Source: an uncultured Actinomycetota bacterium (lineage in GTDB: Bacteria > Actinomycetota > Actinomycetes > CAWDCV01). From it: DNA of 64,000 nt. Position numbers and translations under genes: made by a program. Positions 1 through 64,000 of the stretch are shown piece by piece. The stretch lies in NCBI GenBank assembly GCA_963801015.1, contig CAWDCV010000002.1:1307200-1371199 (forward strand), in the 5' to 3' direction. The notes beneath the pieces were generated by a model, which saw only the letters and a program-made list of their open reading frames with translations, did no database searches and was not told where the DNA came from. Position 1 is the stretch's first letter, and each line of letters begins with the position of its first letter.

Positions 1-2
1 TC

Positions 3-344
3 TGCGTGCTAACCGCGTCGGTAGCGGCCTGGGAGGGCCAGATCGGTCAGATCCCGTACGCCTCAGCGAAGGCCGGGATCGTGGGCATGACGCTGGTGGC
101 GGCGCGCGACCTCGCGAGGAAGCTGGTTCGCGTGTGCACGATCGCGCCAGGCGTCTTCGACACACCGATCTTGTCGCGGTTCTCCGATGACGTCCGGCAG
201 GCGCTTGCGGCGCAGATCCCCCACCCGGCGCGGCTGGGGCAGCCGCCGGAGTACGCCTCGCTGGCGCTGCAGATCATCGACAACCCGATGCTGAACGGGG
301 AGACGATCCGCCTCGACGGTGCGATCCGGATGCAGCCACGATGA
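3..344 (+). CDS. SDR family 3-hydroxyacyl-CoA dehydrogenase (HSD10/type-2-like), 5'-truncated by window edge
   Basis: [17 protein letters not shown] (YxxxK), [10 protein letters not shown]-terminal [17 protein letters not shown] typical of HSD10-like SDRs. Confidence 0.85.
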
Positions 345-1103
345 CTCCGGTCTTGACCCGGGAGGAGTCGGGCGTCTTGGTCGTCACGATCAACCGTCCC
401 GAGGTGCGCAACGCGATCAATCTTGCGGCCGCGTCGGGAATCGCTGCGGCGATGGACGAGCTGGACTCGCGCTCGGATCTCGTCGCCGGTGTGCTGACGG
501 GGGCAGGGTCGTCGTTCTGCACCGGGATGGACCTCAAGGCGTTCCTCGCGGGCGAGCGGCCGTCGGTCCCGGGCCGCGGCTTCGCCGGCATCGTGGAGCG
601 CCCACCAGACAAGCCGCTGATCGCGGCGGTCGAGGGTTACGCGGTCGCGGGCGGCTTCGAGATCGCGTTGGCATGCGACCTGCTCGTGGCCGCGTCAGAC
701 GCGCAGTTCGGCCTGCCCGAGGTCCGGCGCGGGCTGGTGGCGGCCGGCGGCGGGTTGTTGCGGCTGCCGACGCGGGTGCCGTACGGCTTGGCGGTGGAGT
801 GGGCGCTGACCGGAGCGTTCGTGCCAGCGTCGCGGGCTTTTGAGGTCGGGTCTGGTGAACCGACTCACTGACCCGGGCGGCGCGCTGGACGCAGCGCTGG
901 AGTTGGCCGCGACGATCGCCGCCAACGGGCCGCTCGCCGTACGAGCGACCAAGCGCATCCTGGTGTCGTCGCGTGACTGGCCCGCTGCGGAGGCGTTCGA
1001 CCGGCAGCGCGAGATCAGCGAACCGGTGCGGTCGTCAGAAGATGCGCGGGAAGGCGCGCGAGCCTTTGCCGAGAAGCGCCGACCGCAATGGCGCGGCGTC
1101 TGA
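341..1103 (+). CDS. Enoyl-CoA hydratase/crotonase; apparent frameshift near 848
   Basis: [31 protein letters not shown]; C-terminal part ([14 protein letters not shown]) continues in another frame (ORF 840..1103). Confidence 0.85.
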
Positions 1104-1127
1104 CACCTCGCCGCCACGCACCCGCCC

Positions 1128-1195
1128 AAATGATCACGTCTACGTGATCATTGAGGGCGATACGCCTGTTGTAGAAGGCGTATCGCCCTCACTCG
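1128..1195. repeat. Double-hairpin REP-like element/bidirectional terminator, copy A
   Basis: AATGATCACGT-ct-ACGTGATCATT followed by a perfect 15-bp stem GAGGGCGATACGCCT..AGGCGTATCGCCCTC, between convergent genes; inverted copy at 36788-36855. Confidence 0.8.
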
Positions 1196-1235
1196 CCGCG
1201 CATCACGCGGCGGAATCACGGCCTCGGAGTCGGAA

Positions 1236-2009
1236 CTACTCGGGGTCGGGGAATTGGGGACGGCGCTTCTCGAGGAAGGCGGTCGCGCCCTCGACCATGT
1301 CGGGGCTGCCGATGGCCTGGACGAGCATCCCGAGCCCCGTCGAGAACGAGTCGCGGGCGGCGTTCCACCAGATGTTCGAGCTGATCTTGGTGATCTCGAG
1401 GTAACGCGGACTCAGCACCTCGAACTCCGCGCACCACGCCTCGACCGTCGACTCCAGCTCGGAGTCGTCGACCACCGCGTTGACCAGCCCCATCCGCAGT
1501 GCCTCGTCAGCGGGATAGCGCCGGCACAGCATCGACAGCTCTTTCGCCCGCTTCTCACCGATCTGAATTCCCATGACGTTCGTCGCACCGGTGACCGGCG
1601 AGCTGCCGACCCGCGGACCTGTCTGGCCGAATGTCGCCGAGCGCGCCGCAATGGCGAGGTCGCACGCGACCACGAGCTCGTTCCCGCCACCGGCAGCCGG
1701 CCCGTTGACCGCCGCGATGACCGGCCGCGGGCAGGTACGGATGGCGTCGAACAGCCGCAGCGAGGCGCGATAGAGATGCCGCATGTCACCGGGCGTCGGC
1801 GTGCTCAACGACGCCAACGATCCGCCGGCGCAGAAGCTGCGCTCGACGCCGGTGATGACGACAGACCGCATCGCCGACGCACCTTCGAGGGCCTCGACGA
1901 TCGCCGCGGCCATGTCGGCGTCGTACGCGTTGCGCCGCTCCGGACGGTTGAGCCGGATCCACAGCGAGGAGCCGCGCTGCTCGGTCAGGACGTCGGGCAC
2001 GGCGGTCAC
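1236..2009 (-). CDS. Crotonase-family hydrolase, MenB/BadI/Oah-like (possible cyclic beta-ketoacyl-CoA hydrolase)
   Basis: LNRPERRNA, AAGGGNELVVACDL, FGQTGPRVGS motifs; GTG start overlaps the ACAD stop. Confidence 0.8.
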   Translation of the reverse strand: MTAVPDVLTEQRGSSLWIRLNRPERRNAYDADMAAAIVEALEGASAMRSVVITGVERSFCAGGSLASLSTPTPGDMRHLYRASLRLFDAIRTCPRPVIAAVNGPAAGGGNELVVACDLAIAARSATFGQTGPRVGSSPVTGATNVMGIQIGEKRAKELSMLCRRYPADEALRMGLVNAVVDDSELESTVEAWCAEFEVLSPRYLEITKISSNIWWNAARDSFSTGLGMLVQAIGSPDMVEGATAFLEKRRPQFPDPE

Positions 2010-3190
2010 TCTCTCGTACGGACGACGGTCGACGTGCGATGGCGGTCCATTCGTTTCCACCCGAGCGCGTCGTCGGCGATGAGCAGTGCCTGGATGTTGG
2101 CCGAGCCCTCGCCGGTCTGCCAGAGCTTGGCGTAGTTGAGATAGATGCTGATCGGTACGTCGTCGCTGAAAGCGGCTCCGCCGAAGATCTCGGCCGCCGC
2201 CTGAGCAGCTCGGTTGCCGACCTCGCCGGCGAAGTACTTGGCCACCGAGCTTTCCCGGGTCGCGACGGTGCCGGTGTCGTACCCGCGCGCAGCCTCACGT
2301 ACGAGAGCTCGCGCTGCGGCGACGTCACAGGCCATCTCGGCGATCAGCTTCTTGATCATCTGGAACGAGCCGATCTTCTCGCCGAACGCCTCGCGCTGGT
2401 TGGCGTACTCCACCGACGCGTCGAGGCACGCCTGCGCAAGGCCGACAGAGCGCGACGCCACAGAAAGCCGCCCGTAGTCCATCGCGGTCATCGCGACGAC
2501 GAAGCCCTGCCCGACGTCGCCGAGCACGTTGCGGGCGGGTACCCGTACGCCGTCGAGGTTGACTGCGTTGGTCGGCATCAATGACCCGAGAACGCGGCAC
2601 GGTACGCGCGTCGTCGAGAAGCCGGGGCTATTGGTCGGTACGACGAAGGCGGTCACCCCGCGATGCCCCGCCGCCGGATCGGTCTTGGCGTAGACCACCG
2701 CGACGTCGGCGACGTTCGCGTTGGTGATCCACATCTTGGCGCCATCGAGAACGAAATCGTCGCCGTCGCGTCGAGCCCGAGTACGCATCGCGCCGAGGAA
2801 GTCCGAGCCGCCGTCCGGCTCCGTCATCGCGTTGCAGCCGAGCAGCTCGCCGGTGATCAGCCCGGTGACGTACCGCTCGACCAGCTCGTCGCTGCCCCAC
2901 GCGGCGATCGTCAACGGGACGGTCGCGGCCTGCAGGTTCATGGCGGCGCTCAGCGGCGGGTAGACCCAGGCCAGCTGCTCGGCGACCGCGGCCAGCGCGG
3001 TGTAGCCCGCTGCCGTACCACCCATGGACTCGGGGAAGCAGCACCCGAAGAAGCCAAGCCGGCCCATGTCGCGGTACAGCTCGCGGGGGAACTCCTGCTT
3101 CTCCTCGAGCTCGCGCACTCGAGGGCGAACTTCGCGCAGTCCCCAGTCTCGGACCAGCTCCGACAGCTCATCCGCGAGATCGTTCGACAT
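2006..3190 (-). CDS. Acyl-CoA dehydrogenase
   Basis: AMTEPDGGSD, GAKMWITN, REAFGEKIGSFQ, GEGSANIQ. Confidence 0.93.
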   Translation of the reverse strand: MSNDLADELSELVRDWGLREVRPRVRELEEKQEFPRELYRDMGRLGFFGCCFPESMGGTAAGYTALAAVAEQLAWVYPPLSAAMNLQAATVPLTIAAWGSDELVERYVTGLITGELLGCNAMTEPDGGSDFLGAMRTRARRDGDDFVLDGAKMWITNANVADVAVVYAKTDPAAGHRGVTAFVVPTNSPGFSTTRVPCRVLGSLMPTNAVNLDGVRVPARNVLGDVGQGFVVAMTAMDYGRLSVASRSVGLAQACLDASVEYANQREAFGEKIGSFQMIKKLIAEMACDVAAARALVREAARGYDTGTVATRESSVAKYFAGEVGNRAAQAAAEIFGGAAFSDDVPISIYLNYAKLWQTGEGSANIQALLIADDALGWKRMDRHRTSTVVRTRE

Positions 3191-3201
3191 CCCTGCTGAT
3201 C

Positions 3202-3218
3202 ATAAATATGGATAGTAT
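3202..3218. promoter_or_regulatory. Putative 17-bp operator, site 1 (ACAD/FadR divergent promoter)
   Basis: ATAAATATGGATAGTAT within TCATA-N11-TATGA; matches the motif at 7 other promoter regions of the cluster. Confidence 0.6.
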
Positions 3219-3316
3219 GAGGGTCAACATTTCCAGTCGAGCATGCAGCGGTACGGCACAGTGGACGCACCGTCATCCGGTCGGCCCACGCCTTGCAAGG
3301 AAAGGACGGCACGCCC

Positions 3317-4081
3317 ATGTCCCAGGGACAGCCCATGAGTCCCAATGGGGCTGCCCGCCCGCCCAAGGCCGCCATGCTCATCGCGCAGCGGATCATTCGC
3401 GACGTCATCTCTGCCCAGCTCAAGCCGGGTGATCTGCTGCTTCCCGAGCGGACGATGCTCGAGCGCTACCAGACCGGGCGCGGCACGCTGCGCGAGGCGC
3501 TGCGACTGCTCGAGTTCCAAGGCGTGATCTCGCTCAAGCCGGGACCGCGTGGCGGCCCGGTGCTGCAGCAGCCGACGGCCGCTCACCTCGCCAGCACGCT
3601 CGTGCTGTTGCTGCAGCTCAAGGAGGCGCCGTTCCGCAGCATCGTCGAGGTGCGCTCGGCGATGGAGCCGATGATCAGCCGGCTCGCGGCCGAGCGGATG
3701 AGCGACGAGGCGCTCGACGAGCTGAGCGAGACGATCGACCAGATGCGCGACAACCTGGGCAACCAGGACCTGTTCCTGGAGGCCAACAAGCGCTTCCACG
3801 ACATCATCGCCTGGTCGTCGGGCAATCCCCTGTTCGGCTACATCGTCGACTCGCTGCTCGGCATCATGGACGGCACCGTCATTGGCATCGACTACCCCAG
3901 CCCGCGGCGCGCCGCGATCTTGACGGCTCACGACGAGATCTTCCAGGCACTGCGGCGACGCGATCCGGAGGCGGCCGAGGCCCGGATGCGCGAGCACATC
4001 GAGGCGTACGAGCGCTACGCGCAGCGCAAGTTCCCCGAGGTCCTCGACACCGTCATCCGCTGGGATCGGGCGATGATGTAA
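3317..4081 (+). CDS. GntR/FadR family transcriptional regulator (wHTH + FCD)
   Basis: LKPGDLLLPER..GRGTLREALRLLE..GPRGG; FCD motifs NKRFH, SGNPL, HDEI, MREHI. Confidence 0.92.
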   Translation: MSQGQPMSPNGAARPPKAAMLIAQRIIRDVISAQLKPGDLLLPERTMLERYQTGRGTLREALRLLEFQGVISLKPGPRGGPVLQQPTAAHLASTLVLLLQLKEAPFRSIVEVRSAMEPMISRLAAERMSDEALDELSETIDQMRDNLGNQDLFLEANKRFHDIIAWSSGNPLFGYIVDSLLGIMDGTVIGIDYPSPRRAAILTAHDEIFQALRRRDPEAAEARMREHIEAYERYAQRKFPEVLDTVIRWDRAMM

Positions 4082-4082
4082 C

Positions 4083-4125
4083 GACTTCCGACGATGCGGA
4101 GCGCAGCGGAGGCGAGGAGGAAGTC
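4083..4125. terminator. Stem-loop between convergent genes, MIRU-like loop
   Basis: GACTTCC...GGAAGTC enclosing CGACGATGCGGAGCGCAGCGGAGGCGAGGAGG. Confidence 0.5.
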
Positions 4126-4128
4126 AAT

Positions 4129-4971
4129 TCAGTAGAGCGTGTAGCCGCGTTCCGCCGTTGTCCCAAGCACCATGGCCCGCTCGCTGGGTGTCAGGCCATC
4201 GAGCACCTGCTCGGTGACCTCCACCACGACGTCGTACGGCGCGTGCAGCAGCGAGACCGGCCAATCCGAGCCGAACATCACCCGCTCAGCGCCGAACGCC
4301 TCCAGCGCGATGTCGACGTACGGCTGGGTCGGACCGGCCATCGTCAGGATCTGCGACAGCTTGCACGTCACGTTCGGCTCCGCCGCCAGCGTGCGGATGC
4401 CGATTGCCCAGTCATCCAGATCCGCTGGGAGGGTCGGCGGCTTGCCGAGGTGATCGACGACGAAAGTCATGTCCGGGTGGCTGCGGACGGTGTGCAGCAC
4501 CGTGTCCCCGTGCTCGGGCCGGAAGATCAGGTCGTATGGCAGCTGTGCCGCGGCCACCGCCGCAAGTCCACGCTGCACCTGCGGCGAGCCGAGCCAGCCG
4601 GCCGGGTCGTTGTCGACCAGCGCCAGGTGGCGGATGCCGACGAGCCAGCGCCCGTTGGGTTTGTCGCGTAGCTCCGCCAGCCGCTCGGCGACGTCGGGAG
4701 CGGCCAGGTCGACCCAACCCACGACGCCGGCAACCCGCGGTTCGACAGCCGCGTACGCCAGCAGGTCGTCGGTCTCGTCCGGGTCATTGATTGCCTGCAC
4801 GAGGACCGCTGAGTCGACGTCGGTCGCGTCGGCGACGTGAACCCAGTCCGACACGGCGAATGTGCTGCGGATCGCGCTGCGTGCCTCGTCGATCCACGGC
4901 ACGTCTCGGCGAGCGAGGTCCCAGACGTGGACGTGGGCGTCGATGCGGCGCGCATTTCTCGTGTCTTGCAT
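4129..4971 (-). CDS. Amidohydrolase family protein (L-fuconolactonase-like)
   Basis: IDAHVHVW, VVGWVDL, DHLGKP, FGSDWPV. Confidence 0.88.
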   Translation of the reverse strand: MQDTRNARRIDAHVHVWDLARRDVPWIDEARSAIRSTFAVSDWVHVADATDVDSAVLVQAINDPDETDDLLAYAAVEPRVAGVVGWVDLAAPDVAERLAELRDKPNGRWLVGIRHLALVDNDPAGWLGSPQVQRGLAAVAAAQLPYDLIFRPEHGDTVLHTVRSHPDMTFVVDHLGKPPTLPADLDDWAIGIRTLAAEPNVTCKLSQILTMAGPTQPYVDIALEAFGAERVMFGSDWPVSLLHAPYDVVVEVTEQVLDGLTPSERAMVLGTTAERGYTLY

Positions 4972-5144
4972 CACACGGCGTCCCGTGTAGTCCGACGGTG
5001 CGCGGGTATCCATAGGCTCAACCCAAGTAAAGCGTCCCAGTGGTGTTGCCCCGGACCCGGCAGCCCGTCGCACCACGCTGCCGTCGAGACCCGGGAGTAC
5101 CACGTGATCAACCCAGGAACAGCTGCTCGTCCGCGGTCCGCCCG

Positions 5145-6227
5145 ATGACAGCGGTCAGTGACGCCCCACCCCTAGCGGTGGAGTCGACTCCACTGCGCAC
5201 CCGGCACGTCAGCACCTACGCCCAGCTGTCGCGCCGCGTGCAGGAAAGTGGGTTGCTGCGTCGCCGGTACGGCTACTACTGGACCCGGTTGGTCGCGGTC
5301 GTGGTCGCCTTCGTCCTGGTCTGGGTCATCGTCGTGCTCGTCGGTAACTCCTGGATCCAACTGGCGCTGGCGGCCGCACTCGCGGTGATCTCGACCCAGT
5401 TCGGCTTCCTCGGACACGATGCGGCGCACCGCCAGATCTTCGCGTCCCACCGCTGGAACGAGTGGACGTCGCGAGTACTCAGCGCATTCGCAGGGCTCAG
5501 CTACGGCTGGTGGATCAGCAAGCACAATCGCCATCACAAGGCACCCAATCAGGAGGGCAAGGACCCCGACATAGCTCCTGGAGCTCTCGCCTTCACCCCC
5601 GCTGCCGCGGCGGCAAAGACGGGTCTTGCCGCGCGGCTAGCTCGCTACCAAGGCTGGTTCTTCTTCCCGCTGCTCACCCTCGAGGGATTGCACTTGCACG
5701 CCAAGAGCGTCCAGACGGTCTTCCGCCGGGCCCCCCTCTCCCACCGCTGGGTCGAGGCGACCTTCCTCGCCGCGCGTCTCGGCGGCTACCTGGCCGCGCT
5801 CGTCCTGATCCTTCCGCCGGGGAAGGCCGCGGCGTTCTTCGGTGTCCACATGGCCATCTTCGGGGTCCTGCTGGGAGGCGCCTTTGCACCGAATCACAAG
5901 GGGATGCCGATCGTGCCGGCGAACCTCAAGGTCGACTTCCTGCGTCGCCAGGTCCTGATGTCGCGCAACATCCGTGGCGGACGCCTTATCGACTTCGCGA
6001 TGGGCGGTCTGAACTACCAGATCGAGCACCACCTCTTCCCGAGCATGCCCCGGCCCAACCTGAAGCGGGCCCAAGCGATGGTCCGAGCGCATTGCGCCGA
6101 GCAGGGGGTCACGTACACGGAGACGACGCTGCTGAAGTCGTACGGAATCGTGGTGCGCTACCTCAACGCGGTAGGGCTGCGCGCACGTGACCCGTTCGCG
6201 TGTCCGCTGGTGTCGCAGTACCGCTGA
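5145..6227 (+). CDS. Fatty acid (acyl-CoA) desaturase
   Basis: Three His boxes HDAAH, HNRHH, QIEHHLFP; transmembrane segments. Confidence 0.92.
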   Translation: MTAVSDAPPLAVESTPLRTRHVSTYAQLSRRVQESGLLRRRYGYYWTRLVAVVVAFVLVWVIVVLVGNSWIQLALAAALAVISTQFGFLGHDAAHRQIFASHRWNEWTSRVLSAFAGLSYGWWISKHNRHHKAPNQEGKDPDIAPGALAFTPAAAAAKTGLAARLARYQGWFFFPLLTLEGLHLHAKSVQTVFRRAPLSHRWVEATFLAARLGGYLAALVLILPPGKAAAFFGVHMAIFGVLLGGAFAPNHKGMPIVPANLKVDFLRRQVLMSRNIRGGRLIDFAMGGLNYQIEHHLFPSMPRPNLKRAQAMVRAHCAEQGVTYTETTLLKSYGIVVRYLNAVGLRARDPFACPLVSQYR

Positions 6228-6257
6228 GCTGCGCAGCGCCGCGGGCGCTGCGATACA

Positions 6258-6659
6258 TCACACGAGGGGCACGCCGGCACGTGACGCGGCCGACCGCAGC
6301 TTCTCGTCTCGGGTTGCGAGCGGGTTTCCGTCGCGCTCGGCAAGAACGAGATACGAGGAGTCGTAGGCACTGAGCCCGTGGCGTCGGCCGAGAGCCAGCA
6401 CGCTGGCCATATCGGAGGACGTCATGTCGACATGGATCGGCAACCGGGCAAACAGCTCGACGAAACGGGCCGATTGGAACTCGCTGAGCCTGTGTCGTCG
6501 CTCCGCCACGAGCAGGGCGTTCGCTACCTCGAACTCCCAGAGGGTGGGAACGATTGCAGAGTCATCGGCGAGGCGTTCAAGAATCGCTTCCGTCTCGGGT
6601 GTCGTCTCGTCGGCGAAGCACCAGGCGAGCGCAACAGAAGCATCGAGGACGAACGGCAT
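6258..6659 (-). CDS. vapC: VapC PIN-domain toxin
   Basis: FVLDASVAL, EVANAL, LSAYDSSY, LATRD: acidic PIN residues; 133 aa. Confidence 0.92.
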   Translation of the reverse strand: MPFVLDASVALAWCFADETTPETEAILERLADDSAIVPTLWEFEVANALLVAERRHRLSEFQSARFVELFARLPIHVDMTSSDMASVLALGRRHGLSAYDSSYLVLAERDGNPLATRDEKLRSAASRAGVPLV

Positions 6660-6902
6660 CTAGCGTCGGCCTTCATCGATCAGCTCGCGGATCGTCAGGT
6701 CGCCGAGCTCGATGCCCTCTCGTGCGCGTCTCAGCTCGGCGATAACTTCATCGGGCTTCGTCGCACCGGTCCGCATAGGAACCAGTCGGGCCACGGGGAC
6801 TCCGTGTCTAGTGATGACATACGTCTTCCCCGTCCTCGCCACCTCCTCGAGAAGCCGAGGAAGGTGCGTCTTGGCCTCGTATGCGCCCACGGAAGAAGTC
6901 AC
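6660..6902 (-). CDS. vapB: Phd/YefM family antitoxin
   Basis: VGAYEAKTHLPRLL..ITRHGVPVARLVP; directly upstream of vapC. Confidence 0.92.
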   Translation of the reverse strand: MTSSVGAYEAKTHLPRLLEEVARTGKTYVITRHGVPVARLVPMRTGATKPDEVIAELRRAREGIELGDLTIRELIDEGRR

Positions 6903-6910
6903 GAGATCAG

Positions 6911-6927
6911 ACTAGCCGTCGACTAGT
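6911..6927. promoter_or_regulatory. Probable vapBC autoregulatory operator over a leaderless -10
   Basis: ACTAG-N7-CTAGT inverted repeat; minus strand TAGTCT lies 6 nt before the GTG start. Confidence 0.5.
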
Positions 6928-6981
6928 GCAAACACGGCCCTTGGGCCAGAACATGCATCCGAGCCGGGCTAGGGTTCCATC

Positions 6982-7481
6982 GTGGCGGACCAGGACGACC
7001 ACCTCGCGCAGGTAAACATCGCGCTGCCCGTAGAGCCGCTCACGTCGCAGCGGTTGGCAGAGTTCGTCGAGCTGCTCGAGCCGGTCAATGCTCTGGCTGA
7101 CAGCGCACCGGGGTTCGTGTGGCGGTTGCAGACCGAGGACGGCGATGCGACCGCGGTGCGTGCCCTCGGCGATGACCGCTTGATCGTGAACATGAGTGTC
7201 TGGGCATCCGTCGAGGATCTCGCGGCCTTCGTCTTCGGGAGCTACCACGCGGCGGTCATGCGACGCCGACGTGAATGGTTCTCGCGCATGCGTGAGCCGT
7301 ATGCGACTTCCTGGTGGGTCCCCGCCGGTGTGCGTCCCACTGTCGCCGACGCCGAGGAACGGCTTACGGCGCTACGCGCGCACGGACCCACCCCGTTCGC
7401 TTCACGCAGCGGCGATCGTTTCCGCTGCCGGACAGCATCGCCGAGCAGCGCAGCAATGACGACTGGTTCTGCCCGGCTTAG
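6982..7481 (+). CDS. DUF3291 domain protein; apparent frameshift near 7401
   Basis: HLAQVNIA, ADSAPGFVWRL, NMSVW, RRREWF, HGPTPFA; shifted frame gives tail NDDWFCPA*. Confidence 0.82.
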
Positions 7482-7941
7482 GACTGATCCACCGGCTTCT
7501 TGAGGATCATGCCGCTTCGGTGGCAGAGGTGGACGATCTCGTCGCGCTGGTTGTAGCCGCGATGCTCGAACCACACGATGCCCGCTTCGGGCCGGCTTTT
7601 CGACTCGCGCTTGCGCAGGATGGTCGTCTCCGCACGCAGCGTGTCGCCGTGAAAGACCGGGTTGGGAAAGGTCATCTTCTCGTAGCCAAGGTTGCCGATC
7701 GTCGTCCCGAACGTCAGGTCGTAGACGATCATCCCGCCGATGAGACCAGCCGTGTAGAGGCTGTTCATCAGCCGCTGCCCCTGCGGCGATGCTTGCGCGC
7801 GTACTCCTCATCGAGGTGGACCGGGGCGGGATTCATCGTGATCGACGTGAAGAGGACGTTGTCCATCTCCGTCACGGTGCGCCGGTACGCGTGCTTGAAC
7901 TCCGCGCCCTCGTGCATCTCCTCGTACCACAGGCCGGGCAA
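7478..7941 (-). CDS. MaoC family dehydratase (Rv2499c-like); apparent frameshift near 7780
   Basis: TTG start after AGGAGG: GLWYEE..RTVTEMDNVLF..HLDEEY, then MNSLYT..PVFHGDTL..RESKSRP in another frame. Confidence 0.85.
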
Positions 7942-7953
7942 GAGATCCTCCTG

Positions 7954-8848
7954 TCAGATGCCGCCGTTGAGCGACGCGAGCGCGTCGACCCGGGCGAGCC
8001 ATTCGGTGGCCTTGTCGGCGTGGGCCTTGTCGATGTGGATGTCGCCGTACATCACCGCGCCGTCGCCGCGCGCCTCGGCTTCCTCGTACGCGGCGAGTAG
8101 GCCGCGGTAGAAGTCGATGTCCTCCTTGGCCGGCGTGAACGCCTCGTTGACGACCGGCACGTGCGTCGGGTGCAGCACCACCTGCCCGCGAAAGCCCATC
8201 TTGCGGTTGCTGTATCGAGAACTCGCGCAGGCCGTCGAGATCGCGGATGCGCTCCCACAGCGCCGTCAGTGGATGGATCCCGGCGGCACGCGAGGCGAGC
8301 AGGATGCGGCTGCGGTGGTGCAGCGACTCCAAACCCTCAGGTGTCCACTCGTAGCCGACGGCCTTGGCGATGTCGGCGTGCTCTGCGGTCGGTCCGATCA
8401 TGGCGCCGACCCGCGGCGAGGCCAGCGCGATCTCCTCGCAGTGCTGGATGCCCTGCACGGTCTCGATCGGGATGATGTATTCGATTCCGCTGACGCCGCT
8501 GCGCGCCTCGAAGTGGTCGAGCAGCGCGTCGTACTTGATGACGTCGATCGCGCTGTCGACCTTGGGCGCGAAGATGCCCGTGAGGCCAGGCACGACCGTG
8601 GCCTCGAGATCCAGGCCGGTGAGGCCAGTCGGCAGCGAGTTCGGCCGGACGAAGAGCCCCAGGGCTGGGTACGTCGTAGAGAGCTGCTCGACGACGCCGG
8701 CGAGCTCGGTGCGCGCCGACTCCTTGAGCTGAGGAGGGACGGAGTCTTCGAGGTCGAAGCAGATGGCGTCCGCGCCGGCGGCCGCGGCCTTGTCGAACCA
8801 CGACGTCTTGTGCGCCGGGACGAAGAGCACGGTGCGGTAGGGCTTCAT
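7954..8848 (-). CDS. CitE/HpcH family acyl-CoA lyase; apparent frameshift near 8210
   Basis: RTVLFVP, DLEDSV, FVRPN, PKVDS, IETVQG; C-terminus GFRGQVVLHPTHV..FTP in shifted frame. Confidence 0.85.
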
Positions 8849-8861
8849 TCGCGGTCGCCCC

Positions 8862-10028
8862 TCAGTAGCTGCGCGGCAGGCCGAGGACATGCTCGCTGAG
8901 GTAGTTGAGCACCATCTCCTGGCTGATCGGCGCCAGCCGCTGCAACCGCGACTCGCGGAAGTAGCGCTCGACGTGGAACTCCTTGCCGAACCCGAACCCG
9001 CCGTGCGTCTGCAACGCGGCGTCCGCGGCACGGAAGGCAGCATCGGCAGCGAGGTACTTCGCCATGTTTGCCTCACGCCCGCAGGGCAGGTCGTGATCGA
9101 CCATCCAGGCGGCCTTCTTGCACATCTCGTCGGCAGCGTCGACGCGCATCAGCGCCTCGGCGAGGGGATGGGCAACAGCCTGGTTCTGCCCGATCGGTCG
9201 GCCGAAGACGACGCGGTCGTTCGCGTACGCCACCGCGCGGCGGATCGCGGCCCGGCCGATGCCGATGGACGCGTTGGCGGCGATGACTCGCTCGGCGTTC
9301 AAGCCGGACAGGATGGTGCGGAAGCCCTTGCCCTCCTCGCCCACGAGATCCTCGTCGGCGACGAACAGGTCGTCGATGAACAGCTCGTTGGTGTCAACCG
9401 CGTTGCGGCCCATCTTCGGGATCGGGCGGATCGAGACGTGGTCGCGATCCATGGGCGCGAACAGCAGCGTCAGCCCGTCGGTCTTCTTCGTCACCTGCGC
9501 CTTGGGCGTCGTCCGGCACAGGAGGAGAAAGCGCTCGGCCTCCTGCGCCTTGGTGATCCACACCTTCTTGCCCGTGACGAGGTAGCCGCCGTCGACCTTC
9601 TTCGCGAACGTCGTGATGTTCGTCGTATCGGTCCCCGCATCCGGCTCGGTGACCGCGAACGAGATGTGCAGGTCACCCGACGTCACGCGCGGCAGGAAGC
9701 GGTGCTTCAAATCCTCTGAGCCGTACTTGATCAGCGGCTCGAAGCCGAAGATGCCGATGTGGACGGCGCTGCAGCCGTTCATGCCGGCGCCGGATGCGGC
9801 GATCTCCTGTTCGACAATCGCTGCCTCGGTGACGCCGAGCCCGCCGCCGCCGTACTCCTCGGGGATGGTGATGCCGAGCCAGCCGGCCTTTGCGACGGCG
9901 TTGTAGAAGTCCCATGGGAACTCGTGGCTCTGGTCGTGCTCGTACCAGTACTCGTCGGGGAAATCACGACACATCTGCCGGACCGCGCTGCGGATGTCCT
10001 CGTGGATCGGGTCCTCGGCGTAGTCCAC
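8862..10028 (-). CDS. Acyl-CoA dehydrogenase
   Basis: FAVTEPDAGTD, GKKVWIT, RVVFGRPIGQNQ, HGGFGF, LGLPRSY; GGAGG RBS before GTG. Confidence 0.93.
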   Translation of the reverse strand: MDYAEDPIHEDIRSAVRQMCRDFPDEYWYEHDQSHEFPWDFYNAVAKAGWLGITIPEEYGGGGLGVTEAAIVEQEIAASGAGMNGCSAVHIGIFGFEPLIKYGSEDLKHRFLPRVTSGDLHISFAVTEPDAGTDTTNITTFAKKVDGGYLVTGKKVWITKAQEAERFLLLCRTTPKAQVTKKTDGLTLLFAPMDRDHVSIRPIPKMGRNAVDTNELFIDDLFVADEDLVGEEGKGFRTILSGLNAERVIAANASIGIGRAAIRRAVAYANDRVVFGRPIGQNQAVAHPLAEALMRVDAADEMCKKAAWMVDHDLPCGREANMAKYLAADAAFRAADAALQTHGGFGFGKEFHVERYFRESRLQRLAPISQEMVLNYLSEHVLGLPRSY

Positions 10029-10059
10029 GTGTTCCTCCGCTTCCGTGTCTCGTGCAATC

Positions 10060-10076
10060 ATGCTAATTGTGCGCAT
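10060..10076. promoter_or_regulatory. Putative 17-bp operator, site 2
   Basis: ATGCTAATTGTGCGCAT; overlaps the hydrolase ATG. Confidence 0.65.
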
Positions 10077-10821
10077 GGATATGGGTCAAGGCGGTGCACC
10101 GTTCGTCATCGTTCACGGAGGCCGGCAGGGCGGCTGGTCGTGGCAGCGGGTGGCGCGGCGACTGCGCTCCCTGCGCCATGAGGTGCTGACGCCGACGCTC
10201 ACCGGAGTCGGCGAGCGGGCCCACCTGCTCCAGCCCGACATCGACCTGGATGCGCACGTTGCGGACCTGCTGGCCGTACTTGAGTACGAGGACGTGCGGG
10301 ACGCGGTCCTGGTCGGGCACAGCTACGGCGGCATGGTGATCACCGCGGCGTGCGAGGCGATGCCGCCGGGGCGGATCGGGTCGCTGATCTACTTCGACGC
10401 GCTGCTGCCGCGTCCTGGTGAGAACGCGTACGACCTCATGAACCCGGCGATCACCGCCGACCTGCGCGCAGCCGTCGCGTCACAGGGAGACGGGTGGCGA
10501 GTCCCGGCGCGGACTGGGCGGGGGGTGTTCGGGCTGACCGACCCGGCCGACGTGGCGTGGGCGGGCGCGCGGCTGACCGACCAGCCGGCGCGGACGTATG
10601 AGCAGCCGCTGCGCAGCGACGCTGCGGCGTCGGCGTATCCGCGAGCGTTCATCCGGTGCACAGACCCGGCGGTCATCCCTGACGATGTCGTCGATCGAGC
10701 GCGCAGGGACCCGTCGTGGCACTACAGCGAGATCGCGGGTCCGCACGCGGCGATGATCTCCGCGCCGGACGTCGTCGCCGACGCCTTGGTGACGGCCGCA
10801 GCTGCGTTGGCACGGTCGTGA
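10075..10821 (+). CDS. Alpha/beta hydrolase (esterase-like)
   Basis: VHGG oxyanion motif, GHSYGG nucleophile, C-terminal His (GPHAAM). Confidence 0.9.
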   Translation: MDMGQGGAPFVIVHGGRQGGWSWQRVARRLRSLRHEVLTPTLTGVGERAHLLQPDIDLDAHVADLLAVLEYEDVRDAVLVGHSYGGMVITAACEAMPPGRIGSLIYFDALLPRPGENAYDLMNPAITADLRAAVASQGDGWRVPARTGRGVFGLTDPADVAWAGARLTDQPARTYEQPLRSDAAASAYPRAFIRCTDPAVIPDDVVDRARRDPSWHYSEIAGPHAAMISAPDVVADALVTAAAALARS

Positions 10822-10977
10822 AGATCGGCGTGAGCGCTACGCCGGCCGTGTAGATCGCCGTGACATCGCTACGGCCGGCCGTGTAGATCGCCGTGACATC
10901 GCAACGCCCGGCCGTGTAGATCGCCGTGAGCGCGAGCCCGTCTGTGCGCGTGCTGAACTTTCACGACGATCTACACG
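10817..10977. repeat. REP-like cluster: 4 direct + 1 inverted copies of CGTGWAGATCGNCGTGA
   Basis: Direct copies at 10817, 10847, 10880, 10913; inverted copy 10961-10977; same family at 57504-57629. Confidence 0.85.
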
Positions 10978-11001
10978 ACTAGCCCCGCAGGGCGTGCCGG
11001 G

Positions 11002-11721
11002 TCAGCGCTGGGCGAGCGCCGCCTCGCCGAGGAACGCCCGCAGCACCGAGGCGTGCGAGCGTGCTGCGTCGGCTGGGCCACTGAACACAACCTCGCCGCG
11101 AGCCATCGCCGACACTTCGTCAGCGACGTCGAGACCGGCCTCGGCGTTCTGCTCGACCATGAGGATCCCGATGCCGGCGTCGGCCATGGTCCGCACGCTG
11201 CCGAGCACCGTCTCGACCATGGTCGGCGCGAGGCCCATCGACGGCTCGTCGAGCAGAATGATCTTCGGCTGAGCCATCAGCGCCCGCCCGAACGCGAGCA
11301 TCTGTTGCTCGCCGCCGCTGAGGAGGCCGGCTGCGCCGCCGCGCCGCTCCTTCAATACCGGGAACATCTCGAAGACCCGGTCGAGCGACTCATCGAGTTT
11401 GCCGCGCGGCGCCGTGAAGGCACCCATGCGCAGGTTCTCCTGCACGGTCAGCGGGCCGAAGATCTTGCGACCCTCGGGAACGAGCACCATGCCGGCCTGG
11501 ACAACCTTGTGCGCGTGCGCGCCGGTGATGTCGTTCCCCTCCAGCGTGACTGTGCCAGCTTTGGGCGCATGGGCTCCGGCGGCAGCGCGCAGCGTCGTCG
11601 TCTTGCCGGCACCGTTCGCGCCGAGAACGAGAGTGACTCGGCCTTGCGTCGCGGACAGAGTGACGCCACGGACGGCCTCGACCTTGCCGTAGCTCACGTA
11701 CAAGTCGCGGATCTCAAGCAC
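11002..11721 (-). CDS. Liv-type ABC transporter ATPase (LivF-like)
   Basis: GANGAGKTT, LSGGEQQM, LLDEPSMGL, VEQN. Confidence 0.93.
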   Translation of the reverse strand: MLEIRDLYVSYGKVEAVRGVTLSATQGRVTLVLGANGAGKTTTLRAAAGAHAPKAGTVTLEGNDITGAHAHKVVQAGMVLVPEGRKIFGPLTVQENLRMGAFTAPRGKLDESLDRVFEMFPVLKERRGGAAGLLSGGEQQMLAFGRALMAQPKIILLDEPSMGLAPTMVETVLGSVRTMADAGIGILMVEQNAEAGLDVADEVSAMARGEVVFSGPADAARSHASVLRAFLGEAALAQR

Positions 11722-12514
11722 GGCGCCCCCACCGCTTCCCCAGGTAAGCCTCGCGGACGCTGTCCTCGCGCACGACGTCCTCCGGTTGCCCCTCGGCGAT
11801 CAGCTTTCCGAAGTTCATGGCGATCAGCCAGTCGCAGGTATCGAGCATCATCTGGACGTCGTGCTCGACGAGGAGCTGCGTCAACCCCTCCTGCTTCAGG
11901 TCTCGCAGCAGCTGCGAGACCTCGTGCCGCTCGCCGGAGTTCATGCCGGCCGTCGGTTCGTCGAGCAGGAGCAGCCGCGGCCGGGTGGCGATGGCGCGGG
12001 CGATCTCGACCCGTCGCTGCGAGCCGTACGAGAGCTCGCCCGGCCACGCTCGCTCGAGCCCGGACAGCCCGGTGCGCTGGATGGCCGCGTCGACCTCGTC
12101 GGCTTCCGGAGTCGACCCCGCACCATTGCGCGATCGGCGCAGCCCAGAGAGCACCCCGCCGCCAGCCGCCAGGTCGGCGCCGAGCTCGATGTTCTCGCGT
12201 ACGGTCAGGCCGGGCAGCAGTCGCACGGTCTGGAACGTCCGCGCCACGCCGCGGCGCGCGACCTGCGCGGTCGGCACCGTGTCGTACTCCTCGCCGGCGA
12301 GCCGAAGCGACCCCGCCGTCAGGTTGACGTAGCGCGTGAACGCGGCGAGCAGCGTGCTCTTGCCCGAGCCGTTCGGCCCAAGGATGCCGAAGATCTTGCC
12401 CGGCGTGATGTCGAACGTGATGCCGTCGACAGCCTTGACGCCGCCAAAGTGCACCTTGACGTCGCGAACCTCGAGCACCGGTGTTTCGACCGCGGTGGCG
12501 CTCGGCGTGCTCAT
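11714..12514 (-). CDS. Liv-type ABC transporter ATPase (LivG-like)
   Basis: GPNGSGKST, ARTFQ, LSYGSQRR, LLDEP, VEHD, VREAYLG. Confidence 0.93.
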   Translation of the reverse strand: MSTPSATAVETPVLEVRDVKVHFGGVKAVDGITFDITPGKIFGILGPNGSGKSTLLAAFTRYVNLTAGSLRLAGEEYDTVPTAQVARRGVARTFQTVRLLPGLTVRENIELGADLAAGGGVLSGLRRSRNGAGSTPEADEVDAAIQRTGLSGLERAWPGELSYGSQRRVEIARAIATRPRLLLLDEPTAGMNSGERHEVSQLLRDLKQEGLTQLLVEHDVQMMLDTCDWLIAMNFGKLIAEGQPEDVVREDSVREAYLGKRWGRRA

Positions 12515-13489
12515 CTTGGGCTCCGCTCGTCGACCGTCCCGAGCGATGCCAGCGCTGCCTCGGCCCGCGCCTCGCTGTCCTCGGCCTCGGCCTGCGCCGC
12601 GGCCGCAGCCGGCACCGATTCCTCCGCTCGGATGACCGGCCGGCGCCGCCGCTGCCAGCGCCGCCAGCCGTCCTTCATGACGCCGAGCAGGCCGCCGGGC
12701 ATGAAGATCGCCGCCAAGGCGACGAGCGTGCCGTACACGAGGTGCTGCCACTCACCGATCTGCTCGAGCACCGATGGCAGCCAGGTGAAGATCACCGCAC
12801 CGATCAGGGCCCCCACCCAGGAGGCCGTGCCGCCGATGATCATCATCGTGAGTGCGAGGACGACGAGAATGAAGCCGATGTCGCCCGGCCCGATCGTCGT
12901 CCGAACGATGGCGTTCATCGCCCCCGCCGTCGCTCCGAGCGCGCCGCTCGCCACGAAGGCCGCCTGGCGGTACCGCCGCACGTTGACACCGACCGATGCC
13001 GCCAGCTCGGGATCCTCCCGGACCGCTTCGATGCGCCGACCGAGCGCCCCTCGTTCGGTGTACGCCAGACGCGAGGACCGCGACGAGCGCAAAAGCCAGC
13101 AGCATCACTGTCGGCAGGTCGGCGAGCACGCCGAACAGGCCGATGACCCCACCGGTCAGCTGTCCGCCATTGATCGCTACGACGGCGATGATCAGCGTGA
13201 ACGCGATCGTGGCCATGCCGAGGTAGAGACCAGCGAGCCGGGCGACGACCAGGCCGAGAACGAAACACACCACGACCCCGACGACCATCGCGCCGAGGAT
13301 CGCGACCACCGCTGATACCTGGCGCTCGAGGATCAGGATGGCGGCGGTGTAGCCGCCGATGCCGTACGCGCCCACGCCGGCGAACGAGAAGACGCCGAAC
13401 CGGAAGGGCACCTGCAGGCTCAGCGCCAGCAGCAGGTTGATGATCGTCCCCTGAACGAGGACGAAGTTCGCGTCGTACCAGTCGATCAT
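12511..13489 (-). CDS. ABC permease (LivM-like); apparent frameshift near 13071
   Basis: Hydrophobic; GLYLGMATIAF, then GRRIEAVRED..A..GVN in another frame. Confidence 0.85.
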
Positions 13490-13499
13490 GTCGGCGACC

Positions 13500-14390
13500 T
13501 CACGTTCGACGCACTTCGGCTCGACCGAACAAGCCCTGCGGGCGGATCAGCAGGACCAGGAAGATGATGCCGAATGACACGGCGCCGACCCAGGTCCCCG
13601 ATGTCTCGGTCAGCACGATCGTCTCGATCAGCGCGAGGGCGAACGACCCGACCACCACGCCGGCCACGCTGCCGACGCCGCCCAGGATCACGGCGGCGAA
13701 CGCCTTGACGAGCAGGGTGTCGCCGCTCTCCGGCGTGATCGCACCGAGGTTGAGCGTGAGAAGCACACCGGCGAGGCCCGCGAGCGCTCCGGCGACAGCC
13801 ATGATGCCGATTGCCATTCGGCCGCGGTTCACGCCCATGAGCGATGTCGTCTCGCTGTCGACGCCGATCGCCCGCAGCGCCAGGCCGCGACGCGACCGCT
13901 GCAGCCAGTAGGCCATCACGGCGCTGATGCCGAGACCGGCCACGATGATGATGATCTGGGTGGTGCTGATGCGCGCGCCAAGGAATTCGTACGTCTTGGA
14001 CGTGAACGTCGTCGAGGTGAAGCCGAACGGGTTGCTGCGCGTCTGGTACTGCGCGATTGCCAGCGGAATCGTCGCGACGCCGATGGCAGCGATCAGAATT
14101 TGCAGCTCGGCGGTCCGGAAGTCCTTGGCTCGGCGCAGGATCGGTTCGAACACGAGCACTTCGGTCGCCACCGACATCAGCGCACCGACGGTGACGCCGA
14201 TCGCCACCAGCCCGAGCAGCGACAGCTCCACGCGCTGGTCGACGAGGTAGGTGACGAAGGCGGCGAACATGAAGTTGACGCCGTGCGCGAAGTTGAGGAT
14301 GCCGATGGTCCCCCAGACCACGCTCATCCCCAGCGCGAACAGCAGGTAGATCGAGCCCAGCGACACGGCACTGATCAGGTTCTGCAGCAT
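13500..14390 (-). CDS. ABC permease (LivH-like)
   Basis: GILNFAHG, GLALRAI, KAFAAVILGGVGS, RPQGLFG. Confidence 0.92.
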   Translation of the reverse strand: MLQNLISAVSLGSIYLLFALGMSVVWGTIGILNFAHGVNFMFAAFVTYLVDQRVELSLLGLVAIGVTVGALMSVATEVLVFEPILRRAKDFRTAELQILIAAIGVATIPLAIAQYQTRSNPFGFTSTTFTSKTYEFLGARISTTQIIIIVAGLGISAVMAYWLQRSRRGLALRAIGVDSETTSLMGVNRGRMAIGIMAVAGALAGLAGVLLTLNLGAITPESGDTLLVKAFAAVILGGVGSVAGVVVGSFALALIETIVLTETSGTWVGAVSFGIIFLVLLIRPQGLFGRAEVRRT

Positions 14391-14431
14391 GCTGCCCTTC
14401 CCTTTCGTCCCTCCGTCACACACGGCGAGAC

Positions 14432-14460
14432 GGGGCGGAGGCCGTCGCGACCTCCGCCCC
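14432..14460. terminator. Intra-operon hairpin downstream of the SBP gene
   Basis: GGGGCGGAGG-N9-CCTCCGCCCC perfect 10-bp stem. Confidence 0.6.
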
Positions 14461-14470
14461 TGACCCGACC

Positions 14471-15673
14471 TCAGAGGTCTGTGAGAATGATCTCCTTGGT
14501 GCCGTCCCATTGCACTACCAGGCCGGGAAGTCGGGCGTCGTTGCCCTCGAAGGTGATCTCACCGAGGGCGCCGGTGAATCCTTCGCCGGCGATGGACTGC
14601 AGCCCTGCCTGAGTCCCCGCGCGGTCACAGCCCTCGGCGATCGCGCGCGCCAGCCAGTACGTCCCGTCGTACGCCTCCGCCGCGTAGTTCAGCGGGTTCT
14701 CGCCGTACTCCGTGTTGTACGCCTCGACGAAGGCCTGCGTCGATTCGCCCTCTTCCTCGTAGTTGAACGTCGCGGGCCACGTCATGCCGGCGCCGTCCTG
14801 CCCGGCAGGCGCCAGGTTGCCTGCACCCGCACCGGAGTTGCCGATAACGGGGCCGGTGAAGCCGGCTTGCCGCAGCTGCCGCATCGCCGTCGGGTTCTGC
14901 GCGCCGACGAGGAGGATCGCCATCATGTCGGGATCGCCCTCGAGACCCTGCGAGATCGGTGCGGTGAAGTCCTGCGTGGCCAGCGGGACGCCCACCGACG
15001 CCTGAATCTCCACGCCGGTTTCCTCGGCAATGTCGGGAAGGGTCGTCGTGGCGATTCCGTTCAGCGTCGGGAAGTCGCTGGTGTAGACGACGCTCATCGT
15101 CTCCACGCCCTCGGACGTGATGTAGTCGGCGATCTTCGTGTAGTACGTCGCCATCGGCGGGGTGATGCGGAAGGTGTAGTCGCCGATCACGACGCCATCG
15201 CTGCCCGCCTGGGAGAACACGATCGGGAGCTGGCCGCGCTCGGCCACCGGGGCCACCGCTACCGCGGTGCCACTGGTCACCGGGCCAAAGGCAGCGACGT
15301 ACTCGTCGTTGCTGATGGCCTCCGTCGCCTGGCTGGCCGCAGTCTGAGCGTTGCCGGCAGTGTCGGAGTACTCCACGACCAGCGTGCTGTCACCGAGGAT
15401 CTCGGCCTGCTCGTTGATCTCCTTGACTGCGAGCTCGACGCCCTTCTGAGCAGACAGGCCCGCAAATGCCGCGGGTCCGGTGAGCTCTTGGATCGCCGCA
15501 ACCTTCACCTCACCGGGGAGCTCGCAGCTGCCGCCACCGCCACCGGCCGCTGTCCCGCCGCCGCTGTCCTCGTCGCCGCCACCGGACCCACAGGCGGCGA
15601 GGGCCAGGAGCGCGGCGGACAGGACGGCTGCCATCCACCCCCGACGCGCCGTCCCCGAACGGTGTGCGCCCAT
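14471..15673 (-). CDS. ABC substrate-binding lipoprotein (LivJ/K-type fold)
   Basis: Lipobox LAAC, LTGPAAFAG..GVELAVKEIN, AAEAYD; GGAGG RBS before ATG 15673. Confidence 0.92.
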   Translation of the reverse strand: MGAHRSGTARRGWMAAVLSAALLALAACGSGGGDEDSGGGTAAGGGGGSCELPGEVKVAAIQELTGPAAFAGLSAQKGVELAVKEINEQAEILGDSTLVVEYSDTAGNAQTAASQATEAISNDEYVAAFGPVTSGTAVAVAPVAERGQLPIVFSQAGSDGVVIGDYTFRITPPMATYYTKIADYITSEGVETMSVVYTSDFPTLNGIATTTLPDIAEETGVEIQASVGVPLATQDFTAPISQGLEGDPDMMAILLVGAQNPTAMRQLRQAGFTGPVIGNSGAGAGNLAPAGQDGAGMTWPATFNYEEEGESTQAFVEAYNTEYGENPLNYAAEAYDGTYWLARAIAEGCDRAGTQAGLQSIAGEGFTGALGEITFEGNDARLPGLVVQWDGTKEIILTDL

Positions 15674-15691
15674 CCCTACCTCCATTTAGAT

Positions 15692-15717
15692 GTGAATATC
15701 ATGCGCATGATTGGCAT
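15692..15717. promoter_or_regulatory. Putative operator, site 3 (two overlapping copies)
   Basis: GTGAATATCATGCGCAT (15692-15708) and ATGCGCATGATTGGCAT (15701-15717). Confidence 0.7.
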
Positions 15718-15820
15718 GTGAAGGTTCACCGTAGGGGTCGGTGAGGCGCGTTGTCCAGTGCCTGTTCCCGAGCTGTGACATGGGTGTTACACAGGCTCGA
15801 CGGTCGACCGGAGGGATGCC

Positions 15821-17980
15821 GTGGAGACGTCAGGATCTCAGCCGGGGCTACTCCTGCGACCGCTGCTTACGCCGGGCAGCGTGGCCGTGCTCGGAGCGTC
15901 ACCGCGCGCGGGCGGCCATGCCGGCCGGTTGGTCGCGAACCTCGACCGGACCGGCTACACCGGCCGGGTGTTCCCCGTCAATCCGAAGTACGAGCACATC
16001 GGGCAGCATCGCTGCTACCCGTCGATCCTCGATATCGAGGAGCCGGTCGACGCGGCGTACGTGCTGCTGCCCGCGGCGGGCGTCGTCGAGGCGGTGACGC
16101 AGTGCGCGCAGGTCGGCGTGCCCGTGGTCGTCGTCTGCACGTCCGGCTTCGCCGAGCTGGGCGATGAGGGACGCAAGCAGCAGGCGCGCCTGCTCGACGT
16201 GACCCGAGCGTCGGGCACCCGCCTGCTTGGTCCCAACTGCATCGGCGTGCTGAACGTGGTCGACCGCTTCGTCGGTTGCCCGACCTTCAATCTCACGGAG
16301 GACTTCACTCCTGGCATCATCAGCGTGCTCAGCCACAGCGGCGGCATGGGTACGGTCATCGTCAACCGGGCACAGGCGCGCCGGATCGGCATCCGCGCGA
16401 TGGTGAGCCTGGGAAACGAAGCCGACCTCGAGATGGCCGAGCTGGTCGACGTGCTCGTCGACGATCCGGCCACGCGCTGCGTGTGCCTGTTCGTCGAGCA
16501 GCTGCGCGACGGTCCTCGGTTCGTGGCGGCCGCCGAGCGGGCGCGGGCTGCTGGCATCCCGATCGTGGTGGTGAAGTCCGGCCGGTCTGAGGCCGGAGCG
16601 CGCACCGTGCTCGGGCACACCGGAGCGCTGGCCGGTGATGCCGCCGTGTTCTCGGCGGTGCTGCGCGAACTGGGCGCGGTGGAGGTGCGCGGCATCGACG
16701 AGATGCTCGATGCGGCGCTGGTGCTCACTCAGTGCCGGGCGCCGGACGGTCCGCGGCTGGGTGCAGTGTCACCGTCGGGCGGTGAGACCGGGTACGTTGC
16801 GGACTGGGCGTCGGATCGCGGTCTGGTTCTGCCCGCTGTGCAGCCGGACACCGAGAACGCGCTGCGCCCCATGATGCGTTTCGGGACGCCCGGCAACCCG
16901 CTCGACCCGACGGGCGCGGTCATCGGCGATCGCGAGCTACTGCACCGAATGCTCGACGTGTTCGTCGCCGACGATGGCTTCGACATGGTGCACGTTGCGA
17001 TCCCCGCGTGGGGCGTGTACGACGCGACGGCGCTGCTCCCGACCTTTGTCGACGCCGCTCGTACAGCAACCAAGCCGGCGGTGATCTCCAGCTGGAGCGC
17101 TGGACGGCTCACCGAGGCGGCGGACGAGCTCCTGCTCAGCTGCGGGGTGCCCGTGCTGCCGAGCTCCGACCGCGCCGTTGTCGCGCTCGCACACCTGCAC
17201 AACTACTGGCACCGGCAGCTCGCGCTCCGCGCGGAGGCGCCACCACCGCTGTCGCTTGCCGCGCCCGCTGCGGTCGATCCCACGGAGTACGACGCGAAGC
17301 GTTGGCTCGCGAGCGAGACGGGCATCGCCGTCGCCCGCGAGGTGGTCGTCACCCGGCCCGACGAGGTCGTCCATACGGTGCGGCAGTTGCAGCGGCCGCT
17401 TGTCCTCAAGCTGCTCGCGCGCGACGTGGTCCACAAGTCCGACATCGGCCTGGTCGAGCTGGACCTGCGGACCGGTGAGGAGCTGGGAGTGGCCGCCGAC
17501 CGCCTGGCGGAGCGAGCCACGCAACTCGACCTCGACGTCGAGGGTTACCTGGTGGCGGAGCAGGCGAGCGGCCTGGAGGTGCTGGTCGGCGGCCTGCAGG
17601 ACGCGACGTTCGGCCCGATCGTCGCTCTCGGTGCCGGCGGGCTGCTCACCGAGTACCTCGCGGACACCGCGTTCCTGCTGTGCCCGGCGAGCGTGGAGCA
17701 GGTCAGACAGGCGCTGGCGAGGCTGGCGCTGCATCGGCTGCTGTCGGGTGCCCGCGGCCAGCACTACGACGTCGACGCGCTAGTGCGACTGGTTGTCGAG
17801 GTGTCCCGCATCCTCGCCGGCTCACCGTGGCTGGCGGAGCTCGACCTCAACCCCGTCATCGTCCGACCGCACGGGCAAGGATGCGTGGTGGTCGACGCGA
17901 TGCTGCGTGTCACTCGGCCGGCAGATCCGGCAGATCCGGCAGATCCGCTCGTGGCTCGATCTCACGCAGCGCCGGGATGA
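15821..17980 (+). CDS. Acetate--CoA ligase family (ADP-forming acyl-CoA synthetase, fused alpha-beta)
   Basis: SVAVLGAS, GPNCIG, SHSGG, GHTGALAG (phospho-His), HKSDIG, ELDLNP. Confidence 0.92.
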   Translation: METSGSQPGLLLRPLLTPGSVAVLGASPRAGGHAGRLVANLDRTGYTGRVFPVNPKYEHIGQHRCYPSILDIEEPVDAAYVLLPAAGVVEAVTQCAQVGVPVVVVCTSGFAELGDEGRKQQARLLDVTRASGTRLLGPNCIGVLNVVDRFVGCPTFNLTEDFTPGIISVLSHSGGMGTVIVNRAQARRIGIRAMVSLGNEADLEMAELVDVLVDDPATRCVCLFVEQLRDGPRFVAAAERARAAGIPIVVVKSGRSEAGARTVLGHTGALAGDAAVFSAVLRELGAVEVRGIDEMLDAALVLTQCRAPDGPRLGAVSPSGGETGYVADWASDRGLVLPAVQPDTENALRPMMRFGTPGNPLDPTGAVIGDRELLHRMLDVFVADDGFDMVHVAIPAWGVYDATALLPTFVDAARTATKPAVISSWSAGRLTEAADELLLSCGVPVLPSSDRAVVALAHLHNYWHRQLALRAEAPPPLSLAAPAAVDPTEYDAKRWLASETGIAVAREVVVTRPDEVVHTVRQLQRPLVLKLLARDVVHKSDIGLVELDLRTGEELGVAADRLAERATQLDLDVEGYLVAEQASGLEVLVGGLQDATFGPIVALGAGGLLTEYLADTAFLLCPASVEQVRQALARLALHRLLSGARGQHYDVDALVRLVVEVSRILAGSPWLAELDLNPVIVRPHGQGCVVVDAMLRVTRPADPADPADPLVARSHAAPG

Positions 17981-18956
17981 CCTCGCGGCCGAGGTCGCGT
18001 ACCAGCGCGATGGCGTCGTCGGCGCTCATCGACGGCCACTGCGGCCGGAGCAGCAACGGCTCGATAGGGAACGCGCGAGCGAGCGACTGCACCTGGGCGA
18101 TCACCTGCTCGGGCGTACCGAGCAGCGCGTGCCGGCGGACAAGATCGGTGAAGTGCTCGTCCACGTCAGCCTCGCCGTACACGTCCAGACCGCGCTGGGT
18201 GTAGGCCAGGTAGCGGTCGCGGGACACGGCGAGGTAGCGCTCGACGGCGTCCTCGGTGCCGCGACCGAGCATGACGTTGCGCCGCAGCGGCTGCGGTGTC
18301 ATCGGCCGGCCGCGTGCGGCGAAGCCGTCTCGTACGGCCTCGAGCCGCTCGCGGATCTCGTGCGGTTCGGCTTCCGGGTTGCTGACATAGCCGTCACCGA
18401 GGCGCCCGGCCCGGCGCGCACCGGCAATCGCGACGCCGCCGACCCAGATCGGTGGGTGCGGTGCCTGGATGGGCCGCAGGTGCGGCCGGACGTCGCGCAG
18501 CTGCCAGAAGCGTCCCTCGTAGGTGACCTCGTCCTGCGTCCAGAGCAGCGGCAGCAGCTCGAGCATCTCGTCCAGCCGTGGGGCACGCTGCTTGTACGGG
18601 ATGCCGAGCGCCTCGAACTCCTCGGCGCGGTAGCCGAGGCCGACGCCGAAGACGTACCGGCCCTCGGTCACCACGTCGAGGGTCGCGATCTCCTCCGCGA
18701 GCAGCACCGGATGGTAGAGCGGAGCGATCACGATGTTCGAGATGAGTCGCACGTGCGGCTCGACGTCGGCAGCCAATCGCGCCAGCAGGGGGATCGGCTG
18801 CAACCAGCGCAGGTCGCCGTACAGGAAGTGTTGGCCGAGGCAGAAGTCGGTGCAGCCGGCCTTCTGCGCGGCCTCGACGAGCCGGCGGATGTCGGCGAAT
18901 TGCGTGGCTGCGGGTAGATCCGCGCGTACGTCGCTGAGGTGGATGCCGACTCTCAT
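17910..18956 (-). CDS. LLM-class (luciferase-like) oxidoreductase 1
   Basis: GQHFL, PLYHPVLLAEEIATLD, GVGLGYR, PPIWVGG, RRAGRLGDG. Confidence 0.9.
   Translation of the reverse strand: MRVGIHLSDVRADLPAATQFADIRRLVEAAQKAGCTDFCLGQHFLYGDLRWLQPIPLLARLAADVEPHVRLISNIVIAPLYHPVLLAEEIATLDVVTEGRYVFGVGLGYRAEEFEALGIPYKQRAPRLDEMLELLPLLWTQDEVTYEGRFWQLRDVRPHLRPIQAPHPPIWVGGVAIAGARRAGRLGDGYVSNPEAEPHEIRERLEAVRDGFAARGRPMTPQPLRRNVMLGRGTEDAVERYLAVSRDRYLAYTQRGLDVYGEADVDEHFTDLVRRHALLGTPEQVIAQVQSLARAFPIEPLLLRPQWPSMSADDAIALVRDLGREVIPALREIEPRADLPDLPDLPAE
17918..17947. repeat. (CCGGCAGAT)x3.3 tandem repeat inside a convergent gene overlap
   Basis: Reads PADPADPADP on + and DLPDLPDLP on -. Confidence 0.85.
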
Positions 18957-18963
18957 GCGGCCC

Positions 18964-20205
18964 TCATGGTGAGACTGAAGAGCCGAGCCGGGGTCCAGGG
19001 GTGAAGCGCGCCGGGATCCGCTGGTAGCCGGCGTTCACACCCTGGGACGGGTAGGCCTGGACAGCATCCAGGTCCACCTCGTAATCGGGCATCCGTGTAA
19101 GGACCTGGCCAAGCAGCTCACGAGCCATCGCGCGACCGAGGTGGGCGCCTGCACAGCGATGGACACCGATGCCGAAGCCGGCGTGCCGGTTGGGCCAGCG
19201 CAGGATGTCGACCGAGTCGGGCTCGTCGAACGCTTCGGGATCGCGGTTGGCCGACGCCCACGCGAGGAGCACGCGGTCGCCCGGCTGCAGCGGGCAGCCG
19301 GCCAGCGTCGTGTCCTGCGTGACGGTACGCGCCAGTGCCTGGGTGGGCGAGAACGCGCGGAGGAATTCCTCGACGGCGCGCTCGAGCAGGGCGGGATCGT
19401 CGCGCAGTTGCTGCCGCTGCTCGGGGTGGCGGGCGAGGTGGACCAGGGCCTGGCTGACCAGCGAGGCCGTCGTTCCTACGCCGCCGGAGATCAGCAGCTC
19501 GACCATCGAGTAGGCGTCGTCGAGCTCGATCGGGCGCTCGTCGATCTGGGCGGCGACGATCCAGCTGATCAGGTCGTCGCGCGGGTGCTCGCGGCGGTCC
19601 GCGACTGCAGCGCGGATCTGCTCGGTGATCCATGGCAGGTCGATCTCGACGGCGCGGCTGTGCTCGGGGCTGCCCGGGACGTTGGCCAGCACCGCGTGCA
19701 GAGCGCTGGCGTAGCGCTTCCACTCGGCGGTGTCCATGCCCAGCCAGTCCAGAGTGACGACCGCCGGGACGCCAATAACGGAGGCGAAATCGCACTCGCC
19801 GTCCTCGATGACCTGATCGATGAACCACGTCGTCCAGGCCCGAATCGTCGGCAGCAGGTCCTGAATGGCGTCCGGCGTGGTCTTCGGGTTGAGGATCTTG
19901 CGGTACGGGCGCGAGCGCGGCGGGTCGAGCTCGACCGGGATGTGCAGGTGGACCGGGACCTTCGGAATGACGGTCGCGAGGCCCTCACCCCCGCTGCTCG
20001 AGCGGGCCGACGAGAACACCTGGTCGGTGCGCGCGGCCTCGAACACCTCGTCGTACTCGGTCAGGACGTAGTAGCCGCCGTGCGCGCTCGTCCAGACGAT
20101 CGGCCCGTACTCCCGCAGCCGGCGGTAACTCGCCACCGGGTCGGCCGCATGCTCGGGCGAGGTGTGGTCGAAGTCGACGACAGGACAGGAGGGCGACTCG
20201 GGCAT
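18964..20205 (-). CDS. Cytochrome P450 (paralog 1)
   Basis: EEFLR (ExxR), FGIGVHRCAG heme motif, atypical I-helix GGVGTT. Confidence 0.95.
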   Translation of the reverse strand: MPESPSCPVVDFDHTSPEHAADPVASYRRLREYGPIVWTSAHGGYYVLTEYDEVFEAARTDQVFSSARSSSGGEGLATVIPKVPVHLHIPVELDPPRSRPYRKILNPKTTPDAIQDLLPTIRAWTTWFIDQVIEDGECDFASVIGVPAVVTLDWLGMDTAEWKRYASALHAVLANVPGSPEHSRAVEIDLPWITEQIRAAVADRREHPRDDLISWIVAAQIDERPIELDDAYSMVELLISGGVGTTASLVSQALVHLARHPEQRQQLRDDPALLERAVEEFLRAFSPTQALARTVTQDTTLAGCPLQPGDRVLLAWASANRDPEAFDEPDSVDILRWPNRHAGFGIGVHRCAGAHLGRAMARELLGQVLTRMPDYEVDLDAVQAYPSQGVNAGYQRIPARFTPGPRLGSSVSP

Positions 20206-20206
20206 G

Positions 20207-20683
20207 TCAAGCAATCCCGTCGCGCGGTTCGAGGACGATGACGGGCGTTTCGGTCGACCGATTGCCGGCGTACGCGTCGATGTCTGGATTGACCGCCGTC
20301 CAGCGCCGCCACAGCCGATCGCGTTCCTGCCCTTGTGACGCTCGCGCGTGCACCGGCCTGGGCTCTTGGCCGGTCAAGCGAACGATGGCGTCGGGGTGTG
20401 CCTCGAGGTTGAGCCACCACGACGGATGCCCCTCGTCCCACCCGTTCATCGCGAGCGCGACGAGGTTCGGACCGTCCTCGAGGTAGCCGATGATGACGCT
20501 GCGCTCTTGGCCTGACTTCCGCCCGACGGTCGTGAGGCGCAACGCGCCCCAGCCGCGCTTGTTCGACGTGGTCCACAGAAACCGGCCACCGCTGAGTCGA
20601 AACAGCGCGCGGTGAACACGCCAAGCCGCATGGACGAACCACGGCGGCGGGTGCCGTGGTGGTCGGGTTGCCGCATCGCTCAT
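20207..20683 (-). CDS. DDN-family (deazaflavin-dependent) nitroreductase
   Basis: LTTVGRKSGQER, HPSWWLNL, ETPVIVL. Confidence 0.88.
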   Translation of the reverse strand: MSDAATRPPRHPPPWFVHAAWRVHRALFRLSGGRFLWTTSNKRGWGALRLTTVGRKSGQERSVIIGYLEDGPNLVALAMNGWDEGHPSWWLNLEAHPDAIVRLTGQEPRPVHARASQGQERDRLWRRWTAVNPDIDAYAGNRSTETPVIVLEPRDGIA

Positions 20684-20734
20684 GGCGCATCTCCCTATGA
20701 GCACGGATGTCGTCGCTCTGCCCCGGGCGCAAGT

Positions 20735-20751
20735 ATGATAATGGTTCGCAT
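20735..20751. promoter_or_regulatory. Putative 17-bp operator, site 4
   Basis: ATGATAATGGTTCGCAT; overlaps the -10 and the ATG of LLM 2. Confidence 0.7.
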
Positions 20752-21787
20752 GGAGATCGGCGTCATCCTCGGCGACGTCCGCACCTCGCTGTCGCCACGC
20801 GAGCACCTCGACAACCTGCTGCGACAGGTGGAGGCGGCGCAGCGCGCCGGCATCACCTACGTGACGATCGGGCAGCACTACCTGTACGGCGACCTGCGCT
20901 GGCTGCAGCCGATCCCCACGCTCGCGCGCCTTGCCGCCGAGCTCGACGACTCGGTGACACTGGCCACGACCATCGTCCAGGTGCCCCTGTACCACCCGGT
21001 CGCACTCGCCGAAGATCTCGCAACGCTCGACATCCTGACGCGCGGGCGACTCGTGGTCGGGGCGGGCGCCGGCTACCGGCGCGACGAGTTCGACGCGTTC
21101 GAGATCGACTTCTCTGCGCGCTTCGCGATGCTCGATGAGTCGTTAACGCTGATCAAGCAGCTGTGGACCGAGCCGGCGGTGACGTTCTCTGGCCGGTTCT
21201 GGTCGGTGACCGACGTCCGGCCTCACATTCAGCCGTGGCAGCAGCCTCATCCGCCGATCTGGATCGGGGCGATGACGGAGACCGGCGTCCGGCGCTCGGC
21301 GCGCCTCGGCGACGGCTGGCCGATCACGCCGGAGACGCGGGTGCCCGACATCGTGCGGTTGCTCTCGGTGTACGAGGACGAGCGGACGCGGCTGGGACGA
21401 CCCCAGGTCCGACATCCCCTCCGACACGAGATCGTGCCGGCCGCGACGACATCACTCGCCTACGAGCGGTTCGAGTCGATGGCGAAGGCACGGCTGATGG
21501 CGTACGCGCAGCGTTCACTGGCCACGCGCGATGCGGCGGAGATCGACGCCGACTTCCGGGCGCTGGCGGAGAAGGAAGCCTTTCTCGGGACGCCTGCGGA
21601 ATGCGTGGCGCAGATCGCCGCGTTGGCGGCTCTGGCGCCGATCGACCCGATCCTCGTGCGCGCGCAGTGGCCGGACATGTCAGGTGACGACGTGGTCGCC
21701 TACCTCGACGACCTGGGCCGCGACATCGTCCCCGCCCTCCGCGAGATCACCTCCGTCCCCCGCGTCGTCCGTTCAGCGTCACAATGA
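20750..21787 (+). CDS. LLM-class oxidoreductase 2
   Basis: GQHYLYGDLRWLQPIP, LAEDLATLD, PPIWIG; close paralog of LLM 1. Confidence 0.9.
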   Translation: MEIGVILGDVRTSLSPREHLDNLLRQVEAAQRAGITYVTIGQHYLYGDLRWLQPIPTLARLAAELDDSVTLATTIVQVPLYHPVALAEDLATLDILTRGRLVVGAGAGYRRDEFDAFEIDFSARFAMLDESLTLIKQLWTEPAVTFSGRFWSVTDVRPHIQPWQQPHPPIWIGAMTETGVRRSARLGDGWPITPETRVPDIVRLLSVYEDERTRLGRPQVRHPLRHEIVPAATTSLAYERFESMAKARLMAYAQRSLATRDAAEIDADFRALAEKEAFLGTPAECVAQIAALAALAPIDPILVRAQWPDMSGDDVVAYLDDLGRDIVPALREITSVPRVVRSASQ

Positions 21788-21889
21788 CGCCGATCGGCCG
21801 CCCGCGGCCAGGGAACCGACAGCTGGTTCCGCTTGCCCACGACACGCCGACGAAAGCGTGCAGAACGAACCAGCAGCGCGGGCAAGGCG

Positions 21890-23380
21890 CTAGCTGGGTC
21901 GTGCTGGTGGGGCAAGGTCGCGAGCCCAGTCGCGTAGTTGCGCCTTGGCGACCTTGCCGAGCGTCGCGCGAGGCAGCTCGGTGACGACGCGGATCTCGCG
22001 TGGGCGCTTGAAGGGCGGCAGCGAAGCCTCGCAGGCCGCCTCGATCGCGGCGACAACCGCGCTGCCGTCCTCGATGACGACAAAGGCAACCGGTACGTCG
22101 CCGAGCATCGGATCGGGGCGGCCGACGACGACGGCCTCGACAACGCCGGGGACAGTAAGCAGGACGCGCTCGATCTCTGGCGCGCCCACGTTCTCGCCGC
22201 CGACCTTGAGCACGTCCTTGTCGCGCTCGACGAACGAGATCGTGCCTTCCTCGTCGACCCGGACGCGGTCGCCGGTGCGGAACCAGCCGTCGTCGATGTA
22301 CGCGGCAGCCGTCGCAGCGTCGTCGCCGAGGTAGCCGGCAAACATCGACACACCCGGAACGCCGCGCACGAGGAGCGAACCGCTCTGGCCAGGCTCCGCC
22401 GGAATGTCGTCGTCGGACAGCACCGCGACCTCGTACTCCGGCGCCGGGCGGCCCATGCTGCCCGCACGATCGGCCGGGCCGCCCACGATCGGGTGCGACA
22501 CCGTCTCCGTCATGCCGTACCAGCCGACAGTCCCGACTCCGCCGAGGCCGGCACCGACCGGCGTGCAGCGGCTGTGGCCCATACCGCGGTAGGCGTGCCG
22601 ATCCGGCGACGGGTGCGACGACAACGCCCGTTCAGCGAACGTCACGATCGACGTCCACGTGCATGCGTATCGCACGGACACGTCCCAGAAGCGCGACGCG
22701 GAGAACCGCGGTTGCAGCACCACGGTCGCGCCGGCGTGCCACGTCGACAGCAGCGAGTACGACAGCGCGTTCGTGTGGAACAGCGGCAGGTGGATCAAGT
22801 TGACGTCGGACGGCCGCATCGACTGGTGCGCGGCTCCGACCGCCCCCGCCCATCGGCAGTTGGCGTGCGTCCACACCACCGCCTTGGGACGTGCGGTCGT
22901 CCCGGACGTGTACAGCACCGATGCTGCGCGAGCTGGATCAATCGACGGTCGTTGGACGTTGGCATCGGACGTCAGGACAGCGTCGACGTCGGAAATCACC
23001 CAGCGCAGGTCGGGCATCGCCTGCCCGAGGTCGTACGCACGCGATGGCTGCACGATCGCGCCGGTAGGCGCGGCATGCGATCCGTACCAGCGCAGCTCGT
23101 CGACAGTGCTGCGCGCGTTCAGGCTGACCGCGATCGCCCCCAGAAGCGGAACTGCCGCCCATGCCCGCACCATGTCCGGGCTGTTGTCGCCGAGGATCAC
23201 GACCCGGTCTCCGACTGACACACCCCGGCGCTGCAGCTCGGCAGCCAGTCGATAGATGTCGTGCACCAGCTCGCCGTACGTCCACAACCGGCCCGGCCCG
23301 TCGAACGGCACCCAGTGCAGCGCCGGATGCGTGCTGCGAGTGCGCGCCAGCCGGTCGAGGAGCGACCCGATGTCGCTCAA
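21890..23380 (-). CDS. AMP-forming acyl-CoA ligase (CaiC-like)
   Basis: YTSGTTARPK, YGMTE, WFRTGD, KVGGEN, LGK. Confidence 0.92.
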   Translation of the reverse strand: MSDIGSLLDRLARTRSTHPALHWVPFDGPGRLWTYGELVHDIYRLAAELQRRGVSVGDRVVILGDNSPDMVRAWAAVPLLGAIAVSLNARSTVDELRWYGSHAAPTGAIVQPSRAYDLGQAMPDLRWVISDVDAVLTSDANVQRPSIDPARAASVLYTSGTTARPKAVVWTHANCRWAGAVGAAHQSMRPSDVNLIHLPLFHTNALSYSLLSTWHAGATVVLQPRFSASRFWDVSVRYACTWTSIVTFAERALSSHPSPDRHAYRGMGHSRCTPVGAGLGGVGTVGWYGMTETVSHPIVGGPADRAGSMGRPAPEYEVAVLSDDDIPAEPGQSGSLLVRGVPGVSMFAGYLGDDAATAAAYIDDGWFRTGDRVRVDEEGTISFVERDKDVLKVGGENVGAPEIERVLLTVPGVVEAVVVGRPDPMLGDVPVAFVVIEDGSAVVAAIEAACEASLPPFKRPREIRVVTELPRATLGKVAKAQLRDWARDLAPPARPS

Positions 23381-23676
23381 ACGTCGATGTCGAGGACGAG
23401 CGACTGGAACGACTTGCCGTGCGGATCGACACGCGCGCTCATCGAGACGCCGCCCGCGAGCGCGCGCGTCAACACGAAGTTGAGCCCGTGCGAGCGCGGC
23501 AGCTCATAGCGGACGACGTCACCCTGCACGAGGGATCCGAACCGATCCCGCACCGCGTCGGCCGTCAACACATCAAGCAGCTGCGGATAGTCGGCCGGGT
23601 CGTACACGAACACGCAGATGTTGCTCGTATCGCCCTTGTCGCCCGAGCGGCTGTACGCGATCTCGCGCAGCTTCAC
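23377..23676 (-). CDS. AtuA-related small ferredoxin-like-fold protein
   Basis: LREIAYSRSGDKGD, ALAGGV, DPHGKS: matches the AtuA C-terminal repeat domain. Confidence 0.8.
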   Translation of the reverse strand: MKLREIAYSRSGDKGDTSNICVFVYDPADYPQLLDVLTADAVRDRFGSLVQGDVVRYELPRSHGLNFVLTRALAGGVSMSARVDPHGKSFQSLVLDIDV

Positions 23677-25013
23677 GCGGTCACCACCGCGGTCTCGACG
23701 GCGATCCGCTCGCGCGGCACGAACGCCGATGTCACGCCCAGCGCCGGCGTCACGGTGGTCACGACACCCGCGCCGCCTGCCGGCCCGAACCAGAGGTACT
23801 CGATCTCGTACGCGGTCGCCCGGGCGATCTCTTGCGACGCCGATCGCGCTCCTAACCGCAGGCGGACCTCGGCCGGGTAGCCGCCGGGCATCTGATCCCC
23901 GAACAGCGAGTCGACGCCCTGCAGGTCGATGCGCAGGTCATCGATTTCATCAAGGAAAGAGTCCAGCCTCGTTCGCACGATCTCCTCCGCGCGCCGCGCC
24001 CGCTCAATGCAGCCCGGACCGCCGTAGGACACTTCACCGACGACCCGCCAGCCCTGGTCGACGCCGACGAGGACCTTGAGGTCGTCCGGTCGCGCCGCAC
24101 CCCGCGCTCCGCCGGCCCGGACCCGATCGGGCCCGACCTCCTCGATGACCACGTCGCTGAAGTCGGCGGTCACATCCGGGGTGAGGTAGCGCGCCGGGTC
24201 GTGAATCTCGTAGTACAGCTGCGTCTTGATCGTCCGCTCGTCGACCGCGCCGCCGGTGCCATCCAGTTTCGTGACGACCGCGCCGGAGTCGGAGACCTCG
24301 GCGTACGGAAAGGCGAGCCGGTGCGGGTCCTTCACCACGCGGAACGGCGGGTCTTCGAACTGGCCGCCGGTGGCATGCACGCCGCATTCGAGCAGGTGAC
24401 CGACGAGCGTGGCAGCGCCGACCTGGTCCCAGTCGTCGAGTGCCCACCCGAGCTCGTGGCAGATCGGCGCGACGAACAACGACGGATCGGCGAGCCGCCC
24501 ACCGACGACGAGCTGCGCGTCCTGCTCGAGGCAATCGACGATCGGCTCAGCGCCGAGGTAAGCGTTGGCGCAAACCACGCGGTCCCCCAGTGCCTCGACG
24601 GTCGTGCCGAGTTCCGGCAAGTCCGCGTCGAGATCGCGCACCAGGGCGAGCACGTCGTCGCCGGTCACCACCCCGATACGCGTACCGGTGAGGCCAACGG
24701 ACCGCAGCCCGGCACAGAACTCGTCTACCGCCGCCGGCGGGTTCGCAGCGCCGAAGTTGCCGATCACTCGGCCGCCGCCGGCAAGGTATGAGCGCAGCAG
24801 CGGCACCAGTCGCCCGATCCGCTCGTCCTGCCCCGCGGCCGGGTTCTGCCGGCGACGCAGCTGCGCGTACGCAAGCGTTCGCTCGGCCAGGCAGTCGAAG
24901 CTCAGGTAGCTCACCCGGCCGCTGTCGGCGAGCTCGGCGGCGGGTTCGAGACGGTCGTTTGCATACGCCGACCCGCAGCCGATCGAGATCCGCTTCATCA
25001 GCGGAAGTGTCAC
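23673..25013 (-). CDS. Acyclic terpene utilization AtuA family protein 1
   Basis: IGCGS, CLAERT, ANAYLGA, GRLADPSL, GHLLECG, QLYYEIHDP..YLTPDV. Confidence 0.9.
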   Translation of the reverse strand: MTLPLMKRISIGCGSAYANDRLEPAAELADSGRVSYLSFDCLAERTLAYAQLRRRQNPAAGQDERIGRLVPLLRSYLAGGGRVIGNFGAANPPAAVDEFCAGLRSVGLTGTRIGVVTGDDVLALVRDLDADLPELGTTVEALGDRVVCANAYLGAEPIVDCLEQDAQLVVGGRLADPSLFVAPICHELGWALDDWDQVGAATLVGHLLECGVHATGGQFEDPPFRVVKDPHRLAFPYAEVSDSGAVVTKLDGTGGAVDERTIKTQLYYEIHDPARYLTPDVTADFSDVVIEEVGPDRVRAGGARGAARPDDLKVLVGVDQGWRVVGEVSYGGPGCIERARRAEEIVRTRLDSFLDEIDDLRIDLQGVDSLFGDQMPGGYPAEVRLRLGARSASQEIARATAYEIEYLWFGPAGGAGVVTTVTPALGVTSAFVPRERIAVETAVVTA

Positions 25014-26521
25014 CTCCCCACCGATGCCAGCGGGAACTGGACGTGCCGGACGTGGAAGAACTCGCGGAAGCCCTCCATGCCGCGGTCGATGCCGACGCCG
25101 CTATCGCCGGCGCCGGGCCAGGGCGCGTCCGGCCGGTCGGCGCCACCGCCGTTGATCGTCACCGTGCCCGCCTTGAGCTGCCGGGCAAAACGCATCGCCT
25201 CGTCGGTCGCACCCCAGACGTTCGCGTTCAGCCCGTACCTGGTGCCGTTCGCGATCGCCAGCGCCTCCTCGACGGAGTCGTACGGCAGCAGCACGCCGAT
25301 CGGACCGAACAGCTCCTCCTGGCAGATCTCCGCGTCGTTGTCGACGCCGCCGATGAGCGCGGGATTGAGGTAGAAGCCACCGTTGTCGACGGAAGGACGG
25401 CCGCCGCCGGCGAGGACGACGGCGCCCTCGTCGACTGCGCGGTCGACGTACGCCTGAACGCGATCGCGGTGGTCGCCCCGGATCAGCGGACCGAGATCGG
25501 TGCCCTCATCCCAGGGGTCGCCGACCGTGAGGCCGCCGATGAACTCCTTCGCCGCAGCCGCGTAGTCGTCGTACCACTCGCGCGGGACGAGCGTGCGCGT
25601 CGTCGCGCCGCAGCCCTGTCCGGAGTTGCGGATGTAGCGCAAGATCGACGGTCCGACGGCGCTGGCGAGATGCGCGCTCGGCAGCAACACGTTCGGTGAC
25701 TTGCCGCCGAGCTCGAGCACGACCTTCTTCAGGCCGCGCGACGCCTGCTCCATCACCTTTCGACCAACGGCAACCGAACCGGTGAACGTCACCATGTCCA
25801 CCCCGGGGGCGGTGGTCAGCGCGGTCCCGACCTCTGCCTCGCCGAGCACCAGCGTGACCGCGCCGGGCGGCAGCTCGGCCTCCCGGACGCAGGACAAAAA
25901 GGCGATGGCCGACAGCGGCGTGCGCGGCGAGGGCATCAGCACGGTCGTGCATCCAGCCGCGAGCGCGCCGCCGACCTTGAAGGAGGTGATGAGCAGCGGG
26001 AAGTTGTACGCCGCGATGGCGGCGACAACGCCGATGGGCTCGCGGAACAGGGTGCTCATCGCCATCACCGGCGCCTCGCTCAGGCCGAGACCCTCCTCGT
26101 ACCCTCCCATCGGTCCGCGGAGCGCAGCATCGGCCCACCAGCGGAAGAACGAGATGGGCGCGCCGGCGTGCAGGCCTCGACTGAGCGTGATCGGGGATCC
26201 GACCTCGAGCGTGCCGATCTCCGCCAGCTCGCTTGCATGGGACGTCAGGACATCGGTGAGCCGATGAAGATGCCGGCTGCGTTCTGCGGACGAGAGGCTC
26301 GACCAGGCTCCGGAATCGAACGCGCTGCGAGCGCGGGCGACCGCGCCCGTCACGTCGTCGGTGCTCGATGCGGGCACCGATCCAACCGTGTTCCCGGTCG
26401 AGGGGTCGACGACGTCGAGGGACGCTGGCTCGGTCGCGGCGATCCATCCCTGCGCGGCCAGCTCGTCGACGTCGCCGAGCAGATCACGGGCCGAGGCGGA
26501 GAGGTGCGTGGTCTCGTACAT
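25010..26521 (-). CDS. Aldehyde dehydrogenase
   Basis: NFP, FTGS, LELGGKSP, NSGQGC, EELFGP. Confidence 0.93.
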   Translation of the reverse strand: MYETTHLSASARDLLGDVDELAAQGWIAATEPASLDVVDPSTGNTVGSVPASSTDDVTGAVARARSAFDSGAWSSLSSAERSRHLHRLTDVLTSHASELAEIGTLEVGSPITLSRGLHAGAPISFFRWWADAALRGPMGGYEEGLGLSEAPVMAMSTLFREPIGVVAAIAAYNFPLLITSFKVGGALAAGCTTVLMPSPRTPLSAIAFLSCVREAELPPGAVTLVLGEAEVGTALTTAPGVDMVTFTGSVAVGRKVMEQASRGLKKVVLELGGKSPNVLLPSAHLASAVGPSILRYIRNSGQGCGATTRTLVPREWYDDYAAAAKEFIGGLTVGDPWDEGTDLGPLIRGDHRDRVQAYVDRAVDEGAVVLAGGGRPSVDNGGFYLNPALIGGVDNDAEICQEELFGPIGVLLPYDSVEEALAIANGTRYGLNANVWGATDEAMRFARQLKAGTVTINGGGADRPDAPWPGAGDSGVGIDRGMEGFREFFHVRHVQFPLASVGR

Positions 26522-26534
26522 CGGTCCTCCTGCA

Positions 26535-26567
26535 TTGACAGGGAGTATCTAGGATAACCATTATCAG
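26535..26567. promoter_or_regulatory. TTGACA -35 box plus putative operator, site 5
   Basis: TTGACA 26535-26540; AGGATAACCATTATCAG 26551-26567 (reverse complement CTGATAATGGTTATCCT). Confidence 0.65.
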
Positions 26568-26604
26568 ACCTAGCTCACTAGCCCTGCCCGGAGGTGCGGA
26601 ACGC

Positions 26605-27878
26605 ATGACGACTTCGGACACCCATGAGCCCAAGGTGGAGTTCGACCACAACTCCCAGCAGCACTCCGAGGACCCCGTCGCGTCGTACCGCGAGCTGCGG
26701 GAGAAGTGCCCGGTCGCCTGGACCGAGGCGCACGGCGGCTACTGGGTGATGTCGGGCTACGACACCGTGTTCGAGGCAGCGCGTGACGACGACGTCTTCT
26801 CGTCGGCGCGCAACTCGTACGGCGGCGAGGGATTGACGGTCGTCATCCCGAAGACGCCGATGCACCTGCACATCCCGATCGAGATCGACCCGCCGGAGTT
26901 CCGCAAGTACCGCAAGCTCATCAACCCGCTCACGTCGCCGGCCGCGATCGCGCGGATGTCGAACCTGGTCACGAAGTACACGACCTGGTTCATCGATCAA
27001 GTGATCGAGACCGGCGAGTGCGACTTCACCCAGGTCATCGGCGTGCCGTCGATCGTGACCGTCGATTGGCTCGGACTGCCGGTGGAGGACTGGGCGCGCT
27101 ACTCGTTCGCCCACCACGCCGTACTTGCTGCCGTCCCGGGCAGCGAGGAGTACGAGCGGGCGACCAAGGTCGAGCTGCCGTACCTGTCCGAGCAGATGCG
27201 CGAGGTCATCGCGGCGCGGCGCCGCGAGCCGCAGAACGACGTCATCAGCGCGCTGCTGCAGCAAGAGGTCGACGATCGCCCGGTCACCGAGGAAGAAGTC
27301 TTCTCGATGATCGAGCTGCTGCTCGCCGGCGGCGTCGGAACGACGGCCTCGCTGGTCAGCCAGACGCTGGTGTGGCTGTACCAGAACCAGGACGTCCGGC
27401 AGCGGCTCATCGACGACCCGTCGCTGCTCGATCGGGCCATCGAGGAGTTCCTCCGCTACTTCTCGCCCACGCAGGCGCTGGCCCGGACGGTGGCGCAGGA
27501 CGCGGAGTTCCACGGCTGCACGGTGACGACCGGCGATCGGGTGCTGCTGGCGTGGGCGTCGGCAAACCGGGACAAGTCGCAGTTCGAGGAGCCGGACACG
27601 CTGAACATCGACCGCTGGCCGAATCGGCACACCGCGTTCGGCGTCGGTGTGCACCGCTGCGCCGGGCTCGCACCTCGGCCGCGCGATGGCGAGGGAGATC
27701 CTCAGCCAGATCCTCGAGCGGATGCCCGACTACGTCGTCGACCTCGACAAGGTCGAGCGCGTACCCGCACCAGGGCACCAACACCGGCTGGCAGAAGATT
27801 CCGGCGACGTTCACCCCGGGTCCACGGCGCGGCGAGACGCTCGACATCCCCGATGCCACGCTCCCCGATCTCTACTAG
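26605..27878 (+). CDS. Cytochrome P450 (paralog 2); apparent frameshifts near 27666 and 27758
   Basis: EEFLR, FGVGVHRCAG, GGVGTT; tail HLGRAMARE..YPHQGTNTGW..FTPG recovered in shifted frames by alignment with paralog 1. Confidence 0.9.
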
Positions 27879-27885
27879 TTGCGTA

Positions 27886-28674
27886 CTAGTTGAGGATGAG
27901 GCCGCCCTCCATCGGAAGGATCGCGCCGTTGAGATAGGCGCCCTGCGGCGACGCGAGGAACACGACCAGATTGGCGATGTCCTCGGGCTCGGCCATCCGG
28001 CCGGCGGGGATGTTGTCGATGAGTCGCTTTCGCAGTGCCGGATCGTCTTGCACCTGCTGTGACATCGCGGTACGGACCGCGCCCGGGCAGATGGCGTTGA
28101 CACGAATGCCATGCCGTGCGTACGTCAACACCAGCGCTCGTGTCAGGCCGATCACACCGGCCTTCGACGACGCGTACGCAATCGCCGCGCTGCCGATCAG
28201 CGCGCCCGAGACGGACGCCGTGAACACGATGCTGCCGCCACCACTGCCGCCACTGGCGCCATCGAGCAGCAGCGGCATCGCATGCTTGCTGCAGAGGTAC
28301 GCTCCGGTCAGGTTGACGTCGATGGTGCGCTGCCAGGTAGCGATATCGAGGGTGTCGAGCGGGCCGTCGTTGCCGACGCCGTGTCCGAGAAATATGCCGG
28401 CGTTGCTGTGCAGCACGTCGAGCCGCCCGTACTCCTGGCGCACGGCAGCGAACGCAGCAACCACCGAGCCCTCGTCGGAGACGTCGCACACTCGCGCCGC
28501 AGCACCCTCTCCCAGCGCTGCAGCGACCTGCGACGCTGCCTCGATCTGAACATCGAGGAGCACCACCCGGTAGCCCGCGTTATGCAGGGCGCGGGCCGAC
28601 GCGGCACCCACTCCAGCGCCCGCTCCCGTCACCACGGCCACCGGGTTCATCGCAGCGCTCTGGTCACTAACCAT
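27886..28674 (-). CDS. SDR oxidoreductase (start 28674 or 28650)
   Basis: TGAGAGVG, SNAG, YASSK, NAICPG. Confidence 0.9.
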   Translation of the reverse strand: MVSDQSAAMNPVAVVTGAGAGVGAASARALHNAGYRVVLLDVQIEAASQVAAALGEGAAARVCDVSDEGSVVAAFAAVRQEYGRLDVLHSNAGIFLGHGVGNDGPLDTLDIATWQRTIDVNLTGAYLCSKHAMPLLLDGASGGSGGGSIVFTASVSGALIGSAAIAYASSKAGVIGLTRALVLTYARHGIRVNAICPGAVRTAMSQQVQDDPALRKRLIDNIPAGRMAEPEDIANLVVFLASPQGAYLNGAILPMEGGLILN

Positions 28675-28695
28675 GGTTATGAATATCATGGACAT
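28673..28695. promoter_or_regulatory. Putative operator, site 6 (two overlapping copies)
   Basis: ATGGTTATGAATATCAT (28673-28689) and ATGAATATCATGGACAT (28679-28695). Confidence 0.7.
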
Positions 28696-28716
28696 CCGGC
28701 AGTGAGGGAGAGGCGC

Positions 28717-29976
28717 ATGGATGAGATCTCCGCGTTCTTCTCCGCTGATCCCGACGCCATCGCGTGGCCGTACCCCATGTACGAGCGCTGGCAGCAGGGC
28801 ACCGGCGTGGTCCGCTGGGACGACGGCCCCGCGCTGCTCGTCACTCGCCACCGCGACGTCAAGGCGGTGATGTCGGGGACGTACCCGAACTCGCACAATG
28901 GCTACCGGTACGGCCGGCTGGCCGAGGGCGTCGTCTCCCGCCTGCCGCAGGAGCAGCACGAGGTCTTCTTCAAGATCATGGACTTCGAGAGCCTGTTCAT
29001 GAGCCGCAACGACGGCGAGGAGCATGCGCGCCTGCGGCGCATCTCGGTGCGCGCGTTCACCGCGCGGCGCATCGCGCAGCTGCGCGACTCCATCCAGCGG
29101 CACGTCGACGACCTGATCGCCGCCATGGTCGACCGCGCAGGTGCCGACGGCATCGCCGACATCAAGACCGAGCTCGCCAACCAGCTGCCAGTCCGCGTCA
29201 TCGTCGACCTGATCGGCGTCCCCCAGTCCGACCGGGACGCGATTTGGGAGTGGGGTGAGGCACTCGCCGCACACATGAGCCCGGGCTCGGAGAGCCTGGC
29301 ACGCGCAGACGCGGCCATCGACGCGTTCAAGGACTACGTCCGTGCGATGGTCGAGCGGCTCCATCGCACCGGCGACGGTCCCGAGCTCGCTCGGATCATG
29401 CTCGAGGGCCACAGCAGCGAGGCACTGACCGAGGACGAGCTGGTCGCGATGTTCGTCCTCATCCTGTTCGGCGGGAGCGAGACCACGACGAACCTGCTCG
29501 GCAACGGCTTCCTGGCTCTGCAGCGCCACCGCGACGCGTGGGATCAGCTCGTCGCGGATCCCAGCGGGGTTCGCCACTCGATCGAGGAGATGATCCGGTA
29601 CGACTCGCCGCATCACTACCTGCCGCGCGTCGCGCTCGACGACTTCGAGCTCGGCGGCGAGCGGGTCGAGGCCGGCGACACGCTGATCATCGTCATGGGT
29701 GCGGCCAACCGCGATCCCGACGTCTTCTCCGAACCCGCCCACTTCGATATCACTCGTCGCAATGCTGCCGAGCACCTGTCGTTCGGCTTCGGCGCGTACT
29801 TCTGCCTCGGCGCAGCGCTGGCCCGGCTCGAGGGCGAGGTCGTCTTCGAGACGCTGGTACGCCGGTTCCCGCATGCCCGCCTGCTCAGTGATGACGCGGC
29901 CGACATCACCTACGGCGGCAGCGCGATGCTGCGCGCAATCCAGCAGCTGCCGACCGAGCTCGGCAAGTCCGCGTGA
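28717..29976 (+). CDS. Cytochrome P450 3 (canonical I-helix)
   Basis: GGSETT, EEMIR, AANRDP, FGFGAYFCLG. Confidence 0.95.
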   Translation: MDEISAFFSADPDAIAWPYPMYERWQQGTGVVRWDDGPALLVTRHRDVKAVMSGTYPNSHNGYRYGRLAEGVVSRLPQEQHEVFFKIMDFESLFMSRNDGEEHARLRRISVRAFTARRIAQLRDSIQRHVDDLIAAMVDRAGADGIADIKTELANQLPVRVIVDLIGVPQSDRDAIWEWGEALAAHMSPGSESLARADAAIDAFKDYVRAMVERLHRTGDGPELARIMLEGHSSEALTEDELVAMFVLILFGGSETTTNLLGNGFLALQRHRDAWDQLVADPSGVRHSIEEMIRYDSPHHYLPRVALDDFELGGERVEAGDTLIIVMGAANRDPDVFSEPAHFDITRRNAAEHLSFGFGAYFCLGAALARLEGEVVFETLVRRFPHARLLSDDAADITYGGSAMLRAIQQLPTELGKSA

Positions 29977-31394
29977 CGTACGACTTCATGCACAGCTCCG
30001 ACGCCGTCGCGCTGACGACGACGACCGGATCGTGCACCTTTGCCGAGCTGGACGACCGCGCGGCGCGGGTCGCTGCCGGCTTGGTGGCCGCAGGACTGCA
30101 GCCGGGTGACCGGGTGTTGGCGGTGCTCCCCAACGGGCAGGAGTTGATCGAGCTGCTGCTCGGCTGCGCACGCAGCTGCACAGTGCTCGTCCCCGTGAAC
30201 TGGCGGCTGTCGCCGAGCGAAATTCTCGCCATCGCCGAGGATGCCGGTGCACGGGCGATCGTCGCCGGCACTGACCAGCCATATGAGACGTGGCTCACTG
30301 AGCAGCACCCCGAGAGCGTGCAGCATGGGCCTGCAGCCGACGACGTGGTGCTGCAGGTCTACACGTCGGGAACCAGCGGACGACCCAAGGGCGTGCTGAT
30401 CACCTACGGAAATCTGGCCGCGAAAGTGCCTGGAGCGGCACAGGCGTGGCGGTTCGGGCCGGACGCTGTGAGCTTGCTGGGCACGCCGATGTTCCACGTC
30501 GGCGGGCTCGGCTGGGCCCTGGTCGGCCTGCACAGTAGTGCGCGCACGATCGTCGTCGGGCCGACCCCACCGGCTGAGCTCGCGGAGCTGCTGCGGCGAG
30601 AGCGGGTCACGCATGCCTTCCTCGTGCCCACGCAGCTGCAGGGGCTTTGCGACGTTGCCGGATCGGAAGGCTTCCCCAACCTTCGCGTCGTCGTCTACGG
30701 CGCCGCGCCGATGAGCGCAGCGACCCGAGCCGCCGTCGTGGAGACGTTCGACTGCGCCCTGGTGCACGTGTATGGCATGACGGAGACGACGGGCACCATC
30801 ACCCAGCACGAGCACGCCCACGATGACGCTGCGACTGACGTCCCCTGTGCCGGACGGCCGTACCCCTGGATCGAGCTGACCATCCGCGACCCCGCAACCT
30901 GCATGACGCTGCCTCCCGGCTCGCCGGGCGAGATCTGGACCCGATCGGAGCAGAACACACCCGGCTATGCCGGCGACCCGGTCGCAACCCGGCGCCTCCT
31001 CACTGCGGACGGTTGGCTGCGCACCGGCGACATCGGCTACCTCGACGATGACGGCGAGCTCTTCGTCACCGACCGGCTCAAGGAGATGATCATCACCGGC
31101 GGTGAGAACGTCGTGCCCGCCGAGGTCGAATCGGTGCTGCGCGAGCACGACGACATCGCCGACGTCGCGGTGGTCGGACTGCCCGACCCGCGCTGGGGCG
31201 AGGTGGTGACCGCCGTCGTCGTCCCGCGACCCGGTCGCACGCCCACGCTCGACGACGTCGTGGCCTTCTCCGCCGACCGGCTCGTCGGCTACAAGCGGCC
31301 GCGCGCCCTGCACCTCGTCGGCGAGCTACCCCGCGGCATGACCGGCAAGGTGCGCAAGCACGCACTGGTGGAGGAGCTGTCCCGTGATCACTGA
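29973..31394 (+). CDS. AMP-forming acyl-CoA ligase
   Basis: YTSGTSGRPKG, YGMTE, LRTGD, GGENV, TGKV. Confidence 0.92.
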   Translation: MTYDFMHSSDAVALTTTTGSCTFAELDDRAARVAAGLVAAGLQPGDRVLAVLPNGQELIELLLGCARSCTVLVPVNWRLSPSEILAIAEDAGARAIVAGTDQPYETWLTEQHPESVQHGPAADDVVLQVYTSGTSGRPKGVLITYGNLAAKVPGAAQAWRFGPDAVSLLGTPMFHVGGLGWALVGLHSSARTIVVGPTPPAELAELLRRERVTHAFLVPTQLQGLCDVAGSEGFPNLRVVVYGAAPMSAATRAAVVETFDCALVHVYGMTETTGTITQHEHAHDDAATDVPCAGRPYPWIELTIRDPATCMTLPPGSPGEIWTRSEQNTPGYAGDPVATRRLLTADGWLRTGDIGYLDDDGELFVTDRLKEMIITGGENVVPAEVESVLREHDDIADVAVVGLPDPRWGEVVTAVVVPRPGRTPTLDDVVAFSADRLVGYKRPRALHLVGELPRGMTGKVRKHALVEELSRDH

Positions 31395-32788
31395 ACCGGT
31401 GCGCATCCTCGGCTTCGTCAACCACATCGCGCCCGCGCCCGACATCGAGGAGTCGATCGCGCGAGCGCTCGAGTGGGGCGTCGACGTCATCGTCGCCCAG
31501 GGCACCGGCAGCGACTGGGGGCCATACTGGCTCGGCTCAGGCGAGCAGGTCGCGGCCAATGTCGCCGCGAACGTCCGCCCCTATCTGCGGGCTGCGCGCG
31601 AGCACGGCATCCCGTTCGTGCTCTCCGTCGGCATCGCCGGCGCAAACGTCCACCTCGATCGCTGCCTGCGGCAGCTCGACGATCTGTGTGTCGAGGAGGG
31701 CTGGGATCCCGAGATCGCGGTGATCCGGTCCGAGTTGAGTGCGTCGTACGTTGCAAGCCGCATCGATGACGGCGTGGCCTGCGTACCGGCGAGTGACGGG
31801 ACCGGCCTGTCCGCGCGGCTCACGCGCGGCGACGTCGAGGCGACGGAGCGGATGGTCGCGCTGATCGGACCCGAACCGGTCATGGCAGCGCTCGCCCACG
31901 GCGTCGATGGCGTCATCACCGGTCGGGCGCTCGACATCGGGCTGTTCATGGCGTACCCGATGCTGCGCGGTCTGCCCACCGCAGTGGCGGCGCACGCGGG
32001 GAAGCTGCTGGAGTGCGGCGGGCTGGCCCTGGAGCCGGGCGACTCCGGTCAGTGCATCTGGGCGAGCCTCGACGCCGACGGCTTCGAAGTCCGCTCGCCG
32101 AATCCGCGGTACGCCGCGACCGTGCGGTCGCTGGTGTCGCACACGTTCTACGAGCGGTCGCATCCGACGCTCGAGGAGAACCCCGGCGGCGTGCTCGACC
32201 TGGGTGACGCGACCTACGTCGAGACCGAGCATGGCGTGCGCTGCAGCGGGGCACGCTGGCATCGAGCGGCCGTACACCGTGCTCGTCGAGGGCGCGCGTC
32301 GCGAGGGGTTTCGGGCGATGTCGATGCTCGGCGTACGCGAGCCGGCGCTGCTCGCGCAGATCCGTCAGTGGACCGACAGCGCCGAGCAGACGCTGCGCAG
32401 CTCACCGCGCTTCGCCGACGCCATCGCCGACGGGCGGCTGAGAGTCAGCACTCGGATCTACGGGCTCGACGGTGTCCTCGGACCGCTGGAGCCGAATCCG
32501 AACGTGACGGGGCACGAAGCTGCGGTCGTCCTCGACGTCGTGGCCGACGACCGGCAGCTCGCCGAGGAGGCCGCGTACTTCGGCTTCATCCGGCTGTTCA
32601 TCGGCCCGTACCCGGGTCGGCGAACGACGGCCGGCAACGCCGCAGCGCCGTACATGCCCGTCGTGATCCCGGTGTCGGACGTCTACACGTTCTCCGTCTA
32701 CCACCTGCTGCCGCTGGACGATCCGCTCGAGCCATTTCCGGTGACCGTGCAGCGGCTGGGAAGAAGAGTCGCCCATGCTGCTGTCTGA
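31384..32788 (+). CDS. AtuA family protein 2 (DUF4387-associated subtype); apparent frameshift near 32260
   Basis: GTGSDWGPYWLGSG, GKLLECG, SHTFYERSHP..PGG; C-terminus PYTVLVEGA..TTAGN..YTFSVYHLL in another frame. Confidence 0.82.
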
Positions 32789-33083
32789 GCGCGCAATCAT
32801 CATCCGCAGCAAGAACGCCGGGCCGTTCTCCCTCACCATCGATGTGTTCTTTGCCGATGCGGCGTCGTACGAGGTCGCGCGCAGCTCGGCGTTGCTGACC
32901 GTTTCCGGTGTCGCCCGCGCGTATGGAGTCGACGAGAGCAGCGTCAAGGGCGTCTGGTGGGACGACCGCATCCGCGGCGCCAAGGTGAGCTTGCTGCGCT
33001 GGTCGTCGAGCAGCGATCCGTTCTGCAGTGACCTGTTCGGCGCTCACCTGCACACCCCGCTCGCGGGCAGTGAGCTGGTGTGA
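32775..33083 (+). CDS. DUF4387 family protein
   Basis: IIRSKNAGPFSLTIDVFF..DLFGAHLH. Confidence 0.85.
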   Translation: MLLSERAIIIRSKNAGPFSLTIDVFFADAASYEVARSSALLTVSGVARAYGVDESSVKGVWWDDRIRGAKVSLLRWSSSSDPFCSDLFGAHLHTPLAGSELV

Positions 33084-34093
33084 CGATGGAGTTCGGGATC
33101 CTGCTCACGTCGGTGTACGACGCCACGACGGACGCACGGCAACAGCGCCGCGAGCACGAGGAGCTCGTGAGCACCGCCGAGCAGCTCGGGTTCGGGTTGA
33201 TGGTTGCCGGGCAGCACTTCCTCGGCGCGGAGCTGCGGTATTTCCAGCCGATCCCGTGGCTGACACACATGGCCGCGCACGCTCCGACGATGCAGACCGC
33301 GACCGGCATCGTCCTGCTGTCGATGGTGAATCCGGTCGACGTTGCCGAGCAGATGGCGACGCTCGACGTGCTCACCGACGGCCGCGCGATCTTCGGCGTG
33401 GGCCTCGGCTACAGCGCCCACGAGTTCGCTGCGTTTGGCGTCGAACCGGGCACGCGAGTGGCGCGATTCGAAGAGTCGCTGACCCTCGTCCGCGCTCTCT
33501 GGTCCGGCGATGTCGTTGACTTTTCCGGAAGGTTCTTCAGCGTTGCCGGTGCTCGCCCCGCGGTACGGCCGTTGCAGAAGGACGGCCCGCCGGTGTGGAT
33601 CGGCGGCCAGGCGCGGGCGGCGGTGCAGCGCGCTGCTCGACTCGGGGACGCGTGGTATGCCCCGCCGTTTCCCACGCACGTCGAGCTCGTCGAATTGCGT
33701 CGCCTCTTCCTCGAGACACGGGCGGCGCATCACCTGCCCACGGTCGGCGATTTCCCGGTACGGCGTGAGCTGCTGATCGCGCCGAGCCGCGCCGTCGCGA
33801 TCGACGCGGCGTTGCAGCGTTACCGCGCGCGCTACGAGACGTACCGGAAGTGGGGCCTGTCTGGTGAAAACACTCCGGTCGAGCAGAGCGGGGAGCAGGT
33901 GCGCACCGACATCGAAGACCGGTTCCTGCTCGGGTCGGCATCGGAATGCGTCGAGCAGCTGGAGCGGTTGCGGGTGGACAGCGGCATGACGCACTTCGTC
34001 TTCAAGCCGCACTGGCCCGGTCTGCCGCACGCCGAGGCGATGCGGCAGCTGGAGCTGTTCGGGACATCGGTGCTGCCGGCGGTGGGTCGCTGA
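33080..34093 (+). CDS. LLM-class oxidoreductase 3
   Basis: GQHFL, VAEQMATLD, GVGLGY, PPVWIGG, RAARLGD. Confidence 0.9.
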   Translation: MTMEFGILLTSVYDATTDARQQRREHEELVSTAEQLGFGLMVAGQHFLGAELRYFQPIPWLTHMAAHAPTMQTATGIVLLSMVNPVDVAEQMATLDVLTDGRAIFGVGLGYSAHEFAAFGVEPGTRVARFEESLTLVRALWSGDVVDFSGRFFSVAGARPAVRPLQKDGPPVWIGGQARAAVQRAARLGDAWYAPPFPTHVELVELRRLFLETRAAHHLPTVGDFPVRRELLIAPSRAVAIDAALQRYRARYETYRKWGLSGENTPVEQSGEQVRTDIEDRFLLGSASECVEQLERLRVDSGMTHFVFKPHWPGLPHAEAMRQLELFGTSVLPAVGR

Positions 34094-34911
34094 TGCGGCT
34101 CGAACCGGGGCAGGTCGCCGTGGTCACCGGCGCGGCCAGCGGCATCGGACGTGCGCTGGCCGACGCGTTCGCGTCGCGCTCACTGCATGTCGTCGTCGCC
34201 GACGTGGAGGTCGACCCGCTGCGAGTGGCCGCCGAGGAGATTCGCGCGGCGAACGACGTCGACGTGCTGGATGTCGTTGTCGACGTCACCGATGCCGATG
34301 CGGTGCTGCGCCTTCGCGACGCCGTGCTCGACCACTTCGGCCGGGTGGACGTGCTGTGCAACAACGCCGGCGTCGTCGGCCCGCGGCTGCCGACCTGGCA
34401 ACAACGCCTCGAGGACTGGACCTGGATCGTCGACGTCAACCTGTGGGGCGTCGTGCACGGGTTGGCCGCGTTCCTTCCCGTCATGGTCGAGGCCGGCCGC
34501 GGCCATGTCGTCAACACGTCCTCGATCGCCGGGCTCGTTCCGGTGCCCGGTGGCGGCAATGCGCCGTATGCCGCGTCCAAGTACGCCGTCGTCGGGTTGA
34601 CCGAGACGCTCGGGATCGAGCTGGCCGAACATGCGCCCGGCGTACACGTGACCGTGCTGTGCCCCGGCCCGGTGGCGACCCGCATTTACGAGGCCGAGCG
34701 CAACCGTCCGGCGGCACTGCGCGGACCCGGCGCAGCACCCAAGCCGCTGCCGTCCGCGTTCGCACATGGCTGGCCATCAATGCCGCCATCGGTGGTGGCG
34801 GAGCAGGTGCTCGATGCCATCGAGAAAGAGCGGCTGTTCGTGGTTCCCTCGCCGGAGACCGTCGAGGACATTCGCGCGCGGACGGCCCGGCTCGACGCCG
34901 ACCTGCCGTGA
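34093..34911 (+). CDS. SDR oxidoreductase
   Basis: TGAASGIG, NNAG, YAASK, LCPG. Confidence 0.92.
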   Translation: MRLEPGQVAVVTGAASGIGRALADAFASRSLHVVVADVEVDPLRVAAEEIRAANDVDVLDVVVDVTDADAVLRLRDAVLDHFGRVDVLCNNAGVVGPRLPTWQQRLEDWTWIVDVNLWGVVHGLAAFLPVMVEAGRGHVVNTSSIAGLVPVPGGGNAPYAASKYAVVGLTETLGIELAEHAPGVHVTVLCPGPVATRIYEAERNRPAALRGPGAAPKPLPSAFAHGWPSMPPSVVAEQVLDAIEKERLFVVPSPETVEDIRARTARLDADLP

Positions 34912-36137
34912 CCGCCGCAACCGCTGCCGTCCGGCGTACCGATCGGCCACTGCCGGCAGCCGCGCTCATCGCGCTGTTCGCTCTCATCGGGCTGAACCTG
35001 CGGTCGGTGTTCGGCGCCGTACCGCCGCTGCTCGACGACATCGGCGCGGATCTCGCACTGTCCGGCTTCGCTCTCAGCCTGCTGACCGCGATCCCCACCC
35101 TGTGCCTGGGCTTGCTCGCCCCGCCGGCGTCACGGCTGGCGCTGCGGATCGGGCACGAGCAGGTTACGGCCGCTGCCTTGGTCGTGCTGACGCTCGCCGA
35201 GGCGCTGCGCCTCGCCGGTTCCGTCGTGGCGCTGCTCTACCTCTCGACGTTTCTCACCGGCGCCGCGATCGGCGCCATCTCGACGATGATGCCGGCCTTG
35301 CTCGGCTATCACCTGGAGTCGCGACCCGGGCTCGGTGCCGGTGTCTACTCCACCGCGATGGCGACCGCGTCGGCGTGCGCCGCATGGCTTGCCGTCCCCC
35401 TCGCGACCAGCCTCGGCGGGTGGAACCGGTCGCTGGCATCGTGGTCGCTGCTCACCGCTGTCACGACCGCCTGCTGGTTGCTGGTGCTGCCGCGGCTCAC
35501 CCGGCCCGCGTCTGCACAGCCAACGGAGCCCGAAGCGAGTGGGTTGCCCTGGCGCAGTCGCACGGCGTGGCTCCTCACGGCGTACTTCGCCCTGCAGACA
35601 TTCGTCGGTTTCGCGGCTATGACGTGGGTTGCCCCGGCGTACCGAGACGCAGGCTGGAGTGCTGACGCTGCGAGCCGGCTCCTCTCTGTGTTCTTCGCGA
35701 TCCAGATCGTCGGCATGCTCGTCCTGCCTGCGATCACCGACCGCACGACAGATCGCCGCCCGGTGCTCCTGCTGTCATCGGGGACCTGCACGCTCGGTTT
35801 GCTGTGCCTGGCGGCGACCCCGTCGCTCGCCTGGGTCGGTGCGGTGCTGTTCGGACTCGGGATCGGCGGCGGCTTCGCGGTAGGCCTCGTGCTGCTCGTC
35901 GACGTGACCCGCAGCCGCGCGGAGGCCGCTCGCCTGTCGGCGATGGTCTTCCTGCTGTCCTACACCTTCGCCACCCTGGGGCCCGTCCTCGTCGGGGTCC
36001 TGCGCGATGTCACCGGTGGGTACGCGCTGGGCTTCTGGTGCCTGACCGTCGCGGGTCTGGGGTTGGTGGCCGTCGTGCCGTTCCTGCGCCCCAGCCTCGA
36101 CCTGCTTGATCGGGACCCTTGTCCCGCGAATGATTGA
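34908..36137 (+). CDS. MFS transporter (CynX-like)
   Basis: IGLNLR..VPPLL, about 12 hydrophobic segments, AARLSAM. Confidence 0.88.
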   Translation: MTAATAAVRRTDRPLPAAALIALFALIGLNLRSVFGAVPPLLDDIGADLALSGFALSLLTAIPTLCLGLLAPPASRLALRIGHEQVTAAALVVLTLAEALRLAGSVVALLYLSTFLTGAAIGAISTMMPALLGYHLESRPGLGAGVYSTAMATASACAAWLAVPLATSLGGWNRSLASWSLLTAVTTACWLLVLPRLTRPASAQPTEPEASGLPWRSRTAWLLTAYFALQTFVGFAAMTWVAPAYRDAGWSADAASRLLSVFFAIQIVGMLVLPAITDRTTDRRPVLLLSSGTCTLGLLCLAATPSLAWVGAVLFGLGIGGGFAVGLVLLVDVTRSRAEAARLSAMVFLLSYTFATLGPVLVGVLRDVTGGYALGFWCLTVAGLGLVAVVPFLRPSLDLLDRDPCPAND

Positions 36138-36153
36138 TGAATACCATGCGCAT
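36137..36153. promoter_or_regulatory. Putative 17-bp operator, site 7
   Basis: ATGAATACCATGCGCAT, followed by a TAGACT -10 and a GGAGG RBS. Confidence 0.7.
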
Positions 36154-36180
36154 AGACTGCTGACCAGTTCGGAGGATCCC

Positions 36181-36738
36181 ATGGGCCTGACCACCGAGGA
36201 ACGCGTACGTCGGCTGGAAGACAGGGCCGCGATCCAGGACCTCGCGGTGATGTACGGCTACGTGATGGACGAGCGTGTCGTCGACGGGATTGCGCGGCTC
36301 TTCACCGACGATGCGACGCTGCGTTCAGCCGACGGTGTCTTCGCCGCGACCGGCCTCGACGAGATCGTGAAGACGTACCAGGGCCGCTTCGACGTGCTCG
36401 GCCCGACCAACCACTTCGTGCACGGCCACGTGGTGCAGTTCGACGATGCTGAGCCGGACGTCGCGACCGGCATCGTCTCGTCGCACGCCGAGGTCGTCCG
36501 CAATGACCAGCCGATGTGGGTGGCGCTGCGCTACCAGGACACCTACCGGCGCACGCCGGAGGGCTGGCGGTTCGCCGACCGGCTGATGTCCTACATGTAT
36601 TACGTGGACGTGCGCGAGTACGCCGAGGTGCTCGGGCAGGAGCTGCGGGTGCGGACGTACGACCAGCCAGCCCCAGGCGACTGGCCGCAGTCGCTGCGCG
36701 GCGAGTCCGTCGACTGGGTGACGGGGTATCTCGACTAG
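36181..36738 (+). CDS. NTF2/SnoaL-like protein (BaiE/LinA-like fold)
   Basis: LEDRAAIQDL..YGYVMD, LFTDDA, TNHF, YQDTYRR..WRFADR. Confidence 0.85.
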   Translation: MGLTTEERVRRLEDRAAIQDLAVMYGYVMDERVVDGIARLFTDDATLRSADGVFAATGLDEIVKTYQGRFDVLGPTNHFVHGHVVQFDDAEPDVATGIVSSHAEVVRNDQPMWVALRYQDTYRRTPEGWRFADRLMSYMYYVDVREYAEVLGQELRVRTYDQPAPGDWPQSLRGESVDWVTGYLD

Positions 36739-36787
36739 CGCGCAGCCACCTGCGGTTCTGCGCAACTGGCAGTGATGCGATACGCCT

Positions 36788-36857
36788 CGAGTTAGGGCGA
36801 TACGCCCTCTATAACAGGCGTATTACCCGAAATGATCACGTATACGTGATCATTTCG
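36788..36857. repeat. Double-hairpin REP-like element, copy B (inverted relative to copy A)
   Basis: 30-bp perfect palindrome CGAAATGATCACGTATACGTGATCATTTCG; 60/68 identical to 1128-1195 by manual alignment. Confidence 0.8.
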
Positions 36858-36877
36858 ACGGGCCGGGCGGGTCGGAA

Positions 36878-37090
36878 CTAGCCCGCGTGGACGGCGCTCT
36901 GCAGCACCGAGATCGCCCGCTCCGGGCAGCTGTCGACGCCGAGCTGGGCGTCGGCCTCGAGCTCGGGCGGCACCGGATCGACCATGACGATGGAGTGCCC
37001 GTCCTCGGGATCCAACTCGTAGACGTCAGGTGCGCTCATGTGGCAGACCCCATGACCCTGGCAGACGTCCAAGTCCACTCCGACACGCAT
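36878..37090 (-). CDS. 3Fe-4S ferredoxin (P450-associated type)
   Basis: CQGHGVC..CPERAI; 70 aa. Confidence 0.92.
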   Translation of the reverse strand: MRVGVDLDVCQGHGVCHMSAPDVYELDPEDGHSIVMVDPVPPELEADAQLGVDSCPERAISVLQSAVHAG

Positions 37091-37139
37091 GACGGATCCC
37101 CTTCGACCAGCTCGGAGGTACGGCCCTCCGCTGCTATTT

Positions 37140-37156
37140 AGGATAAGGATTATCAC
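37140..37156. promoter_or_regulatory. Putative 17-bp operator, site 8 (ferredoxin promoter)
   Basis: AGGATAAGGATTATCAC, near-identical to site 5. Confidence 0.65.
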
Positions 37157-37221
37157 CTTAGCGGGCGTCGCTTGTGCCGTCGAGACCCGACCGGCCCCAC
37201 GGTGTATGAGGCGTCAGCGCC

Positions 37222-37643
37222 CTATCGGGGACGAACCTCGCGGACGTCGAGCGGGTTGTCGCCGCAGGCGCTCTGCAGCTGGGGCATCGGCGCGCCGTAG
37301 ATGCTCGACCCGGCGCCCTCATCGAGGTTCGCCGCCGCGGAACCGATCAGGGTCCAGCGGACCGTTGACGTCACCAGGTCGACGCAATCACCAGACCGGC
37401 TGACCGTGCCAGACACCGTCACCGGCTTGATCTGATCAGACGGGTTGGTCGGCGGCTTCGGGGGCGATGTCACCGTCGGCGGTGGCACGCTGCTGAGCGG
37501 TGGACGGGTAGTTGTCTCGGGCGTTGGCGTACCGCTGGAGCCAGCGTCTGATCGGGTTGACTCCCCGTCGCTCGAATCGCTGCCGCAACCCGCGCCCAGG
37601 GCAAGCAGCAGGACGGCGAGCAGGCCCCACCGCTGCGCGCCAT
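37222..37643 (-). CDS. Hypothetical lipoprotein; probable frameshift right after the start
   Basis: Lipobox LGAGC, Pro/Ser/Thr linker, two Cys; GGGAGG+ATG at 37643 is one base out of frame. Confidence 0.6.
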
Positions 37644-37766
37644 CGCGTGCCTCCCGATGCTCGTCACAGTGCTTCGACGAGCGCCATGCTGTTTCTCGAA
37701 TCGAGATCTTCGCTCTGCAAGTGCTCACGGAGAGCACTCGAACACGGAGTGCAACTGGCAATTCGG

Positions 37767-38894
37767 CTACTCACCGCCATGAGCTGCGGCGTCGAGCGCG
37801 TGTCGGATGTCGTCGGCGAGGTCGTTGGGGTCCTCGCATCCAACGCTTAGCCGGATGAATCCGGCGGGTACGTCGTCTCCGCCCCAGCGATCGCGACGCT
37901 CGGCGCTGCTCACCACACCGCCGAAGCTCGTCGCCGGCCAGATCACCTTCGCCGACGCGAGGAACCGATCCGCCGCCGCGCCATCGGCGAGCGTGAACGA
38001 CACCACCTGTCCGTACCGATCCATCTGCCGCTGTGCGACCTCGTGGGCCGGATCGGCCGGGATTCCCGGATAGCGGCAGTCGAGCACCGCCGGGTGACCG
38101 TGAATGAGCGATGCAAGCGCAAGCGCGGTCGCGCACTGCCGTTCCAGTCGGACGTCGGCCGTCGCGAGAGAGCGGTGCGCGAGCCAGGTCTCCATCGGGC
38201 CGGCGATCCCGCCGAATCGTGTCCGGACCGTCTGGATGGGCGCGAGCAGCTCCTCACGTGCTGCTGCGACGTGACCGATCAGCAGGTCGGCATGCCCCGT
38301 CAGCGCCTTGCTGTCGGACGCAACCACGTAGTCGGCGCCGAGTCTCAGCGGTTGCTGGTTCAGACAGGTGGCCGTGGTGTTGTCGACCGCCACCAGCGCG
38401 CCCGCCTCGTGCGCTGCCGTCGCAAGTGCGGCGATGTCGCAGGCATCCAGGCGGGGGTTCGTGGGTGACTCCAGCCACAGCAGGCGACAACCGTCCAGCA
38501 ACTCTCGCTGCGCATCCCCCGCGGTCGGTGCGGTGCGGACCTCGATGCCTCGCGTGGCGAAGAAATCGTCAGCCAGCAGGCGCGTCGTGTAGTACGCATC
38601 CCCGGGAAGGACGGCGACGTTACCTGGCTGCAGCGTTGCCAGCAGCACCGCCGACACCGCGGCCATACCCGAGCCGAAGACGAGCGCCGGGCCGCCCTCG
38701 AGCTCGCTGATGGCGCGCTCGTACGCCGTCCACGTCGGGTTGGCCATCCGTGCGTACCCGTACGGCGTGTCCGCGGGGTTACCGGGCAGGAGGTAGGGCG
38801 CCGCGAAGGTTGGCCCGGCCAGGAACGGCTCACCAGTACCAGGACGTTCACGTCCGGCGCGCACAACGCGGGTGGCGATCCGAGTGGTCGTCAT
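37767..38894 (-). CDS. Cystathionine gamma-lyase/synthase family PLP enzyme
   Basis: YARMANPT, FGSGMAA, ESPTNP, DNT, SDSKALTGH, IRLSVG. Confidence 0.92.
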   Translation of the reverse strand: MTTTRIATRVVRAGRERPGTGEPFLAGPTFAAPYLLPGNPADTPYGYARMANPTWTAYERAISELEGGPALVFGSGMAAVSAVLLATLQPGNVAVLPGDAYYTTRLLADDFFATRGIEVRTAPTAGDAQRELLDGCRLLWLESPTNPRLDACDIAALATAAHEAGALVAVDNTTATCLNQQPLRLGADYVVASDSKALTGHADLLIGHVAAAREELLAPIQTVRTRFGGIAGPMETWLAHRSLATADVRLERQCATALALASLIHGHPAVLDCRYPGIPADPAHEVAQRQMDRYGQVVSFTLADGAAADRFLASAKVIWPATSFGGVVSSAERRDRWGGDDVPAGFIRLSVGCEDPNDLADDIRHALDAAAHGGE

Positions 38895-39000
38895 GCCGGC
38901 AGTGTTGCGGTGACGTACGGCACACGCCTTCTCGGGTTCGCCGGGAAGCGCGAGCGGGCATTCTCACGTTGTTATCGGTAGCGATCGAACGGAGGCTGCC

Positions 39001-39390
39001 ATGGCTCGGACAACGGCACGGTGGGCGGGACTGCTCGGCGTGGCGCGTGCCCTGCGCGCTGCAAACCGACCGGGCGGCCCAGGTCTCGGCGAGCAGCTGT
39101 CGGCCGTACCGCGCATGGTCGGTGCCTCTGTCCAGGGCCGCTACGACGGGCTGTCGCGTGGGCGACTGGCGATGATCGTCATGCTGCTGCTCTACGTGAT
39201 ATCGCCGATCGACTTCCTGCCCGAGGGGCTTCTCCTGGTGTTCGGCCTCGTCGACGACGCCGCCATTGCCGCGGTGATTGCGGGTTGGCTGCTTGGTGAA
39301 GCCGACAATTACCTCACCTGGGAACGGCGCGGCATGTTCGTCGTTCCCGGCAAGACGCTGCCTGGCGAGACGATCTACCGCGGCGTGTAG
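39001..39390 (+). CDS. YkvA/DUF1232 membrane protein
   Basis: YVISPIDFLPE..FGLVDD. Confidence 0.88.
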   Translation: MARTTARWAGLLGVARALRAANRPGGPGLGEQLSAVPRMVGASVQGRYDGLSRGRLAMIVMLLLYVISPIDFLPEGLLLVFGLVDDAAIAAVIAGWLLGEADNYLTWERRGMFVVPGKTLPGETIYRGV

Positions 39391-39983
39391 AGCCAGGGCT
39401 CCTTCAGGTCGAAGAACGTCGGCTCGCCGACCTCGAGCTTGTTCATCTCTTCCATCTGTTGCGATAGCTCGGGCGGCGGGGGCTTCTTCTCGCCCTCCCG
39501 GGCCTCGGCCTCAGTCGTGAAGTAGAGCGCCATCGTGTAGGCGCCGCCCTCGTGGCTCGCGCCGACACTGCCCAGGATGTCGGGACGGTAGGCCGCCCAG
39601 TCGCTGGAATCCTCGCTCATGAGCTCCCAGGAGCGGTCGGGATCGCTGCTTCGGCCCTGGATGATCTGCACGAATCCGGCGTTCTCGGGGTCGCCCTGCA
39701 GATCGACGATCACGTCGTTGCTGTCGGAGAATGTCGCTTCGCCATCGAAGAGTTGCGCCGCGCGAGACCACCACGCGTCTTGCTCAGGGCGATTGCTGTT
39801 GGTGCGTGCCGCGTCCTCATCCTGGAATCGCACCACGGAGATGAACCGTCCATCGTCGGTGACGCCGGCGGTCGTTCCCAGCCAGCCGGTGGCGTCACCT
39901 GACAGGTCACGTACCCAGGTATCGAGCGTCTCGCGGACCTGCGCCGGTTCCGACACCGAACCCTGGATCACCTGAACGAACAC
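39375..39983 (-). CDS. Hypothetical protein with two tandem ABM-like (dimeric alpha-beta barrel) repeats
   Basis: Internal repeat FVQVIQG / FVQIIQG, each followed by G..G..F..E..AR. Confidence 0.75.
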   Translation of the reverse strand: MFVQVIQGSVSEPAQVRETLDTWVRDLSGDATGWLGTTAGVTDDGRFISVVRFQDEDAARTNSNRPEQDAWWSRAAQLFDGEATFSDSNDVIVDLQGDPENAGFVQIIQGRSSDPDRSWELMSEDSSDWAAYRPDILGSVGASHEGGAYTMALYFTTEAEAREGEKKPPPPELSQQMEEMNKLEVGEPTFFDLKEPWLYTPR

Positions 39984-40227
39984 TGCGAACTCCCTCCGGT
40001 CGTGGCTGGAGGTCGACGTTACGACGATGCGGCTACGGCGTCGAGACCGCCGGGCTCACTTCCGGAACGGCGCTGGGAAGGGCGAGTGAGCGCCGCGGCC
40101 AGTTTCGCATCGATAGCTGATCCACAGCGACGTGGCCTTCCGCGCCCGCCTACTGACATTGCCTGACTCTCCGGCCTTGCCTGACGGCATCCGCCTGCTG
40201 GATTCGCCATCGCTTGGGAGATCGGTG

Positions 40228-40656
40228 CTAGCCCTGGGCGGGTAGCGGCAGCGCCCCGAGCTGCTGGAACAGCCCCAGCCGGTCGTAGGCGACCCAGTCT
40301 TCGGCCAGCTTGCCGTCGGCGAAGCGCCCCGTGATGATGACGCCCCAGGTGACCCGGCGACCACTGGCCGCGATGCCTTGCCAGACGCCCCGCTGCGTGG
40401 CTCGCCATTGGCCCCTCCACGCGCCGCGGTCCTCGGTACAGAAGAGATTCTCAAGGGTGTAGACGGCGTCGGGAAACGCGGCGAAGAAGCCCTCCATACC
40501 CTCTCGCCAGGAGGCGATGCCATGCAGCGGCGGGGACCCTTGCCAGCTAGAAACGAGATCGGGGGCGAGCAAAGCCTCGAGCCCGCTGAGGTTGTGCTCG
40601 TTGAAAACGTCGGCGATAAGGCGGTGCACCAGCGCCTCGTTCTGCTCGGCTCCCAT
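40228..40656 (-). CDS. SnoaL-like ester cyclase family protein
   Basis: FFAAFPD, GIAASGRRV, RFADGKLAEDW, LFQQLG; AGGAG RBS. Confidence 0.85.
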   Translation of the reverse strand: MGAEQNEALVHRLIADVFNEHNLSGLEALLAPDLVSSWQGSPPLHGIASWREGMEGFFAAFPDAVYTLENLFCTEDRGAWRGQWRATQRGVWQGIAASGRRVTWGVIITGRFADGKLAEDWVAYDRLGLFQQLGALPLPAQG

Positions 40657-40772
40657 CTCTGCGCTCCTACCCATGTCGCCGTCTACGGTCGGTCGTCGCG
40701 AGGCTCGACCGCCTGCCGCACCCAAGGTGCAGCATCGCATAGGGGACACCGTGCAACTCGCCAAGCGGACAG

Positions 40773-40845
40773 TGGAGACGAGGGGACTTGAACCCCTAAC
40801 CCCTGCCTTGCAAAGGCAGTGCTCTGCCAGTTGAGCTACGTCCCC
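40773..40845 (-). tRNA. tRNA-Ala(TGC)
   Basis: GGGGACGTAGCTCA..TTTGCAA..GGTTCAAGTCC..TCTCCA; G3:U70 pair; CCA not encoded. Confidence 0.97.
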
Positions 40846-40964
40846 GAGACGCTGCAGACGACGGTACCCGTTCAGCCAGAAAGCGTTCGCCGTTGACGTC
40901 GCCCGGGCAACGCTGGTGTCTCAAGATCCGCGATGGGGGGAGGGTTGCCCTGATGAAGGTGGGT

Positions 40965-41096
40965 CTAGCGCAGGTCGGGCGTCACGGGGTCGGTGGCTTC
41001 GTTCCACAGGTCCTGCTCCGCGCGCTGCGCGGAGTAGCGCCGGTAGGCGAGGAGGCCGCCGACGGCAGCGACTGCGGCAACGAGCAGCTTCTTCAC
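40965..41096 (-). CDS. DLW-39 family small protein (43 aa; absent from the ORF track)
   Basis: MKKLLVAAVAAVGGLLAYRRYSAQRAEQDLWNEATD..; GGAGG RBS; typical position between tRNA-Ile and tRNA-Ala. Confidence 0.88.
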   Translation of the reverse strand: MKKLLVAAVAAVGGLLAYRRYSAQRAEQDLWNEATDPVTPDLR

Positions 41097-41122
41097 GCGA
41101 GGACCTCCGGAGCGATGGAACG

Positions 41123-41196
41123 TGGGCCTGGGTGGACTTGAACCACCGACCTCATCCTTATCAGGGATGCGCTCTAACCGGCTGAGCTACAGGCCC
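41123..41196 (-). tRNA. tRNA-Ile(GAT)
   Basis: GGGCCTGTAGCTCAG..CTGATAA..GGTTCAAGTCC..AGGCCCA. Confidence 0.97.
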
Positions 41197-41353
41197 GGGG
41201 TGCCCTGCAGTGTAGACGAGCCCCGCCACGCGTCCCGTCCAACCCCAGTCACGCAACGATCATGGAGTTACGGGAACGACACGCCGTGCAGAACGTCCCG
41301 TAAGCCCATGATCCTTTCTGGAAGGCGGGGCCCGGCGGGTGGGGTGGGACGAG

Positions 41354-42043
41354 TTACTCGGGGTCGGCGAGGATGACTTCGAGGCCACCGACGAACGACG
41401 CCGACAGGTTGTAGAGGAACGCCGCCAGCGTCGCCAATGCGGTGATGATGAACACGTTCACCACGCTCAGCAGGGTGGCGAAGCCGGTCACCCGCCCGAG
41501 CGAGACCGCGCGCTGGAGGTCGAAGCCCTCTGTCTCGTTGCCACCGGTGACGTCGCGAATCGTGGTGCCGAGGCTGTTCCAGACACCCATGTACTCGAGC
41601 ATCAGCCACAGCCCGGCGACCGCGACGATGACGACGATGCCGGCTGCGATGGACAGCAGGAAGGAGAGCTTCATCACCGACCAGGGATCGACCCGGGCCA
41701 GCCGCAGCCGCGCCTTGCGCCCGGCCTTGGCCGTCGGCACGTTGGGCGAGGGGGCCTTGGGCGGGATGCTGCCGCCGGTCGTCGGCAACGGCGTGACCTT
41801 GGCCTGCCCATTGGACGGCGTGCCCATCGCCGGGGGAGCGGTCGGTTGCGGCGCCGCAGGCTGGGTTGGCGTCGCGGGCGCCGTCGGTGCCGAGGTGAGC
41901 GACGCCTTGCCCGACCCGACCGTCGGCCCGGACGCGCGGGCGCTGGAATAGTCCGCGTTGCCGTAGCTCGTCACGGAGGAACCTCCTCGAGGGGCGGACT
42001 CACCAGGACCATTGTCCTGCCATACCGCCGGTGGTGCACTCAC
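41354..42043 (-). CDS. DUF3566 membrane protein
   Basis: [22 protein letters not shown]; downstream of gyrA. Confidence 0.92.
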
Positions 42044-44685
42044 GAGGATGCCTGACCATTGCCAGGCGGGGCAGTCGGGTCATCCTCGATCGCAAACTCG
42101 GTTGTGTAATCCGCCACGTCCTCGTCGGACCCCCCCTTAGGCGTATCAACGGTGACGCCGCCGTCCAGGTCGGTCGAGTCGGCGCCAACGGCTGCCTCGT
42201 CGATGACGTCCTGGGCGGAGGCCTCGGCGTTGCGAGCGATGGCGACGACGCTGTCGCCCTCGGCGAGGCTCACGAGCCTCACCCCCATGGTGTCACGTCC
42301 CGTGCGCCGCACCTCCGCCGCACGAGTACGGATCACGCCGCCACCCGACGTGATCGCGAGCACCTCGTCGCTGTCCTGGACGTTGAGCGCCCCAACCAAC
42401 CGCCCCCGCGCTTCGGTGATGCGGGCGGTACGGATGCCGAGCCCGCCGCGACCCTGGATGCGGTACTCGTCGATCGACGTGCGCTTGGCATAGCCGCCGT
42501 CGGTCGCCACCAGCACGTCGGATTCCGGCCGGGCGACCATCATCGCGAGCAGCTCGTCTCCATTGGAGAACCGCATGCCGATCACGCCGGACGTCGCCCG
42601 CCCCATCGGCCGCAACGCCTCGTCGGTGGCCGTAAACCGCAGCGACTGCGCACCAGCGCTCACCAGCAGCAGGTCGTCGGACTCGCCGATCAGGCGCGCC
42701 GAGATGACCTCGTCGTCCTCGCGCAGGTTGATCGCGATCACGCCACCGCTGCGCGGCGAGTCGAACTCGCCCAGCCGCGTCTTCTTCACCAAGCCCCGGC
42801 GGGTGGCGAGCACGAGGTAGGGCGCCACGGCGTAGTCGCGCAGATCGAGCACCTGAGCGATGCGCTCGTCCGGCTGGAACGCGAGCAGGTTCGCGACGTG
42901 TTGGCCGCGGGCGTCGCGTCCCGCCTCTGGCAGCTCGTACGCCTTCGCGCGGTAGACCCGGCCCTTGTTCGTGAAGAACAGGATCCAGTCGTGCGTGGTT
43001 GTCACGAAGAAGTGCTCGACGATGTCGTCCTGCCGCAGCGCCGCTCCGCGCACGCCCCGGCCGCCGCGCCGCTGGGCGCGGTAGAGGTCGGTCTTGGTGC
43101 GCTTGGCGTAGCCGCCGCGGGTGATCGTGACGACGACGTCTTCCTCGGCGATGAGGTCCTGGATCGACATGTCGCCGTCGTACGGGATCAGCTGCGTGCG
43201 CCGAGCATCGCCGAACCGCTCGGTGATCTCGGCGAGCTCGTCGCTGATGATGTGTCGCTGCCGCTCGGGCGAGGCGAGGATCTCGTTGTAGTCGGAGATC
43301 TGCGCCATCAGCTCGTTGTATTCGTCGGTGAGCTTCTGCCGCTCCAGCGCGGCCAGCCTGCGAAGCTGCATGTCGAGGATCGCCCGCGCTTGCAGCTCGT
43401 CGATCTCGAGCAGCTCCATCAGGCCAGCCTGCGCGTCCTCGACGGTAGCGCTGCGCCGGATGAGCGCGATCACCTCGTCGATCGCGTCCAGCGCCTTGAG
43501 CAGACCGCGCAGGATGTGGGCGCGCTCCTCGGCCTTGCGCAGCCGGTACCGCGTGCGCCGCACGATGATGCCGACCTGGTGGTCGACCCAGTGCCGGACG
43601 AACGCGTCGAGAGACAGCGTCCGCGGCACCCCGTCGACGAGCGCCAGCATGTTCGCGCCGAACGTGTCCTGCAGCTGGGTGTGCTTGTACAGGTTGTTGA
43701 GAACGACCTTCGCGACGGCGTCGCGGCGCAGCATGATGACCAGCCGCTGGCCGGTGCGGCCGCTGGACTCGTCGCGGATGTCGGCGATGCCCTGCACCCG
43801 GCCGTCGTTGTGCAGGTCGGCGATCTTCTGCGCGAGGTTGTCGGGGTTGACCTGGTACGGCAACTCGGTGATGACCAGCTGCGTCCGGCCGCGGTTGTCC
43901 TCCTCGATCTCGACGACTGCGCGCATGGTGATCATGCCCCGACCGGTGCGGTACGCGTCCTCGATGCCGCGCCGCCCGACGACCAGCGCACCGGTCGGAA
44001 AGTCCGGACCTGGAATGCGCTGCATCAGTTCGGCGAGCAGCTCCTCGTTGGACGCTTGTGGGTGCTCGAGGTACCACTGCACCCCGGACGCGACCTCGCG
44101 CAGGTTGTGCGGCGGCATGTTCGTCGCCATGCCGACGGCAATCCCTGCCGAGCCGTTGACGAGCAGGTTCGGGAAGCGGCTCGGCAAGATGACCGGCTCG
44201 AGCGTGCGCCCGTCGTAGTTGGGCTGGAAGTCGACCGTCTCCTGGTCGATGTCGCGCACCATCTCCATGGCAAGCGGCGCCAGCCGGCACTCGGTGTAGC
44301 GCATCGCCGCTGCTGGGTCGTTCCCCGGCGAGCCGAAGTTGCCCTGCCCGGAGATGAGGGGGTAGCGCATCGACCAGGTCTGCGCGAGCCGGACGAGGGT
44401 GTCGTAGATCGCACTGTCGCCGTGCGGATGGTAGTTGCCCATGACGTCGCCGACGACGCGCGAGCACTTGGAGAACCCGCGGTCGGGGCGGTAGCCGCCG
44501 TCGTACATCGCGTACAGCACCCGGCGGTGCACCGGCTTCAATCCGTCGCGCACGTCCGGCAGCGCCCGCCCGACGATCACGCTCATCGCATAGTCGAGGT
44601 AGGAGCGCTGCATCTCGACCTGCAGGTCGACCGGCTCGACCCGATCCATCTCGGGCGGCTCGGGAGGCAGCAGAACGTCGGTCAT
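42040..44685 (-). CDS. gyrA: DNA gyrase subunit A
   Basis: [24 protein letters not shown], GyrA box QRRGGRG. Confidence 0.98.
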
Positions 44686-44707
44686 GAGGGAGTAGCAGTC
44701 CTAACAG

Positions 44708-46678
44708 TCAGATATCGAGGAACCGAACATCCTTGGCGTTACGCTGGATGAACGTGCGCCGGGACTCGACGTCCTCGCCCATGAGCACGCTGAACAGCTC
44801 GTCGGCCTGAGCCGCGTCGTCGAGGGTGACCTGCAGCAGCACGCGATTCGCCGGGTCCATGGTGGTGTCCCACAGCTCCTCGTGATTCATCTCGCCGAGA
44901 CCCTTGTAGCGCTGGATCGCTTCGTCGCGGTTCTTGGCGAGCTTCTTGCCGGCGGCGAGCCCGGCGGTGAGGGCGGCGTCGCGCTCCCGATCGGAGTACA
45001 CGTACTCGTCCGGCTCGCGACCGGACCAGTTGATCTTGTACAGCGGGGGTTGCGCGAGGTAGACGTGTCCGGTCTCGACGAGGGGACGCATGAACCGGAA
45101 CAGCAGCGTCAGCAGCAGGGTCCGGATGTGCTGGCCATCGACGTCGGCGTCGGCCATCAGCACGATCTTGCCGTAGCGCAACTTGTCGATGTCGAAGTCC
45201 TCGTGGATGCCGGTGCCGAGCGCGGAGATCAGCGCCTGCACCTCGGTGTTCTGCAGCACCCGGTCGATGCGGGACTTCTCGACGTTGAGGATCTTGCCGC
45301 GGATCGGGAGGATCGCCTGCGTCGCCGGGTCGCGCGCCGACTTCGCCGAGCCGCCGGCGGAGTTGCCCTCGACGATGTAGATCTCGCATTCCTCGGGGTT
45401 GGTCGAGGAACAGTCGGCGAGCTTGCCCGGCAGGCCGCCGCCGCCGAGCAGGCCCTTGCGATTGCGCGCCAGGTCGCGCGCCTTGCGGGCGGCAATCCGG
45501 GCGGTCGCCGCCGCGAGGGACTTACGGGCGATCTCCTTGCCCTCGCTCGGATTCTGCTCGAACCACGCGCCCAGGCGCTCGTTGACGATCTTCTGCACGA
45601 ACGTACGAGCCTCGGTGTTACCGAGCTTGGTCTTGGTCTGTCCCTCGAACTGCGGCTCGCCGAGCTTGACCGACACGATCGCGGTCAGGCCCTCGCGGAT
45701 GTCCTCGCCGGTGAGGTTGGCGTCCTTGTCCTTGAGGACGTTCCACTCCTTGGCGAAGCGGTTGACGAGCGACGTCAGCGACGCCCGGAACCCCTCCTCG
45801 TGGGTGCCACCTTCGTGGGTGTTGATCGTGTTGGCGAAGGTGTAGACCGACTCGGTGAAGCCGGCGTTCCACTGCATCGCCACCTCGACCGAGATCCGAC
45901 GATCGGTGTCCTCCGCTTCGAATTCGATCAGGGCCGAATAAGCGGTGCCCTTCTTTGCATTGAGGTAGCGAACGAAGTCGGCGATGCCGCCGTCGTAGTG
46001 GTACGTCACCTCGCGCGGCGCGCCGTCCTCGCTGAGCTCGACCCGCTCGTCGCGCATCCTGATGGTGAGGCCCCTGTTGAGGAACGCCATCTCCTGGAAG
46101 CGGCGCGACAGGGTCTCGAAGTCGTACTGCGTCGTCTCGAAGATGTCCGGGTCGGCCCAGAACGTGAGCGTGGTGCCCGACTCGGTGCTCGGCGGTCCCG
46201 GCACGACCTCGGTGGCTGGACGGCTGGCGACGTAGTCCTGGGCCCAGGTCGAGCCCTCGCGGCGGATCTCGATCGTCAGCCGCGACGACAGCGCGTTGAC
46301 GACCGACACGCCAACGCCGTGCAGTCCACCGGAGACGGCGTAGCTGCTGCCGCCGAACTTGCCGCCCGCATGCAGCGTGGTGAGGACGACCTCGACCGCC
46401 GGCCGATGCTCGACCGGGTGCTCATCGACCGGGATTCCGCGGCCGTTGTCATCGACCGTGACCCCGCCGTCTGCGCGCAGGGTGACGTCGATGCGGTCGG
46501 CGTAGCCCGCGAGTGCCTCGTCGACGGAGTTGTCGACAACCTCGTAGACGAGATGGTGCAAACCGCGCTCGCCGGTCGACCCGATGTACATGCCCGGCCG
46601 CTTGCGGACGGCATCGAGCCCTTCGAGAACGGTGATCGCGGTAGCGTCGTAGGCGGCGTCAAAGGTCTGGGCGGCCAC
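44708..46678 (-). CDS. gyrB: DNA gyrase subunit B
   Basis: [44 protein letters not shown]; GAGGAGG RBS before GTG 46678. Confidence 0.98.
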
Positions 46679-46852
46679 GTTGTCGGTTGTCCTCCTCATG
46701 CTGTGCTCGGGAGCGGGCTGCAGACCTGCGCCTGAGGTGTCTAGTCTACCGGGTCGTACGGGCAGAAATGGCCCGTACGCGCCCGTAACGGGCCCGCTCG
46801 CTTTCTGTGAGACCCCGCGTGAGGAGGGGTACGCGGACCGGGGTCGCAATCG

Positions 46853-47413
46853 CTACCCGTAGGTATCACGCGGCCCTCGTCCCCGCACCGACAGTGGCCC
46901 ACGCCGCCACGTCGGAGCCTGCGGGCCACGCACGTCGAGGCGTGTCACCGTGCCCGCGCCGACCGTGTCGGCGAGCCGGTGCAGGATCTGTGGAGACAGC
47001 AGCCGCACCTGCGTCGCCCAGGCGGTCGAGTCGGCGACCACCGTGAGGGTTCCGTCCTCGAAGGCCTCCGCGTGACAGTGTTCGGCGACCTGGGTGCCGA
47101 CGATCTCCGCCCAGCGCGCCACCGCGGCCGCACCGGCAGCGGGTGCCTCCCAGCCACGATCGCTGATCAGGCCGTCGATCGCGCTTCCCAGCAGTTGCGG
47201 ATCGCGGCCGTCCGGGCGGGCGCCGCTGCGCTCCTGCGTCGCTCGACGGGCCGCGGCCCGCGCCCGGGCTTCGTCACGCTTGCCCTGCGCTGTCTGTGGA
47301 GCGGCAGAACCCGGCCGTAGCCCGCGCTCGCGGGCCCGGCTGCGCGCCTGGGCAAGCAGGGCTCGTGCCACGTCGATGCCGGACTCGCGGGGAGTGGACG
47401 GCTCATCGGACAC
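46853..47413 (-). CDS. dciA: DUF721/DciA family protein
   Basis: [29 protein letters not shown]; between recF and gyrB. Confidence 0.9.
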
Positions 47414-48527
47414 GGCGCACCTGCCCTTCGGCAACGTCGAACCGCGCCCCGGCGAGCTGCTCCGGCACGTCAGCGGCCACCGCGGCTGTCACGAGGACCT
47501 GCTCGGCGGGAGCGACCAGCTCGGCGAGGCGTTCCCGTCGGTCGGCGTCGAGCTCAGCGAACACGTCGTCGAGAATCAGCACCGGCTCGCTCCCCTCCCC
47601 GCGCAGCAGGTCGTACGCGGCCAGCCGCAACGCGAGCGCGTAGGACCAGGACTCGCCGTGGCTGGCGTAACCACGCGTCGGCAGCGGGCCCAGCCGAAGC
47701 AGCAGGTCGTCACGGTGCGGCCCGACAAGGGAGATCCCGCGATCCAACTCTTGCCGGCGAAGCGCGGACATCTGCGCGAGCAGCGCCGCGGCGAGCACGT
47801 CCGCCTCCGGTGGCAGTGGCGCGTCGTCCCCGAGCGAGCTGCGGTAATCCATGGCGGTCGGACCACCGCCGCCACCGCGGCTGAGTTCCTCATATGCCTT
47901 GTCGACCAGCGGCGCCAGCGCCGCGACAAGCTCGATGCGCGCTGCAAGCAGCTCGGCGCCGATCCGGGCCAGCTGGTTGTCCCACGCCTCCAGCGTCCGC
48001 AGGTCCGGTGAGCGAGTGGCACCGGCCGATTTGAGCAGGGCATTGCGCTGCTTAAGCACCCGGTCGTAGTCGCCGCGGACACTGGCGTAGCGAGGCGCTC
48101 GCGCCACCAGCAGTGTGTCGAGGTACGCGCGCCGCTCGGTCGGATCGCCCTTGACGATGGCCAAGTCCTCCGGCGCGAACAACACCGTGCGCAGCACGCC
48201 GAGCACATCGCGGGCACGTGGCACCGGACCGCGGTTGATGCGGGCGCGGTTGGCCCGGCCCGGGTTGATCTCCAGCTCCACCAGCGTGGACCGACCGTCG
48301 CGAACCACGGCAGTGCGCACGATCGCGCGGGCTGCACCGAGTCGGACCAGCGGTGCGTCGGTCGCCACCCGGTGACTACCAAGCGCAGCGACGTAGCCCA
48401 GGGCCTCGACCAGGTTCGTCTTGCCCTGACCGTTCGGCCCCACCAGCGCCGTCCCGCCCGGCTCGAGCGGCAGCTCGAGGTCAGCGTACGACCGGAAGTC
48501 CGCGAGCGAGAGGTGGGCGACGTGCAC
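47403..48527 (-). CDS. recF: DNA replication/repair protein RecF
   Basis: [35 protein letters not shown]. Confidence 0.97.
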
Positions 48528-48536
48528 GGGCGACTG

Positions 48537-49676
48537 TCAGCCGGACAGCCGCACCGGCATGATCAGGTAGCGGTAGTCGGTCTCGGGGTCGGCGTCCATG
48601 TCGGCGCAGCCGGTGATGACCGCCGGCTTCGTCGGAATCGTGAACGCCAGCCGCGCGACCGGCGCATCGATCGCGGTGAGCCCGTCGAGCAAGAAGGCCG
48701 GGTTGAACGCGATGCTGATGTCATCCCCGTCGAGGCTGGCGTCGATCGCCTCCGAGGCCTGCGCCTCCTCCCCCGTCCCTGCCTCGAGCACGCACTCGCC
48801 GCCGCGGAACCCCAGCCGTACCGGTGTATTGCGCTCCGCAACGAGGGACACCCGCTTGACCGCTTCGACGAATGGCGCGGTGTCCAGCCGGGCGACGGTC
48901 GTGGACTCCTTCGGGAACAGCGTGCGGTACTTGGGGAATTCGCCCTCGAGCAGCCTGGTCGTGGTCCGCCGACCCCCGGCCTCGAACCCGACGAGTCCCT
49001 CGCCCTGCACGCTGGAAGCCAGGGCGACCGTCACCTTGTCGCCCGAGGTCAGCGCCTTGGCCGTGCCGTCGAGCGTGCGCGCGGGGACGAGCGCGACCGC
49101 GGTCAGGCCCGACTGCTCGGGCGCCCAGGTGAGCTCGCGCGCCGCCAGCCGGTAGCGGTCGGTGGCCACCAGCGTCAGCTTCTCGCCGTCGATCTCGACC
49201 CGGATCCCGGTGAGAACCGGCAGCGTGTCGTCGCGGCCGGCGGCGACCGCGACCTGGCCCACAGCGCTGGCGAAGACCTCGCCCGCGACGGTTCCCGACG
49301 CGGTCGGCATGGTCGGCAGCGTCGGGTAGTCGTCCACCGGCATGGTCAGCAGCGTGAAGCGGGTGTTTCCGCAGGTCACCACCACCTTGCTGCCCTCGGT
49401 CACGACCTCGACCGGTCGGGCCGGCAGGCTGCGGGCAATATCGGCGAGCAGCCGGCCCGAGACGAGGACCCGACCCGGCTCGCTGACGTCGGCGTCTACC
49501 TCGACCCGGGCCGAGACCTCGTAGTCGAACCCGGACAGCCGCAGGCCGGCCGCCCCGGACGACTCCGCCTCGACCAGGACACCGGCGAGCACGGGCACCG
49601 GCGGTCGGGACGGCAGGCTGCGCGCCGTCCACGCGACCGCCTCGGCCAGGACGTCACGTTCGACCCGGAACTTCAC
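48537..49676 (-). CDS. dnaN: DNA polymerase III beta clamp
   Basis: MKFRVERD, ATDRYRL, IAFNP, YLIMPVR. Confidence 0.97.
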   Translation of the reverse strand: MKFRVERDVLAEAVAWTARSLPSRPPVPVLAGVLVEAESSGAAGLRLSGFDYEVSARVEVDADVSEPGRVLVSGRLLADIARSLPARPVEVVTEGSKVVVTCGNTRFTLLTMPVDDYPTLPTMPTASGTVAGEVFASAVGQVAVAAGRDDTLPVLTGIRVEIDGEKLTLVATDRYRLAARELTWAPEQSGLTAVALVPARTLDGTAKALTSGDKVTVALASSVQGEGLVGFEAGGRRTTTRLLEGEFPKYRTLFPKESTTVARLDTAPFVEAVKRVSLVAERNTPVRLGFRGGECVLEAGTGEEAQASEAIDASLDGDDISIAFNPAFLLDGLTAIDAPVARLAFTIPTKPAVITGCADMDADPETDYRYLIMPVRLSG

Positions 49677-50111
49677 GCCGTTCCCGCCTCCTCTGTGCTA
49701 CCGCTCATGTCTACTCGTCCGCCACGGGGAACTCGCTCATCCCCACCCAGGGGCGTTCCGGTGATGAAGTGTGTCTTCATCCTCTGACATCTTTCGTGGA
49801 CGTCGTCGGGGCGGTGGATGCTGTGGAGATCGGCGTCAGCAGCACCGGCTCCCGCGCATCGACCCAGGTCACGTTGGGGTTGGATATCACGGCGACCGCC
49901 AATGCCCGGTGCGACCTCATGTGGACCACGTGCTGGACAGTGGCAGTCGGCTGGGGATGGCGCGTGCAGTCGGGCACCCCCGGTGGGGTCCTCCCCAGCG
50001 GATCCCCTACCCTGCCCCCCGCATCCACAGACTTGTCCCCAGGCTGTGGGAGACCACCCACGGGGGCGCTGCCCCCGTGTGCCCCGAAACCGAACGCGAC
50101 CGAGACGCGCA
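49677..50111. other. Replication origin oriC (dnaA-dnaN intergenic region)
   Basis: Degenerate DnaA boxes, e.g. TGTGGAGAT 49822, TGTGGACCA 49920, GCATCCACA 50021, TTGTCCCCA 50033, TGTGGGAGA 50045; box-box-GC-trio module 49786-49830. Confidence 0.85.
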
Positions 50112-51710
50112 TCACTTCTGCCGCGACTGCTGCTTGATGCGGTTTGTCAGCTCGGTGACCTGGTTGTAGATGGATCGCCGCTCGGCCATGAGCGAGCGCA
50201 CCTTGCGGTCGGCATGCATGACCGTGGTGTGATCGCGGCCGCCGAACTGCTGGCCGATCTTCGGCAGCGACAGGTCGGTGAGCTCTCGGCACAGGTACAT
50301 CGCGATCTGCCGGGCATTGACGAGGACCCGGCTGCGACTGGAGCCGCACAGCTCGTCCAGGGACAGGCCGAAGTACGCTGCGGTCTGGGCCATGATCGTC
50401 GCGGATGTGATCTCCGGGTCGGCATTGTCGGGGATGAGGTCCTTGAGCACGATCTCAGCGAGCGCCAGGTCGACCGGCTGCCGGTTCAAGCTCGCGAACG
50501 CGGTCACCCGGATCAGCGCGCCCTCGAGCTCGCGGATGTTCGTCGAGATCTTGCTCGCGATGAACTCGAGTGCCTCGGGCGGGACGTCCAGGCGTTCCTG
50601 AGCGGCCTTCTTGCGCAGGATGGCGATGCGCGTCTCCAGCTCCGGCGGTTGAACGTCGGTGATGAGACCCCATTCGAACCGGTTGCGCAGCCGGTTTTCC
50701 AGCGTGACCAGCTGCTTGGGCGGTCGGTCACTGGAGATGACGATCTGCTTGTTCGCGTTGTGCAGCGTGTTGAACGTGTGGAAGAACTCCTCCTGGGTCT
50801 GCTCCTTGCTCTCCAGGAATTGGATGTCGTCGACGAGCAGGATGTCGACATCGCGATGCCGGCGGCGAAAGCCCTCGGCCTTGCCGTCACGAATCGAGTT
50901 GATGAAGTCGTTGGTGAATTCCTCGGAACTCACGTAACGCACCCGGGCGCCATGGAACAGGTTCTGCGCGTAGTGGCCGATGGCGTGCAGCAGATGCGTC
51001 TTACCGAGGCCCGAATCCCCGTAGATGAAGAGCGGGTTGTACGCCTTGGCCGGCGCCTCCGCGACCGCGACAGCGGCGGCATGCGCGAATCGATTGCTCG
51101 AGCCGATGACGAACGTCTCGAACTGGTACTTGGGGTTGAGTCGGGCCGGCTCGGCGTCGCGCCGGAAACCGCCTTCACGCCCCGTGCCTAAGTGGTGACG
51201 CTCTGTGCTCGGTGGGCGATTGTCGGGCGCGGCCAGCGGGGACACCGGCGCCACGGGTCGGGTCAACTCGTCGCGGCCCCGGAGCTCGTCCGGCAGATCC
51301 GCAGCTGCGCCGGGAGGACCCGTCGATTCGCTGGAGAGCGACGGGGAGTCGGCGAGGCTGGCGGGGGTGGGTGCCGGCCTCCCGTTCCCCACCGAGGTGC
51401 TCGCGGTGCTCCCGGTGCTCACGGGGTTTCCGTTGCCGTTGCCCTCCCGCTCACCCGTATCGACCATGACGGCGATGCCGATCTCGCGCCCGAGCGCTCG
51501 CGAGAGTGTTTCGGAGACCAGACTGCGTAGCCGGCTCTCCAACACCTCCTTGGCGAACTCGTTCGGGGCCGCGAGCAGAGCAGTGTCCTCGACGAGCGCG
51601 ACCGGCCGAGTGAGCTGCAGAAAGGCGCGGTGCTGCGGGAGTACCGCATCGCCCGACAGGTCCTGCAGGCACCCTGACCACACCATCGCGAACGTGTTCT
51701 CGTCCTGCAC
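50112..51710 (-). CDS. dnaA: Chromosomal replication initiator DnaA
   Basis: [39 protein letters not shown]. Confidence 0.98.
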
Positions 51711-51821
51711 GACTGTCCTACTTCCTGCGTGCTTCGTGCGGTCGGGCATCCGTCCGATCGGCCATCTCGCGCCCGATGTCAGGCACCGTGTCAGGCACGG
51801 TGTCAGACAGATCCGGCAGCG

Positions 51822-51966
51822 CCGTCCACACGGTTGTCCACAAGCTGTGCAGATTCAGCCGGAACGCCTGAGGACGCACCGCGGCGGGCGATGGGGGAAG
51901 GCCGGCGTGCAGACCCTAGCGAGGGTTCGCGTCGGCCATCAACCCGCCATCAACAGAGTGTCCACA
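51822..51966. promoter_or_regulatory. DnaA boxes upstream of dnaA
   Basis: CCGTCCACA 51822, perfect TTGTCCACA 51834-51842, GTGTCCACA 51958. Confidence 0.8.
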
Positions 51967-51980
51967 ACGGCCCGAACAGT

Positions 51981-52010
51981 TTGACCCGAGCTTGCGCGGC
52001 CCCGTACCGT
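51981..52010 (+). promoter_or_regulatory. Probable housekeeping promoter of the rpmH operon
   Basis: TTGACC-N18-TACCGT. Confidence 0.6.
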
Positions 52011-52126
52011 GGATCGGTCGAGCGTCTGCTCGGCGCTTTTGCATGTCATGCGGTTGCCAGCGCAGACCTATTCTGGGGCTGGCCCGCTCGTCGTCGTCGT
52101 ACCGTGTCCTGGGTGGAGATCCCGTC

Positions 52127-52264
52127 GTGAGCAAGCGCACTTTCCAGCCGAACAACCGCCGCCGTGCCCGTACCCACGGCTTCCGGCTGCGCATGCGCAC
52201 CCGGGCAGGCCGAGCGATCCTCGCCGCCAGGCGCGGCAAGGGCCGGGCCAAGCTGTCCGCCTGA
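52127..52264 (+). CDS. rpmH: 50S ribosomal protein L34
   Basis: [23 protein letters not shown]. Confidence 0.98.
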
Positions 52265-52298
52265 GCGCCGGCTCCTCGACCAGTGTCATGGTGCTTCC

Positions 52299-52658
52299 AT
52301 GCTTCCCCGAGCGCACCGCGTGCGTCGACGGGGTGACTTCAGTACGGCCATCCGGTCCGGCCGGCGCTGCGCCCGCTCCACCCTCGTCGTCCACTATGTC
52401 GTTTCCGAGCCGCAGGAGACGAGCGCACCGCCACGCGCCGGATTCGTTGTCAGCCGAGCTGTCGGCAACGCTGTGACACGCAACGCCGTCCGTCGCCGCT
52501 TGCGCGAACTGGTCCGTCCTGAGCTATCCAGACTTCCGGCCGGATCGCTGCTCGTCGTACGCGCGCTCCCCGCTGCCGCGTCCGCCCGCACCCAGCAACT
52601 TGCGGACGACCTGACCACTGCGCTGACCCGGGTGCAGGCATCCGGAGCGACGCGATGA
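52299..52658 (+). CDS. rnpA: RNase P protein component
   Basis: [29 protein letters not shown]. Confidence 0.95.
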
Positions 52659-52936
52659 TCGTGCGGCTGGTCGTGTTGCTCATTCGGGCGTACCAGGTCA
52701 CGATCGCCCCGCTGCTCCTCGACCGGACGTACAACATGCCGCGGTGCCGATTCTCCCCCAGCTGTAGCCAGTTCGCCGTGGATGCGTTCACAACCCAGGG
52801 GCTGGTACGTGGGAGCTGGCTGACCCTGCGACGTCTCCTTCGCTGCCACCCGTGGAATCCTGGAGGCTACGACCCCGTCCCGCCCGCACCTGCCCTACCC
52901 ACATCTGCCAAGCGCAGCGCCGTGCCCACGAGCTGA
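52655..52936 (+). CDS. yidD: Membrane protein insertion efficiency factor
   Basis: [22 protein letters not shown]. Confidence 0.95.
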
Positions 52937-52951
52937 GGAGCGAAACGAACC

Positions 52952-53968
52952 GTGGGGCTTCTCGATCCCATCTATGCCGCCGTCGCGTGGGTCTTGGTCG
53001 CCCTCCACTCCGCGTGGGGCCTGGTCCTCGATCCAAACAGCGGTGCGGCCTGGGCGCTGTCGATCGTCGTGCTCGTCGTTCTCGTCCGCATTCTGCTCAT
53101 TCCGCTGTTTGTCAAGCAGATCAAGGCGCAGCGGGCCATGTCGGCCTTGCAGCCGGAAATGAAGAAGCTGCAGGAGAAGTACAAGAACGACAAGGAACGA
53201 CTGACACAGGAAATGCAGAAGCTGTGGAAGGAGAACGGCACCAACCCGCTCGCCGGTTGCTTGCCGATCCTGCTGCAGTCGCCGTTCTTCTTCGCGCTGT
53301 TTCACATCCTCAATTACGTCGTCGCGCGCGATAATCCGAACTTTGCGCTGACACCGGAGCTCGTCGAGTCGGCGCAGCAAGCCACCATCTTCGGTGCGCC
53401 CATCGCGGCGACGTTCCTCATGAGCAGCGCCGACGTGGTGGCGTTCGGGGGCAGCCCCACCGCCACCAAGATCGTCTGCGTGGTGTTCATCATCATCATG
53501 ACAGTCACCATGTTCATCACTCAGCGCCAGCTGATGATCAAGAACATGCCGACCGCCGGCAACCCGATGGCGCAGCAGCAGAAGATCCTCCTCTACGTCT
53601 TCCCGCTGGTGTTCCTGTTCTCCGGCGTCAACTTCCCGATCGGCGTGCTCATCTACTGGATGACGACCAACTTCTGGACGATGGCCCAGCAGTTCTGGGT
53701 GATTCGCAACAATCCCGCACCGGGAACGCCGGCGTACGACGCCCGGGAGCATCGGCTTGCGGAGAAGGAGCGGAAGAAGGCGGGCGGGTCGTTGGTGACC
53801 GACGTCGCCACTGCCACTCGAGATGCGGACGTCGAGCCCACACCACCTCCACCCAAGCCGCGCGCCCAACCCAAGCGGCAGACTCGCAGCCAGCGCTCGA
53901 AGCCCAAGGGCGGCAAGGGCCAACCACCCGGCCCGCCGCGCCCCGGGGAAGATCCCACCCCCAGCTGA
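52952..53968 (+). CDS. yidC: Membrane insertase YidC
   Basis: PLFVKQ, LQPEMKKLQ, NPLAGCLP, IYWMTTNFW. Confidence 0.96.
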   Translation: MGLLDPIYAAVAWVLVALHSAWGLVLDPNSGAAWALSIVVLVVLVRILLIPLFVKQIKAQRAMSALQPEMKKLQEKYKNDKERLTQEMQKLWKENGTNPLAGCLPILLQSPFFFALFHILNYVVARDNPNFALTPELVESAQQATIFGAPIAATFLMSSADVVAFGGSPTATKIVCVVFIIIMTVTMFITQRQLMIKNMPTAGNPMAQQQKILLYVFPLVFLFSGVNFPIGVLIYWMTTNFWTMAQQFWVIRNNPAPGTPAYDAREHRLAEKERKKAGGSLVTDVATATRDADVEPTPPPPKPRAQPKRQTRSQRSKPKGGKGQPPGPPRPGEDPTPS

Positions 53969-54006
53969 GCGCATCCCGTCGGCGATTCTCGACTCAGGAG
54001 CAGCAC

Positions 54007-54597
54007 ATGACCGACCCGTCTCTTGGCACGTCTGTCACACCGGGTGATGCGTCCGCGACACCGGTGGAGTCTGCGGCGGAGTCCGCTGATGTGGTGACCA
54101 CGGCTGACGTTGCCGATGTGGGGAGGCTCGAGCAGGAAGGCGAGGTCGCGGCCGACTACCTTGAGGGGCTGCTCGATATCGCGGACCTCGATGGGGACAT
54201 CGACATGGACGTCGAGGGCGAACGGGCCGTGGTGTCGATCGTCGCCTCCGAGGTGGAGGACGGGTCCCCGGCCGATCTGTCTCGGCTGGTCGGGCCGAAC
54301 GGGGAGGTCCTCGACGCGCTGCAGGAGCTCACGCGTCTTGCCGTGCATCAGGCCATCGGTGAGCGCAGCCGCCTCATGCTCGACGTTGCCGCCTTTCGGG
54401 CGCGTAAGCGCGTCGAGCTCAGTGAGATGGGTCGGACTGCCGCGGAGCGTGCCGCCGCGACCCGCGAGCCCGTACGTCTGCAGCCCATGAACCCGTTCGA
54501 GCGCAAGGTCATCCACGATGCCGTCGCCGCCGCTGGGCTGCGTAGCGAGTCCGAGGGCGTGGAGCCGGAGCGGTTCGTCGTCGTCCTGCCGGGTTAG
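54007..54597 (+). CDS. jag: Jag/KhpB R3H RNA-binding protein
   Basis: AADYLEGLLDIADLDGD, MNPFERKVIHD. Confidence 0.93.
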   Translation: MTDPSLGTSVTPGDASATPVESAAESADVVTTADVADVGRLEQEGEVAADYLEGLLDIADLDGDIDMDVEGERAVVSIVASEVEDGSPADLSRLVGPNGEVLDALQELTRLAVHQAIGERSRLMLDVAAFRARKRVELSEMGRTAAERAAATREPVRLQPMNPFERKVIHDAVAAAGLRSESEGVEPERFVVVLPG

Positions 54598-54602
54598 GGC
54601 AC

Positions 54603-55283
54603 GTGCCTGCCCCTGCGGGGGCTCCAGTCGAGAACGCTGCCGCCGCCGTCTTCGGCGACCGGCTGGAGCTGGCGACGTCGTACGTGGCCTACCTGGAGAC
54701 AGTGGCTGTGCCACGTGGTCTGCTCGGCCCGCACGAGGTACCCCGGCTGTGGGAACGGCATGTCCTCAATTGCGCGGTGGTCACGGATCTCTGCCCTGAG
54801 GGCACGACGGTGTACGACGTCGGCAGCGGCGCGGGGCTCCCCGGCATCCCCTGGGCGATCCGCCGACCCGACCTCGACGTCACGCTGCTCGAGCCGCTGC
54901 TGCGCCGAGCCACCTTTCTCAGCGAATGCGTTGCAGACCTTGGCCTGAGCAACGTGACCGTGCGGCGGACGCGGGCGGAGGATGTCACCGCGTCGGCTGG
55001 CATTGTGACGGCCCGGGCCGTGGCTCCGCTGGCACGATTGGCGGGCTGGACGCTCCCCCTTGTTCGCCGTGGGGGTTGCCTGCTTGCGATCAAGGGCAGC
55101 AGCGCTGCCGACGAAGTGCCCGCGGCCGATGCCGTCGTCGGGGCATTCGGGGGATCCAAAGTCGAGATCGTGTCCTGCGGGGTTGATCTCCTCGAAACCC
55201 CTACTGTCGTTCTTCGAGTCCGCAAGTCTCACTCTGCGCGGACGACGGGCTCGCGGCGACGGTACGCAAGGAGGAGCCGGTGA
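54603..55283 (+). CDS. rsmG: 16S rRNA m7G527 methyltransferase
   Basis: RLWERHVLN, DVGSGAGLPG, TARAVAP. Confidence 0.96.
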   Translation: MPAPAGAPVENAAAAVFGDRLELATSYVAYLETVAVPRGLLGPHEVPRLWERHVLNCAVVTDLCPEGTTVYDVGSGAGLPGIPWAIRRPDLDVTLLEPLLRRATFLSECVADLGLSNVTVRRTRAEDVTASAGIVTARAVAPLARLAGWTLPLVRRGGCLLAIKGSSAADEVPAADAVVGAFGGSKVEIVSCGVDLLETPTVVLRVRKSHSARTTGSRRRYARRSR

Positions 55284-56440
55284 CGACGACCGCAACAGGA
55301 ACGCGCCGCAGTGGCTTGGGCTGGCCCGGAACCCTGTCGGCCGGCGCCCACCTGGGCTGGCCCGACGTCACCCGCCCCGCGGATGTTTCACGTGGAACGG
55401 TTTCACGTGAAACGTCACCGAACTCGCTTCAGGTTCGCACGGCAGCCGAGATTGCCGCCGACGCGGACGAACGTGAGTCCGGACTGGCCGATACCCCCAT
55501 CGCAGCGGAGACGGCGGAGGCTCTGCGCGCCACTCGGATGTCCCGAGCAAATCCGCTGCCTCGACCCGCGTCGACGCGACTGCTGACGGTGGCGAATCAG
55601 AAGGGCGGCGTGGGCAAGACCACGACTACGGTCAATCTCGCCGCCGCACTCGCCCAGCTCGGCGCTCGCGTGCTCGTCCTCGATCTCGACCCGCAGGGCA
55701 ATGCCTCCACTGCCCTCGGCATCGACCATCACGCAGACGTCCCCTCCATCTACGATGTGCTGCTCGAGGGTCGCCCGCTGGCCGAGGTGATCTCTCCCGT
55801 CGACGACGTGCCCGGACTGTTCTGCGTCCCCGCGACGATCGACCTCGCCGGCGCCGAGATCGAGCTCGTACCGCTGGTTGCCCGCGAGTCACGCTTGCTC
55901 CGCGCGGTTACCGCGCTCCTGGACGACCAGGACGATCCGGAGACGGCGTACGACTACGTGCTGGTCGACTGCCCGCCGTCCCTGGGTCTGCTCACCGTCA
56001 ATGCGCTCGTTGCCGCATCGGAAGTGCTCATTCCCATTCAGTGCGAGTATTACGCGCTCGAGGGACTCGGCCAGCTCATGCGCAACGTCGATCTCATCCG
56101 TTCGCACCTCAATCCGCAGCTGCACGTGTCGACGATCCTGCTGACCATGTACGACGCGCGGACCCGGCTCGCTTCACAGGTGGCCGACGAGGTGCGTACC
56201 CACTTCGGGCACCTCGTGCTGAGCACGACCGTGCCGCGGTCGGTACGAATCTCCGAGGCGCCGAGCTACGGCGAGACTGTCATGACCTACGACCCCAGCT
56301 CGTCCGGTGCGCTGTCGTACTTGGAAGCGGCGCGTGAGCTCGCTTTTCGGCATGCGGATGCCGGTCAGCACGATGACGAGATCACCGCGGACGAGGATGC
56401 GGACGCTGAGAAGATCGAAGCCGAGGAGGCGACCCGATGA
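55280..56440 (+). CDS. parA: ParA partition ATPase (start uncertain)
   Basis: [29 protein letters not shown]. Confidence 0.96.
55384..55414. promoter_or_regulatory. Two tandem parS centromere sites
   Basis: GTTTCACGTGGAAC 55385-55398 and GTTTCACGTGAAAC 55400-55413 (read as [10 protein letters not shown]). Confidence 0.93.
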
Positions 56441-57459
56441 ATGCACGCACGCGAGGCCTGGGCCGAGGCCTGGGTGCGCTCCTCCCCTCCGCACCGGCTC
56501 GGACCGTCGACGACGACCGCACCGACCTCACTCCGGCAGCATCGAGCCCGTCCCCTGATTCCTGGACTCTGCCGCCGGTGATACTGCCCACCACCGCAGC
56601 CGGATCGCCGTCGGTGGCCATCGACTCGGCCGCGCACTATGAGGAGATCGACCTCGACGCGATCGATCCCAACCCGCGCCAACCGCGGCGGAACTTCGAC
56701 GACGACGCCATGGCCGAGTTGGTCCACTCGATTCGGGAGATCGGTCTGCTTCAGCCGGTGGTCGTCCGCAGCGTCGGACCGTCGCGGTATGAGCTCGTCG
56801 TCGGTGAACGACGCTGGCGGGCCGCGCGCCAGGCCGGGCTCGGTCGCATTCCGGCGATCGTTCGCGATACCGCCGACGACGTCATGCTGCGCGACGCCCT
56901 GCTGGAGAACTTGCACCGTGAGCAGCTCAATCCACTCGAGGAGGCAGCGGCGTACGACCAGCTCTTGCGCGACTTCGGCGCCACCCACGAGCAACTCGCC
57001 GACCGTATCGGCCGCTCGCGGTCTCAGGTCACCAACACGATCCGGCTGCTGCGTCTCCCGCCGCCGGTTCAGCGGCGGGTGGCTGCCGGCGTGCTGAGCG
57101 CCGGGCATGCGCGTGCGCTGCTCGCCCTCCCTGACGCCGACCGGCAGGAGTCGCTGGCGTCTCGGATTGTCGCCGAGGGCCTGTCCGTGCGCGCCGTCGA
57201 GGAGATTGTTGCGCTCGGCGATCCGGACGCGTCCGACGGGCGACGGCCCCGGCAGCCGGCACTGCGAGCGACCGCTCCCGGGCTGGATGATCTCGCCGGG
57301 AAGCTGTCGGATCGCTTCGAGACACGGGTCAAGGTTGAACTCGGCCGGCGCAGGGGAAAGATCATCGTCGAGTTCGCCTCGCTGGACGACCTCGAGCGCA
57401 TCGTCGACGCCATGGCGCCGGGAACGGCGCGCACGCGCGACGGCGGGCGCGACCTCTAG
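56437..57459 (+). CDS. parB: ParB partition protein
   Basis: [31 protein letters not shown] with [12 protein letters not shown]. Confidence 0.97.
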
Positions 57460-57503
57460 CCCGAGGAAGCGCTCGCGGACTAGCCGTCTGGGCGCGCGGC
57501 GGT

Positions 57504-57629
57504 CGTGAAGATCGTCGTGAACGCATCACGGCGCAGCATCAGGCCGGACGCACACGACGATCTTCACGACCGGCCGCGAGCTCACGACGATCTTCACGAC
57601 CGGGCTGCACCCTCACGACCATCTTCACG
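57504..57629. repeat. REP-like cluster: 1 forward + 3 inverted copies of CGTGAAGATCGTCGTGA
   Basis: Copies at 57504, 57552, 57582, 57613; same unit as 10817-10977. Confidence 0.85.
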
Positions 57630-57688
57630 ACCCTCGCCACCCGGGCGCCGCGGGTCGTCGCTACGCTGATCGTTTTCGGGGAGGTGCC

Positions 57689-57901
57689 ATGCGATCAGTT
57701 GGCTGGCTCGTGCTTGCTCTGCTCGTCGGTGCGATCGCGGGTGCTGGAATTGGCCTGCTCCGCCGCCGCCCACCCGCGGCGTACTCCGACGCCTACACCC
57801 GACTCGAACGCGACGCCGCGACCCCGACCACCGCCGCTGACCCGTTCGACTACGAACCAGACGAGATATATCGCGTCTCGTCCACGCCCGGCTCATCGTG
57901 A
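57689..57901 (+). CDS. Small membrane protein
   Basis: GGGAGG RBS, N-terminal TM + RRR, stop overlaps the GNAT start. Confidence 0.6.
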   Translation: MRSVGWLVLALLVGAIAGAGIGLLRRRPPAAYSDAYTRLERDAATPTTAADPFDYEPDEIYRVSSTPGSS

Positions 57902-58524
57902 CCCGACTGACCCGGCGGCTTGCCAACGTCACGCTGGACAACCTCGACCAGCTGCCCCGGCGCTGCCGCCGGTGCGTGTTCTGGGAGCTCGACCCGGTCT
58001 CCGGTGCGCGCGCTGTCGAGACCGGCGACCCAGGCGTGGAGAAGGAGGCGTGGATCTCCGCGGCCCTGCTCGAGTGGGGTTCGTGCGGGAAGATCGTCTA
58101 CGTCGGCGACGCGGCCGCCGGATACATGCTCTACGCGCCACCGGTCTACGTCCCGCGGGCTGTCGCCTTCCCGACCTCGCCCGCCAGCCCCGACGCGGTC
58201 CTGCTCATGACCGCCCACGTTCTCCCGGAGTTCGCCGGCGGCGGCCTGGGCCGCATGCTCGTGCAGGGCGTCGCCAAGGATCTCACCCGGCGCGGCATCC
58301 GCGCGATCGAGGCGTTCGCCGATGCCCGCTGGATGGCGACCGCGTGCATGCTGCCTGCCGACTACCTGCTCGCGGTCGGGTTCAAGACCGTGCGTCCGCA
58401 TCCGCGCTTCCCCCGGCTCCGTCTCGAGCTGAAGAACACCATGTCGTGGCGTGAGGACGTCGAGGTCGCGCTGGAACGGCTGCTGGGCTCGATGAGCCCG
58501 GAGGGCGCGCTGCGACCGGTGTAG
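57898..58524 (+). CDS. GNAT acetyltransferase (Rv3916c-like)
   Basis: CRRCVFWELDP, EWGSCG, GGGLGRMLVQ; conserved position next to parB/cwlM. Confidence 0.9.
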   Translation: MTRLTRRLANVTLDNLDQLPRRCRRCVFWELDPVSGARAVETGDPGVEKEAWISAALLEWGSCGKIVYVGDAAAGYMLYAPPVYVPRAVAFPTSPASPDAVLLMTAHVLPEFAGGGLGRMLVQGVAKDLTRRGIRAIEAFADARWMATACMLPADYLLAVGFKTVRPHPRFPRLRLELKNTMSWREDVEVALERLLGSMSPEGALRPV

Positions 58525-58544
58525 GACGCGACCTGCAGACAGTC

Positions 58545-59690
58545 TCAGCCGGACAGGACGGGCAAGCGCAGCGCTCCCGTCGGGGCGTCGAGATCCGGCG
58601 GCAGGTACAGCCGCTGGACGGCCACCGCGATGGCCTCGGCGACGGCATCACGAAAGTGCGGCGACGCCAACCGGCGCGCATCGTCGAGGTTGGTGACGTA
58701 GCCGACGTCGATGCGCACGGCCGGCATCCGGGTCCGGCGCAACAGGTCCCAGGTCTTGCCGTGGGTCCGACAGTCACGCAAATCCGTGCGGGCGACGATC
58801 TCGCGCTGCACCAGGCCCGCGAACTTCTCGCCGGTCGGCGAGCTGCCGCCCAGGCTGTCGTTGGCGTAGTAGAACGTCGCCACGCCCGACGCCTGCGGGT
58901 TCGGATGCGCGTCGACGTGCAGTGAGATCAAGAGGTTGGCGTGCAGGGTGTTCGCGAGGTCCGCGCGCTCGTCCTCGCTCAGATCCGTGTCCGGCCCGCG
59001 GGTGAGGTACGCGGTGACTCCGGTCGCGCTCAGCCGGCCCTCCAGCCGGGCCGCGAGATCGAAGACAACCGACGACTCCGCCACCCGGCCGCCAACCAGG
59101 CCCGGATCGCGCGCGCCATGGCCTGGGTCGAGGACGACGATCTTGCCGGCGAGAGCCGGTCCAGCGCGGCGGATGAGCTCGGACTCGCGCAGCGCGTACG
59201 GCTGACCGCCAACCACCGCGCGGGTCAGCCGCTCGAACGCGGCGTACGTCACCGGACCGCACGTGCCGTCGGCATCGATCCCGACATTGCGCTGGAAATC
59301 ACGGACCGCCTGCACGGTCTGGCGCCCGAAGATGCCGTCGACCCGACCGCAGTCGAAGCCGAGGTCGAGCAGTCGCTGCTGCAGCGCTGCCACATCGTCG
59401 CCGACAAGCATTCGGCTACCCGCATACGACAGCACGCGGTCACCCCACTGCCAGCGAGCCTCATCCAGGGCGCGGTACGTCGCCGAACCGACGACGCCGT
59501 CGACCATCAGGCCACGCCGCTGCTGAAACTCGCGGACCGCTCGGTCACACGCCTCGTCGAACAGCGCGTCGTCGACAGGCCGGCGCAGCGCCGGCGGCTC
59601 GGTCAGCAGGCCGAGCGTTGCCAACTTGGCACGAATCTCCGCGACCGCGGGTCCGCGGTCCCCCCGGCGGTATACGGGGCCGACAGGCAT
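58545..59690 (-). CDS. cwlM: N-acetylmuramoyl-L-alanine amidase with two PG-binding domains (CwlM-like)
   Basis: VREFQ..GL.VDG repeats, LDPGHG, ISLH, C-terminal PTG. Confidence 0.9.
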   Translation of the reverse strand: MPVGPVYRRGDRGPAVAEIRAKLATLGLLTEPPALRRPVDDALFDEACDRAVREFQQRRGLMVDGVVGSATYRALDEARWQWGDRVLSYAGSRMLVGDDVAALQQRLLDLGFDCGRVDGIFGRQTVQAVRDFQRNVGIDADGTCGPVTYAAFERLTRAVVGGQPYALRESELIRRAGPALAGKIVVLDPGHGARDPGLVGGRVAESSVVFDLAARLEGRLSATGVTAYLTRGPDTDLSEDERADLANTLHANLLISLHVDAHPNPQASGVATFYYANDSLGGSSPTGEKFAGLVQREIVARTDLRDCRTHGKTWDLLRRTRMPAVRIDVGYVTNLDDARRLASPHFRDAVAEAIAVAVQRLYLPPDLDAPTGALRLPVLSG

Positions 59691-59828
59691 GCAGCCCCAT
59701 CCTTCCTCCCGCACGAGCGGCTGAACATGAGCCTGGGCGCCCGGACCTGGGGGCCCGAGCGGGGCACAGCGTACCGACCCACGGGGGCGCTGCCGCGGTG
59801 TCCCCCCGAACCCCCTGACCGGAGAAAG

Positions 59829-60161
59829 TTAGAGAAAAGCCGCGAGGTCGCGCAGCAGCGCCGCCTTGGGCTTGGCGCCGATGATCGTCTTGACGACCTG
59901 ACCGTCGCGGTAGACGTTCAGGGTGGGGATCGACGTGACGCGGTACGCCTGAGAGATCTCGGGGTTCTCGTCGACGTTGAGCTTGACGACCGAGATCTTG
60001 TCGGCGTGCTCGGTCGCGATCTCCTCGAGGATGGGCGCGACCATCCGGCACGGCCCGCACCACACGGCCCAGAAGTCGACGAGCACCGTCTTGTCGCTCT
60101 GCAGCACCTCGGTGGCAAAGGACGCGTCGGTGACGGCCTTGGTGGTCGCGGTGTCGGCCAC
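59829..60161 (-). CDS. trxA: Thioredoxin
   Basis: WCGPC, SIPT. Confidence 0.97.
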   Translation of the reverse strand: MADTATTKAVTDASFATEVLQSDKTVLVDFWAVWCGPCRMVAPILEEIATEHADKISVVKLNVDENPEISQAYRVTSIPTLNVYRDGQVVKTIIGAKPKAALLRDLAAFL

Positions 60162-60201
60162 GGTTATCTCCTCTTGTTTCTCGAAGTCTCGTGCGGGTGG
60201 G

Positions 60202-61197
60202 TCAGCTGTTCAGCTCGCCGAGGGCGGCGATGGCGAACTCGTGGGTCTTCTCGGCGTCGTCGAGCGCGGCGAGGTAGCGCTCGGCGTCGAGTGCGGCGGC
60301 GCAGCCCGTGCCGGCGGCGGTGACGGCCTGCCGGTAGGTGTGGTCGACAACGTCTCCGGCCGCGAACACGCCCGGCATGTTGGTACGGGTCGAAGGGGCG
60401 TCGACGAGGATGTACCCCTCCTCGTCACGGTGGATCTGGCCGGCGAACAGGTCGCTGCGCGGATCGTGCCCGATGGCGACGAACAGGCCGCCGAGCTCGA
60501 GCGTCGACTCCTCACCGGTGTGCACGTTGCGGACGCGAGCTCCGGTCACGTGGGTGTCGCCCAGAACGTCCACGATTTCGGTGTCCCAGAGGAACCGGAT
60601 CTTGTCGCTGGCGAACGCGCGGTCCTGCATGATCTTGCTCGCCCGCAGCGCGTCGCGGCGATGGATGACGATCACCGAGTCGGCGAACCGGGTGAGGAAC
60701 GTCGCCTCCTCGAGCGCGGAGTCACCCCCGCCGACCACCGCGATGTCCTTGCCGCGGAAGAAGAATCCGTCACACGTCGCACACCACGACACCCCGTGCC
60801 CAGCGAGCCGCTTCTCGTTAGCGAGTCCGAGCTCGCGGTACATGGACCCGGTCGCGATGATGACGGCGCGGGAGCGGTGAATGGTGCCGGCGCTGTCCTT
60901 GACGGCCTTGGTCTCCCCGGACAGGTCCACCTCGACCACGTCGTCGGTGACCAGCTCGGCGCCGAAGCGCTCAGCCTGCGCGCGGAAGTTCTCCATCAGC
61001 GGCGGGCCCTGGATGCCCTCGGGAAAGCCCGGGTAGTTCTCCACGTCGGTGGTGTTCATCAGCGCGCCGCCCCACGACACCGACCCCTCGAAGACGAGCG
61101 GGTTCAGGTTCGCGCGGGCGGCGTACAGCGCGGCCGTGTAGCCGGCTGGGCCCGAGCCGATGATGATGACGTTGCGCACGCTCTGCTCAACCGTCAC
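60202..61197 (-). CDS. trxB: Thioredoxin reductase
   Basis: GSGPAG, CATCDG, GGGDSA, FAAGD. Confidence 0.97.
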
Positions 61198-61287
61198 GTG
61201 GTCGATGCTCCCTGTGTAAATCGTGGAAGTCGCTGAATCGCTTTTGTGCCCGGTGCAACGGATCTTAGAGCGCCAGCATTCCCACGC

Positions 61288-62160
61288 TCAGGGACGCGGG
61301 ACGCGCGTCGCGACGATCAGGTCGTCGTCGCTTGCCGAGCACCCTGCTCCCACGACACGGACGTCAAGGTAGGCGTCGTCGGTCGGGTCGGGCAGCACGA
61401 GAATGGCCGCTGGCTGTCCCTCGTACGTCGCAAAGTCGACGGCGAGCGGCGTCACGCCCGTACGGCCGGTCAGCGCCTCGATGCAGGCCGCGAGTCCGGC
61501 GGGTGTCCCGAGCGTGCCGAGACTCGATTCGTCCTGGCCCGGCGCAGCCGGCTCACCTGACGTGCCCGAACCAGGCAGCGTCCCCGGCGCTGCCTCTCGG
61601 CCGTCGCCAGCAGTCGAATCGTCGGCGTCACCCGTCCGGACCAGGGCCTGCACCTGCTCGTCCAGAGTGTCCGCGGTGTAGTCGCTGCTGTCCGGCGGTG
61701 CAGCGAGCGTCGCTTCGGGCGCCTCCGCGGCTCGGTCGGCCTCGAGGGCGGCGCCAGAGACGCTGGATGTCGAGGACTCCGGCGCATCGAGTGCGCGCAG
61801 ACCGAGCACGGCGCCGGTGACGCCGAGAACTGCTGCGGCTGCAGCGCCGATCCACACTGGCATCCGCCGGGTTCGTCGGGCGCGAGCAGGCGTCGTGATC
61901 GCCTCTCGCGGTGTCGACGCGGTCAGCGGCGGTTCCGCCTGCAGCGCCGCCTCGATCCGCATCGCAACGTCGTCGGGCATCCGAGGTGAGGGCGCAGCAG
62001 CCAGCAACGTCGGAATGTCCCTCAGATCGACCGCCACCTGTCGGCAGTCGGTGCAGTGGGCCAGATGCTCGTCGACGGCGGACTGCTCCGCCGCCGGCAG
62101 TAAGCCCTCGGCGGCGTCGGCGAGCACCTCTGCGGGCACGTGCCCGGTGTCGCTCGTCAT
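61288..62160 (-). CDS. Anti-sigma factor with zinc-finger (HxxxCxxC) and TM segment
   Basis: HLAHCTDC; translationally coupled to the ECF sigma gene. Confidence 0.85.
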   Translation of the reverse strand: MTSDTGHVPAEVLADAAEGLLPAAEQSAVDEHLAHCTDCRQVAVDLRDIPTLLAAAPSPRMPDDVAMRIEAALQAEPPLTASTPREAITTPARARRTRRMPVWIGAAAAAVLGVTGAVLGLRALDAPESSTSSVSGAALEADRAAEAPEATLAAPPDSSDYTADTLDEQVQALVRTGDADDSTAGDGREAAPGTLPGSGTSGEPAAPGQDESSLGTLGTPAGLAACIEALTGRTGVTPLAVDFATYEGQPAAILVLPDPTDDAYLDVRVVGAGCSASDDDLIVATRVPRP

Positions 62161-62774
62161 GTCCCGTCCTCGCCGTCCTGGAGACCTCGCTGCGGCTGCA
62201 CCGATGCGACGCCCGCGGAGGTCGGGTGGTTCCGCAGGTGCCGGAGAAGCGGCAGCAATTTCGCCCGCCCACGTGCGCAGCGACTCTTGATCGTGCCGGG
62301 AGCGACGCCGAGGATCCGGGCCGCCTCCTCGACCGACCAGCCCTGCATGTCGACGAGCACGAGAGCCGCTCGTTGCTCAGGCGGCAGCGTCGCGAGCGCA
62401 GCGGCGACGTCCAGGGCCGTCTCTACCCGGCCCGCGGCATCAGGGGCGGCGTCTGACACCGTGTCAAGGACGTCGTCCGGCAGCGGCACGGTCGGCCGCG
62501 ACGTACGGCGGCGAATCCGGTCGAGGGACGCGTTGACAACAACGCGGTGCAACCAGGTGGTCACTGCGGAGTCACCACGGAACGATCCCGCCGCGCGGTA
62601 TGCGGAGATCAGGGCGTCCTGGACCGCGTCCGCGGCCTCTTCCCGGTCGCCGAGCGTGCGCAGCGCCACCGCCCAGAGCCGGTCGCGATGGCGACGGACG
62701 AGCTCGGCGAACGCATCCGGGTCCCCAGCCACATGCGCGGCCAGCACGTCCGCGTCGTCCCTGGGCTCGTCCAC
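62157..62774 (-). CDS. sigM: ECF sigma factor SigM
   Basis: RHRDRLWAVALR, TTWLHR, GTIKSRCARGR; conserved position upstream of trxB. Confidence 0.92.
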   Translation of the reverse strand: MDEPRDDADVLAAHVAGDPDAFAELVRRHRDRLWAVALRTLGDREEAADAVQDALISAYRAAGSFRGDSAVTTWLHRVVVNASLDRIRRRTSRPTVPLPDDVLDTVSDAAPDAAGRVETALDVAAALATLPPEQRAALVLVDMQGWSVEEAARILGVAPGTIKSRCARGRAKLLPLLRHLRNHPTSAGVASVQPQRGLQDGEDGT

Positions 62775-62840
62775 GCTTGAGAAGGGTAGAGCCGTGGAGC
62801 GGAGAGCCGAGCGCCGGAGACGCTCGTCCTGTTCCTGGCC

Positions 62841-64000
62841 TCAGCTCGAGACCGTGACCTCGCGGATACCGCCGCGGAAATCGGCGCCGTCGGCGGGCAG
62901 CGATGTCAGCCAGACCAGCAGGTAGTGCGCCTGCACGGTCTCGTCCGGCTCGAGGATGACCTGGCGACCGGCATCGGTCGCGCTCGCCACCACGGTGTAG
63001 TCGTCCGCACTCGTTCCCTGCGAGTCCGCTGTCCGCAACTCCAGCGACGTGCCCGAGCCCACCAGGTCGACGGTCACGCTCCGCACCGACGCCACGGACC
63101 CGAGGTCGAGGACGAGCCCGACACCGGGCTTGAGCCCGCCCAGATCGGGCCGGCGCTTGTACGCGCTCGTCGTCCAGGCGGTGTCGGCGTCGCCGTCTAT
63201 CGCGAGCTCGACCTGGTCGCTGTTCTCCTCGCCCTCACCGCCTGGATCGAAGTCAGCAGCATTCGCGATGGTCACCGTCGAACCGTCGTCGGCGGAGGCT
63301 GCTCCTGACGCCGATGCGCCAGGGTCGGCAGTCCCGGTAGCCGACGGCGCGTCATCATCCATGGCAGCAGCGACCAGCTGCGCAGCGACCAGCCCGACAC
63401 CGCAAATCAGCAGCGCGGCCACGATGTACCGCGCCAATCGGGTCGTCCGCCCGGCCGGCTGTTGCGGCGGCGGCGACGCGTGGCGGATCCGCGACACGCC
63501 GTCCTGCCCGGGCGATGTCGGTGTGTTGACCGACGCGGGCGGCGCAGATACGGCAACAGAAGCTGCGGCAAGAGCGCTGGCCAGCTCCCCCGGAGTAGAC
63601 AGCGGATCGGCGGAGCGCGGGGGTGTTCCGAGGACCCGGTCGGAAACGTCGTCGAGGACGGCGGGCACGCCGGCGAGCACCTGGCGCGGGCTACACAGCC
63701 GGCCGTGCTCGAGCGGAGCGTCGGGGACGGACGACGACGCCTGTCCCTGCGGCCAACGTGCGGTGAGACCCGCGTAGAGGATCGCGGCGGCGGCGCGGGT
63801 GTCCCGCGCGACGGCCTGCCCGTTGCGTAGCGCCGTCCCAGCGCCAGCGTCGGCGGACACGACCGCGTCCACGCCGAGCCCGAGGATCTTCACGCCGCCG
63901 CTGTCTGTGCGCATGACGCACTCGGGTCGCAGCGCCAGGTGGTAGAGGTCCTGGGTGTGCGCCGAGGCCAGCGCCTGCGCCACGTCGAGGGTGATCGAGC
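62841..64000 (-). CDS. Pseudokinase-TM-extracellular domain protein (MviN-associated type), 5' part beyond window edge
   Basis: HLALRPECV, LYAGLTARWP, TM segment, FDP.G..EN, KPGVGLVLDL, LVWLTSLP. Confidence 0.8.
   Translation of the reverse strand, partial: SITLDVAQALASAHTQDLYHLALRPECVMRTDSGGVKILGLGVDAVVSADAGAGTALRNGQAVARDTRAAAAILYAGLTARWPQGQASSSVPDAPLEHGRLCSPRQVLAGVPAVLDDVSDRVLGTPPRSADPLSTPGELASALAAASVAVSAPPASVNTPTSPGQDGVSRIRHASPPPQQPAGRTTRLARYIVAALLICGVGLVAAQLVAAAMDDDAPSATGTADPGASASGAASADDGSTVTIANAADFDPGGEGEENSDQVELAIDGDADTAWTTSAYKRRPDLGGLKPGVGLVLDLGSVASVRSVTVDLVGSGTSLELRTADSQGTSADDYTVVASATDAGRQVILEPDETVQAHYLLVWLTSLPADGADFRGGIREVTVSS

Follow-up and report, generated by a model that had tools for sequence, protein, structure and literature searches.

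What controls the genes of a large, uncharacterized catabolic island in an uncultured Actinomycetota bacterium is the question raised by a short motif that recurs between them. The gene cluster, of ~50 kb, encodes P450s, a ferredoxin, F420-type LLM oxidoreductases, AtuA, CoA ligases, acyl-CoA dehydrogenases, beta-oxidation enzymes and a Liv-type ABC importer; the window referred to below is the whole 64,000-nucleotide stretch of its DNA that was analysed. The original prediction was that ten copies of a 17-base operator at eight promoter regions define a regulon, possibly under a FadR protein encoded in the cluster. We consider it fairly probable that the motif serves as operator for a dedicated repressor of the island, most likely the FCD-type GntR regulator encoded at 3317–4081.

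All ten predicted copies are present at their positions and on their strands (Table 1), and the gene layout around them is as described, comprising six pairs of divergent genes together with the promoters of the SnoaL/NTF2-like and ferredoxin genes. Scored over the 11 specified positions of the predicted consensus, ATGnnnATnATnnnCAT, two sites match without mismatch (15701 and 28679), five with one (10060, 15692, 20735, 28673 and 36137), two with three (26551 and 37140, both read as reverse complements) and one with four (3202). The 17-base motif is an imperfect 8-1-8 palindrome, ATGmwnAT-s-ATnwkCAT: the correlation between its matrix and the reverse complement is r = 0.83, a value reached in none of 2000 column shuffles, and the symmetry extends to the outer positions 1–3 and 15–17. 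In the matrix of 88 sites, ATG and CAT occupy these same outer positions and AT-s-AT positions 7–11, with the strongest core, T-A-T-(C/G)-A-T, at positions 6–11. Two pairs of sites overlap as doubles, offset by 9 nt at 15692/15701, where the double site holds a perfect 14-bp palindrome (ATCATGCGCATGAT), and by 6 nt at 28673/28679. Site 37140 is near-identical in build to site 26551; sites 10060, 37140 and 3202 are weak. No known structured RNA element reached its gathering score in an Rfam scan of window positions 1–40000.

Table 1. Motif sites, promoter-like matches and the candidate regulator gene, in window coordinates.
Feature	Position	Strand	Gene context or overlap	Remark
Operator region	3193–3218		Between acyl-CoA dehydrogenase gene (2006–3190, minus) and GntR gene (3317–4081, plus)	Sites 3193–3209 and 3202–3218
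FCD-type GntR regulator gene	3317–4081	plus		Pfam GntR and FCD domains; candidate binder
Weak site	10060–10076		Between acyl-CoA dehydrogenase gene (8862–10076 ORF, minus) and alpha/beta-hydrolase gene (plus)	Rank 364
Double site	15692–15717		Between Liv-type binding-protein gene (minus) and NDP-forming acyl-CoA synthetase gene (plus)	Sites 15692–15708 and 15701–15717
Site	20735–20751		Between F420H2-dependent reductase gene (20207–20683, minus) and LLM oxidoreductase gene (20750–21787, plus)	
Site	26551–26567		Between aldehyde dehydrogenase-AtuA operon (minus) and P450 gene 26605 (plus)	
Double site	28673–28695		Between SDR gene (minus) and P450 gene 28717 (plus)	Sites 28673–28689 and 28679–28695
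Site	36137–36153		~40 nt upstream of SnoaL_4 (NTF2-like) gene, start near 36190	
Weaker site	37140–37156		Upstream of ferredoxin gene (minus)	Rank 127
Promoter-like match TTGACC-17-TATGAT	3227–3199	minus	Overlaps region 3193–3218	
Promoter-like match TTGACC-18-TAGCAT	10089–10060	minus	Overlaps site 10060	
Promoter-like match TTCACA-16-GATATT	15722–15695	minus	Overlaps double site 15692–15717	
Promoter-like match TTGACA-18-CATTAT	26535–26564	plus	-10 inside site 26551	
Promoter-like match TGGTCA-17-TATCAT	28661–28689	plus	-10 inside double site 28673–28695	

The motif is far more frequent here than chance would allow. The exact ATGnnnATnATnnnCAT pattern occurs twice in the window against 0.01 expected, a count reached in none of 100 shuffles, and with up to two mismatches there are 28 matches, many of the extra ones within coding DNA, against a shuffle mean of 4.29 (maximum 11; 28 reached in 0 of 100). 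Leave-one-out matrices built from the window's own sites, for which we counted equal-or-better positions outside window 1–40000 (~7.9 million strand positions), gave 0 for site 20735, 3 for 15692, 4 for 36137, 9 for 28679, 14 for 26551, 20 for 37140, 22 for 10060 and 214 for 3202. The 88-site matrix was built from distinct non-coding sites taken exclusively from other genomes, and ranks 28679 third, 28673 sixth, 15692 14th, 20735 15th, 36137 23rd, 15701 35th and 26551 37th among 3.93 million genome positions, with 37140, 10060 and 3202 lower (127th, 364th and 696th). By the same matrix, 11 of the 37 matches of at least 18 bits in the 3.93-Mb genome fall within the 60-kb cluster (0.56 expected), as do 18 of the 79 of at least 16 bits (1.2 expected). 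The matrices were seeded from the originally predicted sites, on which the cross-genome tests therefore partly depend, and iterative refinement on whole loci drifted to coding strings of the ATGATCATC type, so that it was repeated on the non-coding parts alone.

When only intergenic DNA was considered, enrichment was still significant (at 17 bits, five matches in the cluster, with 0.21 expected, and 10 outside). We prefer the all-position counts, because the crude longest-ORF gene caller used for the intergenic test over-extended 5′ ends and masked most true sites, of which three to six survived in the cluster. AT-richness by itself does not account for the signal: AT-rich islands number 19 in 62.8 kb of the cluster, where the genome average predicts 13.3. 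The original prediction would have fallen had the motif been just as common at other, unrelated promoters; it is not, the sites being concentrated in the cluster, and non-coding matches elsewhere in the 3.9 Mb are few.

Syntenic clusters of other genera also keep the motif at the corresponding promoters, namely in Nocardioides, Micromonosporaceae, Lapillicoccus and uncultured Actinomycetota. With a matrix trained on seven window sites and a cut-off of at least 15 (background, 0.015 matches per 200 nt), sites were found upstream of nine of nine binding-protein orthologues, seven of 14 SnoaL orthologues and six of 22 LLM orthologues. For the P450 gene at site 26551, two of 19 orthologue upstream regions reached 15 and 17 of 19 reached at least 13.3, with TTGACA conserved upstream in all. 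Control junctions inside operons gave none in 95 (AtuA 0/24, CoA ligase 0/22, ALDH 0/17, livH 0/7, AtuA-ferredoxin 0/25). A double site like that at 15692/15701 precedes the binding-protein orthologue in all nine other loci examined, and at this promoter 26–30 bp blocks are nearly invariant while the proteins are only ~50% identical. A search of 60 relatives turned up only one same-genus genome and one 82%-identical orthologue of the gene at 20735 (locus L008), which keeps the left half of the site and has its start codon further downstream, behind a ribosome-binding site.

Which protein might read these sites? Pfam finds a GntR domain (PF00392, 5.8e-10) and an FCD domain (PF07729, 1.7e-29) in window 3293–4081, and detects no further regulator either in the window or in the 20 kb to the left of it. 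The name FadR given to this protein in the original prediction is not borne out: it is an FCD-type GntR regulator lacking an equivalog assignment, hence no FadR orthologue, and all its matches in an NCBIfam scan lie below cut-off, the best being the NanR subfamily at 118.6 bits against the required 260. NanR is also among its PDB matches (6ON4). The usual DNA-contact arginines of the family are present in our alignments (judged against the FadR contacts), and its wing is two residues longer (LKPGPxGGP), a feature common to the C. glutamicum structure 2DI3. The gene is the single copy of its GntR group in the genome, and its orthologues (54–76% identity) are neighbours of the cluster, on the contig of the AtuA locus, in all five genomes searched, a further one being found by tblastn in L023. 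Among 62 proteins flanking eight orthologous loci, the sole regulators are FCD-GntR proteins (two loci) and, at the edge of one locus, a MarR-like protein. A sample of 400 other genomes of the phylum contained the GntR group in only two. Because the group is rare and its hosts scattered, a host-encoded global factor is a poor account of the motif's retention.

The GntR protein probably also controls its own promoter region. The site originally taken as a sign of autoregulation, 3202, is weak, and the elements upstream of orthologues are variants with T for A at position 10; nevertheless a better site, the overlapping 17-mer at 3193–3209, ranks 12th with the 88-site matrix. Sites scoring 17–22 lie 46–94 nt upstream of the GntR orthologue in all four close orthologues among the genome loci (L044, L045, L046 and L047), and L034 likewise has one. 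Of 39 distinct GntR upstream regions on metagenome contigs, 35 reach a score of 8, 18 a score of 12 and just seven a score of 15; of 696 control windows, 49 reach 8 and 18 reach 12. The TAATCT/TATCTT stretch within these elements may simply be a -10 box, at least in part.

A regulator encoded outside the cluster, such as Zur, Fur, a PerR-like protein or another global factor, would instead make the island responsive to metal or redox state. The original prediction noted that sites in its promoter regions 5 and 8 match the Fur 7-1-7 box, TGATAATnATTATCA, at 12 of 14 positions, and this holds for 26551 and 37140; 20735 and 28673 match at 11, and the remaining six sites at 7–9. The likeness is one of build: the Fur consensus is itself one instance of the degenerate palindrome, with equal geometry and the same TG..AT-n-AT..CA skeleton, and the 6-bp-offset doubles (28673/28679) recall the overlapping arrangement typical of classic Fur boxes. 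The cluster also encodes many iron proteins (P450s, ferredoxin), and among the best outside matches is one (C2:40442) at the start of a znuA-znuC-znuB-fur operon, the best non-coding outside match besides that at etfB. However, the znuA palindrome, TTGACAACCATTGTCAA, has no other copy in the genome within three mismatches, and so none in the cluster, and the strongest conserved sites (the ATGCGAATCATGTGCAT type, with TGCnnAT half-sites) match the Fur box poorly, the double site 15692/15701 at only 9 of 14. All three Fur-family genes of the genome lie outside the cluster, no Fur-family protein occurs among the 62 proteins flanking eight orthologous clusters, and neither a linked Fur gene nor targets in metal homeostasis or oxidative stress were found, the targets being catabolic enzymes. 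The motif, moreover, tracks a patchy island across distant hosts, as expected of a regulator carried by the island. Control by an outside factor in general, and by Fur or Zur in particular, is therefore unlikely.

It is similarly improbable that the binder is an unrecognized DNA-binding protein of the island, either an ORF lacking a Pfam match or a second GntR paralogue, with the 3317–4081 protein controlling only a subset of the sites or another motif. Three ORFs have no family match (7242–7811, 37222–37761 and 39375–39983), and GntR paralogues stand beside the orthologue in three of five genomes. The second paralogue found in some clusters (51–57% identity) has an almost identical recognition helix, so that either paralogue may be the binder. 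In L047 and L049, this paralogue is preceded by a different perfect palindrome, of the GTGCACAT-nn-ATGTGCAC type. Against such a binder, the present genome has one GntR of the group yet a full set of sites, and the 62 flanking proteins scanned include no other regulator within the clusters. The paralogue loci L050 and L051 have no site scoring at least 12 with the window matrix; in L050, the other-genome matrix gives one match, ~1.2 kb past the 3′ end of the gene and not upstream.

That the motif overlaps -10 boxes, as originally proposed for a cluster-wide operator, is supported by sigma-70-like matches, all five of which in window 1–38000 overlap a site. This overlap raises a last alternative, that there is no dedicated operator and the motif is merely a promoter build inherited with the island (TAYGAT-type -10, leaderless starts, duplicated promoters). 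Its core does read as an actinobacterial -10 hexamer, for which the consensus is TANNNT; the terminal CAT of 10060 and 20735 coincides with the ATG of the downstream gene, and the GntR-orthologue upstream elements hold TGnTAATCT, an extended -10 look-alike. Yet this alternative is the least probable. A promoter has no need of symmetry out to positions 1–3 and 15–17, and a promoter element would keep a fixed register to the -35 box and the start site, whereas the predicted -10 hexamers fall in at least four registers of the motif, which is therefore no fixed promoter element. Neither the retained half-site before the leader of L008, nor the near-invariant blocks at the binding-protein promoter, nor the scarcity of non-coding matches elsewhere fits it. 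Sites 10060 and 20735 had suggested a -10 box combined with a leaderless start codon; the L008 leader and the differing registers led us to reject this as an explanation of the whole motif.

Under the dedicated-repressor reading, the sites lie on the -10 hexamers or in the -35/-10 spacers of 10 or more promoters, in several cases as overlapping doubles, and this placement suggests that a bound dimer or cooperative array would block RNA polymerase. The binder would be the FCD-type GntR protein, as the sole regulator to accompany the island, with a pathway intermediate as the releasing ligand, perhaps a carboxylate or an acyl-CoA. A fuller version, plausible and more tentative, is that an FCD GntR repressor reads a Fur-box-like 8-1-8 palindrome without the GT/AC core of its family, often in overlapping arrays, and rides a horizontally scattered island that degrades a terpenoid- or steroid-like substrate through F420, P450 and AtuA enzymes; it may switch at least 12 promoters, in some hosts including those of npdG and fbiC (F420 biosynthesis). 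The PDB matches of two of the P450s (CYP125, CYP142, P450cin and P450cam, E ~1e-45 to 1e-59) are insufficient to assign the substrate.

The arrangement has partial precedents. As PMC4494728 describes them, operators of the FadR subfamily are palindromic and A/T-rich with TKGT/ACMA boxes and a GT-AC spacing of 2–3 nt, and occur both between divergent genes and ahead of the gene for the regulator itself, with extra half-sites or doubles. Like FadR, PdhR, LldR and GlcC, the candidate binder combines a GntR winged helix with an FCD domain, and the motif, an A/T-rich palindrome of ~17 bp, has the subfamily's placement, including the extra half-sites or doubles. Unlike the subfamily operators as given there, its 88-site matrix contains no TKGT/ACMA core and no GT/AC pair at the required spacing, which counts against the GntR protein as binder, even though the protein retains the contact arginines usual in the family; and, unlike those four regulators, the 3317–4081 protein reaches no curated orthologue group. 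That source also lists two FCD regulators with sites off the family consensus, NanR (TGGTATAW repeats) and BioR (TTATMKATAA). Several sites here form closely spaced arrays, as NanR sites do; the repeats, however, are inverted rather than direct, and in sequence the sites have no relation to the boxes of NanR or BioR. We found no published account of the motif, the regulator or the cluster; the supplementary site tables of PMC4494728 may hold a related predicted motif.

Local repressors with palindromic operators are common on catabolic clusters, and the principle is unsurprising; the regulon is sound but of a fairly ordinary kind. Its logic is that of KstR and KstR2 in actinobacterial steroid catabolism, where one cluster-encoded repressor acts through a short palindromic operator at many promoters of a large lipid or terpenoid catabolic island with multiple operons. 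KstR proteins, however, are TetR-family members that bind a different motif, and Pfam detected no TetR gene across the window and the adjoining 20 kb on its left. The motif nonetheless supplies a regulon map of a large uncharacterized catabolic island, showing which operons belong together, among them, in some hosts, genes for F420 cofactor supply. Such islands occur in soil Actinomycetota (Nocardioides, Rhodococcus, Micromonosporaceae, Intrasporangiaceae and uncultured lineages). The motif also directs attention to a single regulator, and knowing its ligand should reveal the pathway substrate; regulator and operator together might serve as a biosensor for the inducer. If the GntR protein is the binder, the site would add a well-populated case of an FCD protein acting through a non-canonical operator, of help in deriving specificity rules for a very large family.

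The motif does define a regulon, as originally predicted, and this extends beyond the eight promoter regions first listed, since two further site-bearing promoter regions are found to the left of the window, at distances of 1.7 kb and 12.4 kb. The top match outside the cluster (C4:567555) overlaps the start of etfB. We rejected etfBA as a regulon member: an upstream site occurs in none of five etfB regions from four other carrier genomes, where matches lie inside the coding start alone (the scan left out the G063 copy at a contig end, L057, which lacks upstream sequence). Other outside matches stand before a SnoaL-AraC-glyoxalase operon (C4:267266) and between a DUF4287 gene and a gene without known function (C4:738528).

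The 17-bp motif that the original prediction placed at ten positions of the window (named here by their start coordinates), and that is refined here to ATGmwnAT-s-ATnwkCAT, is very probably genuine, a conserved operator serving a regulon specific to this cluster, whichever protein binds it. All ten strings were found where they had been reported, with no mismatch to the originally proposed consensus in two sites, one in five, three in two and four in one (3202). The exact consensus occurs twice in the window against 0.01 expected, and tolerating up to two mismatches raises the count to 28, where 4.3 would be expected by chance and no shuffle came as high; many of the surplus matches are ATGATCATC-like strings in coding DNA. 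AT-rich islands are hardly enriched in the cluster (19 versus 13.3 expected), and the signal is one of sequence pattern rather than base composition. By leave-one-out scoring, sites 20735, 15692 and 36137 are almost unique genome-wide, while 28679, 26551, 37140 and 10060 are good (9–22 equal-or-better positions outside the cluster among ~7.9 million) and 3202 is weak (214 on the same scale). A matrix built from 88 distinct non-coding matches at foreign loci only (the foreign-site matrix) places seven of the ten at #3 to #37 among 3.93 million genome positions, and 11 of its 37 genome matches at ≥ 18 bits fall inside the 60-kb cluster, where 0.56 would be expected. This enrichment, together with the cross-genome conservation described below, bears out the claim of a cluster-specific regulon. 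No Rfam family matched in the region.

The surrounding genome (3.93 Mb, 68% G+C) carries a dense catabolic cluster at window 1–38000. Its beta-oxidation-type genes (enoyl-CoA hydratases and two acyl-CoA dehydrogenases) are accompanied by two AtuA-type proteins, two CoA ligases, an aldehyde dehydrogenase, a five-gene Liv-type ABC importer, an NDP-forming acyl-CoA synthetase, three P450s and one ferredoxin, three luciferase-like (F420-type) oxidoreductases and an F420H2-dependent reductase, an amidohydrolase, a desaturase, an HpcH-type aldolase, SDRs, an MFS transporter and a SnoaL/NTF2-like protein. To the left of the window it runs on for at least 12 kb, with more acyl-CoA dehydrogenases, thiolases, AtuA, LLM, CoA ligase, aldehyde dehydrogenase and CoA-transferase. 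The F420H2-dependent reductase, the three F420-type LLM genes (region 17910–21787) and the npdG/fbiC genes of orthologous clusters suggest an F420-dependent pathway.

Locations of the features discussed (unprefixed coordinates are those of the window; G000, this genome; C2, its contig; L001, locus left of the window; L002, znu locus; L047/L049, loci of a Rhodococcus genome)
Feature	Location	Strand	Remarks
FCD-type GntR regulator gene	3317–4081	plus	within the cluster
Promoter-like match TTGACC-17-TATGAT	3227–3199
Promoter-like match TTGACC-18-TAGCAT	10089–10060
Promoter-like match TTCACA-16-GATATT	15722–15695
Promoter-like match TTGACA-18-CATTAT	26535–26564
Promoter-like match TGGTCA-17-TATCAT	28661–28689
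Left-flank double site	G000:C2:1305529–1305551 (L001)		between acyl-CoA dehydrogenase and thiolase genes
Left-flank double site	C2:1294779–1294801 (L001)		between acyl-CoA dehydrogenase and SDR genes
F420H2-dependent quinone-reductase-family gene	20207–20683	minus	absent from the longest-ORF listing
PIN-domain toxin gene	6258–6659	minus	inserted mid-cluster
Phd/YefM antitoxin gene	6663–6899	minus	inserted mid-cluster
Tandem array	10813–10929		33-bp unit, 3.6 copies, 89% matches; intergenic, past alpha/beta-hydrolase gene
Consecutive ORFs	341–871, 840–1103		cover the beginning and the end, respectively, of a single enoyl-CoA hydratase profile
Separate ORFs	L001 3871–4284, 4740–5513		AtuA-ferredoxin domain on the former; AtuA profile covered in its first half only by the latter; gap between
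Perfect palindrome, 30 bp	36828–36857		15-nt arms, loop-free; between convergent SnoaL and ferredoxin genes
TTGACAACCATTGTCAA and second box	G000:C2:40421–40458 (L002)		TTGACAACCATTGTCAA precedes znuA-znuC-znuB-fur operon; second box overlaps znuA start
Perfect palindrome, type GTGCACAT-nn-ATGTGCAC	L047/L049 ~3228–3290		before second, paralogous GntR gene

The foreign-site matrix is symmetric, pairing A/T at positions 1+17, T/A at 2+16, G/C at 3+15, M/K at 4+14, W/W at 5+13, A/T at 7+11 and T/A at 8+10 around a central C or G. It correlates with its reverse complement at 0.83, a value not attained in 2000 column shuffles, and the 8-1-8 palindromic form of the motif is thereby confirmed. Overlapping double sites are frequent: 15692/15701 are offset by 9, 28673/28679 by 6, and both left-flank double sites by 6. 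A simple sigma-70 scan of window 1–38000 returned five promoter-like matches, every one overlapping a motif site. Because the register of the −10 hexamer relative to the motif varies among them, the motif itself is not a promoter element; a protein bound at its position would exclude RNA polymerase.

Using the AtuA protein of the cluster centre as query, we found 30 loci, ~25 of them with the same gene neighbourhood (61–73% identity), in Nocardioides, Rhodococcus, Dactylosporangium, Planosporangium, Plantactinospora, Lapillicoccus, Candidatus Phosphoribacter and uncultured Actinomycetota. When a matrix built from seven window sites was applied to the foreign loci at a threshold of 15 bits, with a background of 0.015 matches per 200 nt, the conservation upstream of orthologues proposed as a check was found ahead of the binding-protein gene in 9/9 loci, SnoaL in 7/14 and LLM in 6/22, versus 0/95 intra-operon junctions (AtuA 0/24, CoA ligase 0/22, ALDH 0/17, livH 0/7, AtuA-ferredoxin 0/25). 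Upstream of the P450 orthologue only 2/19 loci reach 15 bits; 17/19 score ≥ 13.3, and these share the same conserved 17-mer, preceded by a conserved TTGACA. The clearest case is the block before the binding-protein gene, where ~30 bp (cacATGCnAATCATGnGCATGATATTCAt) are nearly invariant at a protein identity of only ~50%; in the window this block includes the perfect palindrome ATCATGCGCATGAT. The motif also lies ahead of npdG-fbiC-like F420 genes and a ferredoxin reductase gene in several of the foreign clusters. As both matrices were seeded with the originally predicted sites, these cross-genome tests are not fully independent; the conserved blocks are visible in plain upstream listings without any matrix.

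Which protein binds the motif? On balance we favour an operator of a cluster-specific regulon with the FCD-type GntR protein as its candidate binder, mainly because the motif tracks a patchy island in distant hosts, so that its binder would have to move along. This protein is the sole regulator that Pfam detects across the window plus 20 kb to its left. Its orthologues (54–76% identity) share a contig with the AtuA locus in all five carrier genomes searched, typically with the liv genes on one side and a divergent gene for a hydratase or dehydrogenase on the other, and the group is rare, with a match at E ≤ 1e-45 in 2/400 other genomes sampled across the phylum. The 62 flanking proteins of eight orthologous loci include two FCD-GntR proteins and, at a locus edge, one MarR-like protein; no other regulators or Fur-family proteins were found among them.

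Sites at the regulator gene itself were also found. Upstream of the GntR gene, sites scoring 17–22 occur at four genome loci (46–94 nt away) and at a further locus, L034, and three more distant homologues have matches of 14.7–18.1. In metagenomes, 18/39 distinct GntR upstream regions score ≥ 12 (18/696 control windows) and 35/39 score ≥ 8 (49/696), although only 7/39 reach 15 bits. The elements upstream of GntR orthologues deviate from the motif in having T at position 10, and the TAATCT/TATCTT stretch within them may represent a −10 box. In the window, the autoregulatory site near this gene holds up as a candidate, not at 3202 (rank #696), where it had been proposed, but at 3193–3209 (rank #12).

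Binding by a Fur-family regulator is an unlikely alternative, although the degenerate palindrome is loose enough to include the Fur 7-1-7 consensus. The 12/14 Fur-box match noted in the original prediction is correct for 26551 and 37140 (promoter regions 5 and 8), with 11/14 at 20735 and 28673 and 7–9/14 at the remaining sites, and one of the best outside matches, C2:40442, overlaps the start of the znuA-znuC-znuB-fur operon. However, all three Fur-family genes of the genome are located away from the cluster, and the palindrome beside C2:40442 has no second genome copy within three mismatches. The C2:40442 match is most simply a Zur site resembling the motif, and the two boxes there are probably the organism's Zur operator.

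The recognition helix of the GntR protein (GRGTLREALRLLE) and its wing, lengthened to LKPGPxGGP, are almost invariant in orthologues and paralogues alike, which speaks neither for nor against this protein as the binder. The nearest structure is 2DI3, and no curated orthologue group was reached, the best match being the NanR subfamily, below threshold. In some genomes a second GntR paralogue adjoins the first; the palindrome before that gene in the Rhodococcus genome may be the paralogue's own operator.

The regulatory logic is that of many local repressors of catabolic clusters; among these, the KstR regulons, which govern steroid catabolism, offer a close parallel in function. In the literature searched, no description of the motif, regulator or cluster was found. 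According to PMC4494728, FadR-subfamily operators carry a TKGT/ACMA core, with NanR and BioR as exceptions; the protein is clearly of the FCD-type GntR kind, whereas the motif lacks this family-defining core.

Outside the cluster, the highest-scoring match overlaps the etfB start codon. As 0/5 etfB upstream regions in four other carrier genomes have a site, etfB was rejected as a regulon member. Two other non-coding outside matches lie ahead of a SnoaL-AraC-glyoxalase operon and between DUF4287 and an unknown gene.

Within the cluster, the consecutive ORFs near the window's left end look like a frameshifted or split enoyl-CoA hydratase gene, and L001 3871–5513 may be a second split gene. The 30-bp palindrome includes ATGATCAC, a string also present in orthologous operator sites, and may represent either a terminator or a site for another protein.
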